IMG/VR virus record: IMGVR_UViG_3300034104_002925
Coordinates: 1-55,529 of that record
Source: a virus
Lineage: Duplodnaviria > Caudoviricetes
Length of the DNA stretch: 55,529 nucleotides
Reading direction: 5' to 3' (one strand)
Position 1 is the stretch's first letter; each line of letters opens with the position of its first letter. The notes under the pieces are model-generated. The model was not told the origin of the DNA. It searched no databases and was given only the letters and a program-made list of their open reading frames with translations. This document shows, one piece after another, positions 1 to 55,529 of this stretch. The translations under genes were made by a program, and so were the position numbers.

Positions 1-1
1 G

Positions 2-784
2 GGTTCTACTGGAAGTTCAGGAACATCAGGAACATCAGGTTCATCTGGTTCTACTGGAAGTTCAGGAACATCAGGAACATCAGGTTCATCTGGTTCTACT
101 GGAAGTTCAGGAACATCTGGCTCATCTGGAACGAGTGGAACAGGATTCAACACGATAAATAACGCTGGTAATTTCCGTGTACTACTATCAGATGGTACAA
201 CAAATGCGGCAACCGCCTCGTCGAATCTAACCATCAATGGCACGGTTCTAGCTTTCACAGGTTCCGCCACAATCTCAAGTTCTGCCAACTCACAACTCAC
301 ACTTATTGGTTCAGGTTCATCTAACCCAATCTTCAAGGTACAAGGTTCTCTTGGTGAATTGTTTGCGGTAACGGACTCAATGTCAGGTTCTCTTTTCTCC
401 GTCAATGATATTTCAGGTCTTCCAATACTTGAAGTATTCTCGGATAACAGAATCTTGCTGGGTGATATACAAGCTCCATCACTTTATACAACAAAGAGAA
501 ACTCACTTTCAACGGGTGTAACAACACTTTATAGTTTACCGACGGGTTCTTACAATAGTATTCATGTTGAGTATAACTGTGTGAGTGCTTCCAACGGAAG
601 AGCCGGTATGTTTACTGCCTTTTGGATTGGTAGTACACTTCAGTTCAATGAGTTTACCACCGTTGATGTTGGAAGTACAACGAACTTGACTCTTTCAGGT
701 AGTATATCAGGTGGAAACTTCAACTTACAAGCTTCTGCTTCAAGTGCGTCATGGGTACTAAAGACAATTATTAGAGGTGTGTAA
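2..784 (+). CDS. 5'-truncated collagen-like (Gly-X-Y, Ser/Thr-rich) fibre/tail protein
   Basis: The frame is open from base 2 (GSTGSSGTSGTSGSS...GTSGTGFNTINNAG...) and runs into the 359..784 ORF. The repeat-exit sequence GFNTINNA is shared with the 4447..6495 protein. Confidence 0.8.
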   Translation, partial: GSTGSSGTSGTSGSSGSTGSSGTSGTSGSSGSTGSSGTSGSSGTSGTGFNTINNAGNFRVLLSDGTTNAATASSNLTINGTVLAFTGSATISSSANSQLTLIGSGSSNPIFKVQGSLGELFAVTDSMSGSLFSVNDISGLPILEVFSDNRILLGDIQAPSLYTTKRNSLSTGVTTLYSLPTGSYNSIHVEYNCVSASNGRAGMFTAFWIGSTLQFNEFTTVDVGSTTNLTLSGSISGGNFNLQASASSASWVLKTIIRGV

Positions 785-1494
785 TGGCTTTTAGCTTTCA
801 ACCAAAGGTTATATCGGATGGATTAGTTCTGTGTATTGATGCTGGAAACACAAAGTCATATCCTAGTTCTGGTACGGTATGGACGGATTTGAGTAGAACT
901 CAAGTAACAGGTAGTTTGACAAATGGACCCGCATACAATACATCAAACGGTGGTAGTATTATTTTTGATGGTAGTAACGATTATGTAACTTTTGGAAATC
1001 CATCTAATCTTGGATTCGAAAAAACAAATCCATTTTCAATCAGTATATGGTTGAATCATACTAGTTCGGTCGCTTCCAACATAATTTCAAAACAACTCAA
1101 TATATCTCCGTTTACAGGATGGGGTATGGGTTTGAATGCAACTGGAACTAGATTACAATCTTACATCTATTCTTCCAACGGTAGAATAGTAGATTTTCCA
1201 TCATCATATAATGACGGTAATTGGTATAATGTATGTACAACATACGACGGTTCAGATACAATTGCTGGTCTGAAGATTTATGTAAATGGTGTTCAAGCTA
1301 GTGGTTCTACTATATTAAATTCATCCCCATCTACGATTACTTCAAGTGCGGATTTTCAAATAAGTGGGCGCGGTGGTGCAAATAATATTTGGGGAGGGCG
1401 TGTTGCTTCTGCAAACATTTACAACCGTGCCCTATCCGCCACAGAAATCCTACAAAACTACAACGCCCTAAAAGGTCGATTCGGTCTAACATAA
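784..1494 (+). CDS. LamG/concanavalin A-like lectin domain virion protein
   Basis: GLVLCIDAGN...FDGSNDYV...FSISIW...WYNVCTTYDG...KIYVNG...IYNRALSATEI pattern; TAATG stop/start overlap. Confidence 0.8.
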   Translation: MAFSFQPKVISDGLVLCIDAGNTKSYPSSGTVWTDLSRTQVTGSLTNGPAYNTSNGGSIIFDGSNDYVTFGNPSNLGFEKTNPFSISIWLNHTSSVASNIISKQLNISPFTGWGMGLNATGTRLQSYIYSSNGRIVDFPSSYNDGNWYNVCTTYDGSDTIAGLKIYVNGVQASGSTILNSSPSTITSSADFQISGRGGANNIWGGRVASANIYNRALSATEILQNYNALKGRFGLT

Positions 1495-1512
1495 ACTATT
1501 AGGAAATTGAGT

Positions 1513-1767
1513 ATGAAACTAACAGACATATTACAAGAACAATGGTCAACCTACGTCGGTATTCTAACCGAAGAACAAAAGGATTCCATAGTCGGTCAAC
1601 AATTTACTACCGATAGTTTCTTCAATCCTATTCAGGATAAGTGGGATAATTGGATTATCTCGGTAGAAGAAATGGCTTATTGTACAAATCCTTCCTTCTT
1701 ATGGGTAAAAGACCTTGACCTTATTCCTTACGAACGAAAAGAATATCCATCACCATTCGGAATATAA
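1513..1767 (+). CDS. hypothetical protein with MKLTDILQE N-terminal leader
   Basis: ATG at 1513, in operon context. Confidence 0.7.
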   Translation: MKLTDILQEQWSTYVGILTEEQKDSIVGQQFTTDSFFNPIQDKWDNWIISVEEMAYCTNPSFLWVKDLDLIPYERKEYPSPFGI

Positions 1768-1784
1768 AAACGGAGGTACACTAA

Positions 1785-2039
1785 ATGCAAGAAAGAACAT
1801 TCCTTATTATACCCGTCTCGGAATTGAGTAAAGTAGATTTTACACAAGTCCTAGAAACATCACCTGATACAGTTCGTCGTTCAGTTGACGGAACAAAAAC
1901 GTTCATCAAGTGGGAAGGGGAAACACCCCTTTTCATCAGTGAAATCGTTGGTTCTGAAGGGCCATACACGTATGGTGAGATATTAGAGATACTATCAACA
2001 CCTGAATGGACTAATCCAAATCCGTTTGGTGTGGGGTAA
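1785..2039 (+). CDS. hypothetical protein (tail-fibre module)
   Basis: GGAGG SD upstream; tight packing with neighbours. Confidence 0.75.
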   Translation: MQERTFLIIPVSELSKVDFTQVLETSPDTVRRSVDGTKTFIKWEGETPLFISEIVGSEGPYTYGEILEILSTPEWTNPNPFGVG

Positions 2040-2042
2040 GAT

Positions 2043-2825
2043 ATGTCAGGTAATGTGGGTAAAATGAATGACCCAGATGCAAGTTTATTCATTCAAGTAT
2101 CTGAAATAACAGGTTCTACTCAACGTGGTGCCATCGTTGACCTTATAAAAGATTTGAAATCAAATGGTCTATGGTCAAAGATGAAAGCTATTTATCCGTT
2201 CGTAGGTGGAACTGCTGCAAGTCATAAATGGAATCTAAAAGACCCAAGAGATGTAGATGCTGCATTTAGATTGACATTTAGTGGCGGTTGGACTCATAGT
2301 TCTAATGGTGCATTGCCAAATGGAACGAATGGTTTCTCGAATACATATTTTGCACCATCAAGTGTTTCCACTTTGAATTCAAATTCTCTCGGATATTATA
2401 CAGGAACAAACGTTTCGGAAACAACGGCAGACCCAGTAAATATGGGTTCATATAACAGTGAAAGTCAGGCGTATTTAGTAAGAAAATCAAATACATCATA
2501 CAGTGCTCGTATGAATGGTAATATTTTTAGCTATAATTCAAACTCTATGAATGGATTTATTGTTGCATCAAAACAATCATCTACTGTTAGTGTTATATAT
2601 TCAAATAGTATATCTCTTGTTAGTGGTAATAGTGGTGGCACATTACCAACAGCAAATATCTATATTGGAAATTTAAATTTAAGTTCCGCAGGCGCATACC
2701 CAGACGGTTGGGTAAAAAATGATTTTAGATTTGCGTTTATAGGAGACGGCCTCACCGATGCCGATGTTGCTAATCTCTACACAATAGTCCAAAAATATCA
2801 AACAACATTAGGAAGACAAGTATAA
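2043..2825 (+). CDS. putative virion adhesin/lectin-like protein; paralogue of the C-terminal half of 2851..4368
   Basis: DPDASLF...WSKMKAIYPFVGGTA..HKWNLKDPRD...YQTTLGRQV is shared with the next gene. Confidence 0.75.
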   Translation: MSGNVGKMNDPDASLFIQVSEITGSTQRGAIVDLIKDLKSNGLWSKMKAIYPFVGGTAASHKWNLKDPRDVDAAFRLTFSGGWTHSSNGALPNGTNGFSNTYFAPSSVSTLNSNSLGYYTGTNVSETTADPVNMGSYNSESQAYLVRKSNTSYSARMNGNIFSYNSNSMNGFIVASKQSSTVSVIYSNSISLVSGNSGGTLPTANIYIGNLNLSSAGAYPDGWVKNDFRFAFIGDGLTDADVANLYTIVQKYQTTLGRQV

Positions 2826-4368
2826 TGTCTAACAACTCGGAGTATAATGAATGGCAACAGGAACAACACAGACGATTACAAATGGGTTGATATTTTATGT
2901 GGATGCTGCAAACACAAAGTCATATCCTGGCTCTGGGACAAACACAACAAATCTCGGAAGAAATACAAGTACGGCCAGTTTAGTAAATGGAGTTGCATAC
3001 ACGTCATCTTATGGTGGTTCATTTGTGTTTGACGGTACAAATGACTACATATCCTGTGGTGATACTAATTTTCAATTAGCTGGAAATTCATTATCTCTTG
3101 AGGTCTCATTTTATCACGATGGCAACGATAAAGCAAATGTTCCAATAATTATGAAAAGAAATACGGGTTCACCATTCAATCAATTTTCTTTTAGCATAAG
3201 TAACGGTAATTTGTACACAGGTGGAACCGGTAAAGTTCTAACTATGTTTCTTCGTCCTGATGACAGTGCAAACTCCGGCCCACCAGATCCAAAAGATAGG
3301 GGGTGTGCATACACTCTACCCTCGGCTGGTGTGTACCACGTTATTGGTGTAAACGATAGTGCAAGCGCAAGATTATTTGTAAATGGTGTTTTAGTAGCAA
3401 CAACAACTTCTTCACAAACACCAAACAATTTTACTATTAGTGGATATGATTTTAGAATCGGTAATAACAACGCATCCTCGTATTACACGGGCAGTCTTCA
3501 GTTTGTAAAACTCTACAATCGAGCACTATCCGCCGATGAAGTCCTACAAAACTACGAATCAACTCGTGAAAGATTCAACTTGAGTGGAATTGCAATAGAC
3601 CCCGATGCCTCTCTATTCCTACGAACCGCTGGTATAACAGATACCACACAACAATCTGCAATAGACACTCTTGTGTTGGAACTGAAAAATGCCGGTATAT
3701 GGTCAAAGATGAAGGCAATTTATCCCTTCGTTGGTGGAACGGCAGCAACTCACAAATGGAATCTGAAAGACCCACGCGATGCGGATGCTGCATTTAGATT
3801 GACATTTAGTGGTGGGTGGACTCATTCAAGTACTGGGGCGCTGCCTAACGGGACGAATGCGTATGCAGATACGTTCCTGCGAATCGCCGATAACTACTCG
3901 ACAAGGTTCATGTCGATATCGTATTATGCTCGGACGGATTCAAACATCACCTACACGTCAAACGGCCTGATGGGTGCGTTTAAAAATTCAAACATGTTCG
4001 CCTACCTTCTACCGGGCGAGACCCTTTTGCATTACAATCTCAATAGCTCGACGGTGGCTACGGCGTTCAGTACGAATGAAAAGGGCCATTGGATTGGGTC
4101 GCGTGAAAGCAACACATCGCTCAAAGTTTACAAGAACGCCACGACTCACGCGACGGCAACAGGCGATGCTTCGACGTCCAACCTTACTGGTTTTTCATCG
4201 AAAATATTTCTTGGCGCACTATCTAATAGCAGTGACACGGCAGCGTATGCTTTCACAGATTGCGGATGCGCCTTTGCCACCATCGGCGACGGCCTCACCG
4301 ATGCCGAAGCTACCAACCTCTACACAATAGTGCAAAAATATCAAACAACATTAGGAAGACAAGTATAA
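2170..4368 (+). repeat. paired direct repeats flanking variable cores (2170-2297 ~ 3698-3825; 2745-2825 ~ 4288-4368)
   Basis: Highly similar nucleotide blocks of equal length in the two paralogues, with divergent sequence between them. Confidence 0.85.
2851..4368 (+). CDS. two-domain virion protein: N-terminal LamG-like lectin plus the KMKAIYPFVGG domain
   Basis: N-half resembles 784..1494 and C-half resembles 2043..2825; GGAG SD. Confidence 0.8.
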   Translation: MATGTTQTITNGLIFYVDAANTKSYPGSGTNTTNLGRNTSTASLVNGVAYTSSYGGSFVFDGTNDYISCGDTNFQLAGNSLSLEVSFYHDGNDKANVPIIMKRNTGSPFNQFSFSISNGNLYTGGTGKVLTMFLRPDDSANSGPPDPKDRGCAYTLPSAGVYHVIGVNDSASARLFVNGVLVATTTSSQTPNNFTISGYDFRIGNNNASSYYTGSLQFVKLYNRALSADEVLQNYESTRERFNLSGIAIDPDASLFLRTAGITDTTQQSAIDTLVLELKNAGIWSKMKAIYPFVGGTAATHKWNLKDPRDADAAFRLTFSGGWTHSSTGALPNGTNAYADTFLRIADNYSTRFMSISYYARTDSNITYTSNGLMGAFKNSNMFAYLLPGETLLHYNLNSSTVATAFSTNEKGHWIGSRESNTSLKVYKNATTHATATGDASTSNLTGFSSKIFLGALSNSSDTAAYAFTDCGCAFATIGDGLTDAEATNLYTIVQKYQTTLGRQV

Positions 4369-4388
4369 CATAATTCCGTCGGTATCTT

Positions 4389-4396
4389 ATATTTAT
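4389..4396 (+). promoter_or_regulatory. putative late promoter ATATTTAT
   Basis: Recurrent intergenic motif; about 50 nt upstream of the ATG at 4447. Confidence 0.7.
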
Positions 4397-4417
4397 ATCT
4401 ATACACAAAACTACACC

Positions 4418-4446
4418 ACTAATCTTGGATAGGGAAAAGATATAGT
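4418..4446 (+). promoter_or_regulatory. stem-loop abutting the start codon (possible translational operator)
   Basis: ACTA-ATCTT / GGATAGGGAA loop / AAGAT-A-TAGT, immediately followed by ATG. Confidence 0.4.
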
Positions 4447-6495
4447 ATGCCATCGGAATTTGTAATTAAGAATGGTTTCTTTTCACAAGGAAACTCAAAC
4501 GTCACCGGTTCATTTACCGTAACAAGCGGAAGCTCGGTAGAACTCCAAGTTTCTAACACAGGAGTTACTCTTGGTAATATATCAACCGACGTACATCGTG
4601 CAACTGGTTCACTTCTTGTAACTGGTTCAATGACGGTAACTGGAACAGAAATTGTAACTGGAGACCTTACCGTTCAAGGTAATCTAATAGCACAAACTTT
4701 TATCGTTTCATCTTCGGTGTCTTACTTTACACAAAGTTTTTCATCGGGTTCAACGAGATTTGGCGATACTATAACTGACACACATCAATTTACAGGTTCG
4801 GTATCTGTAACTGGTTCTCTTCAAATTCCAAGAGCTGCAACTGCACCATCTCCAATTCTTGGTGCAATATATTACAACACAGGTGATAACAACCTTTATC
4901 GTTCTGACGGAGCAACATGGGTTGCTGGAGCCGGTTCATCGGGAACATCAGGACAATCGGGCTCTTCAGGGACATCAGGTTCATCTGGAGCTGCTGGTTC
5001 ATCTGGAACTTCTGGTTCTTCAGGTTCATCTGGAGCTGCTGGTTCATCTGGAACTTCTGGTTCTTCAGGTTCATCTGGAGCTGCTGGTGCCGCTGGAGCC
5101 GCTGGTTCATCGGGAACATCAGGTTCATCCGGTTCATCTGGAGCTGCTGGTGCCGCTGGTTCATCAGGAACTTCTGGTTCATCCGGTTCATCTGGAGCCG
5201 CTGGAGCCGCTGGAGCCGCTGGTTCATCGGGTTCAACTGGATCATCAGGAACATCTGGAACTCGTGGTTCATCCGGAACATCAGGAACTTCTGGTTCATC
5301 CGGTTCATCTGGAGCTGCTGGAGCCGCTGGTTCATCAGGAACTTCTGGTTCATCCGGTTCATCTGGAGCCGCTGGAGCCGCTGGAGCCGCTGGTTCATCG
5401 GGTTCAACTGGATCATCAGGAACATCTGGAACTCGTGGTTCATCCGGAACATCAGGAACTTCTGGTTCATCCGGTTCATCTGGAGCTGCTGGAGCCGCTG
5501 GTTCATCAGGAACTTCTGGTTCATCCGGTTCATCTGGAGCTGCTGGAGCCGCTGGTTCATCAGGAACTTCTGGTTCATCCGGTTCATCTGGAGCTGCTGG
5601 AGCCACTGGTTCATCAGGAACTTCTGGTTCATCCGGTTCATCTGGAGCTGCTGGAGCCGCTGGTTCATCAGGAACATCAGGAACTGGATTCAACACAATA
5701 AATAATGCAAGTGGTAGTCGTCTAACAATAAGTGACGGTTCTAATAATGCTGTAACAGCTTCAGCAAATTTAACATTTGCCGGTAATATCCTTACAGTTT
5801 CATCTAGCACTGCAACTACAAATGCCTCGGTACGAAATCTAAATATCATAAATAACACCACCGGAACTGCAACACAAAGTCTCGGTGTTGGTATTGAATT
5901 TGAATCAGAAACAAGTACAACAGAAAATACAACCGTCGGTTTCCTTGATTATGTATGGACAACACATACAAATGGAAGTGAATGGGGACAGACTGAAATA
6001 GTCTTGAAAGATACAGGAACTTCTGTTCGTTCTCATATGTTTGCACCGGGTGTCATCGGTGGATTCAACGGTGGACTTATAGCAGCAACACCACAACTCG
6101 GTGACTTTACAGGTGCTTATCCAGAATATCGAGTATATGCATCGGGTAGTACAACAGACGGAACCCAAACAACACTTCAATTTAATGTTTGGAATAACCC
6201 GGCCGGCCTTGCTGTTCCAAATGATACAACTTGGATGTTTACTTCGTATATTGTGGCAAGAAGACAAGATGCTGATAATGAAAGTGCGGCCTATTGGTTA
6301 CAAGGTGCTATTGATAATAATGCAGGAACGGTTGCACTTGTAGGTGCTGTCAATCAAACCGCCATAGAAGATACAGTTGCTTGGAACGCAACAGCAGTTG
6401 CTCTTGGTAGTAGATTAGTCTTACGAGTAACAGGTGAAGCTGCAAAAACAATTTATTGGAATGCGGTAACCCATATCGTTCAAGTTAGTGGATAA
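4447..6495 (+). CDS. collagen-like tail/capsid fibre protein
   Basis: N-terminal VTGS-type beta repeats, central Gly-X-Y tract, C-terminal globular domain. Confidence 0.8.
   Translation: MPSEFVIKNGFFSQGNSNVTGSFTVTSGSSVELQVSNTGVTLGNISTDVHRATGSLLVTGSMTVTGTEIVTGDLTVQGNLIAQTFIVSSSVSYFTQSFSSGSTRFGDTITDTHQFTGSVSVTGSLQIPRAATAPSPILGAIYYNTGDNNLYRSDGATWVAGAGSSGTSGQSGSSGTSGSSGAAGSSGTSGSSGSSGAAGSSGTSGSSGSSGAAGAAGAAGSSGTSGSSGSSGAAGAAGSSGTSGSSGSSGAAGAAGAAGSSGSTGSSGTSGTRGSSGTSGTSGSSGSSGAAGAAGSSGTSGSSGSSGAAGAAGAAGSSGSTGSSGTSGTRGSSGTSGTSGSSGSSGAAGAAGSSGTSGSSGSSGAAGAAGSSGTSGSSGSSGAAGATGSSGTSGSSGSSGAAGAAGSSGTSGTGFNTINNASGSRLTISDGSNNAVTASANLTFAGNILTVSSSTATTNASVRNLNIINNTTGTATQSLGVGIEFESETSTTENTTVGFLDYVWTTHTNGSEWGQTEIVLKDTGTSVRSHMFAPGVIGGFNGGLIAATPQLGDFTGAYPEYRVYASGSTTDGTQTTLQFNVWNNPAGLAVPNDTTWMFTSYIVARRQDADNESAAYWLQGAIDNNAGTVALVGAVNQTAIEDTVAWNATAVALGSRLVLRVTGEAAKTIYWNAVTHIVQVSG
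4933..5688 (+). repeat. 84 uninterrupted Gly-X-Y triplets (GSS/GTS/GAA), including a 171-nt internal duplication
   Basis: 9-nt periodic coding repeat; the block starting at 5221 recurs at 5392. Confidence 0.9.
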
Positions 6496-6506
6496 GGAGT
6501 AACATA

Positions 6507-6872
6507 ATGTCAAATTGGTCAAGAGATTCATACGGCGTAAGAAACCTTTCAGAAGTAAGTGCGAGTGCTGCAATTAGTGATGGTACACTCACATTAGATT
6601 TGAGTGCCGCTGGTATTTTTTACGTCAATTTAAATGCAAATGTAACTACCTTGACAATATCAAATACTCAAACAATCGGTGCAAGTGCTTTTATATTGAT
6701 ATTTATTGCTGATGGAACACCTCGTTCAGTCACATGGGGTGCAAGTATTTTATGGCCAGGTGGAACTGCACCAACACTTACTTCAACAAACGGTAAAGAT
6801 GATATATTTTCATTTGTAACGATAGACGGTGGTACAACTTGGTATGGATTTAACGGAGGTCAGAATTTATAA
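6507..6872 (+). CDS. small tail-fibre-associated beta-sandwich protein
   Basis: TLDLSAAG.F...VTWGASILWPGGTAPTLTST.GKDDIFSF.T.DGGTTWYG pattern typical of phage fibre modules; AAGGAG SD. Confidence 0.7.
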   Translation: MSNWSRDSYGVRNLSEVSASAAISDGTLTLDLSAAGIFYVNLNANVTTLTISNTQTIGASAFILIFIADGTPRSVTWGASILWPGGTAPTLTSTNGKDDIFSFVTIDGGTTWYGFNGGQNL

Positions 6873-6875
6873 GTT

Positions 6876-9800
6876 ATGCCTTTTATTAAAAACATAGTAG
6901 TACAGAAAACAAAGACACCGGCGGCACCAGTTATACAATATTCAATTTGGGGTTGGGGTGACGGTACTCTTGGTCAAACGGATAATGATATACTTACTTA
7001 CGTTCCATATCCGGTAGATGCTGGAACAACATGGGTGAGTGGGAGTGGTGGTGGCTCACATACGATTGCAATAAAATCGGATGGAACTCTATGGGGATGG
7101 GGTGGTAACTCGAATGGTCAAATAGGTGACCGTAGTGTTATAAATCGAAGTTCTCCTGTTCAAATTGGAACTCTAACAAACTGGGCATCTGTTTCTGCCG
7201 GTTCCTTGTGCAGTAATGCAATAAAAACAGATGGAACACTTTGGTCATGGGGTGTTAATACAAACGGACAATTAGGTGATGGTACTGTCATAGATAGAAG
7301 TTCTCCTGTTCAAATTGGAACCCTAACAAATTGGTCACAGATTTCAACAGGAGGGGCGCACTCTTTGGCTATAAAAACAGACGGAACACTTTGGGCATGG
7401 GGAGCAGGAACATTTGGTCAATTAGGTGATGGTGCCGCACTAAGTAGAAGTTCACCCGTTCAAATCGGAACTCTAACAAACTGGTCAATAATTTCTCCTG
7501 GTTCTAATCATTCGATGGCCATATCAACAAGTGGAAATATTTGGACATGGGGACTTGGTACATCTGGTCAATTAGGTGATAACACCATAGTGTCTAAGTC
7601 ATCACCCATTCTAATAAGTGGTGGGTGGTCAAAAGTTTCCGCTGGTAGTAATCATTCCTTGGCAGTAAAAACAAATGGAACACTTTGGGCATGGGGAGTA
7701 GGATCATCTGGTCAATTAGGCACCGGTAATACTATAAATAGAAGTTCACCCGTTCAAATAGGAACACTTACAAATTGGTCAATAATTTCTGCTGCTCGCG
7801 ATTCCAATCATAATTTATCAGTAAAAACAGATGGAACACTTTGGTCTTGGGGAAGTAACACCTCCGGCCGATTAGGCGATGGCACCACCAGTAATAGAAG
7901 TTCACCCGTTCAAATAGGAACACTTACAAATTGGTCAATAATTTCTGCTGGTTCCAATCATAATTTATCAGTAAAAACAGACGGAACACTATACGCTTGG
8001 GGACTTGCATCATCAGGACAACTTGGATATACAATGCAACGTTCCTCACCTGTTCAAATTGGTAATCTTACAAATTGGGCATCTGGTTCTGTTGGAAATC
8101 TTTATACCTCCGCCATAAAAACAGATGGAACACTTTGGGCATGGGGCGATAATCCGGCTGGTCAACTTGGTGACGGTACTGTTATCTCAAGGTCTTCACC
8201 CATTCAAATAGGTACCCTTACAAATTGGTCAAAAGTCTCTGCCAATACATCATACGTGATGGCAATAAAAACTGATGGAACACTTTGGGGATGGGGATTA
8301 AATGACAGTGGTCAACTTGGCGACGGGACTGTAATTTCTAGGTCTTCACCTGTTCAAATAGGAACACTTACAAACTGGTCAAAATTGGGTTCAGGACATG
8401 GTGTATCACACACAGTGGCTATAAAAACAAATGGTCAACTTTGGGCATGGGGATTAAATAACAGTGGTCAACTCGGTGACGGTACTACCACTAATAGGTC
8501 TTCACCTGTTCAAATCGGAACTGACACAAACTGGTCAAACATTTCCGCTGGTAGCTCATATTCAATGGCAGTAAAAACTGATGGAACTCTATGGGGATGG
8601 GGTATAAATACATCTGGTCAAATTGGAATTGGAAATGTAACTAATAGGTCTTCCCCTGTTCAAATTGGAACAGATACAGACTGGTCATCTGTTGCTGGTG
8701 GGTTTGGTGGTCACACGATGTCAATAAAAACAAATGGAACCCTTTGGTCATGGGGTTTTGGAACGAGTGGTCAGTTAGGATTACAAGCAACTACTCCATC
8801 ATGGAATATTGATAGAGGGACGAACTGGTCAAGAGTTGCAGCTGGTACAACCTTTATGGTCGGTATAAAAACAAATGGAACACTTTGGTCTTGGGGAAGT
8901 AACACCTCCGGCCGATTAGGCGATGGCACCACCAGTAATAGAAGTTCACCCGTTCAAATTGGAACTCTTACAAATTGGTCATCTGTTTCTTCGGCTTTTG
9001 CACATACAATAGCCATAAAAACAGATGGAACAATTTGGGGATGGGGACAAAATGCAACTGCTCAACTAGGAGATTACACATTCACCAATAGAAGTTCACC
9101 TGTTCAAATTGGAAACAACCAAAACGACTGGTCATCTGCTTTTGCTGGTACTAATCATTCCTTGGCAATAAAAACAAATGGTCAACTTTGGTCTTGGGGA
9201 AATAATGTAAATGGTAGATTGGGTAACGGTACTACTACTGATAGTAGTTTTCCTGTTCAAATTGGAACTGATACAGACTGGTCATCTGTTTCTTGTAGTA
9301 ATCACTCATTGGCCATAAAAACAAATGGAACTCTGTGGGCGTGGGGTATTGGGAATTCGGGTCAACTTGGTCAAAATAACACATTATCATACTCATCTCC
9401 AGTTCAAATCGGAACTGACACAAACTGGTCAAACATTTCCGCTGGTGGTAATCATACCTTGGCAGTAAAAACAACTGGAACACTTTGGGGATGGGGATTT
9501 AATACTAGTGGTCAACTAGGCGACGGGACTGTAATTTCTAGGTCTTCACCTGTTCAAATAGGAACACTTACAAACTGGCTAAGAGTTTCAGCTGGAGGTG
9601 GTACTGGTGGTACCTATACTTTGGCAATAAAAACCGATGGAACACTCTGGGGATGGGGATCTAATAGTGGTGGACAAATTGGTGATGGTACTTTGATAAA
9701 TAGAAGTTCACCTGTTCAAATAGGAACACTTACAAATTGGTCAATTTTTTCTGCTGGCGGAGCTAATTCAATATCTATAAAAACAGACGGGAGTTTACGT

Positions 9801-10100
9801 GTATGGGGTTCTGATAGTTCCGGTGAACTTGGAAGAGGATTTACAGGAGTTGTTTCTCGTTCATCACCTGTTCAAATTGGTGAAGACCAATGGTCATCGG
9901 TTTACGCCGGAAATTCAAATACAATGGCAATACGTTCAGACGGAACTCTTTGGGCATGGGGTACACATGCAGGGTCGTCTGGTCAACTTGGAGATGCAAC
10001 TGTACTTTCTCGTTCTGGTCCTGTTAAAATCGGTACATATTCTAAATGGAAACAAGTATCTGGTGGTTCATCCCATACCGTTGCTATTCGTGAAGAATAA
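6876..10100 (+). CDS. RCC1/BLIP-II repeat beta-propeller protein (21 repeats), probable receptor-binding/virion protein
   Basis: Repeats of [37 protein letters not shown]. Confidence 0.9.
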
Positions 10101-10105
10101 TCTAC

Positions 10106-10134
10106 TTGGTATTTAAAAGAAAAATTACTATATT
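10106..10134 (+). promoter_or_regulatory. sigma70-like promoter TTGGTA-N17-TATATT upstream of the glycosyltransferase cassette
   Basis: 17-nt spacing in a 93-nt intergenic gap that lacks the TATTTAT motif. Confidence 0.45.
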
Positions 10135-10193
10135 CATACCATTCCATAGTTATAGTAATAAAAATGTTATGTTTAAGATAAAAGGTTGTGTAG

Positions 10194-11225
10194 ATGAAAA
10201 ACCGAGCAGATAAAATAGTACCAGGTCAAATGCACCCACTTGATATTGCACTCCAAGCCAGCATTAACGGTCATCCTGAAATTAGTGAAGATATTTTACG
10301 TTCTCAACCACAAGATGACCTTCGAGTTCTTTTCAATCTTGGTTGGCACGAAATGAGACATGGTAATCTCAAAAAGGCAATGGAACACTTTAACTACGGT
10401 CGGTATATCGACGTATTTGGATTACCACCACTTCCAGGAAAAATTTGGAAGGATGAACCACTCGAAGGAAAAACACTTCTTTTCAGATGTGAAGGTGGTT
10501 ATGGAGACCAAATTCTTAACTTTCGTTTTGCAAAATATTTTGTAGAAAAGGGCGCAAGAGTCCTTGTTTCTTGTGCACCAGAATTAAAAGAAATATTTTC
10601 TCGTCATGGGTACATTTGTATTGATAACGAAGTTGCACTTGGTGTCCATTATGATTATTGGGTTCCAGCTATGTCAGCGGCATTTATCTTGGACATGGAA
10701 TATGAAGAACTCGATGGTTCACCATTTCTAAAACCAAAAGAACCAAGAACACTTTTCGCAAAGAAAGGTTCTCTAAAGGTTGGTGTTCGTTGGTCTGGTT
10801 CTCCTGACTTTGAAGATGAACAACATCGTAGATTTGACCCAAATCTTATGATTGACCTTCACGATATTCCAAATACAACATTCTATTCACTTCAACGTGA
10901 TGAGAATCTTGTTGACGGTTTGCCATTTGGTGATATGAGAGAACAAATGAAATCATGGGAAGATACTGCAAATATCATGGCAGATTGTGACATCATCATT
11001 AGTTCGTGTACCGCAACTGCACACCTTGCTGCATCAATGGGTAAGCCAACTTGGGTTCTAACTCCGATTATGCCTTACTATACATGGGCAGTTCCTGGTG
11101 ATGGTTCACGTTGGTATGATTCAGTAAAGTTATACCGTCAAGTAAAGTACGGTGAATGGGATGTTCCATTCCAACAGATTAGAGAAGACCTTACAAAGTT
11201 AGCAGAAGAACACAAGGGTGAATAA
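10194..11225 (+). CDS. TPR-associated GT-B glycosyltransferase (GT9-like)
   Basis: EGGYGDQILNFRF, VGVRWSG, FYSLQ and DTANIMADCDIIISSCTATAHLAASMGKPTWVL motifs; short TPR-like N-terminus. Confidence 0.75.
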   Translation: MKNRADKIVPGQMHPLDIALQASINGHPEISEDILRSQPQDDLRVLFNLGWHEMRHGNLKKAMEHFNYGRYIDVFGLPPLPGKIWKDEPLEGKTLLFRCEGGYGDQILNFRFAKYFVEKGARVLVSCAPELKEIFSRHGYICIDNEVALGVHYDYWVPAMSAAFILDMEYEELDGSPFLKPKEPRTLFAKKGSLKVGVRWSGSPDFEDEQHRRFDPNLMIDLHDIPNTTFYSLQRDENLVDGLPFGDMREQMKSWEDTANIMADCDIIISSCTATAHLAASMGKPTWVLTPIMPYYTWAVPGDGSRWYDSVKLYRQVKYGEWDVPFQQIREDLTKLAEEHKGE

Positions 11226-11226
11226 T

Positions 11227-11847
11227 ATGACGTACTTAAAGGAAGCATTTTATCCTAAAAGTTTAGAACACGCAAAGGATATTTGTCTTACTCCAGATGG
11301 TCGAGTGCCACAAAAGTTTACAAAGGAAACGATGTTTCTATTGGACTTTCTGTTAAACGAAAATCTTGCGAATAATTACTCAAAGGTTGCAGATTTTGGT
11401 TGTGGTGTTGGTCGTATGAGTAAAGCACTCATACAACGACTTGGCTGTCCCGTGACGGGGTTTGATATTAGTGAACCTATGTTGGGGTGGGCAAACGAAT
11501 TTGTGTTAAGTAGAATATTTACACCAGTGGTATATTCAAAAGGATTTGTACCGACGGAAGATATGAAATACGACCTTGTTATGGCTTTGTTTGTATTACA
11601 ACACAGTGAACATCCAATCCAAGATATTGAGTTTATCCATTCGATTCTGAACAAAGGTGGTAAGTTTGTTTTGATGAACGAAGAAAAGAGATTTGTTCCG
11701 AGTGGTATTGACGAAACTCGTAATATCATTTGGAATGACGATGGTATCAATATCGAAGAAGAAGTAAGTAAGAAATTTAAGTTTATTGGTCGGTATGATT
11801 ACATAAACAGATACGATAAAAAACTGACGGTATGGGAAAAAGAATGA
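11227..11847 (+). CDS. class I SAM-dependent methyltransferase
   Basis: VADFGCGVGR motif I, GFDISEPML, YDLV..LFVLQH, LNKGG; the start may instead be GTG at 11218. Confidence 0.85.
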   Translation: MTYLKEAFYPKSLEHAKDICLTPDGRVPQKFTKETMFLLDFLLNENLANNYSKVADFGCGVGRMSKALIQRLGCPVTGFDISEPMLGWANEFVLSRIFTPVVYSKGFVPTEDMKYDLVMALFVLQHSEHPIQDIEFIHSILNKGGKFVLMNEEKRFVPSGIDETRNIIWNDDGINIEEEVSKKFKFIGRYDYINRYDKKLTVWEKE

Positions 11848-12620
11848 TTAAATTAGATGTAATCTTACGAACCCACGATAAGAGGGAAATTCACGTATCA
11901 AAAGACCCACGTTATTGTAAAGCAAATAAAACAACGGTGGTAAAGAAATGTGTAAAATCTTTGGTAGAAACTTGCAACAACTCGGAACATGATATAACAT
12001 ATTGGTGGTACGACGACCATTCTTCAGAACAAACAATAGAAGAACTCCATCATATTTTTAAAGGGGCAAAACATCCTTACAATTACATACCGTTAGAATC
12101 TGAAGGTTGGCAAGGAAGTGGTTTGGCTCAATTTGAACGTGGTAGAGATTCGGATGCTGATTTAGTTTACTTTGTGGAAGACGATTACCTTCACTTTCCA
12201 ACTGCCATAGATGAAATGGTTGACTCCTATTATAAGTTCAAAGAAAACTTGGGTAGAGAAATCTCTATTCATCCATTTGACGACCCTGATAATTATCTTC
12301 CAGTTTGGATAGAACCTTGCCGTATTGTTTATGGTAAAAACCGTCATTGGAGAACAAATTTACATACCACGTTCACCTTCCTTTGTAATCCAGAGATAGT
12401 TAGAGCAAGATGGCACGTATTTTACACCATGGCAACGGAGTATGGAACTCTTTGGGGTGAGATGAATCATGTTAATGAATCAACAATGATAAATAAAATA
12501 TGGAGAGAAGAAGTAACTCTATTTACTCCAATTCCATCGGTAGCTCTTCACATGGCTTATGAAACACAAAAAGACCCTTATTTAGATTGGAAACAACTTT
12601 GGGATTCGTTTTCTATCTAA
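11844..12620 (+). CDS. GT-A fold glycosyltransferase (GT2-like)
   Basis: DDHSS and LVYFVEDDYLH (DxD-like) motifs, PIPSVALH; ATGA overlap with the methyltransferase. Confidence 0.65.
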   Translation: MIKLDVILRTHDKREIHVSKDPRYCKANKTTVVKKCVKSLVETCNNSEHDITYWWYDDHSSEQTIEELHHIFKGAKHPYNYIPLESEGWQGSGLAQFERGRDSDADLVYFVEDDYLHFPTAIDEMVDSYYKFKENLGREISIHPFDDPDNYLPVWIEPCRIVYGKNRHWRTNLHTTFTFLCNPEIVRARWHVFYTMATEYGTLWGEMNHVNESTMINKIWREEVTLFTPIPSVALHMAYETQKDPYLDWKQLWDSFSI

Positions 12621-12624
12621 TTTC

Positions 12625-12638
12625 ATATTTATATTTAT
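12625..12638 (+). promoter_or_regulatory. two overlapping copies of the putative late promoter ATATTTAT
   Basis: ATATTTATATTTAT upstream of GGAG and the ATG at 12657. Confidence 0.7.
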
Positions 12639-12656
12639 TAGTACAATGGAGTAAAT

Positions 12657-13166
12657 ATGAGATACGTTTATGTCCAAGATGGACAAGTAATAGAAGGTCC
12701 GGTGATGTTACCAATAAATTGGAAGAATATTTCCAACTTTAATGTATTGGACAATGATACTCTTAAATCATATGGTTGGTATCCTCATCGTTTTGTTGAA
12801 GCAACTTTAGGTGAAAACGATAAAGTAACCGGTTCTTATTTTGTAATAGAAGAAACCGAAGTAGTTGAGTATCAAACTGTTGCAACAAAAACAGAATCGG
12901 AAATACAAGATTTAATCAACCAGAAATGGATTAACATTCGTGCTCAACGAGCAATTTATCTTCAAGAATGTGATTGGACACAACTTTCAGATGTACCAAT
13001 GTCAGATGAAAAGAAATTAGAATGGACAACATACCGTCAGGCATTACGTGATATAACAAATTATGAATCACCTGATATGGTAATATGGCCTGAAAAACCA
13101 TCTATGGATGATCCAACATATAGATTAATAACACCACCAGATGAGAACGGAGTGATAAATGAGTAA
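12657..13166 (+). CDS. phage tail (fibre) assembly chaperone-like protein
   Basis: IRAQR..YLQECDWTQLSDVP.....EWTTYRQALRDIT...WPEKP signature. Confidence 0.8.
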   Translation: MRYVYVQDGQVIEGPVMLPINWKNISNFNVLDNDTLKSYGWYPHRFVEATLGENDKVTGSYFVIEETEVVEYQTVATKTESEIQDLINQKWINIRAQRAIYLQECDWTQLSDVPMSDEKKLEWTTYRQALRDITNYESPDMVIWPEKPSMDDPTYRLITPPDENGVINE

Positions 13167-15444
13167 ACTCGTCGAAAGTATATTAAAAGAAATAAGACTC
13201 CAAATCTTCAATGAAGATGACAGTGATAAAGGTAATCTTGTAGCCATATATCCTGGTCGTTTCCAACCAATGGGTCTTCATCATAAAGAATCATTTAAAT
13301 GGTTATCAAAACAATTTGGTGACCAAAATACATATATTGTTACTTCTGATAAAACAGAGCCTCAAAAATCTCCGTTTAATTTCGAAGAGAAGAAACGAAT
13401 AATGTTAAAACATGGAATACCTGAAAGTCAAATTATAAAAGTAACAAATCCGTATAGTCCTCTTCAATTTTTTGAAGTAACCGGCCTTGATCCAAAAGAA
13501 ACAACCATAGTTTATATGATTGGTGAAAAAGATAAAGGACGGCTTCGTGGATTTAAACGACTAATGGCATTTAATAAAACAACATATATTCCAGCTAAAA
13601 ATCTAGAAGAACCTTATACATATTATGTTTATGCACCACACGTTTCATACAACATACCATCGTTTGGTGAAATGTCAGGGACAAATATTCGTAAGGCACT
13701 TGGTGATAGAGAAGCTAAACTATCAGAATTAAAGTATAGATTTAAACAAATAATGGGATGGTTTGACGCTGGTATTTTTAACTTGGTTGTTCGTAAAATG
13801 AATACGAACCGCAGTCCTATTAAAGAAGAACTTGGTGATTGGATGCGAGTAATGTTGAATATGTCACAAGAACAGTTTGGTATTTTTCTCGATGTTCTTC
13901 AAAAAGAATACGGAGATACGAAAGACTTATTACCTATTATCCGTAAATATGTAAAAACAGGTGGCAAAATTTCAGACCAAGAAAAACGTATTTTTGCAAA
14001 ACAAATGAAAGATAATGCAAAAATGTTAGGACTTGGTTCTATAGCAGCTATACCAATTCCTGGAACTATGTTATTGATTCCAGTTATTGTAAAATTGGCA
14101 GATAAGTTTGGTATAAATCTTCTTCCCGAAGCCGATGAACCAAAGTCGGAACCACTATCAATAGTTCGTAGAGAATTTTGGAATGAAGTATTTGCAGAAG
14201 TCGCTAAAGATGACCGACCACTTTTAAAAGAAGGTGGAGCGGCAGGTCACATGACCCATCCGTTTGAAGATTTCGGTCTTACATTTGGTGATATGAAACA
14301 AATGTTCAGACTTGGACTTTCGGGCAAAATAACAGTAGAAGGAAATCCAACCGAAAAATTAGATGGACAAAATTTGTTTGTATCTTTTAGAGAGGGTAAA
14401 CTTTATGCCGCTAGAAATAAATCAGACATCAAGAATGGTGGAATGGATTATTCGTCTATTAAGACAAAGTTTAGTGGTCGTGGTTCTATTGAAGAGGCAT
14501 TTACATTTGCGTTCTCTGATTTGGAAAAGGCGATTCAAAGTTTAACACCAAAACAACAAGAGAAGATTTTTAAAGGTGGTAAAGCTTGGATGAATCTTGA
14601 AGTTATGTACCCGAAAAGTGAGAACATAATAAATTATGATGGTGCTTATATTGTTTTTCATGGAGTTTCTTTGTATAATGATAAGGGTGAAAAAATAGAA
14701 GATTATCCTGAATATGCACGGATTTTAGCTGGAATGATAAAACAAGTGAACGCAAACTCACAAGAAACATTCAGTATAACAAAACCAAAAACTATAATTG
14801 TGAATAAAACAAAGAACTTTAATCAAAGATTATCTTACTTCATCGGAAAACTTGAAACCTTACAGAAAAAGATGAAATGTTTAGATACCGATACCATTGG
14901 TGTATGGCACCAACGTTGGTGGGAAAAATATATAAAGACGAATACAAAAGAAGCTGGTTTAAATATTGACAAAAAAACTTTGGAAAGTCTTAGAAACCGA
15001 TGGGCTTTTGGTGATAAATCATTTGCATTGAATAGTTCAAATATTCCCGATAAAAACCTTTTAACTTGGGCTAAAAACGTTGATAAAACAAAAGTTGGTG
15101 AACAGATGCAATTAAATGTTCTTCCTTTTGAATTACTTGTTTTAGAATTTGGTGCAGAGGTTTTAAAGAATGTAAAGAATGTAATGTCACTAGACCCAAC
15201 AAAAACATCAAACAAAATAAAAGCTGATGTGGAACGGGCAATTCAAACTCTATCAAACTCTAATAAATTAGAAGACATAGAAGTTTTGAAAAAACAATTG
15301 AAAAGAATAGAAGGTGCTGGTGGTATAAATGCCATAGCTCCACTCGAAGGTATTGTCTTCACATTTAATGGAAAAACATACAAATTAACAGGTGTATTTG
15401 CTCCAATCAATCAACTTCTGAATTATTTCAGATTCAAAACATAA
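13159..15444 (+). CDS. multidomain protein: cytidylyltransferase-like domain + hydrophobic hairpin + RNA-ligase-like (KxDG) domain
   Basis: YPGRFQPMGLHH and SGTNIR; LGLGSIAAIPIPGTMLLIPV; EGGAAGHMTHP, TEKLDG, NLEV, IVFHG, EGIVF, YKL. Confidence 0.65.
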   Translation: MSKLVESILKEIRLQIFNEDDSDKGNLVAIYPGRFQPMGLHHKESFKWLSKQFGDQNTYIVTSDKTEPQKSPFNFEEKKRIMLKHGIPESQIIKVTNPYSPLQFFEVTGLDPKETTIVYMIGEKDKGRLRGFKRLMAFNKTTYIPAKNLEEPYTYYVYAPHVSYNIPSFGEMSGTNIRKALGDREAKLSELKYRFKQIMGWFDAGIFNLVVRKMNTNRSPIKEELGDWMRVMLNMSQEQFGIFLDVLQKEYGDTKDLLPIIRKYVKTGGKISDQEKRIFAKQMKDNAKMLGLGSIAAIPIPGTMLLIPVIVKLADKFGINLLPEADEPKSEPLSIVRREFWNEVFAEVAKDDRPLLKEGGAAGHMTHPFEDFGLTFGDMKQMFRLGLSGKITVEGNPTEKLDGQNLFVSFREGKLYAARNKSDIKNGGMDYSSIKTKFSGRGSIEEAFTFAFSDLEKAIQSLTPKQQEKIFKGGKAWMNLEVMYPKSENIINYDGAYIVFHGVSLYNDKGEKIEDYPEYARILAGMIKQVNANSQETFSITKPKTIIVNKTKNFNQRLSYFIGKLETLQKKMKCLDTDTIGVWHQRWWEKYIKTNTKEAGLNIDKKTLESLRNRWAFGDKSFALNSSNIPDKNLLTWAKNVDKTKVGEQMQLNVLPFELLVLEFGAEVLKNVKNVMSLDPTKTSNKIKADVERAIQTLSNSNKLEDIEVLKKQLKRIEGAGGINAIAPLEGIVFTFNGKTYKLTGVFAPINQLLNYFRFKT

Positions 15445-15480
15445 TTATAGTAAATAGTTTCATTTATTCGATGGTGGTAT

Positions 15481-16080
15481 ATGGTAAAAATTGACAGTGT
15501 AGATGATGTCAAACAACTTTTAAAAGGACAACATACTTCGCAAACTTCTATTCAGGTTGGATATGATGGTGAAGTTGAAGAAAAAATAACAAGAAAAGTT
15601 GGAGATAGATGGAAGGATGCTGATGGAAATGAATGGGAACAAAAAGAAGGATATTCTATAAAACTCGGAAAAGAGTGGCAACAAGAACTTCACCAGTATT
15701 TAAATTCTTTCCCAAACTGTCCAAAAGAAACTTGTACCTGTACCATGCCAAAAAACATGGATGAAAAAATGAAAATGATTCATGGTATGTGTTTTGATTG
15801 TGTAATTGATATGGAACATAAAATTAGGTTAGAAGGTAGATGGGATGAATACGAACGAGAAAAAATGAAAGAAAATGCCTTGGCATGGTTGGCAGAAGCG
15901 GAAAAAGACAAGAATTTGATTGCAGAAGAATTATCAAAATTAGAATTTGCAAATTCGTTTGGTGATTCTGAAAAATGGAGCACTGGTAAAACAAAAGAAG
16001 AACTTTTACAAAAGATAGAAGAAGAATTCGAAAAGTTTCGTCAGGATTTTATTCAAAAATTGGAGAACAATAGTGATTGA
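15481..16080 (+). CDS. hypothetical protein, probable Zn-binding
   Basis: CPKETCTC and HGMCFDC motifs. Confidence 0.75.
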   Translation: MVKIDSVDDVKQLLKGQHTSQTSIQVGYDGEVEEKITRKVGDRWKDADGNEWEQKEGYSIKLGKEWQQELHQYLNSFPNCPKETCTCTMPKNMDEKMKMIHGMCFDCVIDMEHKIRLEGRWDEYEREKMKENALAWLAEAEKDKNLIAEELSKLEFANSFGDSEKWSTGKTKEELLQKIEEEFEKFRQDFIQKLENNSD

Positions 16081-16306
16081 ACAACTAAAATCGGGTCTAG
16101 CGTCAATGATTTCAGATATTGATGGCTCGGTCTCATCAAAAAGAGTTGTTACGTTTTTATGTGTACTTGCCATGTTAGTTACATGGGGTGCAAATCTTTT
16201 TTGGGGATTTCAAATCACAGAGTTTATCTTTGAAGGTTTGATGTATATTATCATTGTTGGTCTCGGTGTTGCAACCGCAGAGAAGTTTTCACGTAAGGGA
16301 CAATAA
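16073..16306 (+). CDS. small two-TM membrane protein, holin-like
   Basis: SSKR followed by two hydrophobic helices and a basic C-terminus; GTG start with GGAG SD. Confidence 0.6.
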   Translation: MIEQLKSGLASMISDIDGSVSSKRVVTFLCVLAMLVTWGANLFWGFQITEFIFEGLMYIIIVGLGVATAEKFSRKGQ

Positions 16307-16308
16307 CT

Positions 16309-16887
16309 ATGTCAAAATCTATTGTAATAGAACGTGCCGTTCCTACTAATAAATCTCTTTACAGTAGAGTAAAGTCACGTATAAAGAAGAAATTTAAGGT
16401 GTGGCCGAGTGCGTATGCCTCGGCCGCACTTGTTAAAGCATACAAAGCTGCCGGTGGTGGTTATCGTAATGAATCGGTCACAATTAATAACCCAGTTTAT
16501 CGTCTCGAAGGATATACAACAAATGGGTGTGGTAGAATTGTAGAACTTCATTTTGGTCTTCAAGAATCAGAAACAGAAGTTCTCGGTGAAGCTGAATATC
16601 GTGGACGCAAAGTATCTTTAGGTAAACCATTCAGAACACCCGGTGGTCCAAAGAAATTCTCGGTATATGTAAAAAAACCAAACGGTAATGTTGTAAAAGT
16701 AAACTTTGGTCATAAGGGTTCGGGTGGAACAAAAACAATGAGAATTAAAAAGTCAAATGCTCAACGTAGAAAATCGTTTAGAGCAAGACACAAATGTCAC
16801 ACCGCAAAAGATAGAACAACACCTCGTTATTGGAGCTGTAGATTTGGTTGGCCAAAGTCTGGTAAAGGTGCAATAGACAAAACTTAA
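16309..16887 (+). CDS. basic two-module protein, probable internal head/DNA-binding protein
   Basis: KKFKVWPSAYAS..LVKAYKAAGGGY module plus KVNFG...RRKSFRARHKC...RYWSC module; very Lys/Arg-rich. Confidence 0.7.
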   Translation: MSKSIVIERAVPTNKSLYSRVKSRIKKKFKVWPSAYASAALVKAYKAAGGGYRNESVTINNPVYRLEGYTTNGCGRIVELHFGLQESETEVLGEAEYRGRKVSLGKPFRTPGGPKKFSVYVKKPNGNVVKVNFGHKGSGGTKTMRIKKSNAQRRKSFRARHKCHTAKDRTTPRYWSCRFGWPKSGKGAIDKT

Positions 16888-16889
16888 TA

Positions 16890-18422
16890 ATGAATGCACA
16901 AATACTCAAAACATATCTTAGACCTTACATTGAATCAAAATCAATAAAAGATTCTGCCGATGCTGCTGATAAAATAGCAACGGCATATGATTTAGCAAAC
17001 ATTGGAAGCAGTGGTCCATTCTTCGGTGCAAAGTTATTGAAGGGTGATAAAGATACTCTTAAAAGTTTCATTCAACTTGGATTAGAAGTTAATTTAAGAA
17101 TTGTATCAATTAGTTCGGATAAAGATAAAGTAGAACCAGGATTCACATTGATGGCTCTTGGTTTTTGTCTTTATTGGTTGAATTCTACTTTTACACCTTT
17201 ACCACCGTTACCTCCTATGTTTGCACCAACAACGGGATGTCAAGTTCTTTTTCCTGGATCACCAAAACCTTTGGATAAAGAATTACAAGATGGTTTAAAA
17301 AAGAAAGACTCCGAACAGGCACTATCCGATTTTATCAATGCACTCGTAAAACATCAATTAACAATAGCAGGTATTTACAGTGGACTAGTTCCTGCCGTTC
17401 CATCACCACTTCCTTTGGTTTTGCCTTGGTTCGCAGTATTGAGTCTCCCAGACTTAGGAATAAAGATTCCAGATATTTTAAAAAATCAAGATACAGATGG
17501 TGATGGTACACCTGATTATTTGGATGATGATATTGATGGCGACGGTACTCCGAACGATAAAGATGATGATATTGATGGTGATGGAATCTTAAATAAGGAT
17601 GAACCGGGTAAAGTTAATGTTGGAACCGGAACTGGTACTGGAACCGGAACAGGAACTGGTACTGGAACAGGAACCGGAACGGGCACTGGAACAGGAACTG
17701 GTACTGGAACCGGAACTGGAACTGGAACAGGAACAGGCACCGGAACAGGCACCGGAACAGGCACTGGAACTGGTACTGGAACAGGCACAGGAACTGGTAC
17801 TGGTACTGGAACAGGAACTGGTACTGGAACATCTAATAAACCTAGTTATGGTTCTGTTCAAGAAGATGTTGCAAAAGCATTTGAAATTGAAACACAATCT
17901 GTATTCAATGATAATAATTCATTTGGTTTGACTATTGATTTAGATAGAAAAAATCTTGCTCTAATGGATATAACAGTTGATTTACATGAATCAGTTGTTA
18001 AAAAACAAAATGGAAGTGACGAATATCAATTTGCAATAACTGTAACATTAAGTAATCTTGCGTTTGATAGAAGACTTGGTGGGTCTCAATCTAATCTACC
18101 TATAACCATCTCATCTGTTACAGGATATACATTTAGAGATACGATAGAAACAACTGATTCCATATATAATGGTAGTAATATTACTTCTCCACGATTGAGA
18201 GGTATAGAACTAATGAAGGCACCATATCAGTACAGATTAGGACAGGTTTTAAATGAAGGACTTCAATTTTATGTAAATAAGTGGTATAAGGGAATTTTGC
18301 CATCTGAATTAAAAAATGTATATTTCTTAATTAGAGATAATAGAGATGACCCAACATTAAGATTTGGAGTTGAAAAATTTTATCCATTGGATAAAAACAA
18401 AAAATTCAAGAGTTTGAAGTAA
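16890..18422 (+). CDS. hypothetical virion protein with DxDGDG acidic repeats and a (Gly-Thr)35 linker
   Basis: DTDGDGTPDYLDDDIDGDGTPNDKDDDIDGDG followed by the GT tract. Confidence 0.8.
   Translation: MNAQILKTYLRPYIESKSIKDSADAADKIATAYDLANIGSSGPFFGAKLLKGDKDTLKSFIQLGLEVNLRIVSISSDKDKVEPGFTLMALGFCLYWLNSTFTPLPPLPPMFAPTTGCQVLFPGSPKPLDKELQDGLKKKDSEQALSDFINALVKHQLTIAGIYSGLVPAVPSPLPLVLPWFAVLSLPDLGIKIPDILKNQDTDGDGTPDYLDDDIDGDGTPNDKDDDIDGDGILNKDEPGKVNVGTGTGTGTGTGTGTGTGTGTGTGTGTGTGTGTGTGTGTGTGTGTGTGTGTGTGTGTGTGTGTGTGTGTGTSNKPSYGSVQEDVAKAFEIETQSVFNDNNSFGLTIDLDRKNLALMDITVDLHESVVKKQNGSDEYQFAITVTLSNLAFDRRLGGSQSNLPITISSVTGYTFRDTIETTDSIYNGSNITSPRLRGIELMKAPYQYRLGQVLNEGLQFYVNKWYKGILPSELKNVYFLIRDNRDDPTLRFGVEKFYPLDKNKKFKSLK
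17622..17831 (+). repeat. 35 x 6-nt GGNACN coding repeat (Gly-Thr)
   Basis: Directly visible; synonymous third positions vary. Confidence 0.95.
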
Positions 18423-18426
18423 TCTT

Positions 18427-18434
18427 ATATTTAT
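18427..18434 (+). promoter_or_regulatory. putative late promoter ATATTTAT (leaderless arrangement)
   Basis: Ends 4 nt before the ATG at 18439. Confidence 0.65.
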
Positions 18435-18438
18435 TTCT

Positions 18439-18783
18439 ATGACACCGTGTCAAGAACATATTACCCGTTTAATTATTCGCGAATACGTGAAGAGTTACCT
18501 CATGGAAGGAAAGAAACCTTCTGGTGGTCTTCGTAAGTGGTTCAAAGAAAAATGGGTAGATATTTCTCGAAAAACAAAATCAGGTGGTCATCCTCCATGT
18601 GGTGCCTCCGCTGGTTCTAAATCGAGAAAGGGTGGTAAACGTGCTTATCCAAAATGTGTACCAGCAGGACGTGCATCTAGTATGTCTTCTAAACAAAAGA
18701 AAAGTGCGGTAACACGTAAAAGAAAGTATGGTTCAACCAGACGTGGTAAAGCGAAATTTGTATCAACAAATCCGAGTAAGTAA
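18439..18783 (+). CDS. basic conserved-type viral protein (LRKWFKEKWVDI...YPKCVP), probable internal head protein
   Basis: Leader ending LME followed by a highly basic domain. Confidence 0.7.
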   Translation: MTPCQEHITRLIIREYVKSYLMEGKKPSGGLRKWFKEKWVDISRKTKSGGHPPCGASAGSKSRKGGKRAYPKCVPAGRASSMSSKQKKSAVTRKRKYGSTRRGKAKFVSTNPSK

Positions 18784-19104
18784 ATGATAAAGAATATTAT
18801 TATGAATATCCTAATACCAGTAATCGCCATCGGTGGTGTTGGTATGGCTATTTATTCTTCTATGATGGTAGATGACCGAGTAACCGAGAATATGAGAATT
18901 GCTGATTCACTTCGTGCAGAAGTAAACAAGTATCATCAAAAGTATGACAGTATTCTTGTAGTTGCACAATTATTAGATTCTGCCGTTACCCATCAAGAAG
19001 AAACGGTAAAGATAGTAAAACAAACATTTATAAAATACAAAACACCACCAATCAATCATTCAGATTCGGCGGTAAAATTTTTAGAAGAGTTTATCGAGGA
19101 GTGA
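18784..19104 (+). CDS. N-terminal TM plus coiled-coil protein, spanin-like (inner component)
   Basis: Hydrophobic ILIPVIAIGGVGMAIY followed by a helical region. Confidence 0.5.
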   Translation: MIKNIIMNILIPVIAIGGVGMAIYSSMMVDDRVTENMRIADSLRAEVNKYHQKYDSILVVAQLLDSAVTHQEETVKIVKQTFIKYKTPPINHSDSAVKFLEEFIEE

Positions 19105-19105
19105 T

Positions 19106-19483
19106 ATGAAATGGATATTACCAATTTTATTTCTGCTTGCAGTTATTACATCAAATGGACAATCACAAGATTCAGTAGTTTGTTTGCCAAAAAGTAACAT
19201 ACTTACTCTTGCTAACAAAATCCAATTATTAAAAGATACTATTCGTTGGCAAAAAGATATAATCATTGCACAAGACACCCTCGTTAGTACACAAAAACAA
19301 CGAGCACTTGTTTACGAAAGTCAATTAGAAAACCGTCAGACTGTAATCAATTTGATGGAACAGGAAAATAAGAAACTCCGCGAGACTATTGATATTATGA
19401 TGCCAAAGTGGTATGATAATAAGTGGCTGTGGTTCGGTGGTGGTGCAACGGTTGCAACAATCATTTTGGGCGTGATATTGTAA
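19106..19483 (+). CDS. signal peptide + coiled coil + C-terminal TM protein, possible spanin partner
   Basis: MKWILPILFLLAVITSNG|Q...; ends WLWFGGGATVATIILGVIL. Confidence 0.5.
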   Translation: MKWILPILFLLAVITSNGQSQDSVVCLPKSNILTLANKIQLLKDTIRWQKDIIIAQDTLVSTQKQRALVYESQLENRQTVINLMEQENKKLRETIDIMMPKWYDNKWLWFGGGATVATIILGVIL

Positions 19484-21075
19484 TGATTCAACAAAACAAA
19501 ACGTTACGTGATATAATTAAAGAAGAGTATGTAAAGTGTGCTGCTAATCCGGTATACTTTATGAAAAAGTACGCCAAGATTCAACACCCCGTTCGTGGTA
19601 AGATTCTGTTCGAATTATGGAACTTTCAGGAAGATGTGCTTCGTGATTTCCAAGACCACAGATATAACATTTGTTTGAAGTCTCGTCAGTTAGGTATCTC
19701 AACTCTTATTGCTGGTTATTCTCTTTGGTTGATGTTGTTTCAAACAGACCAAAACATTCTCGTTATTGCAACTAAACAAGAAACTGCGAAGAATCTCGTA
19801 ACGAAGGTTAGAGTTATGTACGATAATCTTCCATCGTGGTTGAAGACCTCTGTAGTGGAAGATAACAAACTCTCACTTCGTTTCAAGAACGGTTCACAGA
19901 TAAAAGCTGTTTCTGCCGCGGCAGATGCTGCTCGTTCGGAAGCTCTATCTCTTCTTATTATTGACGAGGGAGCCTTCATTGATAACATCGAGGAAATTTG
20001 GGCTTCTGCACAGTCTACAATCAACACTGGCGGTTCTGCAATTATAAACTCGACTCCTAACGGGGTTGGTAATTTCTATCATAAACAGTGGGTTAATGCA
20101 AAGACAGGTAAGAGTGCCTTCAATCCAATCTTCCTTCACTGGACGGTTCACCCTGAACGCGACCAAGCTTGGAGAGACCAACAAGACATCATTCTTGGTC
20201 CAGCACTTGCTGCTCAAGAGTGTGACGGTGACTTCCTTTCATCGGGTCAATCTGTTGTTGACGGTAATACAATCGACTGGTATCAAAAGACATATATTTG
20301 TGAACCAAGAGAAAAGAGAGGTGCTGAAGGTGCCCTTTGGATATGGGACGACCCCGACCCTAATAAGTCATATATGATATGTGCTGACGTTGCTCGTGGT
20401 GATGGTAAAGACTATTCTGCATTTCACGTTATGGATATAGAAAACATAGAACAAGTTGCAGAGTATCAAGGTAAGTTAGATACAAAGTCTTATGGTAATC
20501 TTCTTGTATCTCTTGCAACTGAATATAATGATGCTCTTCTTGTAGTTGAAAACGCAAATATCGGATGGGCGGTAATTCAACAAATAATTGACCGTGGCTA
20601 TCCAAATCTTTATTACACATATAAAGAAGATGGATATACAGATCCATCTGTTCATATACCGAAAGGTTATGACCTTAAAGATAAGTCACAGATGGTGCCG
20701 GGATTCTCAATGACATCAAAGACAAGACCACTCGTGGTATCAAAGTATGAGACGTACTTCAGAGAAAGAGCCCCTGTTATAAAATCAAATCGTCTAGCAG
20801 AAGAAATGTTCGTATTTATATGGTCAGGTGGTAGAGCTGAGGCTCAAACAGGATATAATGACGACTTGGTTATGTCATTTGCTATGGGACTTTGGGTTAG
20901 AGATACCGCACTTAAATTACGTCAAGACGGTTTAGCTCGAACAAAAATGACATTAGATTATATGAAAAAATCTACAAGTATATTCAACACTGCAAACATG
21001 AGAAATTCAAAATTGGATGCTGGTTGGGAACAAAAAATCGGTGAGAAAAACGAAGATTTAACATGGCTTCTTTAA
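19483..21075 (+). CDS. gp17: terminase large subunit (T4 gp17-like)
   Basis: LKSRQLGIST Walker A, LLIIDEGAF Walker B, STPNG, ADVARGDGKDYS and NDDLVM nuclease motifs; ATG at 19483 overlaps the upstream TAA. Confidence 0.95.
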   Translation: MIQQNKTLRDIIKEEYVKCAANPVYFMKKYAKIQHPVRGKILFELWNFQEDVLRDFQDHRYNICLKSRQLGISTLIAGYSLWLMLFQTDQNILVIATKQETAKNLVTKVRVMYDNLPSWLKTSVVEDNKLSLRFKNGSQIKAVSAAADAARSEALSLLIIDEGAFIDNIEEIWASAQSTINTGGSAIINSTPNGVGNFYHKQWVNAKTGKSAFNPIFLHWTVHPERDQAWRDQQDIILGPALAAQECDGDFLSSGQSVVDGNTIDWYQKTYICEPREKRGAEGALWIWDDPDPNKSYMICADVARGDGKDYSAFHVMDIENIEQVAEYQGKLDTKSYGNLLVSLATEYNDALLVVENANIGWAVIQQIIDRGYPNLYYTYKEDGYTDPSVHIPKGYDLKDKSQMVPGFSMTSKTRPLVVSKYETYFRERAPVIKSNRLAEEMFVFIWSGGRAEAQTGYNDDLVMSFAMGLWVRDTALKLRQDGLARTKMTLDYMKKSTSIFNTANMRNSKLDAGWEQKIGEKNEDLTWLL

Positions 21076-21100
21076 ATTTAACGTTATAAAAGAATCCAAC

Positions 21101-21108
21101 ATATTTAT
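21101..21108 (+). promoter_or_regulatory. putative late promoter ATATTTAT
   Basis: Upstream of the portal gene. Confidence 0.7.
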
Positions 21109-21141
21109 GTATATGGACTAAAATAATTAAATAGGTGTAAC

Positions 21142-23043
21142 ATGGCTGAAAAGAAATCACTTTTTGATAGATTAAAAACTCTTTTTTCAACTAACGTAGT
21201 CGTAAGAAACGTTGGTGGAAAGAAGTTACGTGTAGTTGATACTGCTCGTTATCAAGCTGATGGTAATCCACACACATCGAAAGTGATTGATAGATATGGT
21301 AGATTACACGGAACTCGTGGAACTCCTATTTCTGTTTATAATCAATACAACTCATTCTCTGCTACAAAGATTGACCTTTATACAGACTATGAGGCGATGG
21401 ACACCGATGCCATCATTTGTTCGGCACTTGACATCTATGCTGATGAAAGTACGTTGAAAAATGATACAGGTGACGTTCTAACAATTAGAACTGATAATGA
21501 TAACATCCGTAAAATTCTTCAAAACTTATTTTATGATGTTCTAAATATTGAATATAATTTGTGGCCGTGGATTCGTAATCTTTGTAAGTATGGTGATAAC
21601 TATCTTTACTTGGATGTTAAAGATGGTCTTGGTGTCACCAACGTGGTTCCACTTTCACCGTATGAAATGCAACGTGATGAAGGAACAGACCCAGAACATA
21701 TCTACATGACCAAGTTTATCTATGAAGGACCACTTGGGAAGGGCGAATTTCAGAACTATGAGATTGCTCACTTCCGTCTTTTAGGTGATACAAATTATCT
21801 TCCATATGGTAAGTCAATGTTAGAAGGTGCTCGTAAACTTTACAAGCAACTTGTTCTTATGGAAGACGCTATGTTGATTCACCGTATCATGAGAGCTCCC
21901 GAAAAGAGAATATTTAAAGTTGATATTGGTAATATCCCACCTGCGGAAGTTGACCAATATATGCAGAATATCATCAATCAAATGAAGAAAACACCTGTGG
22001 TGAATGAACAAACTGGTGATTATAATCTTCGTTATAATATGCAAAATATCTTGGAAGATTTTTATCTTCCTGTTCGTGGTGGTCAAGCTGGAACTTCAAT
22101 CGAAACACTTCCAGGTCTTCAGTATCAAGCAATTGAAGACGTTGAATATCTAAAGAGTAAGATATTTGCTGCTCTTAAAGTTCCAAAGGCATATCTTGGA
22201 TTTGATGAATCACTTGAAGGTAAGGCAACTCTTGCTACACTCGATATTCGATTTGCAAGAACAATCGAACGTATTCAACGTATTGTTGTTTCAGAATTAA
22301 CAAAGATTGCGATTGTACACCTTTATTCACAGGGTTATGAAAACTCTGAACTTGTAAACTTTGAATTGTCATTAACTGGTCCTTCTATTGTTTACGAACA
22401 AGAAAAGATAGCTCTGATGAAAGAAAAGGTAGACCTTGCTGGTTCACTGATGGAAAAGAGATTGATGTCACTTGATTATATTTACTCAAATATTTTCAAT
22501 ATGAGTAAAGATGAATCTGATTTTGAAAAGAACGAAATTATCGAAGACATTAAACTTCAATTCCGTCAGAAACAAATTGAAAGTGAAGGTAATGACCCTA
22601 TGGTTACAAAAGAATCATATGGTACACCACACGATTTAGCCGCCTTGAATATTTATGGTGGTAGAAGACAACAACAAATTAATGATGTAGAAGTACCTGA
22701 AGGTGGATGGCCCGGTGCTGGTAGACCACCTGAACATGGTTCAACGTATGGTACTGATGCAAGTCCATTTGGAAGAGATCCTATTGGTAAAAAGAGTGTT
22801 TCATCTGCACTTGATGTAAACCTTAAACCATCTCATAATTATAAAAAGGGATCTGCTCTTTCATTAGAATCAAAGTCTTTTGACTCAAAAATGACTCGCG
22901 AATTGAATGATGTTATTAAGAGTATGGGTGTTATAAAAGTTAAATCAAAATCAGTTATTTCTGAAAGTCTTAAACCTTCTTCAGATAAAAAGATTGAAGA
23001 TTCTGGTATTCTTGACGAGAATAATTTATTGGAAGAAATCTAA
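21142..23043 (+). CDS. gp20: portal vertex protein (T4 gp20-like)
   Basis: LMEDAMLIHRIMRAPEKRIFKVDIGN, EDFYLPVRGG, IETLPG, IEDVEYL..K...ALKVP. Confidence 0.95.
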   Translation: MAEKKSLFDRLKTLFSTNVVVRNVGGKKLRVVDTARYQADGNPHTSKVIDRYGRLHGTRGTPISVYNQYNSFSATKIDLYTDYEAMDTDAIICSALDIYADESTLKNDTGDVLTIRTDNDNIRKILQNLFYDVLNIEYNLWPWIRNLCKYGDNYLYLDVKDGLGVTNVVPLSPYEMQRDEGTDPEHIYMTKFIYEGPLGKGEFQNYEIAHFRLLGDTNYLPYGKSMLEGARKLYKQLVLMEDAMLIHRIMRAPEKRIFKVDIGNIPPAEVDQYMQNIINQMKKTPVVNEQTGDYNLRYNMQNILEDFYLPVRGGQAGTSIETLPGLQYQAIEDVEYLKSKIFAALKVPKAYLGFDESLEGKATLATLDIRFARTIERIQRIVVSELTKIAIVHLYSQGYENSELVNFELSLTGPSIVYEQEKIALMKEKVDLAGSLMEKRLMSLDYIYSNIFNMSKDESDFEKNEIIEDIKLQFRQKQIESEGNDPMVTKESYGTPHDLAALNIYGGRRQQQINDVEVPEGGWPGAGRPPEHGSTYGTDASPFGRDPIGKKSVSSALDVNLKPSHNYKKGSALSLESKSFDSKMTRELNDVIKSMGVIKVKSKSVISESLKPSSDKKIEDSGILDENNLLEEI

Positions 23044-23052
23044 ATTAAATTC

Positions 23053-23060
23053 ATATTTAT
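23053..23060 (+). promoter_or_regulatory. putative late promoter ATATTTAT
   Basis: Upstream of 23093. Confidence 0.7.
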
Positions 23061-23092
23061 CTTATGAAGGATTTATTTTACGGGTAACATAA

Positions 23093-23923
23093 ATGAAAAA
23101 AATTAAACATTCAAAATACAAAAATACCGGTATGTTATTTGAACTATTGACAAGACAAATAACATCTGAAATCATATCTGGCAATGAATCCGTTGCTACA
23201 CAAATATTGAAGAACTTCTTTAATAAGAATACGGAGTTATTCAAAGAATATGGTTTCTACAAAACGTTATCCGAAGAAAGATTGTCATCAGAAGCTAAAT
23301 CAACTATGCTTATTGAAGCAGTATTAAAGGCTAGAACTAAAATAAACAAACCAAAATTACGTGAGGAAAAATATAATCTTATTAAGACAATATCTGAAAA
23401 GTTTGATATTGATTCATTTTTCCAAACAAAAGTTCAAAACTATAAATTGCTCGCATCTATCTATAAAATTTTCGAATATTCTGAATTAGACAATCCTTCA
23501 GAAATTATCCGTTCTAAATTCACGATTATCGAAAATATGACTGGTGATTCTAAAAAACCATTGGTTGAAGAAATGAATTCTATATACAAAGAACCGAAAG
23601 AAATTCGTCTTATGTCTTATAAAATTCTAGTTGAGAAGTTCAATCAAAAGTACGGAAATCTTTCACAAGAACAAAAAACAGTCCTCCGAGAATATATAGA
23701 AAATGTAAGTAATACAAATAATCTAAAGTCATTTTTACAGAAAGAATCAAAACGAGTAAAATCGATTTTGGAACAAAAAACAAAAAAGATAAGTGACAAA
23801 GCCTTGAAAATTAAATTATCCGAAGTTATTTCTCTTCTTGATTCATATGATACAATTAAGAATGTAGACGAGAATCATATCTCGGCTTTAATGAGATATT
23901 ACGATTTGGTTAATGACTTATAA
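23093..23923 (+). CDS. head-module hypothetical protein
   Basis: 276-aa helical ORF (MKKIKHSKYKNTG..FELL) between portal and protease. Confidence 0.8.
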   Translation: MKKIKHSKYKNTGMLFELLTRQITSEIISGNESVATQILKNFFNKNTELFKEYGFYKTLSEERLSSEAKSTMLIEAVLKARTKINKPKLREEKYNLIKTISEKFDIDSFFQTKVQNYKLLASIYKIFEYSELDNPSEIIRSKFTIIENMTGDSKKPLVEEMNSIYKEPKEIRLMSYKILVEKFNQKYGNLSQEQKTVLREYIENVSNTNNLKSFLQKESKRVKSILEQKTKKISDKALKIKLSEVISLLDSYDTIKNVDENHISALMRYYDLVNDL

Positions 23924-23935
23924 ATGGAGTAACTA

Positions 23936-24265
23936 ATGTCAGCTAATGAAATACAACCTTATAACTACGGGTCAGATGCTAGAAATGAATTTGAAAGAAA
24001 AGGACATCCTGGTAAATTCTTACAATCAATATCTTGTGGTTCAGGTGTAACTAATTTTACGAGTTCTAATTACGGAGTTGGTGGTATTATAGTTCCAGCT
24101 GGTACAGTTGGTACTGCTTCTCTTTCAAACGGAGGAACCATTCCATTGGCAACACTTGCAACAAGTAGCGCAAATGGTGCTGGTATAATTGAACTTTCTC
24201 TTTCTAGTGTAAAGGTTGACTCTGGAATAGTATATGCTTTAATTCGTAATCAACTAATTAGGTAA
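23936..24265 (+). CDS. hypothetical small virion protein
   Basis: GGAG SD; Gly/Ser/Thr-rich beta-type sequence. Confidence 0.75.
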   Translation: MSANEIQPYNYGSDARNEFERKGHPGKFLQSISCGSGVTNFTSSNYGVGGIIVPAGTVGTASLSNGGTIPLATLATSSANGAGIIELSLSSVKVDSGIVYALIRNQLIR

Positions 24266-24270
24266 TAAAT

Positions 24271-24813
24271 ATGAACGTAGAATCATTCATAAAAAAACTT
24301 AAAATGTCTGAATCATACAAAAAGTTTAAGGGTGAAGTCCAAGAAACTAGTGTAACTGGTATGGTTGCTGGATATGATACACCAAGAGCATTTTCTGCAA
24401 GTCCCGAAGATTTTAAGGAAAAGACAAAAGATAATGCAGAACAACTTGGATATAAAGTCGTTCCAAAAGAAAAAAGAAAACACTCGATTAGTAAAGAAGA
24501 ATTTGCTAATCAAGAGGTTGACAAATCAAATGAGTCTATGTACAAACAGGCAATGAAATCTCTACATGAGGCATCCTATAAAGAATATAAGGGTGACAAA
24601 ACAAAAACAACAAGTGAAAAGATAAACACTTCTATTAAAGAATTGAATCAATCACTTCTTCGTGTAGAACGTGCTGTTGGACACGCCCTTCGTTTAAAGA
24701 CAGAGATGGCTGTTGACCAAAGAACTCTTTGGAGATCTTCCCATAATAGGTTAACAAAAATTGGTGAACGTCTTAACAGAATTGGTAAAAAAATTAACGA
24801 ATTAGGTGCTTAA
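24271..24813 (+). CDS. probable prohead core/internal protein
   Basis: VQE|TSVTGMVAGYDTPRAF and LHE sites; located just before the protease. Confidence 0.65.
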   Translation: MNVESFIKKLKMSESYKKFKGEVQETSVTGMVAGYDTPRAFSASPEDFKEKTKDNAEQLGYKVVPKEKRKHSISKEEFANQEVDKSNESMYKQAMKSLHEASYKEYKGDKTKTTSEKINTSIKELNQSLLRVERAVGHALRLKTEMAVDQRTLWRSSHNRLTKIGERLNRIGKKINELGA

Positions 24814-24814
24814 A

Positions 24815-25489
24815 ATGAAACAACTGTTGGTAGATACAATACTTTTTTCTGCGACTCCTCGTCAAATAAATGAATCTTCTCAGAACAATAATGGTAAAAT
24901 TATTGTATCGGGTGTTCTTCAACGTGCAGAGGCTAAAAATCAAAATGGACGTGTATATCCGAAAGAAATACTTATACGAGAAGTAAAGAAATATCAACAG
25001 AATCAAATTAAAGAAAGAAGAGCTCTTGGAGAACTTGACCACCCAGATTCATCTGTTGTCAATCTTCGTAATGTTTCTCATAACATTTTAGAATGTGAGT
25101 GGAAAGGAAATGACGTTGTTGGTAAGGTTGAAATTTTACCAACTCCTTCTGGTAATATTCTTAAAAACTTACTTCAATCTGGAATCCGTCTTGGTATCTC
25201 ATCAAGAGGACTTGGTTCAGTTAAAGAAATAAATGAAAATACAGTAGAAGTTCAAGATGATTTTGAATTAATTGGTTGGGACTTTGTATCAAATCCATCT
25301 ACACATGGTGCATTTATGTACCCAGCTGGTGGTGGTGAAATTGTTGGAGAAGGACTAATTAAAGAATCTGTTAGTCTAAAGACTATTGCTAAAGTAGATC
25401 CAAAAGTTAAACGTATTCATGAAAATATAACGAATATTATTTGTGAAATTGGTAATGTATGTGAATGTATATTTGATGGAGATAAATAA
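24815..25489 (+). CDS. gp21: prohead core protease (T4 gp21-like)
   Basis: NQNGRVYP, ALGELDHP, VSHNI, GISSRGLGS, DFVSNPS. Confidence 0.95.
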   Translation: MKQLLVDTILFSATPRQINESSQNNNGKIIVSGVLQRAEAKNQNGRVYPKEILIREVKKYQQNQIKERRALGELDHPDSSVVNLRNVSHNILECEWKGNDVVGKVEILPTPSGNILKNLLQSGIRLGISSRGLGSVKEINENTVEVQDDFELIGWDFVSNPSTHGAFMYPAGGGEIVGEGLIKESVSLKTIAKVDPKVKRIHENITNIICEIGNVCECIFDGDK

Positions 25490-26106
25490 TGCCAGCCGTA
25501 TCAAAGAAACAACAACAATTCATGGGACTCGTTCTTGCTTACAAACGTGGGGAAGTTCCTGCTTCAAAAGTAAGTAAGAATGTAAAGCAAGTTGCTGATG
25601 CAATGTCCGAAAAAGAACTTGAAAAGTTTGCTGGCACAAAGCATAAAGGACTCCCTAAAAAAGTAAAGTCAGAAACTACATTTTCTATGCCAGTTCAAGA
25701 ATTGAAGAAGATTATCAATTCTGTAGTTTCAACTGTAGTCAATGAAAACGTTGATCAAGATAAAGAAGAAAAAGAAGAACCAAAACTCACACCAGAACAA
25801 AAACAACAATATATTGAAGCGATTTCAAGATTTAATGAGTATGGTAAATCTGTTTATCGTACAAACGAAATTATGGAAACCTACAAACACATCAAGAAAC
25901 TTGTTGAGTTTGCTTCTAAAAATATCGTTGATGAATCTGGTGATTGGTTTGATAAAGTAACATTAACAAGACATTCAAAGAAAATGACAGAATCTTTGAA
26001 GCTTTTTGAAAAAACAGCAACAGAAATGACCCAACTTCAACAAAGATTAGAAGCATTGTATGAGGAAATGGGACAAACACTTGGACGATATTATAAGATT
26101 AAATAA
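25489..26106 (+). CDS. DUF3008-like N-terminal domain plus helical C-terminal domain, probable internal head protein
   Basis: MPAVSKKQQQFMG...MSEKELEKFAGTKHKGLP. Confidence 0.6.
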   Translation: MPAVSKKQQQFMGLVLAYKRGEVPASKVSKNVKQVADAMSEKELEKFAGTKHKGLPKKVKSETTFSMPVQELKKIINSVVSTVVNENVDQDKEEKEEPKLTPEQKQQYIEAISRFNEYGKSVYRTNEIMETYKHIKKLVEFASKNIVDESGDWFDKVTLTRHSKKMTESLKLFEKTATEMTQLQQRLEALYEEMGQTLGRYYKIK

Positions 26107-26121
26107 AAAAAGGAAAAGGTT

Positions 26122-26352
26122 ATGAGCAATCAAGTTTACGCAGGAAATCCCAAGACTGCACACGTAAAGGTCAAGGGGAATGGAATGAATATTGATACGA
26201 TGTTAAAAATATTCAAAAGAAAAGTGAAGGAAAGTGGTATTCTAGAACAATACAAAGCAAAGACAGAATACATTAAACCTTCAAAAGTTAGAAGTGATAA
26301 GAAAAATGCTGCAAAAAAACGTCAACGTAAATTGGATAGAGAACAGATATAA
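26122..26352 (+). CDS. rpsU: ribosomal protein bS21
   Basis: VKV...NIDTMLKIFKRKVKESGILEQYKAKTEYIKPSKVR...AAKKR matches the bS21 pattern. Confidence 0.88.
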   Translation: MSNQVYAGNPKTAHVKVKGNGMNIDTMLKIFKRKVKESGILEQYKAKTEYIKPSKVRSDKKNAAKKRQRKLDREQI

Positions 26353-26361
26353 TACAAAAGG

Positions 26362-27441
26362 ATGATTAAACTAAAAACCATACTCTTTGAACAAGAACCT
26401 ACTCAAAAAGAAGACCCTGATAAAATTCTTGTGGTGAATAAAAAGAGTGGGAAAGAGTATTATATTAGTAAAAATAGTTATGATCCAAACAAACACAGAA
26501 AACCAGAAGAATCAGACTCTACGAAAGTTGAAGATTCGGATAAAACTTCTTCGGAAGATAAATCATCTAAAGAATCAAAAGACGATAAAAAGTCAACCCC
26601 AGATGAAACAGTAGAAAAGGCAATGACATCTGTTGATTTCATCAAAGACAAACACAAAGATGATATAATAGATGTAGTCCCTGATTTAAGACCCGACCTA
26701 AAGAAAAAGTTATTGAACTTTAACTTCTCAGACTTTTTTCGAGAATACGATAATGCTATGTTGGGTGTAAATTCTGGAGATTCCGAATTATCAAAGAAAA
26801 GTACAAAAATGATTTTGAATATCGCTAAGAAAATTCAAGCGGTATCTATTGCAAAACATTTAACGATAAACACATTTTCTTTAAGTAAGGAAGTTATAGA
26901 CTCTACAAAGGAATATCATAACAATGCTCAACGTATAAATAAATTACTAAGAGATAGTTACGGTAAAATGAAATGGTCTCCTGAACAAATAAAAGCAATC
27001 TTTGATAAAGATTTAAGTGCAGAAGAACTTTCAAAGTTAGAACCGATAAGAGCTATATTTGAACTAGATAAATACTTTAAATCGGATGATTCTAAACTAC
27101 AGTATGACGTTACCGTATATCGTGGTATACGGAACGATGTATTAAAACAATTTCTTAAAGAGAAAACTTGGACTGACCATGCTTTTGTTTCAACTTCTAT
27201 AAATCCACTTATTGCAGAGAATTTTACAGAAGGTGGTTCTTTTAAACCTCATATGAGAGACCCATTATTTAAGATTGAATTAAAACAAGGTGATCCGGCA
27301 TTGATGTTAAAATGTGAAGAAGATGATTTTTGTGTAGAAACAGAAATAACACTTCCACGTAACTGTAAATTTACCATATCTGGTTTTGACCAAAAAAATA
27401 ATATCTATACATTAGATGTGGAGTTTGAAAATGCCCGATGA
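26362..27441 (+). CDS. ADP-ribosyltransferase (VIP2/Alt-like, R-S-E clade)
   Basis: INKLLR, VTVYRG (R), FVSTS (STS), ETEITLPR (ExE). Confidence 0.85.
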   Translation: MIKLKTILFEQEPTQKEDPDKILVVNKKSGKEYYISKNSYDPNKHRKPEESDSTKVEDSDKTSSEDKSSKESKDDKKSTPDETVEKAMTSVDFIKDKHKDDIIDVVPDLRPDLKKKLLNFNFSDFFREYDNAMLGVNSGDSELSKKSTKMILNIAKKIQAVSIAKHLTINTFSLSKEVIDSTKEYHNNAQRINKLLRDSYGKMKWSPEQIKAIFDKDLSAEELSKLEPIRAIFELDKYFKSDDSKLQYDVTVYRGIRNDVLKQFLKEKTWTDHAFVSTSINPLIAENFTEGGSFKPHMRDPLFKIELKQGDPALMLKCEEDDFCVETEITLPRNCKFTISGFDQKNNIYTLDVEFENAR

Positions 27442-27604
27442 AAAGAAAAAAGAATCGCCAGATATTCAACAAAAAATGAAAAGACTAACACGGTTTCAAT
27501 ACGATGAAACTGACTTGATTCAAATTTTTGGAGAAAATTCTTTAAAAAATGAATCAAAACATAAAAAAAAGTTAGTTACGCCTACCAAAAAATCGAATAA
27601 ATAA
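27431..27604 (+). CDS. small hypothetical protein overlapping the ART 3' end
   Basis: GGAG SD and ATG at 27431; 57 aa. Confidence 0.6.
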   Translation: MPDEKKKESPDIQQKMKRLTRFQYDETDLIQIFGENSLKNESKHKKKLVTPTKKSNK

Positions 27605-27615
27605 CAACTTTACTT

Positions 27616-27623
27616 ATATTTAT
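27616..27623 (+). promoter_or_regulatory. putative late promoter ATATTTAT for the scaffold/capsid operon
   Basis: Recurrent motif, about 90 nt before the ATG at 27713. Confidence 0.7.
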
Positions 27624-27712
27624 CTGTATAATACTCTATACAATATAGAGTCACTATTATTTTTACTGTTGATTAGAGTTATCAATAACCCTAAAACTAG
27701 TTGGAGATTTTT

Positions 27713-28777
27713 ATGACAGATTTACTTAGAGAAGCAATCGCAGATGCAAAGGCAGTACGTGAAGTCGCACTTGCTAATGCTAAGCTTGCTTTGGAAGAAG
27801 CATTTGCTCCACGTCTTCAATCCATGATTGCAACGAAACTTTCAGAAGAAGCTGAAGGTGAAGAGTACATGGAAGAAGGTGAAGACGAGGAAATGATGGA
27901 AGAGGAAGAAATGGGTCATGACTCTGAAATGGAAGAAGGTTGGAACGAAGGCGAAGAACACACTCCAGAAATGGAAGAAGGTGAAGAACTCGAAGTCGAA
28001 GAAGACTACATGACAGAGGAAGACGAGGAAATGCCGGCAGAAGAGCCAGCGGAAGAAGAATTCGATTTCGAAGAAGAAGTTGAAGATGAAGAACCAATGG
28101 ATGAAGACCTTATGGAAATTATCCGTCAACTTGAAGAAGAACTCGATTCATCTGAAATCGGAAAGGGTGATAACAAACAACCTTCGAAGTATGCTTCAGA
28201 CGATCACACAGAAATGAAGAAGGAACCACTTGTTCAGGTAGTTAATGAAGAAGAGGAAGAAGATCACACAGTAGAAGAAGGTGATGATGACGATGTTGAT
28301 ATTCAAGAGATCATTCGTGCTCTTCGTGAAGAAGAGGAAGAAGAAATGCACGAAGGTGAAGAGGAAGAAGAAATGCATGAAGAGAAGGAAGAATCTGAAG
28401 AGAAACTTCAAGAAGCTTATGCAGTTATTCAATTCCTCCGTGAGAAATTAAATGAGGTTAATCTTCTTAACTCTAAACTTCTCTTCTCAAACAAGCTGTT
28501 CCGTTCGCACTCTTTAACAGAATCACAAAAGATGACTGTTATTGAAAATTTTGACCGTGCAGGTAGTTTGCGTGAAGTAAAGTTGGTTTATGCTACACTC
28601 GCTGAGTCTCTCAAGGGACAATCGAACAAAGTTGCAAAGGCACCAAAGAAATCACTCAAGGAGTCATTCAACCGTATCGCTAGCAAGCCACAAGCAAGCA
28701 CACGTCCATCGAAGCAGATTCTTTCAGAATCTAACTCGACGGCAGATAGATTTAAGAAATTAGCAGGTTTAATTTAA
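27713..28777 (+). CDS. prohead scaffold/core protein (T4 gp22-like)
   Basis: Extremely Glu-rich, coiled-coil, directly upstream of the MCP; ends RFKKLAGLI; GGAG SD. Confidence 0.85.
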   Translation: MTDLLREAIADAKAVREVALANAKLALEEAFAPRLQSMIATKLSEEAEGEEYMEEGEDEEMMEEEEMGHDSEMEEGWNEGEEHTPEMEEGEELEVEEDYMTEEDEEMPAEEPAEEEFDFEEEVEDEEPMDEDLMEIIRQLEEELDSSEIGKGDNKQPSKYASDDHTEMKKEPLVQVVNEEEEEDHTVEEGDDDDVDIQEIIRALREEEEEEMHEGEEEEEMHEEKEESEEKLQEAYAVIQFLREKLNEVNLLNSKLLFSNKLFRSHSLTESQKMTVIENFDRAGSLREVKLVYATLAESLKGQSNKVAKAPKKSLKESFNRIASKPQASTRPSKQILSESNSTADRFKKLAGLI

Positions 28778-28799
28778 ACTTTTTATTGGAGATATATAA

Positions 28800-30467
28800 A
28801 TGAGTATTCAAAACATTCTAGGTTCTACGGGTACAGCCCACAGAAACCTAATGACAGAAAACAAGGGTACAGTTAAGAAGTGGGAAAAGACAGGACTTCT
28901 TGACGGTATCAAGAACGACTATGAAAAGAACTCGATTGCAGTTCTTCTCGAAAACCAAGCAAAGCAACTTATCGACGAATCATCACGTACAGGTACAGCA
29001 GCAGGTTCAGAAGAATGGGCTGGTGTTGCACTTCCACTTGTTCGTCGTATCTTTTCTGAAATCGCAGCGAAGGATTTCGTTTCGGTTCAACCGATGAACC
29101 TTCCTTCAGGTCTCGTGTTCTTCCTTGACTTCAAGTATGGAACAGCACAACCTGGATTCACACAAGGTGCTGGTAAGGATTCACAAGCTGACTCTGTATT
29201 CGGTGTAACTGGTAAAGAAGCTAAGGGTGTTGACCCATCAGGTGGTCTTTACGGTGCAGGTCGCTTTGGTTATTCAATTAACGAAGCAACTTCTGGTAAC
29301 ATCACAACATCTGTTGGAAACACAACAGTAAACACAACAACATTCGCAACTGCTTCTGTTGGTTACTCTTCAACAAGTGTATTCCAATTTGATACAGAAT
29401 TCCAAGCTGCTTACTCAGCTTCTCTTGTTGGTGGTTACATCTACACAATCACAATTTCATCTGCTTCTTTAGGCAGTGGTACTCATGATGTAGAAGGTAT
29501 CCGTGCATTCAAGGTTTCTGGTTCAAACATTCTTGGTTACTTCCCACAGTATACAACAGCTAACTCAAACGATTCACAAATCACATTCGTGGTTTCTGCA
29601 TCAGCTGCACCAGCTAATAACCTTGTTGTTACATATCAGAAGCAACCAACATCAATTACTCGTAACGACTTCGAAGACGGCGTAGGTTCAGCACTTGCTG
29701 AAACAATCGCAATCCCAGAAATCAATCTTGAGCTTCGCTCAGAGTCTATCGTTGCTAAGACACGCAAGTTGAAGGCAGTTTGGACTCCTGAATTCGCACA
29801 AGACTTGAACGCTTACCACTCAATCGACGCTGAAGCAGAATTGACATCGATGCTTTCTGAGTACATTTCACAAGAAATTGACCTCGAAATCCTCGATATG
29901 CTTATCAAGAACGCTCAGACAACAGAAAGATGGTCAGCTCGTATCGGTCGCACATACGATGGTGCTACAAACACATTCGGTGACTACACATCAGGTCAAG
30001 CTCAAGCAGCAGCGTTCAACCAACAAACTTGGTTCCAAACACTTGGTACTAAGATTCAAAAGGTATCGAACGTAATTCACCAGAAGACACTTCGTGGTGG
30101 TGCTAACTTCCTTGTATGTTCACCACAAGTTGCTACAATCCTTGAATCAATTCCTGGATATGCAGTTGACGGTGAAGGCATGAAGTTCGCGATGGGTGTA
30201 CAGAAGGTTGGTCAGCTTAACGGTCGCATCACAGTTTACAAGAACCCATATATGCTCGAAAATCAAATCCTTGTTGGTTTCCGTGGCACACAGTTCCTCG
30301 AAACAGGTGCGGTATATGCTCCTTACATCCCACTCGTAATGACACCGTTGGTATACGATCCAACGAACTTCACACCACGTAAGGGTGTAATGACTCGTTA
30401 CGCGAAGAAGGTCGTTCGTCCTGAATTCTACGGTCTCATCCAAGTTTCTGAACTCGGTGACATCTAA
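28800..30467 (+). CDS. gp23: major capsid protein (T4 gp23-like)
   Basis: LLENQ, PLVRR, VSVQPMNLPSGLVF, AKTRKLKAVWTPEFAQDLNAYH, YAPYIP, PRKGVMTRY; strongly biased codon usage. Confidence 0.97.
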   Translation: MSIQNILGSTGTAHRNLMTENKGTVKKWEKTGLLDGIKNDYEKNSIAVLLENQAKQLIDESSRTGTAAGSEEWAGVALPLVRRIFSEIAAKDFVSVQPMNLPSGLVFFLDFKYGTAQPGFTQGAGKDSQADSVFGVTGKEAKGVDPSGGLYGAGRFGYSINEATSGNITTSVGNTTVNTTTFATASVGYSSTSVFQFDTEFQAAYSASLVGGYIYTITISSASLGSGTHDVEGIRAFKVSGSNILGYFPQYTTANSNDSQITFVVSASAAPANNLVVTYQKQPTSITRNDFEDGVGSALAETIAIPEINLELRSESIVAKTRKLKAVWTPEFAQDLNAYHSIDAEAELTSMLSEYISQEIDLEILDMLIKNAQTTERWSARIGRTYDGATNTFGDYTSGQAQAAAFNQQTWFQTLGTKIQKVSNVIHQKTLRGGANFLVCSPQVATILESIPGYAVDGEGMKFAMGVQKVGQLNGRITVYKNPYMLENQILVGFRGTQFLETGAVYAPYIPLVMTPLVYDPTNFTPRKGVMTRYAKKVVRPEFYGLIQVSELGDI

Positions 30468-30492
30468 TCTATCTAACAAGATAGAGTAAATT

Positions 30493-30522
30493 AAAAGGGG
30501 AGTGAGAAATCACTCCCTTTTT
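30493..30522 (+). terminator. rho-independent terminator after the MCP
   Basis: GGGAGTGA-GAAA-TCACTCCC stem-loop followed by TTTTT. Confidence 0.92.
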
Positions 30523-30532
30523 GTTTTTAACG

Positions 30533-30540
30533 ATATTTAT
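30533..30540 (+). promoter_or_regulatory. putative late promoter ATATTTAT (island unit 1)
   Basis: Immediately after the MCP terminator. Confidence 0.7.
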
Positions 30541-30575
30541 TAGTATATTATGACGATTAATCACAGGAGTTTTTA

Positions 30576-31520
30576 ATGGCAGCTACATATGGAATGTCCA
30601 CACCTATAATGTCATCGGTGATGCCGAATCCTATGACTGTTCCCGTTATGTCAACAGTGATGCCGAATCCTATGACTACAACAAATACAGTTAGTTCTAT
30701 GGGTGCTCAAGGTTTACCAATGTCAAATGCTTTGCCAATTATTGTAAATGAAAATACACCAAATCTTGCAGAGATACAATCATTTCCAGTTATAGTTAGT
30801 GGTGGTGGGATTCATATGCACCAAGACCCTGTTAGTGGTCAACGATATAGAATGAATGATGAATTTCATTCAAGAATACCACAAATATTGGCTGATAGAC
30901 AATCAGGTGTTAATTCAAATACAGATACAACAGATTCGGTAACACAATATCTAAACGATTTACTTACATATACAAGTAAACCAGAAAATTTAGTTAAAGA
31001 AGTTCCAATGGAAACTCAGTCTGTTGTTACGATAAATTCAAAAGATATATTAGATTCTGCAATAGGAATAACAAATATTCAGAATAATGGTCAAACTATT
31101 ACAGCAACACAACCAAACAGAATTTCTATTTCTACAAATACTAATATTCCTGGATTGGGTAGTCAACAACAGAAAAATGAATTGCAAAAATCTTTAGAAT
31201 CTCAACTAAATTCAAGACCGCAATTATTTAGTAGAGAAACATCAACATCACAAACTACCATATTTACACAAAAAACTATGAGTAGTACAAATATGTTTTC
31301 TCCTATAAGTCAAACACAATTACAATCAATTACAACTACAACAAAAACAAATTACCCTGTCAATAATTTTTCTGTAATTGGAATTCCTGACTCTACTCAA
31401 TATCAACAAACAAATATATTTATACCAACAAATTCATTTGGCGGAATAACTAATAATAATATTTCTATTCAAAGAAATACAAATTCAATCTTACCTACCA
31501 ATAAATTTTACGATACTTAA
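30576..31520 (+). CDS. low-complexity Thr/Ser/Asn/Gln-rich hypothetical protein
   Basis: AGGAG SD; 39-nt tandem duplication encoding MSxVMPNPMT twice. Confidence 0.75.
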   Translation: MAATYGMSTPIMSSVMPNPMTVPVMSTVMPNPMTTTNTVSSMGAQGLPMSNALPIIVNENTPNLAEIQSFPVIVSGGGIHMHQDPVSGQRYRMNDEFHSRIPQILADRQSGVNSNTDTTDSVTQYLNDLLTYTSKPENLVKEVPMETQSVVTINSKDILDSAIGITNIQNNGQTITATQPNRISISTNTNIPGLGSQQQKNELQKSLESQLNSRPQLFSRETSTSQTTIFTQKTMSSTNMFSPISQTQLQSITTTTKTNYPVNNFSVIGIPDSTQYQQTNIFIPTNSFGGITNNNISIQRNTNSILPTNKFYDT

Positions 31521-31527
31521 ATAAGTT

Positions 31528-34500
31528 ATGGCGATAATAAATAGATTTCAGATACGAAGGTATAACGAGATACTTGTAGATGTACCTGCCGGAACAATAC
31601 CGGATGGTGGATTTAGTACGTTTAATTTAGATAATCCAGCTACAACAGGACCATTTGGTACAAGCGATTTTCTCGGTGTAATTAAACAATCTGTATTGAT
31701 TGGTGAAGTAATTAAAGAAGTAATTGATACAAATCCCAGAAGATTAAGACAAGATCCAATACCACCTGGACGATTTAATCAACTTACGCAAGCTGAATTT
31801 GATGCATTTTTACTAAATGGTGATATAGTTATAAATCCACTAACTCGTGGTCAAGCAGAGGTAGTGGGGTGGGTGGAATTAGGGAAATCATATCCTTCAT
31901 TTTATTATAGAGATTGTACTGTATCAGGTGGTAGTGGAAAACAACCGAAATCTGATAACTATTATGAATTGAATGAATTGCAACTATCTCTGTATAGAGT
32001 TTCTGGTCAAGGAAATACTCCATCAGCACTACAGCAAATTGGTGGGTGGAATATAAATGAAACTTATGGTAATTGGGGTGCTCGTGCATATCCAGGTCAA
32101 CAACCATTAATGTTTGCGGACTACATTCAAATCGTAACAAATGGTGGTAGATATGCGGATGACTCATTTACATATTTAACTGAGAGGACTTTATTTCAAA
32201 TACCTCTTTTGATTGCAAATAGAAATGAAAATTTTGATGGAAATAATACAACAATTTTAACTCCATCATTTTCTGATCCAACAAGTACAACCCCTACAAC
32301 AGAGAAAACAGTTTACGGGCGACTACGCCGAACCATCACAGAAGGATTTAGACCATCTTTTAAAACTAATGTTGGTCAGTGTCTTTTAATATCGACCACA
32401 GTAACTCCTCCACCTCCATCCATAACTGATGACGATGTGACAACTGAAACAGAAGAAGATCTTTTATCCGATACATATGATTATTTTGGAGAGGAAGATT
32501 TTTCGGAAGTTTTACCCGAAAATCTAGATGAAGAAGTATCAATACTTACAAATGAAGACCTTGGTATTTTGCCTTGTGAAAGGACTTTTGGATTACCAAT
32601 ACGTGTATATTCGAATGGGGTATTTGTTGCAACTGGTAGTAATTCTTATTTTGGTGCAAATATAAATTCTATGTCTGGGTCGGTTGAAACACTAGAATCT
32701 GGAAAAACTGATGTTGGTCCTGTGGACATAATATTGGAAGATTCACTTATCAGCGATGGTATACGAGACCCAAGATCAATAGCTACTAATAATGAATTTA
32801 TTCCACATGGAACCTATAAGGCACTCTTGAATAAAAATGATTGTGTTATAGAAATTCATGAAGACTTCCGCGATAAAGACGGAGACATACCGGAAGTAGT
32901 GGGTCCTATTGTTACACGATATATAGAAAATATTAGAAAAGAAATGATAAATCGTTTTATAACCAAAAATCCATTAAGATTAATAGGATATGGAACGGAT
33001 GGTTATGAATATTATAGTGATGGTAATTCTTATACTGAATTACATGGAGAATCTATTTTTGGATGTGGCTCTCCTTTTTCTATAGCAGACGTACCAGAAA
33101 TTTTTAATGAAATGTATCCTATTTCGATAAAAGATAGACGTGGTAAAACTGTTTTTGGACATGAAGAAAATGAAAATGTAACATTTTTTAGAGAAACATT
33201 TGAAAGACCAACACAACTATCAATAGAGGCACTAAAAGTATTGGATTGGTTAGGTGGTTTAGATAAAAGGTTTGTTGAAAAACGAGGAACATTATCAGAT
33301 ATGTTTAATGATTTTGTTCTTGGTGTACCCGATTTAGATTTTGCACTTGTTGGCGAAGATTCATCGGAATCAATGCTTAATGATTTAATTGCAACTACAG
33401 TAGGTGGAATTGTTGGAGCAACAGTTGCGTCATTTTTTATATCCGATACGAAAGATTATCTATCACAGATAGAGGGTAGTTCGAATTTAATACTAGCTGG
33501 TGCTTCTGTTGGTTATTCATTACTGCAAGTTATAGAATCAGAAGAAGGTGTTTATAGAAAAGATTGGTATCCAAGTAGTATAAAACCAAAACCAAGATCG
33601 ATAGCTAGATATAGGTCGTATAATTCATTTTGGAAAAGAGAAGGTATAAATAAAGTATATTATGAAACCACACCAAATGTGGATTCATCTATTATAACAA
33701 CAAATACTGATACTTTGATAGATTTTCCTGTTTGGGAGGGAAAAACTCCACGTCAGTTAAGAACTGCACAGTTTAAATTATCATATCCATCAAGGTGGAA
33801 ATCTATGATGCGACCAATTTATGAACAATTGTGGCATGATACAGATGAAATAAAACCACAAAATGTTTCTACTCGTCAATATTTGGGTGAAAACATACTT
33901 GAATTGGAACTCGGTGATTATGAAACCCATAGAAAACAATTTGGAATGTCTAAAAATTTATATGATTATATTGACGATTCTATTTCAATACGAATAGATG
34001 ACGATGTATTTTCTGATGAATCTCAACAAATTGATATATTAACAAGTATAGTCACAAATGTAAATTTTCAACTACGAGGATTTTTTGATGAAAAATTCGC
34101 AAATATAATAGGATTTAGTGTTGATCAACCCGTTACTACAATATCTAATCTGGCAAATAATATTAAAAATTTGAACGATTTGAGTAGCTATATTGTTTTA
34201 TTGGATTCTATTTTACAAACGTATTCTAGTATAATTCAATTTACAAATGATATTGAATCATCTATCAGGCGACTAGAATCTATTGGAAACAGTATTGGTA
34301 AATATATCCAAGAACATGAAAATGGATTTATGGGACCACCAAATGAATCTTTAAAACAAGAATTAATGAGTGCTGGTGAGGAGTTATTAATTAGTATATC
34401 CGAATCAGTTGTAAATTATGTTATTACGTCTGGTTTACAATGGTTGACTAATGAATTAAATAGAACAAATCCACCTAGAAGTTCATTTTCCCCAAGAAGA

Positions 34501-36501
34501 GTTTTTAAAAAAGGTGGTATTTACTTGAAATCAAAATCTGGTAACTACTTTACAAATAAACAACCATGTCCGATTTTATTTTTAGGATTTAATGACGAAG
34601 GCGTAATGTCTTCTTTTTCAGAGTATAATAAACAATTAGATTGCTTATCGACCTTAAATAAAGAAGATAAAATTGATAATCTAAAATATAGTGATAAACG
34701 AGGATTTTTGGCATCTAGTCGTAATCCAATAATGTCATCAATTCAACCAACGTTAGGTGACGTACCATATCGCAACAATTTTCAAGATATAATAAATCCT
34801 GTTAAGCAAGAAACTATACCGGTTATAAACAAGAGAATCCGTCAGTATGGTAGAAATCCATTATTGGACATATTTTATTTAAATCTTATACCCGAATCAT
34901 TTGCAAATAATTGTATTTCAAGATTTGGTTGGCCCGTTGCCCCCTATACACATAGAACATCAACACCAATGCCATATCGATTTCCAAATCAAAATGACTG
35001 GGCCGGAAATCGTCAATTTACAAAAGATTATTCAACTCCATCATATTTTCCACCACATTGGAATGAACCTGGTATAGTAGAAGGTTCTTCTGGGAAGTTT
35101 TACAAAGATTTTTCAATGTTTAAACACGGAGATCCTTTATTCTTCAATAGACAATCAAGTAATATTCTATCAGCAAAAGATAGATGGACAATGAGTATTG
35201 ACACCGTATCTGATGAAAATATTGTAGTGTTGAATGATAAAACACCAATATTGGATATTTATTTTGGTTTACTTGAAATGCACGTTAATGGATTTTCTTG
35301 GGAGGAAATAAATCATTACATAAAAAGAGCAAAGTCTGCAATAAACATTGGAATTGCAGATGTTGAATTTCTAAATGAAAAAGTTCCATCTACACTACTT
35401 TCATCAATTAATTTGATAGAATTAGAGCAATTATGGAAAATAATAGACTCTCGACTAAGTAATACGCAACTATACATATCACCAGACGGTTTTTGGTATA
35501 AAGTAGAACCAATTTCAACGGATTTAGGACAAGGTAGACTTGGTGAGGCGTTACTTGGTGCTGCTCTAAATATTGGTGTAAATGCATCTGGTGAAAAAGA
35601 ATTATCTAATAGATATAGAAGACAATTGAGTTTGGTAAATAATACAAATAAAACTATAACTGTAAAATCAACTAGAATAACATCTGAATACGGTGTATTT
35701 GATATTTTTGGTAATTCACCATCCGATATGTTTTACGTCGGTTATAATATACTAACAAATCCAAGTACAGAAGGTGTATTGGATTTTAATCAAACATTTA
35801 ATCCAATAACACTACAACCATTTACTCCAAATCCAAAAGAACAAAACTTAATTTGGCTACAGCCATTTCCGATTTGGGTATGGTTTATTCCATACGGTGC
35901 TCAACCTGGTTTTGAATATACGGCTGATCTAGAATTGATATGTGATATAGATGGTGAGGAATATGTATTTAGTAAACAACTGATTGCTAGTGTGGAAAAT
36001 AAACCATCGGTTAGAAACTGGTCGGTTGAACTATTATCTGCATCTGAGGTTATTCACTATGGTAGAATTGAAGATATATTTTCTTATGAACAAGAAAAAT
36101 TCTCAATCGGCTATGAAAATTATGCCAGAGAAAATATAATGATAGATAATGTTCAAATACAAAATGAAAGAGTTCTTGATAATAACGGTAATGACATAAC
36201 ATCTCAAATTACCGATTCTCCGAATTTCTTTATATTTGATGGGGTAGACAAAGAATTTGAAAAACAAATTTTTCCAAATCAAAAAATTGGATGGTCTGGG
36301 GGAAATAACCCAGAAGAAATTATAGATGGTCAAAATATAGTAGTGAATAAAGAATCATTGACACTCACGAATACATTTGGAAAAAATAGAATATATGTTG
36401 CAGACGCAATAATAACATATTCTTTGAATCCAAGAATAAATTCAACTTCAAGAATGGTAAAAACAACGATGACTCAATTAAGATTTTCCACAATTAGTTA
36501 A
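31528..36501 (+). CDS. giant hypothetical protein (1657 aa) with Gly-rich hydrophobic segments and C-terminal Ig/ASH-like domains
   Basis: Long ORF; LIATTVGGIVGATVASFFI; LSLVNNTNKTITVKS...FIPYGA...YTADLEL. Confidence 0.85.
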   Translation: MAIINRFQIRRYNEILVDVPAGTIPDGGFSTFNLDNPATTGPFGTSDFLGVIKQSVLIGEVIKEVIDTNPRRLRQDPIPPGRFNQLTQAEFDAFLLNGDIVINPLTRGQAEVVGWVELGKSYPSFYYRDCTVSGGSGKQPKSDNYYELNELQLSLYRVSGQGNTPSALQQIGGWNINETYGNWGARAYPGQQPLMFADYIQIVTNGGRYADDSFTYLTERTLFQIPLLIANRNENFDGNNTTILTPSFSDPTSTTPTTEKTVYGRLRRTITEGFRPSFKTNVGQCLLISTTVTPPPPSITDDDVTTETEEDLLSDTYDYFGEEDFSEVLPENLDEEVSILTNEDLGILPCERTFGLPIRVYSNGVFVATGSNSYFGANINSMSGSVETLESGKTDVGPVDIILEDSLISDGIRDPRSIATNNEFIPHGTYKALLNKNDCVIEIHEDFRDKDGDIPEVVGPIVTRYIENIRKEMINRFITKNPLRLIGYGTDGYEYYSDGNSYTELHGESIFGCGSPFSIADVPEIFNEMYPISIKDRRGKTVFGHEENENVTFFRETFERPTQLSIEALKVLDWLGGLDKRFVEKRGTLSDMFNDFVLGVPDLDFALVGEDSSESMLNDLIATTVGGIVGATVASFFISDTKDYLSQIEGSSNLILAGASVGYSLLQVIESEEGVYRKDWYPSSIKPKPRSIARYRSYNSFWKREGINKVYYETTPNVDSSIITTNTDTLIDFPVWEGKTPRQLRTAQFKLSYPSRWKSMMRPIYEQLWHDTDEIKPQNVSTRQYLGENILELELGDYETHRKQFGMSKNLYDYIDDSISIRIDDDVFSDESQQIDILTSIVTNVNFQLRGFFDEKFANIIGFSVDQPVTTISNLANNIKNLNDLSSYIVLLDSILQTYSSIIQFTNDIESSIRRLESIGNSIGKYIQEHENGFMGPPNESLKQELMSAGEELLISISESVVNYVITSGLQWLTNELNRTNPPRSSFSPRRVFKKGGIYLKSKSGNYFTNKQPCPILFLGFNDEGVMSSFSEYNKQLDCLSTLNKEDKIDNLKYSDKRGFLASSRNPIMSSIQPTLGDVPYRNNFQDIINPVKQETIPVINKRIRQYGRNPLLDIFYLNLIPESFANNCISRFGWPVAPYTHRTSTPMPYRFPNQNDWAGNRQFTKDYSTPSYFPPHWNEPGIVEGSSGKFYKDFSMFKHGDPLFFNRQSSNILSAKDRWTMSIDTVSDENIVVLNDKTPILDIYFGLLEMHVNGFSWEEINHYIKRAKSAINIGIADVEFLNEKVPSTLLSSINLIELEQLWKIIDSRLSNTQLYISPDGFWYKVEPISTDLGQGRLGEALLGAALNIGVNASGEKELSNRYRRQLSLVNNTNKTITVKSTRITSEYGVFDIFGNSPSDMFYVGYNILTNPSTEGVLDFNQTFNPITLQPFTPNPKEQNLIWLQPFPIWVWFIPYGAQPGFEYTADLELICDIDGEEYVFSKQLIASVENKPSVRNWSVELLSASEVIHYGRIEDIFSYEQEKFSIGYENYARENIMIDNVQIQNERVLDNNGNDITSQITDSPNFFIFDGVDKEFEKQIFPNQKIGWSGGNNPEEIIDGQNIVVNKESLTLTNTFGKNRIYVADAIITYSLNPRINSTSRMVKTTMTQLRFSTIS

Positions 36502-36512
36502 AAAAAATTACT

Positions 36513-36520
36513 ATATTTAT
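36513..36520 (+). promoter_or_regulatory. putative late promoter ATATTTAT (island unit 2)
   Basis: Recurrent motif. Confidence 0.7.
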
Positions 36521-36542
36521 AGTATGTGAGATTTATTGTATA

Positions 36543-36785
36543 ATGAAAGGTTATGAAATGACAGAAAAAAGAGTCGATGAGTTATTAAAATATTATGAAG
36601 CATCAAGAAATGTTTTGGATACTTCTCATAAGAATTATCCTGAAAAATTCAATAAAATTGCAACCGAAATTGCACTTGGTTTATTTGACGATACAATTTC
36701 TATCATAAAGTATATGAGCTTAAATCCAAGTCTTATACAAGAAATAAATTCTATAACAAAAGAAACTTCTAACGAGAATCAATAA
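36543..36785 (+). CDS. small helical hypothetical protein
   Basis: Fills the gap between promoter and giant gene; its stop abuts the next ATG; start at 36543 or 36558. Confidence 0.7.
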   Translation: MKGYEMTEKRVDELLKYYEASRNVLDTSHKNYPEKFNKIATEIALGLFDDTISIIKYMSLNPSLIQEINSITKETSNENQ

Positions 36786-39700
36786 ATGGCAGGACCAAAA
36801 ATACGTGCTCTTTTTGATACAACATTTGGTGGATTACCACCAAATGCTTTTAAGTATTTGGATTTAGGGCCAATAAACGTAAAAAGAAGAGAATCTAGTA
36901 ATGAATACACGGTATCTATCCAAAATCTAGGAGATTCAGACCTAGAAGTCACCAGTATGGAATTTATCAATGGTATAAATTCATTCTTGTCAGATGGATA
37001 TAATCCTGGATTAGACCAAAGTAAATCGTATGGTTTTGTTATAAGGCAACTTGTTCAGTTTCCATTTATAGTACCATCTGGTAAATTACCTGTACAAAAC
37101 AGTTTTTATAATGCATATCCTGTTTTGAAAATTTCTTATGATGGTAATGGTGTTCCTGATGATTTACTTCATAATATATTTAACTTACAAATAATATTCA
37201 ACTCAAATGATCCAACAATGGGCCAAGATGTTGATGATGGGCGCGGAAGCAAAAATCATCCTGTTTTATTTTCTGGTGGCAGATTTAATAATATAACATT
37301 TGGCAGAGTTATTGTAGAGGCGAGCCCAAAAGGAAGACTCTCTTGGGATCCAAATTCAAATTTGGTTTTTGAAAAGAATATACACGGATATATATCTACA
37401 CCAAAAATCAAAGATACAAAACTTTGGAATAATTACGCCAAAAAAAGAATATCGGATATACTAAATGGTAGTTCTAGGATTACTATATCTAGTTTTTTAA
37501 AAATGAATGATTTTCAAAATAATGGAGATTTTGATGACAATCTACCAGAAGTAAAACGAGTTTTTGATAGATTTTCAGACCCACTACCTCCATACGATTT
37601 TATGTGGCCGTATGGAGACTATTATCCATATAATGGCCTCAGAAGAACAATAGATTACGTTAGTAACAGTAGAGTTGATAAATATTTTAAAAGGTCTCGT
37701 AAATATTTTAATTGGGATGTGGATAAATCATTAGTTTTAACCGCAGACTCTTTAAGAGAATTTGGAATAAATCCAATAAATGTTGGACAGAAAAGGCAAA
37801 GGCGAGAATGGGGATTTCGTGAAAAAGTTTTGAGAGGATTTCCATACTTTTTTCCAAAGTATATATCACCATCCAAAAACTCTTCACAAGATCCTTTTAA
37901 TGTAAATATAAACACGCCATGTGGTACAGGACCTGTAATAGCTGGATTTGTTACGGCTGGTAGTGGTATATTTGGTGGTATTCCATCGTCGGCAAATATT
38001 GGATATGATTTCATAGAATCACAAAAAACCGTAAATTCTCCAACAGATTTACCACACACAAATCCTAAAACACCAACTGGTTTAATTTTTATACAAGATG
38101 AAACGGGTGCTATAGGATTTTCATTAGGTTCTGATATGAGATATATGGAAAATCCAATATTGCATAATTCAAATTTTGCAGAATCATCTTTAATTTTTGA
38201 CAAGATGCATCTTGGATCTCTTGGTATACCAAAAGCCGATTATCGTCAATTTTTAAAAGAAGGTGACCTTGTAGTGATTCAATTGGGAGTCGGACTAAAA
38301 TACTGGCACCCAGTTCTTGGTGCTGAACCAAGATATTGGGAAAATCTTTTCGGTGAAGAAGAGTTTACAAAACTTCAAAGTTCAAGAAAATCATCAACAC
38401 CAATAATAGAAACAAGCTCCACAAACACAATAGAAGATAAAACAAATAAACCACTTAAAAAGACATTCACCACTCCAGAAGGAGAGGTGCTTGAAATAGA
38501 TGTGACTAACTCATCTAATAATGATATACAATCTTCATCTGGTAGAAAAGAAAATTTCATACCACCATACGTGGACAACTGGGGAGCATATACAGATAGA
38601 CCTTCTAATAATGCAATGGAATTGGCCATAGATTATGATTTGTTTGAAAATGAAACTGAACCTGAAATATTTGATGCGACTCTAATATCGAGAGAATCAG
38701 CTGCAAGATATTTAGAAGGAATTATAAACGTTATAAATGGTGTTGTAGAAGGTGCAAAAGAAGGGGCAAGAGAAGGTACAAGATTAGGTGGTCCACTTGG
38801 TGCTATTATTGGCGCTGTTGTTGGTGCGGTTATAATGGGTGGTGCCCAAGTATATCTAATGGAAACTATGTTTTATAGAGAACGGTATGTCTTACGATCA
38901 AGATCATTAAGAGATGGTCAATATCCATATACAACATTTTATCCTATACAGGAATACCATCCTTGGTCAACCGGAACCCCGATACCAATTGACAATGGTA
39001 TGCCTTATATAATGTCAGATGTATTTTCAGTTGATACTAGAGAAAGACTTGCACCTGCACCAAAACAAATAACGGCCGCTCAATTAAGAGGAATACCGGA
39101 AGACACTTGGAGATGGAATCCATCATTAGAATGGAGTATACCAAAAGAACATCAGGACTCATTTAAAGAACTTGTTAAAGAAGTTAGAACTGATGAGGAT
39201 ACTGGTGAAACATATTTTATTGAGTATTTTAAAACTAATCCAAATAGTCCATACAGACTTAAAAAAGAAAATCAATTGGAAGAATTTCCAGGTATTAGAA
39301 ATGAGCCGGTAACACCATATACATTAAATCCTGGATCTGAGTATAAAGGACAACTTGTAACTATAAAAAATGTTAGATTTATAAATCCACCACAAAAAGA
39401 ATATCTTGTTGCGAAGGTTGCTTCCACTGAAAAATTAAAAAGATTCAAAGAAGATAGGGCAACAATTTTATCCGATTTAAATAAATGGATAAGTAGTGGT
39501 AAAGACATAAAAGAATTTAAAATTCAAATAGGTGATATACCGGAAATACAGTCACAAATACCAAAAATTTTATCAGATGTTGGTGATATTTTAAAATATG
39601 GTTTACCAACTATAAGACTCGCTATCACATTCATGGAGACCTTTTTCAAAGGAGAACTCCAAAAAATACTTGGTCCAGAAATTGTTGGTGGTATAAATAC

Positions 39701-41420
39701 TGTCTTAACAGAGGTTGAAAGATTAAATGCGTATGTGTTGTCTTTACAATCTAAAATTGAAGAAATTATTTCTGGTGGTATAACCGGTTTTACTTCCGAA
39801 ACACAGATAAATGAATTTTTGGCAATTAAACATGGAACAGATTATCAAGGATTTGAAATCTCTGTTGATTATGCGCATGAATTGGTAACTATTGCCCATA
39901 AGGCAATAGGTGATATAAATATCGGTAACATATTAGAAAAATTAGGAATTGGCTTTATTATCGGCATTTTAGATGCCTTTGGTTTGTCATTTATTGGTAA
40001 AACTATAAACATGGTTTACTCTACGATAGACACATACAGACTTCCTGAAGTACCTGAACCAAATCAATATCAAAATGGTTCAATTACAAGAGAATATGTT
40101 TACGAAAAAGTAAAAACTCAATCTGAATTCCCTGCATCAGTTGATAGGAAAAACGGTGGTTATTGGTGGGCTTGTCCGACCATTCCACTTACAAACGCGC
40201 GTTCACATCAAAATGATGCAAATTATGGAGATCCATCAAGAGACAGTGATAATGAGGGAGATTTAATTTTCCCAAATCAAGATATTTCGGCAACAGAAAG
40301 AACTGTCTTCTCTCAGTTAATTTCTTCAAACAAAGCAGTTGTTACTGTTCCAGTTTGGGATCCTTGGAATGGTCCTTCTTGGATTTGGGAAACAAATCAA
40401 GAAAATGATGAAAATGAATTTGGTAAGAAACACAGTTACTATACTGGATATATTCGTTCCAGATATGTTAAAGATTTGGGTAAAGATTTTTCTTCTTCAT
40501 ATGAACCATTTGCAGAAGAATGGAAACCATATCGTTATATTGATGGGCAAACTATGGTTAAAAATGAATTTGAACCAATCACATCTGGTTCAAAATTTGT
40601 TGGAAATCGTACTTATTATGTTGTAGACGAAAATAACGTGGTAATACCAATTAGAATAAATTCAAATACAGAAATCGCAAGATACTTGTACGATGTACCA
40701 ACTGGTTCAGTTGATATTACAGGAATTGCTTGGCAATATTCACTTGGTGTTCCTGGATTAGAATGGGAACGTGAGGCGTACATGATGCAAATATGGCCAA
40801 GATACCTATCAGATGTTGGAATCAAATACGAGATACCTCCTATTATAATAGAACCAGAAACACCAACTCCACCACCTGTAACTGGTGGACCAGATGTTCC
40901 TCCTCCACCACCACCAACTCCTCCGGTAAGATTACCTGATTTGACATTAGATTTAGGTGATGCTGGAAATCCTGCTAGATTGGATTGCGAATCGGTTAGA
41001 CAATTATTGGATGTGAAAAATAAAGAACGTGAAGACTTCGAGAAATTTATGTCATGGCCGGTGGTTAGAAAACAAAATGAATTAAATCCAAATAGTGATA
41101 ACATTCATAGAGACCCTATAACTGGTAGAGAGATATTATTACCATCCGAACCTGCAAGACTAAAACAACAATTGGATAGTATGCCTATTTATCCATGTAA
41201 AAGAATGAAGGTTGGAGACCAACAGTATGTAACAATCACGTCACAACAGTTTCCTGGTGTAACAAGAACATTCTTCTTTACAGTTGGACCAAATGGTGAA
41301 TGTCTGTGTATGATGATTCAACCTGGAAATGAAATACCAAGAACAAATAATCGTAGTGATACGAATGTGTTTGGTCAAACAAACCAAGATTTTACACAAA
41401 ATCGTAGTGGTATAATGTGA
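36786..41420 (+). CDS. giant hypothetical protein (1544 aa): ASH/Ig-like N-domain, glycine zipper, split OB-fold-like domain, Pro-rich hinge
   Basis: LDLGPINV...VSIQNLGDSDLEVTSM...FNSNDP; GGPLGAIIGAVVGAVIMGG; EYKGQLVTIKNVRF ... VDITGIAWQY...QIWPRYLSD. Confidence 0.85.
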   Translation: MAGPKIRALFDTTFGGLPPNAFKYLDLGPINVKRRESSNEYTVSIQNLGDSDLEVTSMEFINGINSFLSDGYNPGLDQSKSYGFVIRQLVQFPFIVPSGKLPVQNSFYNAYPVLKISYDGNGVPDDLLHNIFNLQIIFNSNDPTMGQDVDDGRGSKNHPVLFSGGRFNNITFGRVIVEASPKGRLSWDPNSNLVFEKNIHGYISTPKIKDTKLWNNYAKKRISDILNGSSRITISSFLKMNDFQNNGDFDDNLPEVKRVFDRFSDPLPPYDFMWPYGDYYPYNGLRRTIDYVSNSRVDKYFKRSRKYFNWDVDKSLVLTADSLREFGINPINVGQKRQRREWGFREKVLRGFPYFFPKYISPSKNSSQDPFNVNINTPCGTGPVIAGFVTAGSGIFGGIPSSANIGYDFIESQKTVNSPTDLPHTNPKTPTGLIFIQDETGAIGFSLGSDMRYMENPILHNSNFAESSLIFDKMHLGSLGIPKADYRQFLKEGDLVVIQLGVGLKYWHPVLGAEPRYWENLFGEEEFTKLQSSRKSSTPIIETSSTNTIEDKTNKPLKKTFTTPEGEVLEIDVTNSSNNDIQSSSGRKENFIPPYVDNWGAYTDRPSNNAMELAIDYDLFENETEPEIFDATLISRESAARYLEGIINVINGVVEGAKEGAREGTRLGGPLGAIIGAVVGAVIMGGAQVYLMETMFYRERYVLRSRSLRDGQYPYTTFYPIQEYHPWSTGTPIPIDNGMPYIMSDVFSVDTRERLAPAPKQITAAQLRGIPEDTWRWNPSLEWSIPKEHQDSFKELVKEVRTDEDTGETYFIEYFKTNPNSPYRLKKENQLEEFPGIRNEPVTPYTLNPGSEYKGQLVTIKNVRFINPPQKEYLVAKVASTEKLKRFKEDRATILSDLNKWISSGKDIKEFKIQIGDIPEIQSQIPKILSDVGDILKYGLPTIRLAITFMETFFKGELQKILGPEIVGGINTVLTEVERLNAYVLSLQSKIEEIISGGITGFTSETQINEFLAIKHGTDYQGFEISVDYAHELVTIAHKAIGDINIGNILEKLGIGFIIGILDAFGLSFIGKTINMVYSTIDTYRLPEVPEPNQYQNGSITREYVYEKVKTQSEFPASVDRKNGGYWWACPTIPLTNARSHQNDANYGDPSRDSDNEGDLIFPNQDISATERTVFSQLISSNKAVVTVPVWDPWNGPSWIWETNQENDENEFGKKHSYYTGYIRSRYVKDLGKDFSSSYEPFAEEWKPYRYIDGQTMVKNEFEPITSGSKFVGNRTYYVVDENNVVIPIRINSNTEIARYLYDVPTGSVDITGIAWQYSLGVPGLEWEREAYMMQIWPRYLSDVGIKYEIPPIIIEPETPTPPPVTGGPDVPPPPPPTPPVRLPDLTLDLGDAGNPARLDCESVRQLLDVKNKEREDFEKFMSWPVVRKQNELNPNSDNIHRDPITGREILLPSEPARLKQQLDSMPIYPCKRMKVGDQQYVTITSQQFPGVTRTFFFTVGPNGECLCMMIQPGNEIPRTNNRSDTNVFGQTNQDFTQNRSGIM

Positions 41421-41436
41421 TTTTACGATTGAATTG

Positions 41437-41444
41437 CTATTTAT
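41437..41444 (+). promoter_or_regulatory. putative late promoter CTATTTAT (island unit 3)
   Basis: Variant of the recurrent motif. Confidence 0.65.
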
Positions 41445-41472
41445 ATGATATATCATTTGTTTGAGGACTTCG

Positions 41473-42063
41473 ATGAAATTATCTAGTAGAAAACAATTAT
41501 TACAAGAAGCCGATGATGTGTTAAAAGACATATCAAAGAAGAAAGTTAATGAAATTGATTGGGATGCATATAAAACTTCTTTACAATATAAAAAAGGTCT
41601 ATCTACAAGAGAAATCAAAGTGGCTAATTGGCAATTAAAAAAAGAGTTAGAAAAGATCGAAGGTAAGTATAGAAATGTTAATGATCCATTATCTAAACAA
41701 AAAGAAATAGACGAATTGATTCGTTTTGCTGAAAAAGTGAAAAAACACGTTTCTGAAGAAAATTGGAAAGAAATACCTATTGATCCAAATGATCAAACAG
41801 AACTACAAAAAATGATTGTAAATACTCCACCATATCCAAAAGGTTTTAAATTTTTTAAAGATTTTGCAGAAACTCTCATTAAAGATCCAAAAACCGGTAT
41901 GTACTGGTCAAGGCATCATGGTATGCCAACACTTCCTCCCGAATGGAATAAAGATAAAGTTGAATATTCAATGCAAAAATATGAAACTGGTCCGTATGAT
42001 TATTCTCGTGGTTGGTTATACAATTTTTTAAAATGGATTTTACGATTTGGGAGTTCTACATGA
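41473..42063 (+). CDS. hypothetical protein with MKLSSRKQLLQE leader (possible capsid cargo)
   Basis: GAGG SD and ATG at 41473. Confidence 0.75.
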   Translation: MKLSSRKQLLQEADDVLKDISKKKVNEIDWDAYKTSLQYKKGLSTREIKVANWQLKKELEKIEGKYRNVNDPLSKQKEIDELIRFAEKVKKHVSEENWKEIPIDPNDQTELQKMIVNTPPYPKGFKFFKDFAETLIKDPKTGMYWSRHHGMPTLPPEWNKDKVEYSMQKYETGPYDYSRGWLYNFLKWILRFGSST

Positions 42064-42233
42064 ATAACAAAGAAATGTTTACAAAACACGAGATTATTGA
42101 TAAAGCAAATGAAGTAAAACTAAAAGAAAAAGAATACAATAACGTTATTAATCAAAAACCAAATGTAAAATCAGACAATATCGAAGATATAGTTGATTGG
42201 TTCAAACAAATATTACTCGTATTGAAAAAGTAA
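42060..42233 (+). CDS. small hypothetical protein (57 aa)
   Basis: ATGA overlap with the upstream stop; GGGAG SD. Confidence 0.65.
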   Translation: MNNKEMFTKHEIIDKANEVKLKEKEYNNVINQKPNVKSDNIEDIVDWFKQILLVLKK

Positions 42234-42247
42234 ATAGGTTATAATTT

Positions 42248-45200
42248 ATGGCAAAAGACATATGGTCGGTTTGTAGTTTCGTTGAAAAATACAAGTCAAC
42301 TTATAATGGTAAAGACTGGACAGACCCAAAACATAATGCATGGTCAAACTTTCCATGGGAAGATTTATCTTTAAGTCAAAAACAGTATATTAAAACTCTT
42401 TGGAATTTTTGGAATAAAGAATTTAAAGATCCTGGTAAATTCATATTCTTTGATATTATAAATTTGGCACCAACGAGTGGGGAAAATTATGGCTATCAAA
42501 CTAAACAAATATTGAATACAAGAAAAGATTTTTTTGTAAATATTCCAATTCCAATAGACCAGCAAACTAAAAAACGAGCACACGAATATGTTCCGTCAGG
42601 AGTATTTAAGCAATTACAAAGTCAACAAAAAAATTCCAATGGGAAAAAAACTGAATCCGAAATTCAAGGTATCATACTAAATAATGTAAAAATAGATGAA
42701 AATGATATAGAACATCCTGCTGAAAGTGAATTTAAACTGTCCTGGATGCGAGATTTAGTAGAACGTGGTGTAGAAGGTGTAATGGGACCATTTGTTGCGA
42801 GCTTAAAATCAGATGGATCTCCTAATAAAACTTCAGATGGAAGAGTTACTTTTAAAATAGACCAAAATTCTTTAGACCGATTTATAAATAATCGAAATGA
42901 TTATAAAAAAGCAATATGGGAAGATTGGTTACAGAGTCAACTTGATTTTGCAACAAAAGATCCAAAGGGTTATAATAATTCGCCATATCCTAAAGTTTCT
43001 CTGAAAGATTTACAGACTTTATCGAAAGATGGAAAACTATCAGAAGATGGTAAAGAACAATTTGTAATGACAGAAGTTATTTCTGGACAATTGACTTCGA
43101 ACACAAAAGGAAAAGAGGTATTTCAAAAATTGGCACTTGGTGCAAATGGAGAACCAATCTTTCGAGATGGTGTTATGGCAAAAGTCAATCCAAATTATAC
43201 CATAAGTGGGTGGATAAAAATACCTGGAATATACGGTGATAAACAATTACCTTGGCCATTTGTATGGCGATACATAGGTAGGGGAGGAATCTGGCAAAAA
43301 TCAGTATGGGAAACTTCTGGTGGCAAGGGAACTTTTATGCCCAGCGGTGTATCTGTTGTTGAAAAAATAGATATAGACGCTAAAAAACAAAATTCAAAAA
43401 ATATACCAAGTCATGTACCTTATATTGCAAACGGAACTGGGCCATCATATAGTTTTCTTGCTTTTGATGCTAGAAGTAGATTTTGGCATCATAGATACTC
43501 TACAAAAGAAATTCCCCAAAGAGAGCTATTGTTTCTTATCAGATACAAATACGGTGCAGCTGGTGCGGTTGGGGAAAGATTTGTTGCTGCATATGCCGAT
43601 CCACCAGCATTTCGTAATACATCACGTGTTACGGATGAAGTGGATAACATAAAACAATGTGGTGGTATACCATTGGAAGGAGTGACAATAAAAACAAAAT
43701 CAGGAGTTAGTAGAAAATATCAACCCTACAATGGAAATGAATTTACTAAAGATACTATATTTGATGAAAAAAAAATTTACAGATTACGTTCAAAATATAT
43801 TTGTCAAATTCATGATGCAGTTGGTTGGAATAGATTTGGTGGTGGTGATAGTGGCCATGTATTACCCGGTAGAACTGATTTAGGTACACCGTTAAAAGGA
43901 GAAGCTTTTGAAATAGTTGATTTTGATAAAGAACAAGGATATTATAGTTTTAATGGTGGAACTAGCGATAGACAGCCAATACAAGAAGGCGTGACCGATG
44001 TAACAGATGATTATAAACTCTATGAATATAAACGAGATTTTAAATTAGATGTTCAAAAAAATCATATATCTCTATGGAGACTTATTAATTTATCTAATTC
44101 AGAAAATCCCACTGGTTTAGTTGATCCAAATGACAGATTTGTCACATCTGATTCTATTATTTCAACTAATGAAATAAAAACAACATATTATAATCACGCT
44201 AAAGATTATTTGTTTAATTATCAAAATGCGTTCTATCCTGGACTTTATACTAACAAAGAGCTTCAATTTTTATATGAATTGGTATCTTATGTTTATTATG
44301 GTAGAACATCTAATTACGCAAATGGTGTTTATCAATTTGATTCTATATTTTCTTTTCCAAAAAGACAAAATAAACATAGATGGGCAGAACTCGGTGCAAC
44401 AAATTCTATTTTTCCTATACCCAATCCTGATTTATTTCCAAAAGACCAAAAGCCATTAATTGATATTGGAGATTCTGATACATATATTCCGTATCTAATG
44501 GATTACATATTATGGGCGGCACCAACAAATGAACAATTTAGAAAGGTAAAATTTTCAACTATTGAAGATACCTTCGTAAAGCGATATAAGGATATTCTGA
44601 TTAATTCTGGTAAAAATTGGATAGACATACGTTCATATCCGGTACATTTATTTGCAAAACAAATATTAGATAGTGAATCTTCTTCAAATCCAACAGTTCC
44701 TGCGTGGGTTCATTATAAGTACATATCTAGAACATTAAATTATGGTGAAAATGGTATAAATGCTGAATTAATAGACAACGATGTTTACCGAGTATTTGGT
44801 GGAAAGCGAGATACAGATGACATAGATCAAGGTAAATTAATCGCACTGCCTATGTTTGTTTTAGGTGGTAGACCGGATATTAAAAATGACGAAAAATGGG
44901 ATTCTTCGTGGGGACCTAACCCGTTTAAAATAGAAAACGGTGTTTTGACTGTTGGAAATATGGACAGTGTGTTGGATAACTGGGCAAAAAAAGAAAGATT
45001 ACATAATGGAAAATATGTTTCTGCTATGGAAATATTATTCTGGCTGAGATATAAAAGAGGGTTATCATCAGCACCCGCTCAGCGAACAATTAGGTATCCA
45101 ATAAATAAAGACTATAAAAAAATAAATTACAAATGGACTATCGATTCAAAAAATTATTGGCCAAAAGAGGCATTTATTTATTCCGAATCAATAAATACAT

Positions 45201-48200
45201 TCACTGTATCTCGTGAAACGATTGGTAAAGATGGAGAGCGTGAAATATTGGAAGACGGCGATATTTTACCAACAGAAACTCTCCACAATATTCCAATATT
45301 AACATCATATTACCATCCAATATATTCAGATGGTGGTGCAGACGAAGGTGTTTTGTTTAAAAATGCCGACCCATTGATGGATTTTGAAACGCAACAAAAA
45401 ATAAAAGGTATGGAAATAACTGCCTATACTGGGTGGAACAGTAAGTACGTTGCTCATTGGAATGGGGCGATGGAAATCCCAAAAGATTCCTTATTATCAC
45501 CACCAGTATCTGCCTATTTTTCAGACCAATATCCATCTTCTACAAGTAAACTTAATCAAGTTCATACAAAACCTTTTAAAAAAGTTCATGACTTTTATAT
45601 TTCAAATCAAAATGGTAAAAAATATGATTCATCGAAAGGTCTACTATATGGATTTAGTATCAATAAATTAATAAATACATCGGATATTCAAGCGTGGTTT
45701 CGAGCAATTAAAATGTTAGCTATACATGACTCATACGCAAGATATATTTCAGAAGGAATTACAAAACAAGAGGGAGATAACGGTAGTGTGATTCCAGTAA
45801 AAGCCGAAATAGTAAATACAACAAATAAAAATGAGCCAAAAAATACAATTATATTCATTTCAGGGGAGCCAATTGGTAATAGATATTCTCCTTCAGAAGA
45901 TTTTAAGATGGAAAATATATTACATAGACCATGGGAAGGTGTATTTGAGGGTCAACCCGAATTGAATGCTTTATTGGATGATTATTCATTGGGTACTAAA
46001 AATTGTACACCTCAATATAGATATATGAGACATATAATACAACCACTTGATTTTATGTATTTCTTTCCAAAAACAAAAGAAAATCCAAAAGGTTGGTACT
46101 CAGATGAACAATCATATAAAACTCTAAAATGGATGATCAGAATGATTCCAACAAAATCTTATACTGGGTTTGGGGTGGATACTTTTAATAAAATGGATAA
46201 ATTATCTTTAAGAGCTTTAATTTTGGGCGGATGTGTTTCTAACAATGTTGGTAAAACTCTACTAAAGTCACCAAAGAATTTTGGCATTAAAACTACAAAC
46301 GAATTAAACGTCGTCTTTCAGGCGGCATATAAAGGAGTTTGGGGTGCTGGTAAGTTTGGAAAAGTTATTTGGACTGCTAGTGCAATTAGTACAAAAATAA
46401 AAACAATTGGCGGTGCTTATTTTGAGTCTATAGGTAAGGAGGAACTATCTGTACGTGCTAAAAATCTCGAAGATTTTTTCAAATATAAATTAGATTATCC
46501 TTTGACATTTGGCAAATGGGGACTGAAACTTTTAAACGATATTAGAAACGGTGAATTTGATGAAGGTTCTATTACTTACTTTATAAAAGAAGGTGTAATA
46601 AAATTTTATGGTGACATAGTAAAAGATATTTCAAAACATGCATTTCAAGAAGCTATTGAAGAACTTGTAAGTGAAAGAAAACTTTCCAATTCGTTACAAC
46701 TCGCACGACTTGGTTCATTCGCAAATCTTGGATTAGTAATGCTTTACGAATTAATATCATGGCAAATAGATTTGGCTATAGAAAATTACAAAGGAGAGAA
46801 AAAAATAGAGGATATGTGGGCCCTTTTGAATGAAGCAACAAAAAACAATTGGGTTGAAGGTCCGTACATGGAATCAAAAGGAACAATTAGAATTCCAAAA
46901 GGTTCTGATGGAACTATTGCTGGGAATTATGATCCAAAAGAGTTAGAAAATCAAGGAATAAAAAATATACCAGCACAAACACCGTCTAGTAATGGTTTTT
47001 GGGAGGGACCTGTTCCAGAAATAGATTTGATTGAATTTGTAAATTTCCATAATAATAAATTTTATAAACCAAACGGTCTAGCAAAAACAATCGGTAAAAA
47101 TTTAAAAGAAGGGAGTTGTGAGTGTCAGTTTTTAACAAGTCTGTTTGCAGAAACACCGACGTTTAAAAGTGATTCAAATTATAGGGTAGAAGATAAAGGA
47201 ACTCCTTTTGACAGAAAAAATTGGAAAAAAGGACCTTTCATAAGACAATGGTTAGAACGTGAAAAAATAATAGATGATGCACCAACTTATTCGGATATTC
47301 CAATAACATTTGCAAAAGCGGAACGACCTGATTATAGGGTGAATAATCTTGTGTTTGATAGGCCATCCACTCAAATTAGTGATTTACAACAACCTGGTTG
47401 GGGCGCTGGTAGTCTTGGTCGTTCAAATAATATTAGAGTAAACGGTCAAGGTGGTACTGTTGCAGTTTCTATGGCAGATTGTCCTAGATTCTGGTGGCCA
47501 AATATACTTCATGTTCCAACTAGTGATGATTTGTGCCAATACATGGCAATTGATGGAAAATATCCAAGTAGAATGCCAGAAACATATGGATTGTGTGATG
47601 GTCTTACTAAACAAGATTTACAAAATAAAATTGCACTAGAACGAAACAGAAAATCAAATTATAATTTGGGCGATAATCAGTTAAGGCGATATTCTAGAAG
47701 TGGAACTAAACTTCTAAAGACAGATATACTATATTATCCAGTTGATAGATCATCTAATACAGATATTGGAAACCTACACACCGAATATAATAATGATGCA
47801 GATACTCGAAATAAAGTATTTATGGGGAATACTATAGTTTCATTACAAGGAGTTGATGGTATTGCACCACCACATGAAAGAGAAATAGTCAGATTATTTC
47901 GTATGAAGTATGGTATAGATATTGTTTTTCCAAATAATAACTGTTGTTCTATCGGTGAAGTATTGGAAGAGAACACATCAGCTGGAAGTGCATCAGCAAA
48001 TAATCTACAAAATAGACAAAATGACGCAACAAAATGTGAATATATTATCAAATTAAATGATGAACGTTTTCATAAGATTGTAAAAGAATCTTGTATCAAA
48101 AATAAAACACAGGATAATTCCCAGGAAAATGTTAATAGAGAACTGGCTAATAATACAACAAACAATATTAGAAAGCCAGATATTCGTGTAATAGACTCCG

Positions 48201-48688
48201 CAGTAATTTCTGGTTCAATTCAACTATCGATGGATTCAAGTCTTATTGGTGGTGGTTGGCCTGATAATAGAAGAAAAAAGAAATCAAGACGCAAAAATCC
48301 ATGTGTTCCTGGATGTGTAGATTGTTGTGATGAGGATAGACCAATACCACCTGGCGTTGAGGTTTCAGAAAGACAGATTGCAATTACAAATGTAGATACT
48401 ACATTTGCAAATAGTCCTTCTGCAAACCTGAATCGTTATCAGGCTATAAATAATACAATGGGAATTTTGGAAAATATCGGAAATTCATTTTCTTCAATTA
48501 TAGGTGGAATTCGAGGTTACTTTACAGAAGAAGTTAAAGAACCTAGATCAACTCCATTGGGTCCTGCAGATTCTGAAAAATCAAAAAAATATCGAGACTC
48601 TCTAAAGAAAAAACGTAGTGAGACACAACCACAACAATCAAATGAAACACTCACACAACCAAATACAAATACTACAAATACGGGATAG
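42248..48688 (+). CDS. giant hypothetical protein (2146 aa)
   Basis: Long ORF rich in Trp/Tyr/Pro; hydrophobic segment near 46700; C-terminal basic patch plus CVPGCVDCC. Confidence 0.85.
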   Translation: MAKDIWSVCSFVEKYKSTYNGKDWTDPKHNAWSNFPWEDLSLSQKQYIKTLWNFWNKEFKDPGKFIFFDIINLAPTSGENYGYQTKQILNTRKDFFVNIPIPIDQQTKKRAHEYVPSGVFKQLQSQQKNSNGKKTESEIQGIILNNVKIDENDIEHPAESEFKLSWMRDLVERGVEGVMGPFVASLKSDGSPNKTSDGRVTFKIDQNSLDRFINNRNDYKKAIWEDWLQSQLDFATKDPKGYNNSPYPKVSLKDLQTLSKDGKLSEDGKEQFVMTEVISGQLTSNTKGKEVFQKLALGANGEPIFRDGVMAKVNPNYTISGWIKIPGIYGDKQLPWPFVWRYIGRGGIWQKSVWETSGGKGTFMPSGVSVVEKIDIDAKKQNSKNIPSHVPYIANGTGPSYSFLAFDARSRFWHHRYSTKEIPQRELLFLIRYKYGAAGAVGERFVAAYADPPAFRNTSRVTDEVDNIKQCGGIPLEGVTIKTKSGVSRKYQPYNGNEFTKDTIFDEKKIYRLRSKYICQIHDAVGWNRFGGGDSGHVLPGRTDLGTPLKGEAFEIVDFDKEQGYYSFNGGTSDRQPIQEGVTDVTDDYKLYEYKRDFKLDVQKNHISLWRLINLSNSENPTGLVDPNDRFVTSDSIISTNEIKTTYYNHAKDYLFNYQNAFYPGLYTNKELQFLYELVSYVYYGRTSNYANGVYQFDSIFSFPKRQNKHRWAELGATNSIFPIPNPDLFPKDQKPLIDIGDSDTYIPYLMDYILWAAPTNEQFRKVKFSTIEDTFVKRYKDILINSGKNWIDIRSYPVHLFAKQILDSESSSNPTVPAWVHYKYISRTLNYGENGINAELIDNDVYRVFGGKRDTDDIDQGKLIALPMFVLGGRPDIKNDEKWDSSWGPNPFKIENGVLTVGNMDSVLDNWAKKERLHNGKYVSAMEILFWLRYKRGLSSAPAQRTIRYPINKDYKKINYKWTIDSKNYWPKEAFIYSESINTFTVSRETIGKDGEREILEDGDILPTETLHNIPILTSYYHPIYSDGGADEGVLFKNADPLMDFETQQKIKGMEITAYTGWNSKYVAHWNGAMEIPKDSLLSPPVSAYFSDQYPSSTSKLNQVHTKPFKKVHDFYISNQNGKKYDSSKGLLYGFSINKLINTSDIQAWFRAIKMLAIHDSYARYISEGITKQEGDNGSVIPVKAEIVNTTNKNEPKNTIIFISGEPIGNRYSPSEDFKMENILHRPWEGVFEGQPELNALLDDYSLGTKNCTPQYRYMRHIIQPLDFMYFFPKTKENPKGWYSDEQSYKTLKWMIRMIPTKSYTGFGVDTFNKMDKLSLRALILGGCVSNNVGKTLLKSPKNFGIKTTNELNVVFQAAYKGVWGAGKFGKVIWTASAISTKIKTIGGAYFESIGKEELSVRAKNLEDFFKYKLDYPLTFGKWGLKLLNDIRNGEFDEGSITYFIKEGVIKFYGDIVKDISKHAFQEAIEELVSERKLSNSLQLARLGSFANLGLVMLYELISWQIDLAIENYKGEKKIEDMWALLNEATKNNWVEGPYMESKGTIRIPKGSDGTIAGNYDPKELENQGIKNIPAQTPSSNGFWEGPVPEIDLIEFVNFHNNKFYKPNGLAKTIGKNLKEGSCECQFLTSLFAETPTFKSDSNYRVEDKGTPFDRKNWKKGPFIRQWLEREKIIDDAPTYSDIPITFAKAERPDYRVNNLVFDRPSTQISDLQQPGWGAGSLGRSNNIRVNGQGGTVAVSMADCPRFWWPNILHVPTSDDLCQYMAIDGKYPSRMPETYGLCDGLTKQDLQNKIALERNRKSNYNLGDNQLRRYSRSGTKLLKTDILYYPVDRSSNTDIGNLHTEYNNDADTRNKVFMGNTIVSLQGVDGIAPPHEREIVRLFRMKYGIDIVFPNNNCCSIGEVLEENTSAGSASANNLQNRQNDATKCEYIIKLNDERFHKIVKESCIKNKTQDNSQENVNRELANNTTNNIRKPDIRVIDSAVISGSIQLSMDSSLIGGGWPDNRRKKKSRRKNPCVPGCVDCCDEDRPIPPGVEVSERQIAITNVDTTFANSPSANLNRYQAINNTMGILENIGNSFSSIIGGIRGYFTEEVKEPRSTPLGPADSEKSKKYRDSLKKKRSETQPQQSNETLTQPNTNTTNTG

Positions 48689-48716
48689 AATATCTATTTA
48701 TATACATAATAATTTT

Positions 48717-48742
48717 AAAGGGTGTCTTATGATACCCTTTTT
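48717..48742 (+). terminator. rho-independent terminator closing the island
   Basis: AAAGGGTGTC-TTAT-GATACCCTTT followed by a T-rich tract. Confidence 0.8.
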
Positions 48743-48755
48743 ATTTTGTACAATC

Positions 48756-48763
48756 CTATTTAT
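48756..48763 (+). promoter_or_regulatory. putative late promoter CTATTTAT inside the inverted repeat ATCCTA-TTTA-TAGGAT
   Basis: Ends 5 nt before the ATG at 48769. Confidence 0.6.
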
Positions 48764-48768
48764 AGGAT

Positions 48769-49368
48769 ATGGAACTATTCACAGATTACATAGACCTTAT
48801 TAGACTTGGAATATCAAGTCTCGTCACACTCTTGGGTGTGTTTTTGTCTTGGTTCCTAAAGTATAAGTACGGTGAATATAAACATAAGAAAGTTACCCGT
48901 GAGATTTCACAATCAAAGTTAGTTCAAACAATCCTTGAACAACAGCTACACGAGTATGGGTGTCAACGTGCTTTTATTCTTCAACGCCACAACGGTGGTA
49001 AATTCAAAACAGGTCGTTCTATGAACAAGCTATCAACAACCTTTGAGGCACTTGAAGAAGGAGTTAGCACAGAGTTCAAAGAATACCAAAATCTACCAAC
49101 AACACTTTATTCTAGTTTAGTTGATTCAGTTCAAACCGAACGTGCCATATTCCCATCAGTAGACGATATAGATGATATACTAACAAGAGCCTTCTTTACA
49201 CAACGTGGAACGAAGTCTGCTGTTGTATATCCAATTATGCGTGGTGTAGAATTGATGGGTATTGTTGGATTTGAATGGACACATAAAGCTAAAAACATGG
49301 AGAGTTCTTTTGTTGAACTCAAACACGACGGTAAAGTTATAGGAGAAACCCTTTCCAAATTATTGTAG
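48769..49368 (+). CDS. N-terminal TM plus GAF-like domain protein (T4 holin T-like architecture)
   Basis: LGISSLVTLLGVFLSWFL TM; RAFILQRHNGG...GTKSAVVYPI..GVELMGIVGFEW. Confidence 0.6.
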   Translation: MELFTDYIDLIRLGISSLVTLLGVFLSWFLKYKYGEYKHKKVTREISQSKLVQTILEQQLHEYGCQRAFILQRHNGGKFKTGRSMNKLSTTFEALEEGVSTEFKEYQNLPTTLYSSLVDSVQTERAIFPSVDDIDDILTRAFFTQRGTKSAVVYPIMRGVELMGIVGFEWTHKAKNMESSFVELKHDGKVIGETLSKLL

Positions 49369-49376
49369 GAGTTTTT

Positions 49377-50099
49377 ATGATAAATGAAAATGTAGAAGAA
49401 TACGTTGTTGATGAAGAAGTTACGGGTATTGAAGTTTCAGGTATAAAGAAAGGGAGGAAACAAATAAAAAACAAGATACATTTCAACTTATCGTTGAATG
49501 CAGAACAAAAAGAAGTAAAGGCTAATATACTGAGAGATACCATCTCTGTTTTAACAGGGAAAGCTGGTTCGGGAAAAACGTTACTTGCAACACAAATTGC
49601 TCTTGAATATCTTTTCTATCGTGAAGTTGAACGAATCATCATTACAAGACCAACGGTTTCCAACGAAGATATTGGATTCTTACCGGGTGATATAAAAGAA
49701 AAAATGAATCCTTGGGTGGCTCCAATTCATGCAAATATGTATATGTTATATGGTAAGCCAAAAATTGAAAAACTTATAAATGAAAACACAATTGAAATTG
49801 CACCAATTTCATTCCTTCGTGGTAGAACATTTGTAAATGCTTGTGTTATAGTTGATGAAGCACAGAACGTAACGAAATCTCAGATGGAGATGATTCTTTC
49901 TCGTCTCGGTACAAATTCTAAAATGTTAATTTGTGGTGATGTAACACAGACCGATTTAAAGAATAAGAAAGACTCTGGTTTCCCATATTTATTTAATATG
50001 GTCAGCTCTGTCCCTGGACTTGGTGTGTACGAACTAAAAACAAATCACCGTCATCCAATAGTTGACAATATATTGAACTATTTTGAAGAACAGAAATAA
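49377..50099 (+). CDS. phoH: PhoH-family ATPase
   Basis: GKAGSGKT, IGFLPG, RGRTF, IVDEAQN, GDVTQTD, RHP. Confidence 0.95.
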   Translation: MINENVEEYVVDEEVTGIEVSGIKKGRKQIKNKIHFNLSLNAEQKEVKANILRDTISVLTGKAGSGKTLLATQIALEYLFYREVERIIITRPTVSNEDIGFLPGDIKEKMNPWVAPIHANMYMLYGKPKIEKLINENTIEIAPISFLRGRTFVNACVIVDEAQNVTKSQMEMILSRLGTNSKMLICGDVTQTDLKNKKDSGFPYLFNMVSSVPGLGVYELKTNHRHPIVDNILNYFEEQK

Positions 50100-50108
50100 G
50101 AGAAATAA

Positions 50109-51260
50109 ATGGTAGAAATTCCAATTTGGCCGGGTTCAAGCTCCTTTACAACTGGAAGCACACCGTTCGGATTTTTTGATGCCGAGGCATCGTTTCGAAC
50201 TGATGCCGATAATGTTGCTGATTGGTGTGCAAAACGTCTTGGTTATCCACTTGTGGATATAGAACTTCAAGCTGGTAATTTCTATGCTTGTTTTGAAGAA
50301 GCAATATCGGAGTATTCTAACCATGTAAATCAATTTAATATTCAACAGAATATGTTGAGTATCATGGGAACATCGGTTGACAACAATTTAACACACCAAA
50401 ATGTTTCAACCAACATGGGCGGTTTAATTCAGTTGGCTACGGAATATGGCTCGGAAACATTTACAAACGGTAATGTAAAGTTTCATTCTGCATCTATTGA
50501 CATAACAATGAATAGACAACGATATGACCTTGATTCGATAATTCGAAATGTGTATACCCCAACAAGTTCAATCGAAATCAAAAGAGTTCATCATTATGCA
50601 CCACCGGCATCTATTCGATTCTATGACCCATACTTGGGTAATCAGGCGATGTTAGATACATTCGGATTTGGTGCATACTCAACAGGTGTTTCATTCATGT
50701 TGATGCCGATGTATGCCGACTTACTTCGTGTTCAAGCTATCGAATTTAATGATGTGATGAGAAAATCATCTTATTCATTTGAACTTATTGATAATGAACT
50801 TCGTATATTCCCTATCCCAGTTAGAGATTTCAAATTGTGGATTGAATATATCGTTAAAGAAGAACGTTCAAATCCTTTAAAATACCAACCGATTTCTGGT
50901 TCTGGTGTTTCTGGTCTTGTATCGGATATGTCTAATGCACCATATAACAGAATGCAATATGGTAAGATAAACTCGGTAGGTCGTCAATGGATTTACCGTT
51001 ATACACTTGCTCTTGTAAAGGAAAACTTGGGATATATTCGTGGTAAGTATGGAAGTATTCCAATTCCAAATGGAGAAACCACACTTAATGCCGCCGACTT
51101 ATTATCAGCAGCTGGTACAGAAAAACAATCACTTGTGGAAGAATTAAGAACAATGTTGGATACAATGACTCGTTCTAAACTTCTTGAAGCAAAACGTGCA
51201 GAAGTAGAATCATTGAACGTTTCTTTGAATGCAACACCACTCAAAATCTACATAGGATAA
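50109..51260 (+). CDS. gp13: neck protein (T4 gp13-like)
   Basis: KRLGYPLVDIEL, WIYRYTLALVKENLGYIRGKY..IPIPNGETTLNA; synteny. Confidence 0.8.
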   Translation: MVEIPIWPGSSSFTTGSTPFGFFDAEASFRTDADNVADWCAKRLGYPLVDIELQAGNFYACFEEAISEYSNHVNQFNIQQNMLSIMGTSVDNNLTHQNVSTNMGGLIQLATEYGSETFTNGNVKFHSASIDITMNRQRYDLDSIIRNVYTPTSSIEIKRVHHYAPPASIRFYDPYLGNQAMLDTFGFGAYSTGVSFMLMPMYADLLRVQAIEFNDVMRKSSYSFELIDNELRIFPIPVRDFKLWIEYIVKEERSNPLKYQPISGSGVSGLVSDMSNAPYNRMQYGKINSVGRQWIYRYTLALVKENLGYIRGKYGSIPIPNGETTLNAADLLSAAGTEKQSLVEELRTMLDTMTRSKLLEAKRAEVESLNVSLNATPLKIYIG

Positions 51261-51264
51261 ACCG

Positions 51265-51792
51265 ATGCCATTATTTCACGGAAGACGAGATGCCTCACTA
51301 GTTCACAAAATTAACACGGAACTTATAGTTGACATTATAGATACCGAAGTTGGTTTGTATAAGTTATCTCTTCAAGAAACAAAGACAAATATTTACGATG
51401 AATCTGATAAAAAGATTTATCACCAACCCATTAGAATGCCATCACTGATTAATCGTCAAGAACAAACATACGAAGGAACTGAATTCGGACAAGATTATAC
51501 TCAAGTATGTGATTTTGGATTTATCCGTGAGTTACTAAAGGAATATGAAACGTATGTTGAAGTTGGTGATGTTATAGAATACAATGGAGAATATTGGGAA
51601 GTTGATGCAATTCAGGAAAATCAATACTTCGGTGGTAAGAATCCTGATTATTCTTTTTCAACGGAAAGATGGGGACATAACGTCTCTATTATAGCCAATA
51701 CACACTTGACAAGACGTTCCAGAATCCATGTGGAAGAAGTTCGTTCTGCTCCAAGAATTAATGAAAATAATGATTTACCAAGTAATATCTAA
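51265..51792 (+). CDS. neck/head-closure protein (T4 gp14-like)
   Basis: NIYDES and EVGDVIEY..EYWEV; lies between gp13-like and gp15-like genes. Confidence 0.65.
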   Translation: MPLFHGRRDASLVHKINTELIVDIIDTEVGLYKLSLQETKTNIYDESDKKIYHQPIRMPSLINRQEQTYEGTEFGQDYTQVCDFGFIRELLKEYETYVEVGDVIEYNGEYWEVDAIQENQYFGGKNPDYSFSTERWGHNVSIIANTHLTRRSRIHVEEVRSAPRINENNDLPSNI

Positions 51793-52742
51793 TGAAAAAC
51801 TCATCCCCATATCGTAAAGCTCCGATAAAAAGAACAAGAGATTCTTTTATTGATGATACAAATTCTTCTGAAAATCCAAGAATTGATTTTGGTCAATCAC
51901 GTCACACACAAGTTCGTAGAGACACAGATAAAAAAAGAAGTCTCGGTATAACACTTTATGACATTGATTTTGCGGTAAAGTCTTTTATAGACCAAACAAT
52001 GCAATTAAGAATAGAAGATAATGGTCAACTTATAGAAGTTCCAACATTGTATGCTAATTCTGAAAAATGGACTTCTATTCAAAGAAACGGGTATCTGAAA
52101 GACAAGAAAGGTAAAACACTAGTTCCACTTATAACGTTTAGACGTTCTGGTGTAAACATGAAACAACAGTTGAGACGTAATAAGGTTGCATCGAGTGGTC
52201 AACTTGCATACGTTATGAAACAAAAATACAATCAGCTTTCTCCATATGATAGGTTTTCATCATTATATGGAACAAGAGCACCACAGGAGTATTTTGTAAC
52301 ACCAATACCTGACTATGTTGACATAACCTATGATTTTATTCTTTGGTGTGAATACCAATCTCAATTAAACGAGCTTGTAGAACAATTTGTTTATTACGGT
52401 GGAAAGTCTTTCGGTGAAAAGAATTTCTTTAAGTTTGCATCTTCGTTGGAATCGTTAAACATGGAAGATTCAAATTCAACTGGACAAGACAGACTCGTTA
52501 GAGCAAACTTTCAGTTGATGATTCACGCATATCTATTACCAAAGAGTGTTGCTGGAGAAGTAACCACAAAAAGAGTCGTCGCTCCAAATAAGATAGTCTT
52601 TGAATCGGAAACATCAAGAGATATTAATGGTGCAATTCGTCAAAACCAAGAACTTTATGGTGGAGACCCATTCAAGTCTTTGAATCAAGATAAGGAAGAA
52701 ATTGCAGATGATTTACAAAGAAGACTACGTGATAATCCGTAG
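51792..52742 (+). CDS. tail completion/sheath stabiliser (T4 gp15-like)
   Basis: VPTLYANSEKW, PLITFRR, PDYVDITYDFILW...LNELVEQ; synteny. Confidence 0.65.
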   Translation: MKNSSPYRKAPIKRTRDSFIDDTNSSENPRIDFGQSRHTQVRRDTDKKRSLGITLYDIDFAVKSFIDQTMQLRIEDNGQLIEVPTLYANSEKWTSIQRNGYLKDKKGKTLVPLITFRRSGVNMKQQLRRNKVASSGQLAYVMKQKYNQLSPYDRFSSLYGTRAPQEYFVTPIPDYVDITYDFILWCEYQSQLNELVEQFVYYGGKSFGEKNFFKFASSLESLNMEDSNSTGQDRLVRANFQLMIHAYLLPKSVAGEVTTKRVVAPNKIVFESETSRDINGAIRQNQELYGGDPFKSLNQDKEEIADDLQRRLRDNP

Positions 52743-52766
52743 TATGATTTCTAGAAAAAAATCACT

Positions 52767-52774
52767 ATATTTAT
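52767..52774 (+). promoter_or_regulatory. putative late promoter ATATTTAT
   Basis: Recurrent motif. Confidence 0.7.
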
Positions 52775-52805
52775 AGATATACAGTTTTATTAATGTGAGG
52801 TTTTT

Positions 52806-53090
52806 ATGTCAGAACAAATTGAAAAAGAATTTGAACAGCCAGATATTGAGTCTGTCAAAGAATTACAATCAAATTACGCCACAACAACGGCACAAATCGG
52901 TCAGATAGAAGTCGAACTTCATCTGTTAAAGAAACGATTAGAAGAAGTTGAAGGTATCCGAGAAGAATTGTTTAAAAATTACGAGTCAATTCAACTTAGA
53001 GAAAAGGAACTCGTTCAAAACCTAAATGAAAAATACGGAGATGGTGTCCTTGATTTAGATTCTGGAAGATTTATTTCATCAGGTCAATAA
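52806..53090 (+). CDS. small coiled-coil hypothetical protein
   Basis: GAGG SD; LNEKYGDGVLDLDSGRF C-terminus. Confidence 0.8.
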   Translation: MSEQIEKEFEQPDIESVKELQSNYATTTAQIGQIEVELHLLKKRLEEVEGIREELFKNYESIQLREKELVQNLNEKYGDGVLDLDSGRFISSGQ

Positions 53091-53107
53091 TTTGGATTTT
53101 TTTTTCT

Positions 53108-53115
53108 ATATTTAT
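53108..53115 (+). promoter_or_regulatory. putative late promoter ATATTTAT
   Basis: Upstream of the tail sheath gene. Confidence 0.7.
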
Positions 53116-53152
53116 ATCAGAGACGATTATATCATTTTTTTGGAGATAAATA

Positions 53153-55529
53153 GTGGCTAATGAAAGAATTGTAAGTCCTGGCGTGTTTACAGTCGAAAAG
53201 GATCTTTCGTTCTTACCACAAGGAATCGGAGCAATCGGTGCTGCCCTTATAGGACCAACCCTTAAAGGACCAGCATTTGTTCCAACTTTGGTAGAAGGAT
53301 ACAACGACTTTGTAACAAAATTTGGTGGAGGTTATGAACAATCATACCTTCCTTATACCGCTAAGAGCTATCTAACTAATGCCGGTAGTGCAACTATCGT
53401 GCGAGTTCTTGGTTCGGGTGGTTATTCACTCAAGCACCCTCTTGCTATCGTTGCTACTGGTAGCTATGGTAAGAGATTAATTTCTGTACTTCACCCAACA
53501 TTTGTTGTAACAAATGCATCTGCTGATTCATTGTTTGCTAGTTCGTTACTTGCATCAAATAACAGTGGTTCATTTGTTCTTACTGTTTCTGGTGGATTCA
53601 CAACAGACACATCCGCATTTACAGGAAATGCCGTATCAGAAAACGGAACTCCATTCAGTGCATCTATCAATCCTGAAAGCACCTCGTTTATTGGTGACCT
53701 TTATGGATATGGTGCTTATGGAACACACGCTGTTTACAACTATGTTTCATTTGCAAAAGCCGCTTCTGCTTCATTGGCAACAGACGGTGCAACAACAATT
53801 ATTATTGAAACAGGTTCTGCGTCAACACCACCTTGGGATTTCACAACAGATTATCTTGAAGCATTCACACCATATATAACTTCACAAAAAGTTGGTGCAG
53901 CTTCAACAAATCTCTTCCGTTTTGCAACACTTTCACACGGTATTCATGCAAACTATGAAGTTAAGATTGGTATCGCAAACATTCGTGCTGCTGGTACAAT
54001 CGCTGGTTCTGAGTATGGTGACTTCGATGTTGTTGTACGATTTGTAGACCAATCAAAGGTTGTTGGTACTCCATTTACATATGAAGATGAAGATCTTCGT
54101 CCAAACATCGTTGAAACATTCAAGTGTAATCTTGACCCTAACTCACCACGTTATATCGCTCGTGTTATTGGTGACAGATATGTAACAATCACAGACGAAG
54201 GTAAAGTTGTTGTAAACGGCGATTACTCTAACAAGTCAAAGTACATTCGTGTTGAAGTAACAGACGCAGTTGCAAACGGAGCAATTTCACAAAATCTTGT
54301 TCCTTTTGGATTCCGTGCCCTCACATCAACAGTTCCTTCAGCATTCACACAACCACTTTCTGCTTCGTTTGTAACAAGTCAAACAGCCGGTGGTGCTTAT
54401 AATCGTCGTGTATATTTCGGATTTAATTATGATTTTGCTAACACAGACAACTTCAATTATCTCCGTCCACTTCCAATAACTGCAAATCAGACAACTGGAA
54501 GCAATGCAGATTTCTACTTGAGCAATTATACTCAGAATGTTGGTGCTAACTATCCATCATCAACATCTCCTTATACTGGTTCCATCAACCTTACAACAAA
54601 CACATCGCTTGATTCACGTAAGTTCATGGTTCCATTCCAAGGCGGATTTGATGGACACAAGCCAAATCTTCAGAAGAAAGTTGGTACATACATCGTTGCT
54701 GGTAATACTCAAGGATTTGACATCTCTTCAACATCTGCTGCTGGTTACACATCATACAAGAAGGCACTTGATGCTGTATCAAACGCTGATGAATTTGACA
54801 TCAACATGATTGTAACACCGGGTGTTGTTCACGCATTACACTCAGCAGTTACAACATATGCAAAGGATGTTTGTGAAGATCGTGGTGACGCTTTCTATGT
54901 AATGGATTCGGTTGGTTTGGATGACAACATCGCTACAGCAGTATCTACTGTTGAAGGTTTAGACACAAACTATGCCGCTACTTACTATCCTTGGGTCAAG
55001 ATTATTGACTTCGAACGTAACAAGCCAGTTTGGGTTCCACCTTCTGTTGTTCTTCCGGGTGTTATTGCATTCAATGACCGTGTTTCTGCTGAATGGTTCG
55101 CACCAGCTGGTTTGAATCGCGGTGGTCTTACAGAAGTTGTTGAAGTAAAGACACGTCTAACACAAACAGAACGTGATGACTTATATGATGCTAGAATCAA
55201 CCCAATCGCAGTATTCCCATCAACAGGAGTATGTGTATGGGGTCAGAAGACACTTCAAGGTAAGCCGTCTGCTCTTGACCGTATCAACGTTCGTCGTCTC
55301 TTGATTGCAGCTAAGAAGTTCATCGCATCTGCTACACGTTACCTTGTGTTCGAACAAAACACAACACAAACACGTACACGATTCCTGAACATCGTTACTC
55401 CTTATCTTGAGTCAATCCAACAACGTCAAGGTCTTTATGCCTTCCGCGTTATCATGGATGAGTCGAACAACACACCTGACATCATCGACCGTAACATTCT
55501 TTATGGTCAGTTGTACCTACAACCTGCTA
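53153..55529 (+). CDS. gp18: contractile tail sheath protein (T4 gp18-like), 3'-truncated; absent from the ORF track
   Basis: GGAG SD plus GTG start: MANERIVSPGVFTVEKDLS...IGPTLKGP; later YYPWV, VPPS, WFAPAGLNRG, INPI, VWGQKTL, DRINVRRL, FEQN. Confidence 0.95.
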   Translation, partial: MANERIVSPGVFTVEKDLSFLPQGIGAIGAALIGPTLKGPAFVPTLVEGYNDFVTKFGGGYEQSYLPYTAKSYLTNAGSATIVRVLGSGGYSLKHPLAIVATGSYGKRLISVLHPTFVVTNASADSLFASSLLASNNSGSFVLTVSGGFTTDTSAFTGNAVSENGTPFSASINPESTSFIGDLYGYGAYGTHAVYNYVSFAKAASASLATDGATTIIIETGSASTPPWDFTTDYLEAFTPYITSQKVGAASTNLFRFATLSHGIHANYEVKIGIANIRAAGTIAGSEYGDFDVVVRFVDQSKVVGTPFTYEDEDLRPNIVETFKCNLDPNSPRYIARVIGDRYVTITDEGKVVVNGDYSNKSKYIRVEVTDAVANGAISQNLVPFGFRALTSTVPSAFTQPLSASFVTSQTAGGAYNRRVYFGFNYDFANTDNFNYLRPLPITANQTTGSNADFYLSNYTQNVGANYPSSTSPYTGSINLTTNTSLDSRKFMVPFQGGFDGHKPNLQKKVGTYIVAGNTQGFDISSTSAAGYTSYKKALDAVSNADEFDINMIVTPGVVHALHSAVTTYAKDVCEDRGDAFYVMDSVGLDDNIATAVSTVEGLDTNYAATYYPWVKIIDFERNKPVWVPPSVVLPGVIAFNDRVSAEWFAPAGLNRGGLTEVVEVKTRLTQTERDDLYDARINPIAVFPSTGVCVWGQKTLQGKPSALDRINVRRLLIAAKKFIASATRYLVFEQNTTQTRTRFLNIVTPYLESIQQRQGLYAFRVIMDESNNTPDIIDRNILYGQLYLQPA

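Follow-up and report, generated by a model that had tools for sequence, protein, structure and literature searches.

The ordered tripeptide Ser/Thr-Gly/Ala-Ser occurs about 2-5-fold over expectation in the outer particle proteins of a lake-type T4-like phage and of the whole clade to which it belongs. [ST]-[GA]-S constitutes a true motif, in which position 3 is strictly Ser and the residue that follows is usually hydrophobic, and within the clade it is specific to virion proteins. The phage is represented here by the window, i.e. the whole stretch of DNA that was analysed (55,529 nt; positions 1-55,529 of IMG/VR record IMGVR_UViG_3300034104_002925), while the clade has Rhodothermus phage RM378 at one end and the window contig at the other, with Flavobacterium phage immuto and Microcystis phage Mel-JY01 between them. 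The motif may mark Ser residues that are modified by a phage enzyme in the cytoplasm, with O-glycosylation by a GT-B enzyme as the leading chemistry and a modified particle surface as the outcome, a reading that is favoured tentatively and judged to fall a little short of an even chance. The features concerned are collected in Table 1.

Table 1. Features of the window considered in this analysis, with the positions of the motif sites
Feature	Position (nt)	Strand	Search result or remark
Second fibre gene, 3' part, cut at window start	2..784	+	collagen-like tract residues 1-47, then globular part
Fibre protein	4447..6495	+	N-terminal domain residues 1-165; collagen-like Gly-X-Y tract 166-413; then C-terminal domain
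Glycosyltransferase-like protein, 343 aa	10194..11225	+	short TPR-like N-terminus, GT9-like body
SAM-dependent methyltransferase, between the two glycosyltransferase-like genes	11218..11847	+	Methyltransf_23, 6e-14
GT-A (GT2)-like protein, 262 aa	11832..12620	+	Glycos_transf_2, 20.6 bits, below cut-off 23.3
Protease-like ORF	24806-25489		syntenic with Mel-JY01 protease
Major capsid protein (MCP), gp23-like, 555 aa	28800..30467	+	phrog_138, 4e-73
MCP motif sites, residues 184, 206, 221, 240, 266	29349-29357, 29415-29423, 29460-29468, 29517-29525, 29595-29603		
gp13-like neck / head-tail adaptor, 383 aa	50109..51260	+	phrog_211, 2.5e-13
Neck motif sites, residues 10, 15, 127, 152, 263	50136-50144, 50151-50159, 50487-50495, 50562-50570, 50895-50903		
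Tail sheath, cut at window end, full length 814 aa (P0121)	53153..55528	+	phrog_23, 2.8e-65
Sheath motif sites, nine, residues 102-477	53456-54583		
Cytidylyltransferase-like N-terminus of a 761-aa protein, same module			phrog_395, 2.3e-7
Alt-like ADP-ribosyltransferase, head module			phrog_802, 1.9e-9

Motif counts in the window

The initial annotation had noticed a [ST]-[GAS]-S word in variable segments of unrelated virion proteins, and every pentapeptide that it named was found where it had been placed. These comprise ATASV, YSASL, SSASL, VSGSN and VSASA in the insertion domain of the MCP, GSSSF, TTGST, HSASI and ISGSG in the neck, and ATGSY, NSGSF, FSASI, ASASL, ETGSA, LSASF, TTGSN and YTGSI in the sheath; PTSSI in the neck and GSAST in the sheath had been overlooked. 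At the middle position Gly and Ala are indeed enriched, but Ser is not (observed/expected A 9/2.6, G 8/2.5, S 2/2.5). The sites of the MCP are confined to residues 184-268 of 555, with none beyond 268, and the conserved C-terminal part of the sheath carries no motif after residue 477. The motif-bearing regions of MCP, neck and sheath are mutually non-homologous (hhalign probability <1%). The proposed excess in unrelated proteins is real, and its interpretation as a shared sequon is partly supported.

With local shuffles in 40-residue windows as the main null, the motif count amounts to 5 against 2.6 expected in the MCP (p 0.11), 5 against 1.1 in the neck (p 0.004) and 9 against 4.0 in the sheath (p 0.017); pooled, the three proteins exceed the shuffled controls by 19 to 7.65 (p 0.0002), in line with the enrichment anticipated from the sequence. 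Shuffling within regions gives 5 versus 1.7 for MCP residues 160-290 (p 0.02) and 9 versus 2.5 for sheath residues 100-480 (p 0.00075), and against a first-order Markov expectation of 6.7 there are 17 observed, an excess that goes beyond dipeptides. Over all genes of the interval the count is 31 versus 21.2 (z 2.2). Inside the window the excess is modest.

The fibres and LamG proteins had likewise been described as rich in the motif. For the fibres this applies to the non-collagen domains, whereas collagen tracts yield the motif trivially: the fibre encoded at 4447..6495 has 8 versus 2.5 in its N-terminal domain (p 0.0012), including hydrophobic-TGS-hydrophobic words (5 versus 0.05), and 4 versus 1.4 in its C-terminal domain, compared with 27 versus 39 expected in the collagen tract, while the globular part of the second fibre (residues 48-260) bears ten sites (10 versus 3.2, p 0.0007) and its collagen part 8 versus 10.3 expected. 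The LamG proteins turned out not to be enriched (observed/expected 4/2.4, 1/2.6, 6/3.6), and neither are three giant ORFs and the Ser/Thr-rich ORF 30576-31520. Terminase, portal, protease, PhoH and the sheath C-terminus were correctly described as essentially devoid of the motif, all counts being 0; because the expectations under local shuffling are small (terminase 0.84, portal 1.36, ORF 24806-25489 0.31, PhoH 0.21), the zeros in terminase, portal, protease-like ORF and PhoH are weak evidence.

A loose motif that was picked after viewing the sequences, in segments rich in Ser, Thr, Gly and Ala, might owe its excess to chance and ascertainment. The window taken by itself is compatible with this, given the MCP value, a count of 50 versus 42 across all non-repeat window proteins (z 1.3) and the fact that the motif as initially annotated is not significant in the window after correction for look-elsewhere (family-wise p 0.39 for three proteins and 12,544 comparable motifs). 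Nevertheless, such an origin is very improbable, as the excess replicates on proteins outside the window and in four further genomes (z ~12), and the motif emerges as top tripeptide in unbiased scans: among 8000 tripeptides, SGS ranks first in Mel-JY01, G004 and immuto and second in RM378 (four of five clade genomes), while it lies outside the top 12 in T4 and in G001.

Conservation, fold and clade range of the sites

Any given MCP site is retained by 108-120 of the 121 close homologues compared, four of the five neck sites by at least 114 of 120 and seven of the nine sheath sites by at least 119 of 120. Across the 19 window sites, with about 120 homologues each, position 1 interchanges Ser and Thr, position 2 interchanges only Gly, Ala and Ser, and position 3 is Ser at a frequency of 0.89 and Thr at 0.02; in 12 of the 19 sites a hydrophobic residue follows the motif, where the background frequency is 0.33 (p 0.008). 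Moreover, the Ser/Thr residues of the motif are better conserved than the other Ser/Thr of their region in MCP and sheath (Mann-Whitney p 0.011 and 0.0037; neck 0.19), and in a set of 8 paralogues with 37% identity four of the motif columns persist in 4-7 members.

The conservation of the sites, the small middle residue and the hydrophobic residue after the motif also accord with a serious, albeit somewhat unlikely, rival to glycosylation. Accordingly read, [ST]-[GA]-S is a strand-ending or turn element whose small residue points toward the core and whose hydroxyls cap the backbone, and which the lineage uses heavily in its fibrous repeats and in outer domains rich in beta structure, where purifying selection on the fold keeps it, with no modification involved. 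Deep conservation of many sites and hydrophobic flanks are as expected of turn residues. In the AF2 model of the MCP (pLDDT 78.5; nearest structure T4 gp23, Z 22) two of the five sites end a strand (181-186 and 260-267), one opens helix 206-211, one lies in a helical turn that follows strand 214-220 and one occupies the hairpin turn joining strands 238-240 and 244-247, with pLDDT 80-92 at these places. In addition, TGS in the N-terminus of the fibre encoded at 4447..6495 is part of a six-residue TG-x-hydrophobic-x-V repeat (T at residues 53, 59, 65 and 71), whose third residue can also be T or D.

On the other hand, position 3 excludes Thr although Thr suits strands, and ordinary proteins have no such preference. 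The virion arc of Mel-JY01 (58 ORFs) contains 148 motifs versus 71.5 expected, with 11 ORFs at p<=0.01, whereas its other 163 ORFs contain 26 versus 27.2 (0.96x) with 0 ORFs at this level; the whole T4 proteome stands at 0.77x with 0 enriched ORFs. Even in T4, HTVC008M and P-RSM6 the homologous MCP, sheath and neck (gp13) proteins show no enrichment, and the terminase, portal, protease, scaffold and tube of Mel-JY01 all have 0 sites. A lysozyme-domain protein of Mel-JY01 has TGS four times in a stretch of about 22 residues (positions 56-77) that precedes its lysozyme match; this, too, speaks against a purely structural role. Furthermore, motif density is kept while positions turn over: window and Mel-JY01 MCPs have 5 and 5 sites with 1 column in common, and the sheaths of window and immuto have 9 and 10 with no exact column in common. 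Between window and Mel-JY01, four of five neck and eight of nine sheath sites are common to both; the inflation of motif counts by orthology and paralogy tells against the glycosylation reading.

Enrichment extends to 5/5 clade genomes tested (1.6-2.2x, 7-11 ORFs each) and is directional. T[GA]S (49/14.8 observed/expected, 3.3x) and S[GA]S (55/20.9) contrast with S[GA]T (18/14.9, 1.2x) and T[GA]T (12/10.7), and other orders of the same residues reach only 1.1-1.3x. The Ser preference at position 3 and the excess of T[GA]S over S[GA]T fit a Ser-only acceptor, the acceptor role being putative. The motif has the form of a sequon, i.e. a short, linear and directional word enriched beyond composition on virion proteins.

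Candidate modifying enzymes

In the favoured reading, a phage-encoded enzyme would modify the motif Ser in the cytoplasm, most plausibly by O-glycosylation through a GT-B glycosyltransferase that would read the sites at a beta-strand end or tight turn in outer domains of capsid, sheath, neck, baseplate and fibres; the particle surface would thereby be modified. We infer that at least one of the phage's glycosyltransferases acts on proteins and recognises the motif, and that a glycan results. A ~480-aa GT-B of the PF00534 type is among only 17 Mel-JY01 ORFs that have a match in each of the other four clade genomes. T4 lacks it and 8/9 clade records tested contain it, a comparison of one clade with one outgroup. 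Since the link between this core GT-B and the motif rests on one clade, it is effectively one evolutionary event, and the enzyme could act on DNA or polysaccharide instead. Every one of nine clade relatives' records has a GT1 or GT2 match that exceeds the cut-off, and no relative devoid of glycosyltransferases was found among these nine.

The window itself contributes two glycosyltransferase-like genes. The 343-aa protein has Atlas feature matches to clusters carrying Glyco_transf_9 (10-55% of members) plus TPR; its only Pfam match is TPR_2 (15.3 bits, below the cut-off of 27), and Pfam yields nothing for GT9 at E<=0.1. Although it is a candidate for glycosylating proteins, it is not needed for the motif, since its gene, present in G007 and G008, is absent from the records of 12 other relatives, including ones that keep the motif. 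The 262-aa protein matches Atlas clusters in which 30-49% of members bear Glycos_transf_2, and tblastn against 50,697 phage records found no match for it.

Alternatively, the motif might serve recognition of another kind, either by directing an O-linked modification other than a glycan (e.g. phosphorylation, or phosphoryl-linked groups that derive from CDP-activated donors) or by letting a phage chaperone or a decoration protein dock. Its virion-specific, directional and Ser-specific features would fit equally well, and both the cytidylyltransferase-like protein and the Alt-like ADP-ribosyltransferase would be at hand. We consider this improbable: no such enzyme emerged as conserved throughout the clade, the GT-B is the only possible modifying enzyme marked by searches among the 17 core ORFs, the rest of which are unannotated, and the match to cytidylyltransferase is a weak one, with 14.4 bits in Pfam where the cut-off is 21.

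Glycosylation might, in its most specific form, amount to a clade-wide, sequon-directed and Ser-specific cytoplasmic O-glycosylation of outer capsid, sheath, neck, baseplate and fibres, read by a core GT-B enzyme pair at strand ends, with accessory cassettes, e.g. the TPR/GT9-like, methyltransferase and GT-A genes of the window, elaborating the glycan. This fuller scheme is possible, though we rate it at clearly less than even. If true, no phage system of protein glycosylation would have been defined by a sequon before it; it would also provide the first linear sequon of any cytoplasmic O-glycosyltransferase of bacterial type that acts on many unrelated folds, in a clade that spans thermophilic RM378 to abundant freshwater phages.

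Comparison with known systems

Virion O-glycosylation has been demonstrated in mycobacteriophages, where, in the summary of Freeman et al. 2023 (Cell Host Microbe) given in PMC12619734, glycans reside at the C-termini of capsid and tail-tube subunits. The phages share the possession of own glycosyltransferases, represented here by the GT2-like (below cut-off) and GT9-like window genes, the GT1/GT2 matches of all nine relatives and the core GT-B; virion glycosylation is demonstrated there and proposed here. In contrast to that summary, the candidate sites here occupy internal positions within insertion domains of MCP, sheath, neck and fibres and follow a short ordered motif, whereas C-terminal placement is not seen, as the MCP has none after residue 268 and the Mel-JY01 tail tube has 0 sites.

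The bacterial autotransporter heptosyltransferases (TibC/TibA, Aah/AIDA-I) are, as described in PMC4358343, cytoplasmic enzymes that modify a beta-rich surface protein at many Ser but at no Thr; small residues neighbour the acceptor Ser, and the enzymes possess an iron-finger of four conserved Cys (TibC Cys-339/342/358/370). They offer, on that description, a precedent for a Ser-only enzyme, and the 343-aa window protein is GT9-like by Atlas features. It has Cys only at 99, 127, 142, 265 and 272, without a four-Cys cluster of the TibC type, and its N-terminus is TPR-like where that of TibC is of the beta-barrel type. The core enzyme of the clade is PF00534-type and not GT9, and motif-keeping relatives lack the GT9-like window gene.

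The flagellin O-glycosyltransferases FlmG (TPR domain plus GT-B) and Maf act in the cytoplasm, and the accounts in PMC7591256 and PMC11339370 give no consensus linear sequon for them. Cytoplasmic Ser/Thr O-glycosylation on surface-exposed domains of a polymerising structural protein would be common to both cases, and the TPR-plus-glycosyltransferase architecture of FlmG, as presented there, resembles that of the 343-aa window protein, whose TPR match is below cut-off. For flagellin no consensus sequon is known according to these accounts, whereas here a short ordered motif would be the whole signal, and the absence of a linear sequon in the known flagellin enzymes counts against the glycosylation reading.

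Chloroviruses, which infect eukaryotes, encode the enzymes that glycosylate their capsid. Among solved structures the core GT-B matches PDB chain 3oy2, the glycosyltransferase B736L, best; this match is weak and covers residues 224-361 only (E 2.8e-7, 32.7 bits). Both systems feature a virus-encoded GT-B of the Glycos_transf_1 type.

Motif counts within the window

The window is estimated to be 33% complete; its 55.5 kb make up the entire record and all of its genes lie on the + strand. Judged by the identity of the major capsid protein (MCP), the nearest isolates are Microcystis phage Mel-JY01 (70%), with which the window is syntenic, Flavobacterium phage immuto (57%) and Rhodothermus phage RM378 (37%).

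Features of the window, with motif counts from 40-residue local shuffles where these were made per protein
Feature	Coordinates	Strand	Observed	Expected	p
LamG protein	784-1494	+
Further LamG and fibre proteins		+
Fibre	4447-6495	+
RCC1 protein, 21 repeats, 1074 aa	6876-10100	+
Cassette gene 1: TPR/GT9-like, 343 aa	10194-11225	+
Cassette gene 2: methyltransferase		+
Cassette gene 3: GT-A-like, 262 aa	11832-12620	+
761-aa protein	13159-15444	+
109-aa head-module protein	23936-24265	+
359-aa head-module protein	26362-27441	+
Terminase, portal, PhoH		+
MCP, gp23-like	28800-30467	+	5	2.6	0.11
ORF	30576-31520	+
Three giant ORFs (1657, 1544, 2146 aa)	31528-48688	+
Neck, gp13-like	50109-51260	+	5	1.1	0.004
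Tail sheath, cut by the window end	53153-55528	+	9	4.0	0.017
MCP, neck and sheath pooled			19	7.65	0.0002

The initial annotation had pointed to a [ST]-[GAS]-S motif in variable segments of unrelated virion proteins as a possible modification sequon. All the pentapeptide words it listed are present where it had placed them, and the proteins it regarded as free of the motif contain 0 copies each. Against local shuffles the excess holds for the neck, the sheath and the pooled proteins, but not for the MCP on its own. The proposed middle position stands for G and A (9 vs 2.6 and 8 vs 2.5 expected) but not for Ser (2 vs 2.5), and the motif is here narrowed to [ST]-[GA]-S. The following residue is hydrophobic at 12 of the 19 sites. 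As to the fibres, non-collagen domains are indeed enriched (8 vs 2.5 and 10 vs 3.2), with a six-residue TG-x repeat in one of them, whereas occurrences in the collagen-like tracts are trivial (27 vs 39 and 8 vs 10); the enrichment supposed for LamG proteins is absent. Neither the three giant ORFs nor the ORF preceding them are enriched. Over all genes of the interval 29280-54600 the count is 31 vs 21.2, and the non-repeat proteins of the window together give 50 vs 42. When 12,544 equally shaped motifs are compared, the highest-scoring one typically attains z 4.2 under the null, against z 4.36 for the motif as originally proposed (family-wise p 0.39). Since, moreover, both motif and proteins were picked after inspection, the evidence from the window alone is weak.

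Several further observations concern individual genes. Despite its high content of Ser, Thr and Gly, the RCC1 protein is depleted in the motif (2 vs ~14), its repeats carrying RSSPVQIG instead. The 109-aa head-module protein has 3 copies vs 1.1, and an ORF of the same length in the relative G004 (54593-54922) has 3 vs 0.4. The giant ORFs yield no Pfam match above noise and no motif excess; Mel-JY01 has two giant ORFs placed elsewhere, after the tail tube, which are likewise not enriched. The 359-aa protein matches Alt-like ADP-ribosyltransferases (phrog_802, 1.9e-9), and the N-terminus of the 761-aa protein resembles cytidylyltransferases (phrog_395 at 2.3e-7; the Pfam score of 14.4 bits falls short of the cut-off). 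Mel-JY01 carries an annotated 'cytidylyltransferase like protein' in the equivalent position, upstream of its terminase, a match by position only. For the first LamG protein, a sub-threshold Pfam row names the clostridial neurotoxin N-terminal receptor-binding domain (23.3 bits, cut-off 23.8), which overlaps a far stronger Laminin_G_3 match and thus denotes a resemblance in fold class only.

Replication across the clade

In 88 diverse MCP representatives (drawn from 150, keeping sequences that reach 500 aa and contain no X), the motif occurs 350 times vs 186 expected and ranks 3 of 12,544, and 311 of the 355 copies of the MCP representatives fall in the insertion region. MCPs from IMG/VR, comprising 79 of 80 loci, show a 1.98-fold excess at 72% identity or above (19 sequences) and a 1.93-fold excess at 54-63% identity (60 sequences). 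Among the 221 ORFs of Mel-JY01, the virion arc, which was defined by position (160-190 kb and 0-47.5 kb) after the virion gene locations had been seen, holds 148 copies vs 71.5 and 11 ORFs that reach p<=0.01, compared with 26 vs 27.2 and 0 such ORFs for the other 163. Eight of the 11 encode baseplate or fibre-region proteins not represented in the window. In addition, G004, G001, immuto and RM378 are enriched 1.6-2.2-fold, with 7-11 ORFs each; whole-genome ORFs were our own longest-ORF calls (at least 70 aa, <20% overlap) rather than record annotation. On the other hand, T4 shows 0.77-fold with no enriched ORF, and the motif is not enriched in MCP, sheath and gp13 of HTVC008M and P-RSM6.

The order of residues matters: T[GA]S and S[GA]S are raised 3.3- and 2.6-fold, S[GA]T and T[GA]T 1.2- and 1.1-fold, two low-complexity ORFs (starts 635 and 9444) being omitted. 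An excess over the first-order Markov expectation (17 vs 6.7) was found as well. In an unbiased scan of 8000 tripeptides SGS ranks 1 in Mel-JY01, G004 and immuto and 2 in RM378, and lies outside the top 12 in T4 and in G001; the scan and the Markov test omitted ORFs in which three residues exceed half. This replication outside the window excludes chance and cherry-picking for the clade as a whole, and chance as the overall explanation is very improbable.

Three other causes were rejected. A nucleotide-level word is discounted because the codons of the last Ser vary across the 19 sites (TCT, TCA, AGC, TCC, TCG). A general period-2 alternation of Ser/Thr along beta-strands would raise [ST] to S pairs at distance 2, which are only 1.13-fold in the window and 1.06-fold in the 88 MCPs. 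Finally, hhalign gave no homology among MCP insertion, sheath variable part and neck that would indicate a common domain.

Two proteins of the relatives deserve mention. A Mel-JY01 protein (161423-162454) has an endolysin/lysozyme match at residues 147-336 and four TGS words upstream of it (residues 56, 63, 70, 75). A hypothetical 373-aa protein of immuto (L002:28105-29226) contains 17 motif copies vs 3.0, most of them hydrophobic-TGS/SGS-hydrophobic words resembling the N-terminus of the window fibre at 4447-6495.

Conservation, structural setting and possible meaning

Among about 120 homologues per protein (>=77-80% identity each), the motif class persists at all 5 MCP sites (108-120 of 121 sequences), at 7 of 9 sheath sites (at least 119 of 120) and at 4 of 5 neck sites (at least 114 of 120). 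Substitutions exchange S and T at position 1 and G, A and S at position 2, and position 3 is almost only S (0.89; T 0.02). Columns common to the window and Mel-JY01 comprise 4 of 5 in the neck, 8 of 9 in the sheath and 1 of 5 in the MCP, both MCPs having five sites. Deeper in the clade, positional turnover of the sheath sites is near-complete and their number stays at 5-11, with the exception of RM378 (2).

The MCP model is gp23-like, with a pLDDT of 78.5 overall and 80-92 across residues 161-280. Its five sites lie at the end of strand 181-186, at the start of helix 206-211, in a helical turn after strand 214-220, in the turn of the hairpin formed by strands 238-240 and 244-247, and where strand 260-267 ends; the AlphaFold2 model of the sheath (120 close homologues) is too poor for assigning secondary structure to sites (mean pLDDT 32.8). 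The expectation that sites would occupy outer-surface turns thus agrees with the MCP model as far as turns are concerned, but agrees equally with a purely structural role. Such an idiom without any modification would account for the location of sites at turns, for the hydrophobic residues flanking them, for the small residue in the middle and for the repeat in the fibre. It leaves unexplained that ordinary proteins, and the homologues in three other T4-like phages, show no excess, that position 3 excludes Thr, and that density survives positional turnover; its probability, albeit considerable, lies well below even. Recognition of another kind is unlikely. Recognition by a phage enzyme would provide a single cause for all the features named above. 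We therefore regard the motif as a candidate site of O-linked modification, at close to an even chance judging from sequence patterns; that the modification would be a glycan is somewhat less probable.

The signal is common to the three cultured relatives Mel-JY01, immuto and RM378, and lake metagenomes contain phages of this clade in abundance (8000 MCP relatives scored, 596 IMG/VR stretches confirmed). Should the motif prove to be a site of modification, phage surface chemistry would be readable straight from sequence, with a bearing on adsorption, aggregation, grazing, decay and the recognition of particles by hosts, and a short acceptor tag for glyco-engineering would be at hand. If it is only structural, it would still be an unusual lineage-specific sequence idiom, and a caution against taking composition-controlled motif excesses for sequons.

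Glycosyltransferases and known systems

The 343-aa protein of the window cassette is GT9-like with a TPR-like start (Atlas features) and lacks the four-Cys iron finger; the 262-aa protein is GT-A-like, its Pfam score being under the cut-off. Single-sequence PDB searches with these two proteins returned nothing useful. A homologue of the 343-aa protein is absent from the records of 12 relatives, of which four are 90-100% complete (near-complete G001-G004; less complete G005, G006, G010 and G011; Mel-JY01, immuto, RM378 and LR756508), in a search validated by two positive controls, G007 and G008. Since the five of these tested genome-wide (G001, G004, Mel-JY01, immuto, RM378) are all motif-enriched, this protein is rejected as the necessary partner of the motif. 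Relatives devoid of glycosyltransferases were not encountered among 9 clade records, all of which have GT1 or GT2 genes.

Only 17 Mel-JY01 ORFs have BLASTP matches in each of the four other clade genomes. As identified by our own searches or record annotation, most of these ORFs are terminase, portal, protease, MCP, neck, sheath and a baseplate-region paralogue family. One core family is a GT-B glycosyltransferase of ~480 aa (PF00534), which is absent from T4, further present in G005, G002 and G003, and not found on G007 (78% complete) nor on the window (33% complete). Recognition of the motif by a phage enzyme would fit this core glycosyltransferase, the link to an enzyme resting on one clade. 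The best solved relative of this GT-B, a weak match, is the chlorovirus glycosyltransferase B736L. In Mel-JY01 (83441-84932) and G002 (62678-64209) the GT-B gene is divided between two ORFs, and its match includes one in-frame TGA in the same G002 stretch and in G003 (131520-132944), which sequencing error, frameshift or recoding could explain. No GtfA/GtfB-like chain was among the matches listed when the two neighbouring GT-B proteins of G004 were searched as single sequences against the PDB.

Full-text searches retrieved no paper on a phage virion-protein motif of this kind, nor any literature on Mel-JY01. In the relevant passages of PMC7591256 and PMC11339370, flagellin O-glycosyltransferases are described as acting without a consensus sequon, and FlmG as combining a TPR domain with a GT-B. 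Mycobacteriophages, as summarised in part of PMC12619734, carry their glycans on the C-terminal ends of capsid and tail tube. For TibC and Aah, a section of PMC4358343 reports that Ser is modified and Thr is not.

What the first reader, a model, noticed from the sequence alone, without database searches (positions are those of the whole stretch)
30533..48742. 18-kb island of three parallel units: late promoter + small gene(s) + giant orphan gene
Seen: between the MCP terminator and a second terminator at 48717, one layout occurs three times: P30533 > 314 aa > 1657 aa; P36513 > ~80 aa > 1544 aa; P41437 > 196 aa + 57 aa > 2146 aa. The DNA is more AT-rich than the MCP (hand count 13/60 GC at 34141-34200 vs 29/60 at 29761-29820) and favours ATA/AGA/TTT codons. 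Each giant has internal Gly-rich hydrophobic segments and no signal peptide. Inference: an undescribed late-expressed multi-protein system, such as ejected membrane-inserting proteins or polymorphic effectors, each paired with a small chaperone or immunity partner.
Basis: partly seen in the sequence, partly recalled or inferred. Interest (0 to 1): 0.8.

Follow-up and report, generated by a model that had tools for sequence, protein, structure and literature searches.

The report
Hypervariable giant-protein cassette in T4-like phage
A freshwater T4-like phage carries, right after its capsid gene, an optional 18-kb block of three huge proteins of unknown kind with small companion genes; near-identical phages hold very different versions of the block, as expected for genes caught in an arms race with the host.

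Summary
Window 30550-48735 is an 18.2-kb insert between the gp23-type capsid gene and a 199-aa gene + PhoH. Strong hairpin terminators bound it. It holds seven co-directional genes in three units: 314+1657 aa, 80+1544 aa, 196+57+2146 aa. Two units follow an exact TATTTATA motif that is strongly enriched in intergenic DNA; the first follows a one-mismatch variant.

The three giants are not paralogues. They found no Pfam, PHROG or NCBIfam family, no PDB sequence and none of 50,697 phage records. Relatives occur only in metagenomes.

New here:
- The block is accessory. 68 distinct relatives have 35 bp to 4.6 kb at this site.
- In the nearer clade that space holds Lys-rich proteins with capsid-targeting-type leaders and hydrophobic hairpins.
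- Phages with 96-99% identical flanks carry the same seven-gene grammar at only 26-42% protein identity.
- Giants in sister cassettes carry PT-HINT autoprocessing domains. The window's giants do not.

Best reading (about 0.4): virion-delivered, membrane-active or host-targeting proteins under diversifying selection, with small partner proteins. Packaging, ejection and small-giant binding are inferred, not shown. AlphaFold gave one confident domain (giant 1, residues 1-290) with no fold match. A note elsewhere in this scan raised the leader idea on a related genome; nothing on the giants.

The parts
30492..30523 (+). Hairpin terminator after the MCP gene; left edge of the cassette
   Evidence: 14-pair stem followed by a T run. 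DNA homology with relatives ends at about 30540-30558.
30534..30541 (+). Promoter-like motif, variant TATTTATT, 42 nt before the 314-aa gene
   Evidence: The matching position in L145 holds an exact TATTTATA 45 nt before its first gene.
30576..31520 (+). 314-aa low-complexity protein (44% S+T+N+Q, no Cys, 2.5% Lys)
   Evidence: The first ~110 codons lie in the stretch 99.3% identical to L004; identity then collapses. The L145 counterpart is 274 aa with 40% S+T+N+Q.
31417..31424 (+). Exact TATTTATA inside the 3' end of the 314-aa gene, 111 nt before giant 1
31528..36501 (+). Giant 1 (1657 aa). Beta-rich N-terminal domain at 1-290, acidic linker at about 290-345, hydrophobic helix at 616-639, long helices at 612-677 and 885-980.
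   Evidence: A profile of the N-terminal domain finds 62 clusters in 1.84 billion proteins. In nearly all of them the match starts at residues 1-3.
36514..36521 (+). Exact TATTTATA, 29 nt before the 80-aa gene
36543..36785 (+). 80-aa protein (the conserved start is probably the ATG at 36558). Its stop codon abuts the ATG of giant 2.
   Evidence: Counterparts: 35% identity in L004 and 34% in L145.
36786..41420 (+). Giant 2 (1544 aa). Conserved blocks at about 190-530, 700-900 and 1000-1350. Gly-zipper hydrophobic segments at 664-696 and 1044-1077. Pro-rich linker at about 1355-1385.
41438..41445 (+). Exact TATTTATA, 35 nt before the 196-aa gene
   Evidence: The same placement is found in L145.
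41473..42063 (+). 196-aa Lys-rich protein (15.3% Lys, pI 9.2) with the leader MKLSSRKQLLQE
   Evidence: The leader has the same type as those of the Alt-like ART (26362) and the 13159 gene. Counterparts in L106 and L145 keep the leader.
42060..42233 (+). 57-aa Lys-rich protein; its start overlaps the stop of the 196-aa gene (ATGA)
   Evidence: 71- and 73-aa genes sit at the same position in L106 and L145.
42248..48688 (+). Giant 3 (2146 aa, pI 8.5). Cys-rich basic stretch near 2000-2040; weak hydrophobic segment at 1485-1503.
48695..48764 (+). Right edge: TATTTATA (48695), hairpin terminator (48717-48740), TATTTATA (48757)
   Evidence: Homology with all relatives resumes at 48709-48756.
48769..49368 (+). 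Flank, not part of the cassette: 199-aa protein with an N-terminal membrane helix, followed by PhoH (49377-50099)

Best explanation
What it is (well supported): an accessory seven-gene cassette, shuffled by recombination, that sits in an insertion hotspot between the major capsid gene and the 199-aa/PhoH genes of an uncultured freshwater T4-like myophage. It is built of three transcription units, each made of small gene(s) followed by a giant. The three giants belong to three unrelated families known only from metagenomes and uncultured-virus contigs. Phages whose flanking genes are almost identical carry gene-for-gene counterparts of the cassette that have diverged to 26-42% protein identity. 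Most relatives have no giants at this site.

How it most likely works (inferred): the cassette is transcribed with the structural genes. Its products are delivered with the virion, probably packed in or on the head. On infection they act on the host envelope or on host defences. The hydrophobic helical hairpins would insert into membrane. The small proteins would act as partners: the Lys-rich 196-aa protein carries the same protease-type leader as the packaged Alt-like enzyme, and the 80-aa protein is translationally coupled to giant 2. Diversifying selection by hosts would maintain many old alleles, which are exchanged by recombination at the conserved edges. In some alleles a HINT domain would cut the giant.
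For: Shown:
- Context is a T4-type head module: portal, protease, bS21, Alt-like ART, scaffold, MCP, then [cassette], then the 199-aa gene, PhoH, an adaptor-like gene and the sheath.
- The site is a hotspot. 86 related loci (68 distinct) hold both MCP and PhoH. The nearer clade (MCP >=75% identity) has 22 distinct loci with MCP-to-PhoH gaps of 736-4563 bp. The farther clade has 46 with 35-2445 bp, median 86 bp. The window has 18.9 kb.
- The edges are sharp. L004 is 99.3% identical over 8685 nt up to window 30905; beyond that only short patches at 69-79% nt remain, and giant 1 is 33% identical in protein. L145 is 96.3% identical up to 30558, with MCP 99% in protein. L084 and L085 have the 199-aa protein and PhoH 100% identical in protein, but giant 3 at only 29-30%.
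- The grammar is the same in L145: 274 aa, 1545 aa (giant 1 family, 27-38%), 94 aa (34%), 1130 aa (giant 2 family, 30-38%), 214 aa (26%, leader kept), 73 aa, 2017 aa (patches of giant 3, E 1.5e-7). TATTTATA precedes units 1 and 3 there too.
- In relatives without giants the site holds Lys-rich (10-15% Lys) proteins of 180-480 aa. 12 of 13 sampled have hydrophobic segments and 10 of 13 have two. Their N-termini resemble the leaders of the ART, the scaffold and the 13159 gene. One of them is a gene of the isolate Microcystis phage Mel-JY01.
- The 196-aa protein has such a leader and 15.3% Lys.
- Hydrophobic segments keep their position within each giant family: giant 1, 6 of 11; giant 2, 8 of 16 and 8 of 16; giant 3, 4 of 6.
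- PT-HINT scores above Pfam's cut-off in giants of sister cassettes: the L113 giant-1-like protein, the last L113 giant (two copies) and the L106 giant at the giant 3 position. It also does so in 4 of 50 other carriers of the giant 1 N-terminal domain.

[quoted passage not shown] Phage proteins encoded among virion genes are predicted to be packaged and injected (PMC5512222, passages read).
Against: - None of the three giants has the (I/L)xE leader at residues 7-30.
- The conserved N-terminus of giant 1 (aromatic-K-E at residues 12-14) is modelled as a strand of the folded domain, and several of the ~50 family N-termini printed lack the Glu (for example P0060, P0065, P0080, P0088, P0095). It is therefore not an obvious cleavable signal.
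- Giants 1 and 2 are acidic with low Lys (pI 4.8 and 5.2; 4-5% Lys). In that respect they resemble the MCP, sheath and fibre proteins, not the Lys-rich head-internal proteins of this window.
- The leader test is weak: 23 of 37 gap ORFs against 98 of 241 controls match a loose pattern (p = 0.02).
- The hydrophobic segments are absent from 5 of 11 giant 1 relatives and from all 8 short giant 2 forms at the first position. The window's own giant 3 is below threshold.
- The window's giants have no HINT domain.
- No virion, expression or binding data exist.
- 5347 residues of giants is a large load for a head if they are packed in many copies.
Confidence: 0.4

Rival explanations
1. The giants are external virion appendages: optional head, neck or accessory fibres or adhesins. 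They would attach through the conserved N-terminal domain and recognise variable host surface structures. The small genes would be assembly chaperones.
For: - The allelic divergence between near-identical phages is extreme, as is typical of receptor-binding proteins.
- The giant 1 N-terminal domain is conserved, always starts at Met1, and sits on proteins of 400-1852 aa with differing C-terminal parts. This is the anchor-plus-variable-tip plan of fibres.
- Giants 1 and 2 are acidic and low in Lys, like the structural proteins of this window.
- Giant 2 has a Pro-rich linker.
- The N-terminal domain of the L113 allele has an insert of Asp-rich Ca-binding-type repeats (the motif name is recalled).
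- A 1400-aa protein with a fibre-like N-terminus sits after the MCP in a more distant clade (L023/L024).
Against: - The models show long hydrophobic helical hairpins and helical bundles, with no collagen, beta-helix or other repeat.
- The window already has a fibre module at 784-10100.
- Most relatives lack the giants, and the same site otherwise holds Lys-rich proteins with leaders.
- The small genes lie upstream of the giants, whereas fibre chaperones as I recall them lie downstream.
Confidence: 0.25
2. The giants are non-virion late proteins that act inside the infected cell or its membrane, for example in superinfection exclusion, envelope remodelling, lysis timing or blocking abortive-infection defences.
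For: - The genes are accessory and hypervariable.
- Membrane-type segments are present.
- The giants have no packaging leader.
- The neighbouring 199-aa gene also has an N-terminal membrane helix.
Against: - The cassette is embedded between head and neck genes and shares their intergenic motif.
- The giants are very large for exclusion or lysis factors.
- The 196-aa protein carries a cargo-type leader.
- HINT autoprocessing in sister alleles is, as I recall, typical of exported or delivered proteins.
Confidence: 0.17
3. The cassette is a true polymorphic toxin-immunity system: the giants are toxins with exchangeable killing tips and the small genes are cognate immunity proteins.
For: - PT-HINT domains occur in sister alleles. 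One of them (L106, HINT at 1377-1510 of 1678 aa) has a ~170-aa tail after the HINT.
- The N-terminal domain is conserved while the remainder varies.
- Small and giant genes co-occur.
Against: - No toxin domain was found in any of the window's giants or in the 28 sister proteins scanned by name.
- In 4 of the 7 proteins with PT-HINT above cut-off, only about 20-45 residues follow the HINT; a fifth (the L113 last giant) ends about 6 residues after its second HINT.
- The window's giants have no HINT.
- Divergence covers the whole protein.
- The small genes are upstream, and one of them looks like a packaged protein.
- A lytic phage has no obvious need for self-immunity.
Confidence: 0.08
4. The cassette is selfish cargo of a mobile element that targets the site after the MCP gene, with no role in infection.
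For: Zn-finger proteins sit directly after the MCP in L012, L027, L058, L069, L073 and L120. Their nuclease-type (REase_MTES_1575) and Mom-like matches are all below Pfam's cut-off; their DUF7487 matches are above it. In L012 such a gene heads an island that contains a giant-1-like gene.
Against: - The window's cassette has no such gene.
- The giants keep long open frames and many invariant residues across 30-75% identity, which indicates purifying selection on function.
- Composition matches the host phage.
- The exact allele is found in 20 lake-water runs at half or more of the sampled words.
Confidence: 0.05

Closest known systems
T4 internal proteins and Alt (capsid-targeting-sequence cargo; hyperplastic IP loci of T-even phages)
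   Same: - T4-type head module.
- A site whose content differs sharply between close relatives.
- Neighbours and site-mates with short N-terminal leaders ending in hydrophobic-x-Glu, and with high Lys.
- An Alt-like ART with such a leader lies 3 kb upstream.
- By the review passages read, the T4 IPs are a diverse anti-defence set that share only the CTS (PMC3012670).
   Different: - T4 IPs are small (roughly 10-20 kDa as I recall). Here the main products are 1544-2146 aa, acidic or near neutral, and lack the leader.
- Only the 196-aa protein fits the IP pattern.
- The locus position (after gp23) differs from T4.
- Packaging has not been tested.
Polyvalent proteins of phages and conjugative elements (Iyer et al. 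2017, PMC5512222; passages read)
   Same: - Very large phage proteins encoded among virion genes, predicted to be packaged and injected in the first moments of infection.
- Autoproteolytic processing is a theme of that family.
   Different: - Polyvalent proteins are defined by 2-15 recognisable domains of disparate activity. No known domain was found in the window's giants.
- Processing in that paper is mainly by metallopeptidase domains. Here the only processing domain is HINT, and only in sister alleles.
Polymorphic toxin systems, including the phage MuF family (Jamet et al. 2017, PMC5576092; search listing and start of abstract only)
   Same: - A conserved N-terminal module with varied downstream parts.
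- PT-HINT in sister alleles.
- Small adjacent genes.
- Strong allelic diversity.
   Different: - No MuF domain and no toxin domain.
- The small genes are upstream.
- Variation is not confined to the C-terminal tip.
- The carrier appears to be a lytic T4-like phage, not a temperate one.
Ejection or pilot proteins and tape-measure proteins with hydrophobic Gly-rich segments (T7 gp14-16, P22 ejection proteins; recalled)
   Same: - Large, helix-rich proteins with hydrophobic segments, thought to enter the host envelope.
- The Lys-rich site-mates in relatives give weak PHROG hits to the hydrophobic part of tape-measure families (E 1.4e-6 to 5e-3).
   Different: - The window's giants gave no sequence or fold match to any of these.
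- A contractile-tailed phage has its own tape measure and needs no extra conduit.
- Those proteins are core genes, whereas these are optional.

Membership tests
T4-type capsid-targeted internal proteins | N-terminal leader of about 10 residues ending in (I/L)-x-Glu, removed by the prohead protease (cleavage rule recalled) | tested here: not met
   Giants 1-3, the 314-aa protein and the 80-aa protein have no (I/L)xE ending at residues 7-30; the 57-aa protein has one only at residue 23. Only the 196-aa protein has a leader of the ART type (MKLSSRKQLLQE), like the ART, the scaffold and the 13159 gene. By sequence pattern the feature is therefore met by one of the seven products. Cleavage itself is not testable here.
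T4-type capsid-targeted internal proteins | Small, basic, Lys-rich | tested here: not met
   196 aa: 15.3% Lys, pI 9.2. 57 aa: 19.3% Lys. The giants are 1544-2146 aa with 4.2-8.6% Lys and pI 4.8-8.5.
T4-type capsid-targeted internal proteins | Present inside the mature head and ejected | not testable with these tools
   No proteome or particle data. No RNA run is listed (see Tried and rejected).
Polyvalent proteins (Iyer et al. 2017) | Two or more recognisable domains of disparate biochemical activity in one polypeptide | tested here: not met
   No Pfam, PHROG or NCBIfam family at E <= 0.001 in any giant. PDB profile searches found nothing below E 0.2.
Polyvalent proteins (Iyer et al. 2017) | Encoded among virion or packaging genes | tested here: met
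   The cassette lies between the MCP and the PhoH/adaptor-like/sheath genes.
Polymorphic toxin systems | Pre-toxin HINT or other releasing domain followed by a C-terminal toxin domain | tested here: not met
   The window's giants have no HINT. Sister alleles have PT-HINT above cut-off (30.7-81.3 bits against 27.7), but no toxin family follows it.
Polymorphic toxin systems | Conserved N-terminal trafficking domain with variable remainder | tested here: met
   This holds for giant 1 only. The N-terminal domain occurs in 62 clusters of 70-1852 aa and starts at Met1. The C-terminal parts fall into several unrelated groups.
Polymorphic toxin systems | Immunity gene immediately downstream of the toxin | tested here: not met
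   The small genes precede the giants. Giant 3 is followed directly by the terminator.
MuF phage polymorphic toxins | N-terminal MuF (head morphogenesis) domain | tested here: not met
   No Pfam hit of that family in any cassette protein.
Tail fibres / receptor-binding proteins | Fibrous repeat, beta-helix or trimeric coiled-coil shaft with a distal binding domain | tested here: inconclusive
   The models are low in confidence outside giant 1 residues 1-290 (mean pLDDT 48.7 and 50.0). No fibre family was found by sequence. The fold searches were dominated by helical hairpins.

The most novel reading that the evidence does not exclude
A polymorphic giant-effector system borne by a lytic T4-like phage. 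Three unrelated giant proteins would be loaded into the capsid through small partner proteins. One partner carries the capsid-targeting leader that the giants lack. The giants would be ejected with the DNA, insert their hydrophobic hairpins into the host envelope, and there disable host barriers. Some alleles would cut themselves with a HINT domain. Whole cassettes or single units would be swapped between otherwise identical phages by recombination at the capsid-gene terminator and the downstream promoter, giving a phage population a library of interchangeable 'warheads'.
Probability: 0.2. Interest if true: 0.85.

Novelty: new variant of a known kind. Interest (0 to 1): 0.64.

Why it matters
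Hypervariable accessory loci in virulent phages are where host range and counter-defence are decided, and most known examples encode small proteins. Here about a tenth of a ~165-kb genome (size implied by the 33% completeness estimate) is spent on three proteins of 1544-2146 aa that resemble nothing described. The proteins are nevertheless conserved as a seven-gene grammar across alleles as different as 26-42% identity, inside phages with 96-99% identical flanks.

That pattern points to strong, long-lasting diversifying selection on very large proteins. It also defines clean natural allele swaps that could be used to find the selective agent.

The work also flags three things beyond the giants themselves:
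- A likely cargo locus (Lys-rich, leader-bearing, hairpin proteins) in a whole clade of freshwater and marine T4-like phages, including one isolate.
- A new N-terminal domain family (62 clusters).
- HINT autoprocessing in structural-module giants of lytic phages.

Tried and rejected
**Paralogy of the three giants.** BLASTP and profile-profile comparison found nothing (best E 0.078, probability <1%). Rejected: the 'three parallel units' share a layout, not ancestry.

**Known families.**
- Pfam, PHROG and NCBIfam on all seven products gave only sub-threshold noise: DUF5689 E 0.036, GASA 0.045, YopE_N 0.073, phrog_909 0.0027.
- PDB profile searches found nothing.
- tblastn against 50,697 phage records gave no match for any giant.
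- The ESM Atlas gave no usable hit for giants 1 and 2.

**Structures.**
- Giant 1 residues 1-1200 had mean pLDDT 48.7, and giant 2 residues 180-1350 had 50.0.
- The fold searches returned only generic helical-hairpin matches (Z <= 7.3) or Foldseek E > 0.001: PDB Foldseek, VIA wide, BFVD and VIA second look.
I therefore make no claim that its fold is new.
- Giant 3 was not folded.

**Small-giant binding.** One complex-prediction job tested the 80-aa protein against giant 2 residues 190-1090. It returned 'no answer' (score 0.00), which is no evidence either way.

**Expression.** The look-up of sequencing runs listed no RNA holder, which is no evidence on expression. Read laying was not used, since only contigs were on offer.

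**Metagenome scan.** The metagenome-contig scan with the giant 1 profile found no relative.

**Compositional foreignness.** Rejected.

**Cleavage signal in giants 1 and 3.** I considered the aromatic-x-Glu at residues 12-14 of giants 1 and 3 and of the 80-aa protein as a possible cleavage site. This is post hoc, the Glu is not universal in the family, and the stretch is modelled as a beta strand. It remains a lead only.

**Limits.** Supplements of the papers were not opened. Those of PMC5512222 list domain architectures that might include relatives of these proteins. A search for 'Mel-JY01' found no paper. I ran no literature search aimed at the giants themselves, so I do not claim they are unpublished. 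The claim is only that no family library, isolate-phage record or PDB entry searched here matches them.

Full report
**Setting.** The window is a whole IMG/VR record: a 55.5-kb fragment that CheckV estimates at 33% complete. It comes from a T4-like myophage. It holds a gp20-type portal (21142-23043), a prohead-protease region, a bS21 gene, an Alt-like ADP-ribosyltransferase (26362-27441), a scaffold, a gp23-type capsid gene (28800-30467), PhoH (49377-50099), an adaptor-like gene and the start of a sheath gene. The nearest isolates by capsid protein are Microcystis phage Mel-JY01 (70%) and Flavobacterium phage immuto (57%). The exact island sequence is held by 24 lake-water DNA runs, 20 of them with at least half of the sampled words.

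**The observation.** They are packed tightly on one strand.
- The two flanking hairpins are the strongest intergenic + strand terminator-like sites in the region.
- The proposed promoters are copies of TATTTATA on the coding strand. The copies at 36514 and 41438 are exact; the copy at 30534 is a one-mismatch variant.
- The 8-mer and its complement occur 18 times against 6.5 expected. Of the ten copies in the gene-sense orientation, eight lie in the 4.1% of the window that is intergenic. These precede fibre, head, neck and sheath genes.
- The signal is therefore real. That it marks late genes is inferred.
- The island's low GC is simply that of the genome. The capsid gene is the GC-rich outlier.
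- Hydrophobic Gly-rich segments are clear in giants 1 and 2 and marginal in giant 3.

**The giants are three different things.** Pairwise BLASTP and profile-profile comparison of the three family alignments show no relationship. Each giant has its own family in metagenomes:
- Giant 1 has 15 relatives at 30-75% identity.
- Giant 2 has 24 hits, one of them a 100%-identical fragment of giant 2 itself.
- Giant 3 has 5 relatives.

Many columns are invariant, so these are genes under constraint. None matches Pfam, PHROG, NCBIfam, PDB sequences or any of 50,697 deposited phage genomes. Relatives of the different giants report the same 'longest contig' lengths: seven shared by giants 1 and 2, and two shared with giant 3. 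This suggested, but did not prove, that they travel together.

**The site is a hotspot and the cassette is optional.** I scanned the viral contig collection with the capsid protein and with PhoH and ran tblastn of all cassette proteins on the 142 loci then in hand.
- 86 loci (68 distinct) hold both flanking genes.
- In the farther clade the capsid gene is followed by PhoH after a median of 86 bp.
- In the nearer clade (capsid >=75% identical; 22 distinct loci) the distance is 0.7-4.6 kb. In the window it is 18.9 kb.
- The 10-kb flank limit hides longer islands from this count. Giants were found in L004, L012, L084/L085, L106, L109 (= G001 = L145), L113 (= G002), and as a trace in L110.
- DNA homology between the window and every relative stops at 30540-30558 (30905 in L004) and resumes at 48709-48756.

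**Near-identical phages carry very different cassettes.**
- L004 matches the window at 99.3% over 8685 nt, through the capsid gene and the first ~110 codons of the 314-aa gene. After that only short patches at 69-79% nucleotide identity remain. Its giant 1 is 33% identical, its 87-aa gene 35%, and the start of its giant 2 is 42%.
- On the other side, L084 and L085 encode a 199-aa protein and PhoH that are 100% identical to the window's, next to a giant 3 of only 29-30% identity.
- Contig G001 has a capsid protein 99% identical to the window's and a 17-kb island with the same order of genes: 274 aa (low complexity), 1545 aa, 94 aa, 1130 aa, 214 aa, 73 aa, 2017 aa, plus an extra 226-aa gene. Each is the positional counterpart of a window gene at 26-38% identity. 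For giant 3 the similarity is only in patches (E 1.5e-7).
- TATTTATA precedes units 1 and 3 and the 199-aa gene there as well.

So the small genes do co-occur with their giants, and the seven-gene grammar is older than the alleles. This pattern, old alleles in young backgrounds with breakpoints at the conserved edges, is what diversifying or frequency-dependent selection with recombination produces.

**What else lives at the site.** In nearer relatives without giants the space holds one to three proteins of 180-480 aa.
- They are Lys-rich (10-15% Lys). Most start with a basic stretch followed by hydrophobic-x-Glu, for example ...SLKYLLNEV or ...RRLFEDDE.
- 12 of 13 sampled have hydrophobic segments, and 10 of 13 have two.
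- One is the 241-aa gene after the capsid gene of the isolate Mel-JY01.
- Two give weak PHROG hits to the hydrophobic part of tape-measure families.
- Within the window, leaders of the same type head the Alt-like ART (MIKLKTILFE), the 13159 gene, the scaffold, and the cassette's 196-aa protein (MKLSSRKQLLQE). No other cassette product has one. The 196-aa protein is also Lys-rich (15.3%) like the head-module proteins upstream.
- My loose pattern test was only modestly significant: 23 of 37 against 98 of 241, p = 0.02.
- By the review passages I read, T4 internal proteins are a diverse anti-defence set sharing only a capsid targeting sequence, and their lysines contact the packaged DNA (PMC3012670).

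The site therefore looks like a cargo locus. The giants themselves do not carry the tag, and giants 1 and 2 are acidic and low in Lys like external structural proteins. This is the main reason my confidence in the delivery model stays near 0.4 and the external-appendage rival gets 0.25.

**Anatomy of the giants.**
- AlphaFold with the family alignments gave low overall confidence: mean pLDDT 48.7 for giant 1 residues 1-1200 and 50.0 for giant 2 residues 180-1350.
- One clearly confident part emerged: a beta-rich domain at giant 1 residues 1-290. Both models also show long helical hairpins at the hydrophobic segments and a second helical bundle.
- Six fold searches found nothing beyond generic helices. 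The N-terminal domain was never searched on its own.
- A profile of that domain run against 1.84 billion representative proteins finds only 62 clusters. The domain is nearly always at Met1, with a conserved M-[AP]-I-[IF]-x-R-[FY]-x-I-x-R-[YF]-K-E start. The proteins range from 70 to 1852 aa, some surely truncated, and their remainders fall into several unrelated groups.
- Giant 2 has long and short forms. The short forms lack the first 190 residues and the variable hydrophobic and helical inserts.
- Hydrophobic segments keep their alignment position within each family but are not universal.

**HINT domains in sister alleles.**
- Scanning 50 carriers of the giant 1 N-terminal domain found PT-HINT in four.
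- A targeted scan placed PT-HINT above Pfam's cut-off in several proteins: at the C-terminal end of the L113 giant-1-like protein and three others, twice in the last giant of the L113 island, and at 1377-1510 of the 1678-aa giant that occupies the giant 3 position in L106. The L106 giant has about 170 residues after the HINT.
- A giant 3 relative (P0053) ends in a homologous domain: weak in Pfam, but phmmer E 8e-22 to the L113 protein.
- The window's own giants have none.
- HINT domains cut or splice polypeptides. Their presence shows that members of these families are modular and at least sometimes self-processing, as in secreted polymorphic toxins. No toxin domain, no downstream immunity gene and no tip-restricted variation were found, so I do not file the cassette under that system.

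**Verdict.** The finding is real and more interesting than a list of orphans. It is an optional, hypervariable, seven-gene cassette of three unrelated giant proteins and their small companions. It sits at a capsid-proximal hotspot that otherwise holds probable capsid cargo. Its function is not established.
- The best-supported model is delivery with the virion and action on the host envelope or defences.
- External appendages are the main rival.

Virion proteomics with protease shaving would separate the two in one experiment.

Noticed in passing
L012:11765-13144; L027:11764-13278; L058:3769-4974; L069:11755-13710; L073:11773-12843; L120:876-2108: In several relatives the first gene after the capsid gene is a C2H2/ROS-MucR-type Zn-finger protein. 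It carries either weak, sub-threshold REase_MTES_1575 and Mom-like matches or a DUF7487 match above cut-off. These may be homing-endonuclease-like genes, and they mark the same site as an insertion hotspot. In L012 such a gene heads a 9.7-kb island that holds a giant-1-like gene.
   Followed up: partly
window 48769-49368: The 199-aa protein that flanks the cassette has one N-terminal membrane helix (residues 6-32) and a ~165-aa C-terminal domain. It is present only in the nearer clade, always directly before PhoH. The architecture recalls the T4 holin (recalled), but no family matched.
   Followed up: no
window 48695-48764: An exact TATTTATA lies between the stop of giant 3 and the terminator hairpin, and a second one lies after the hairpin before the 199-aa gene. 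A promoter-like site placed just upstream of a terminator is unexplained.
   Followed up: no
window 36823-36846: A 10-pair GC-containing hairpin followed by a T-rich tail lies 37 nt inside the coding region of giant 2. It could be chance or could attenuate the unit.
   Followed up: no
L113:47-946 (N-terminal domain of the giant-1-like protein): The domain carries an insert of about 60 residues with Asp-rich DxDxDG-type repeats (...NNDGIPDY...DVDNDGTYD...). They resemble Ca-binding thrombospondin-type-3 repeats (name recalled), which hints at an extracellular or surface location for that allele.
   Followed up: no
L001:21742-22467 (Microcystis phage Mel-JY01, WWT39316.1) and about 12 metagenomic counterparts: Lys-rich proteins of 180-480 aa with a basic N-terminal leader and one or two hydrophobic helices occupy the capsid-PhoH gap in the nearer clade. 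They are candidate capsid cargo or membrane-active ejected proteins and could be tested in an isolate.
   Followed up: partly
window 13159-15444: The 761-aa Lys-rich protein has a leader (MSKLVESILKE) and a hydrophobic hairpin at residues 289-323. It thus shares the leader-plus-hairpin theme of the proteins found at the capsid-PhoH site in relatives.
   Followed up: partly
window 1-55529, + strand: TATTTATA and close variants (TATTTAT[TCG]) precede many structural genes: 4390, 12626, 18428, 21102, 23054, 27617, 52768 and 53109. This is likely the phage's own promoter element, and it reads as the reverse complement of the T4 late motif as recalled.
   Followed up: partly
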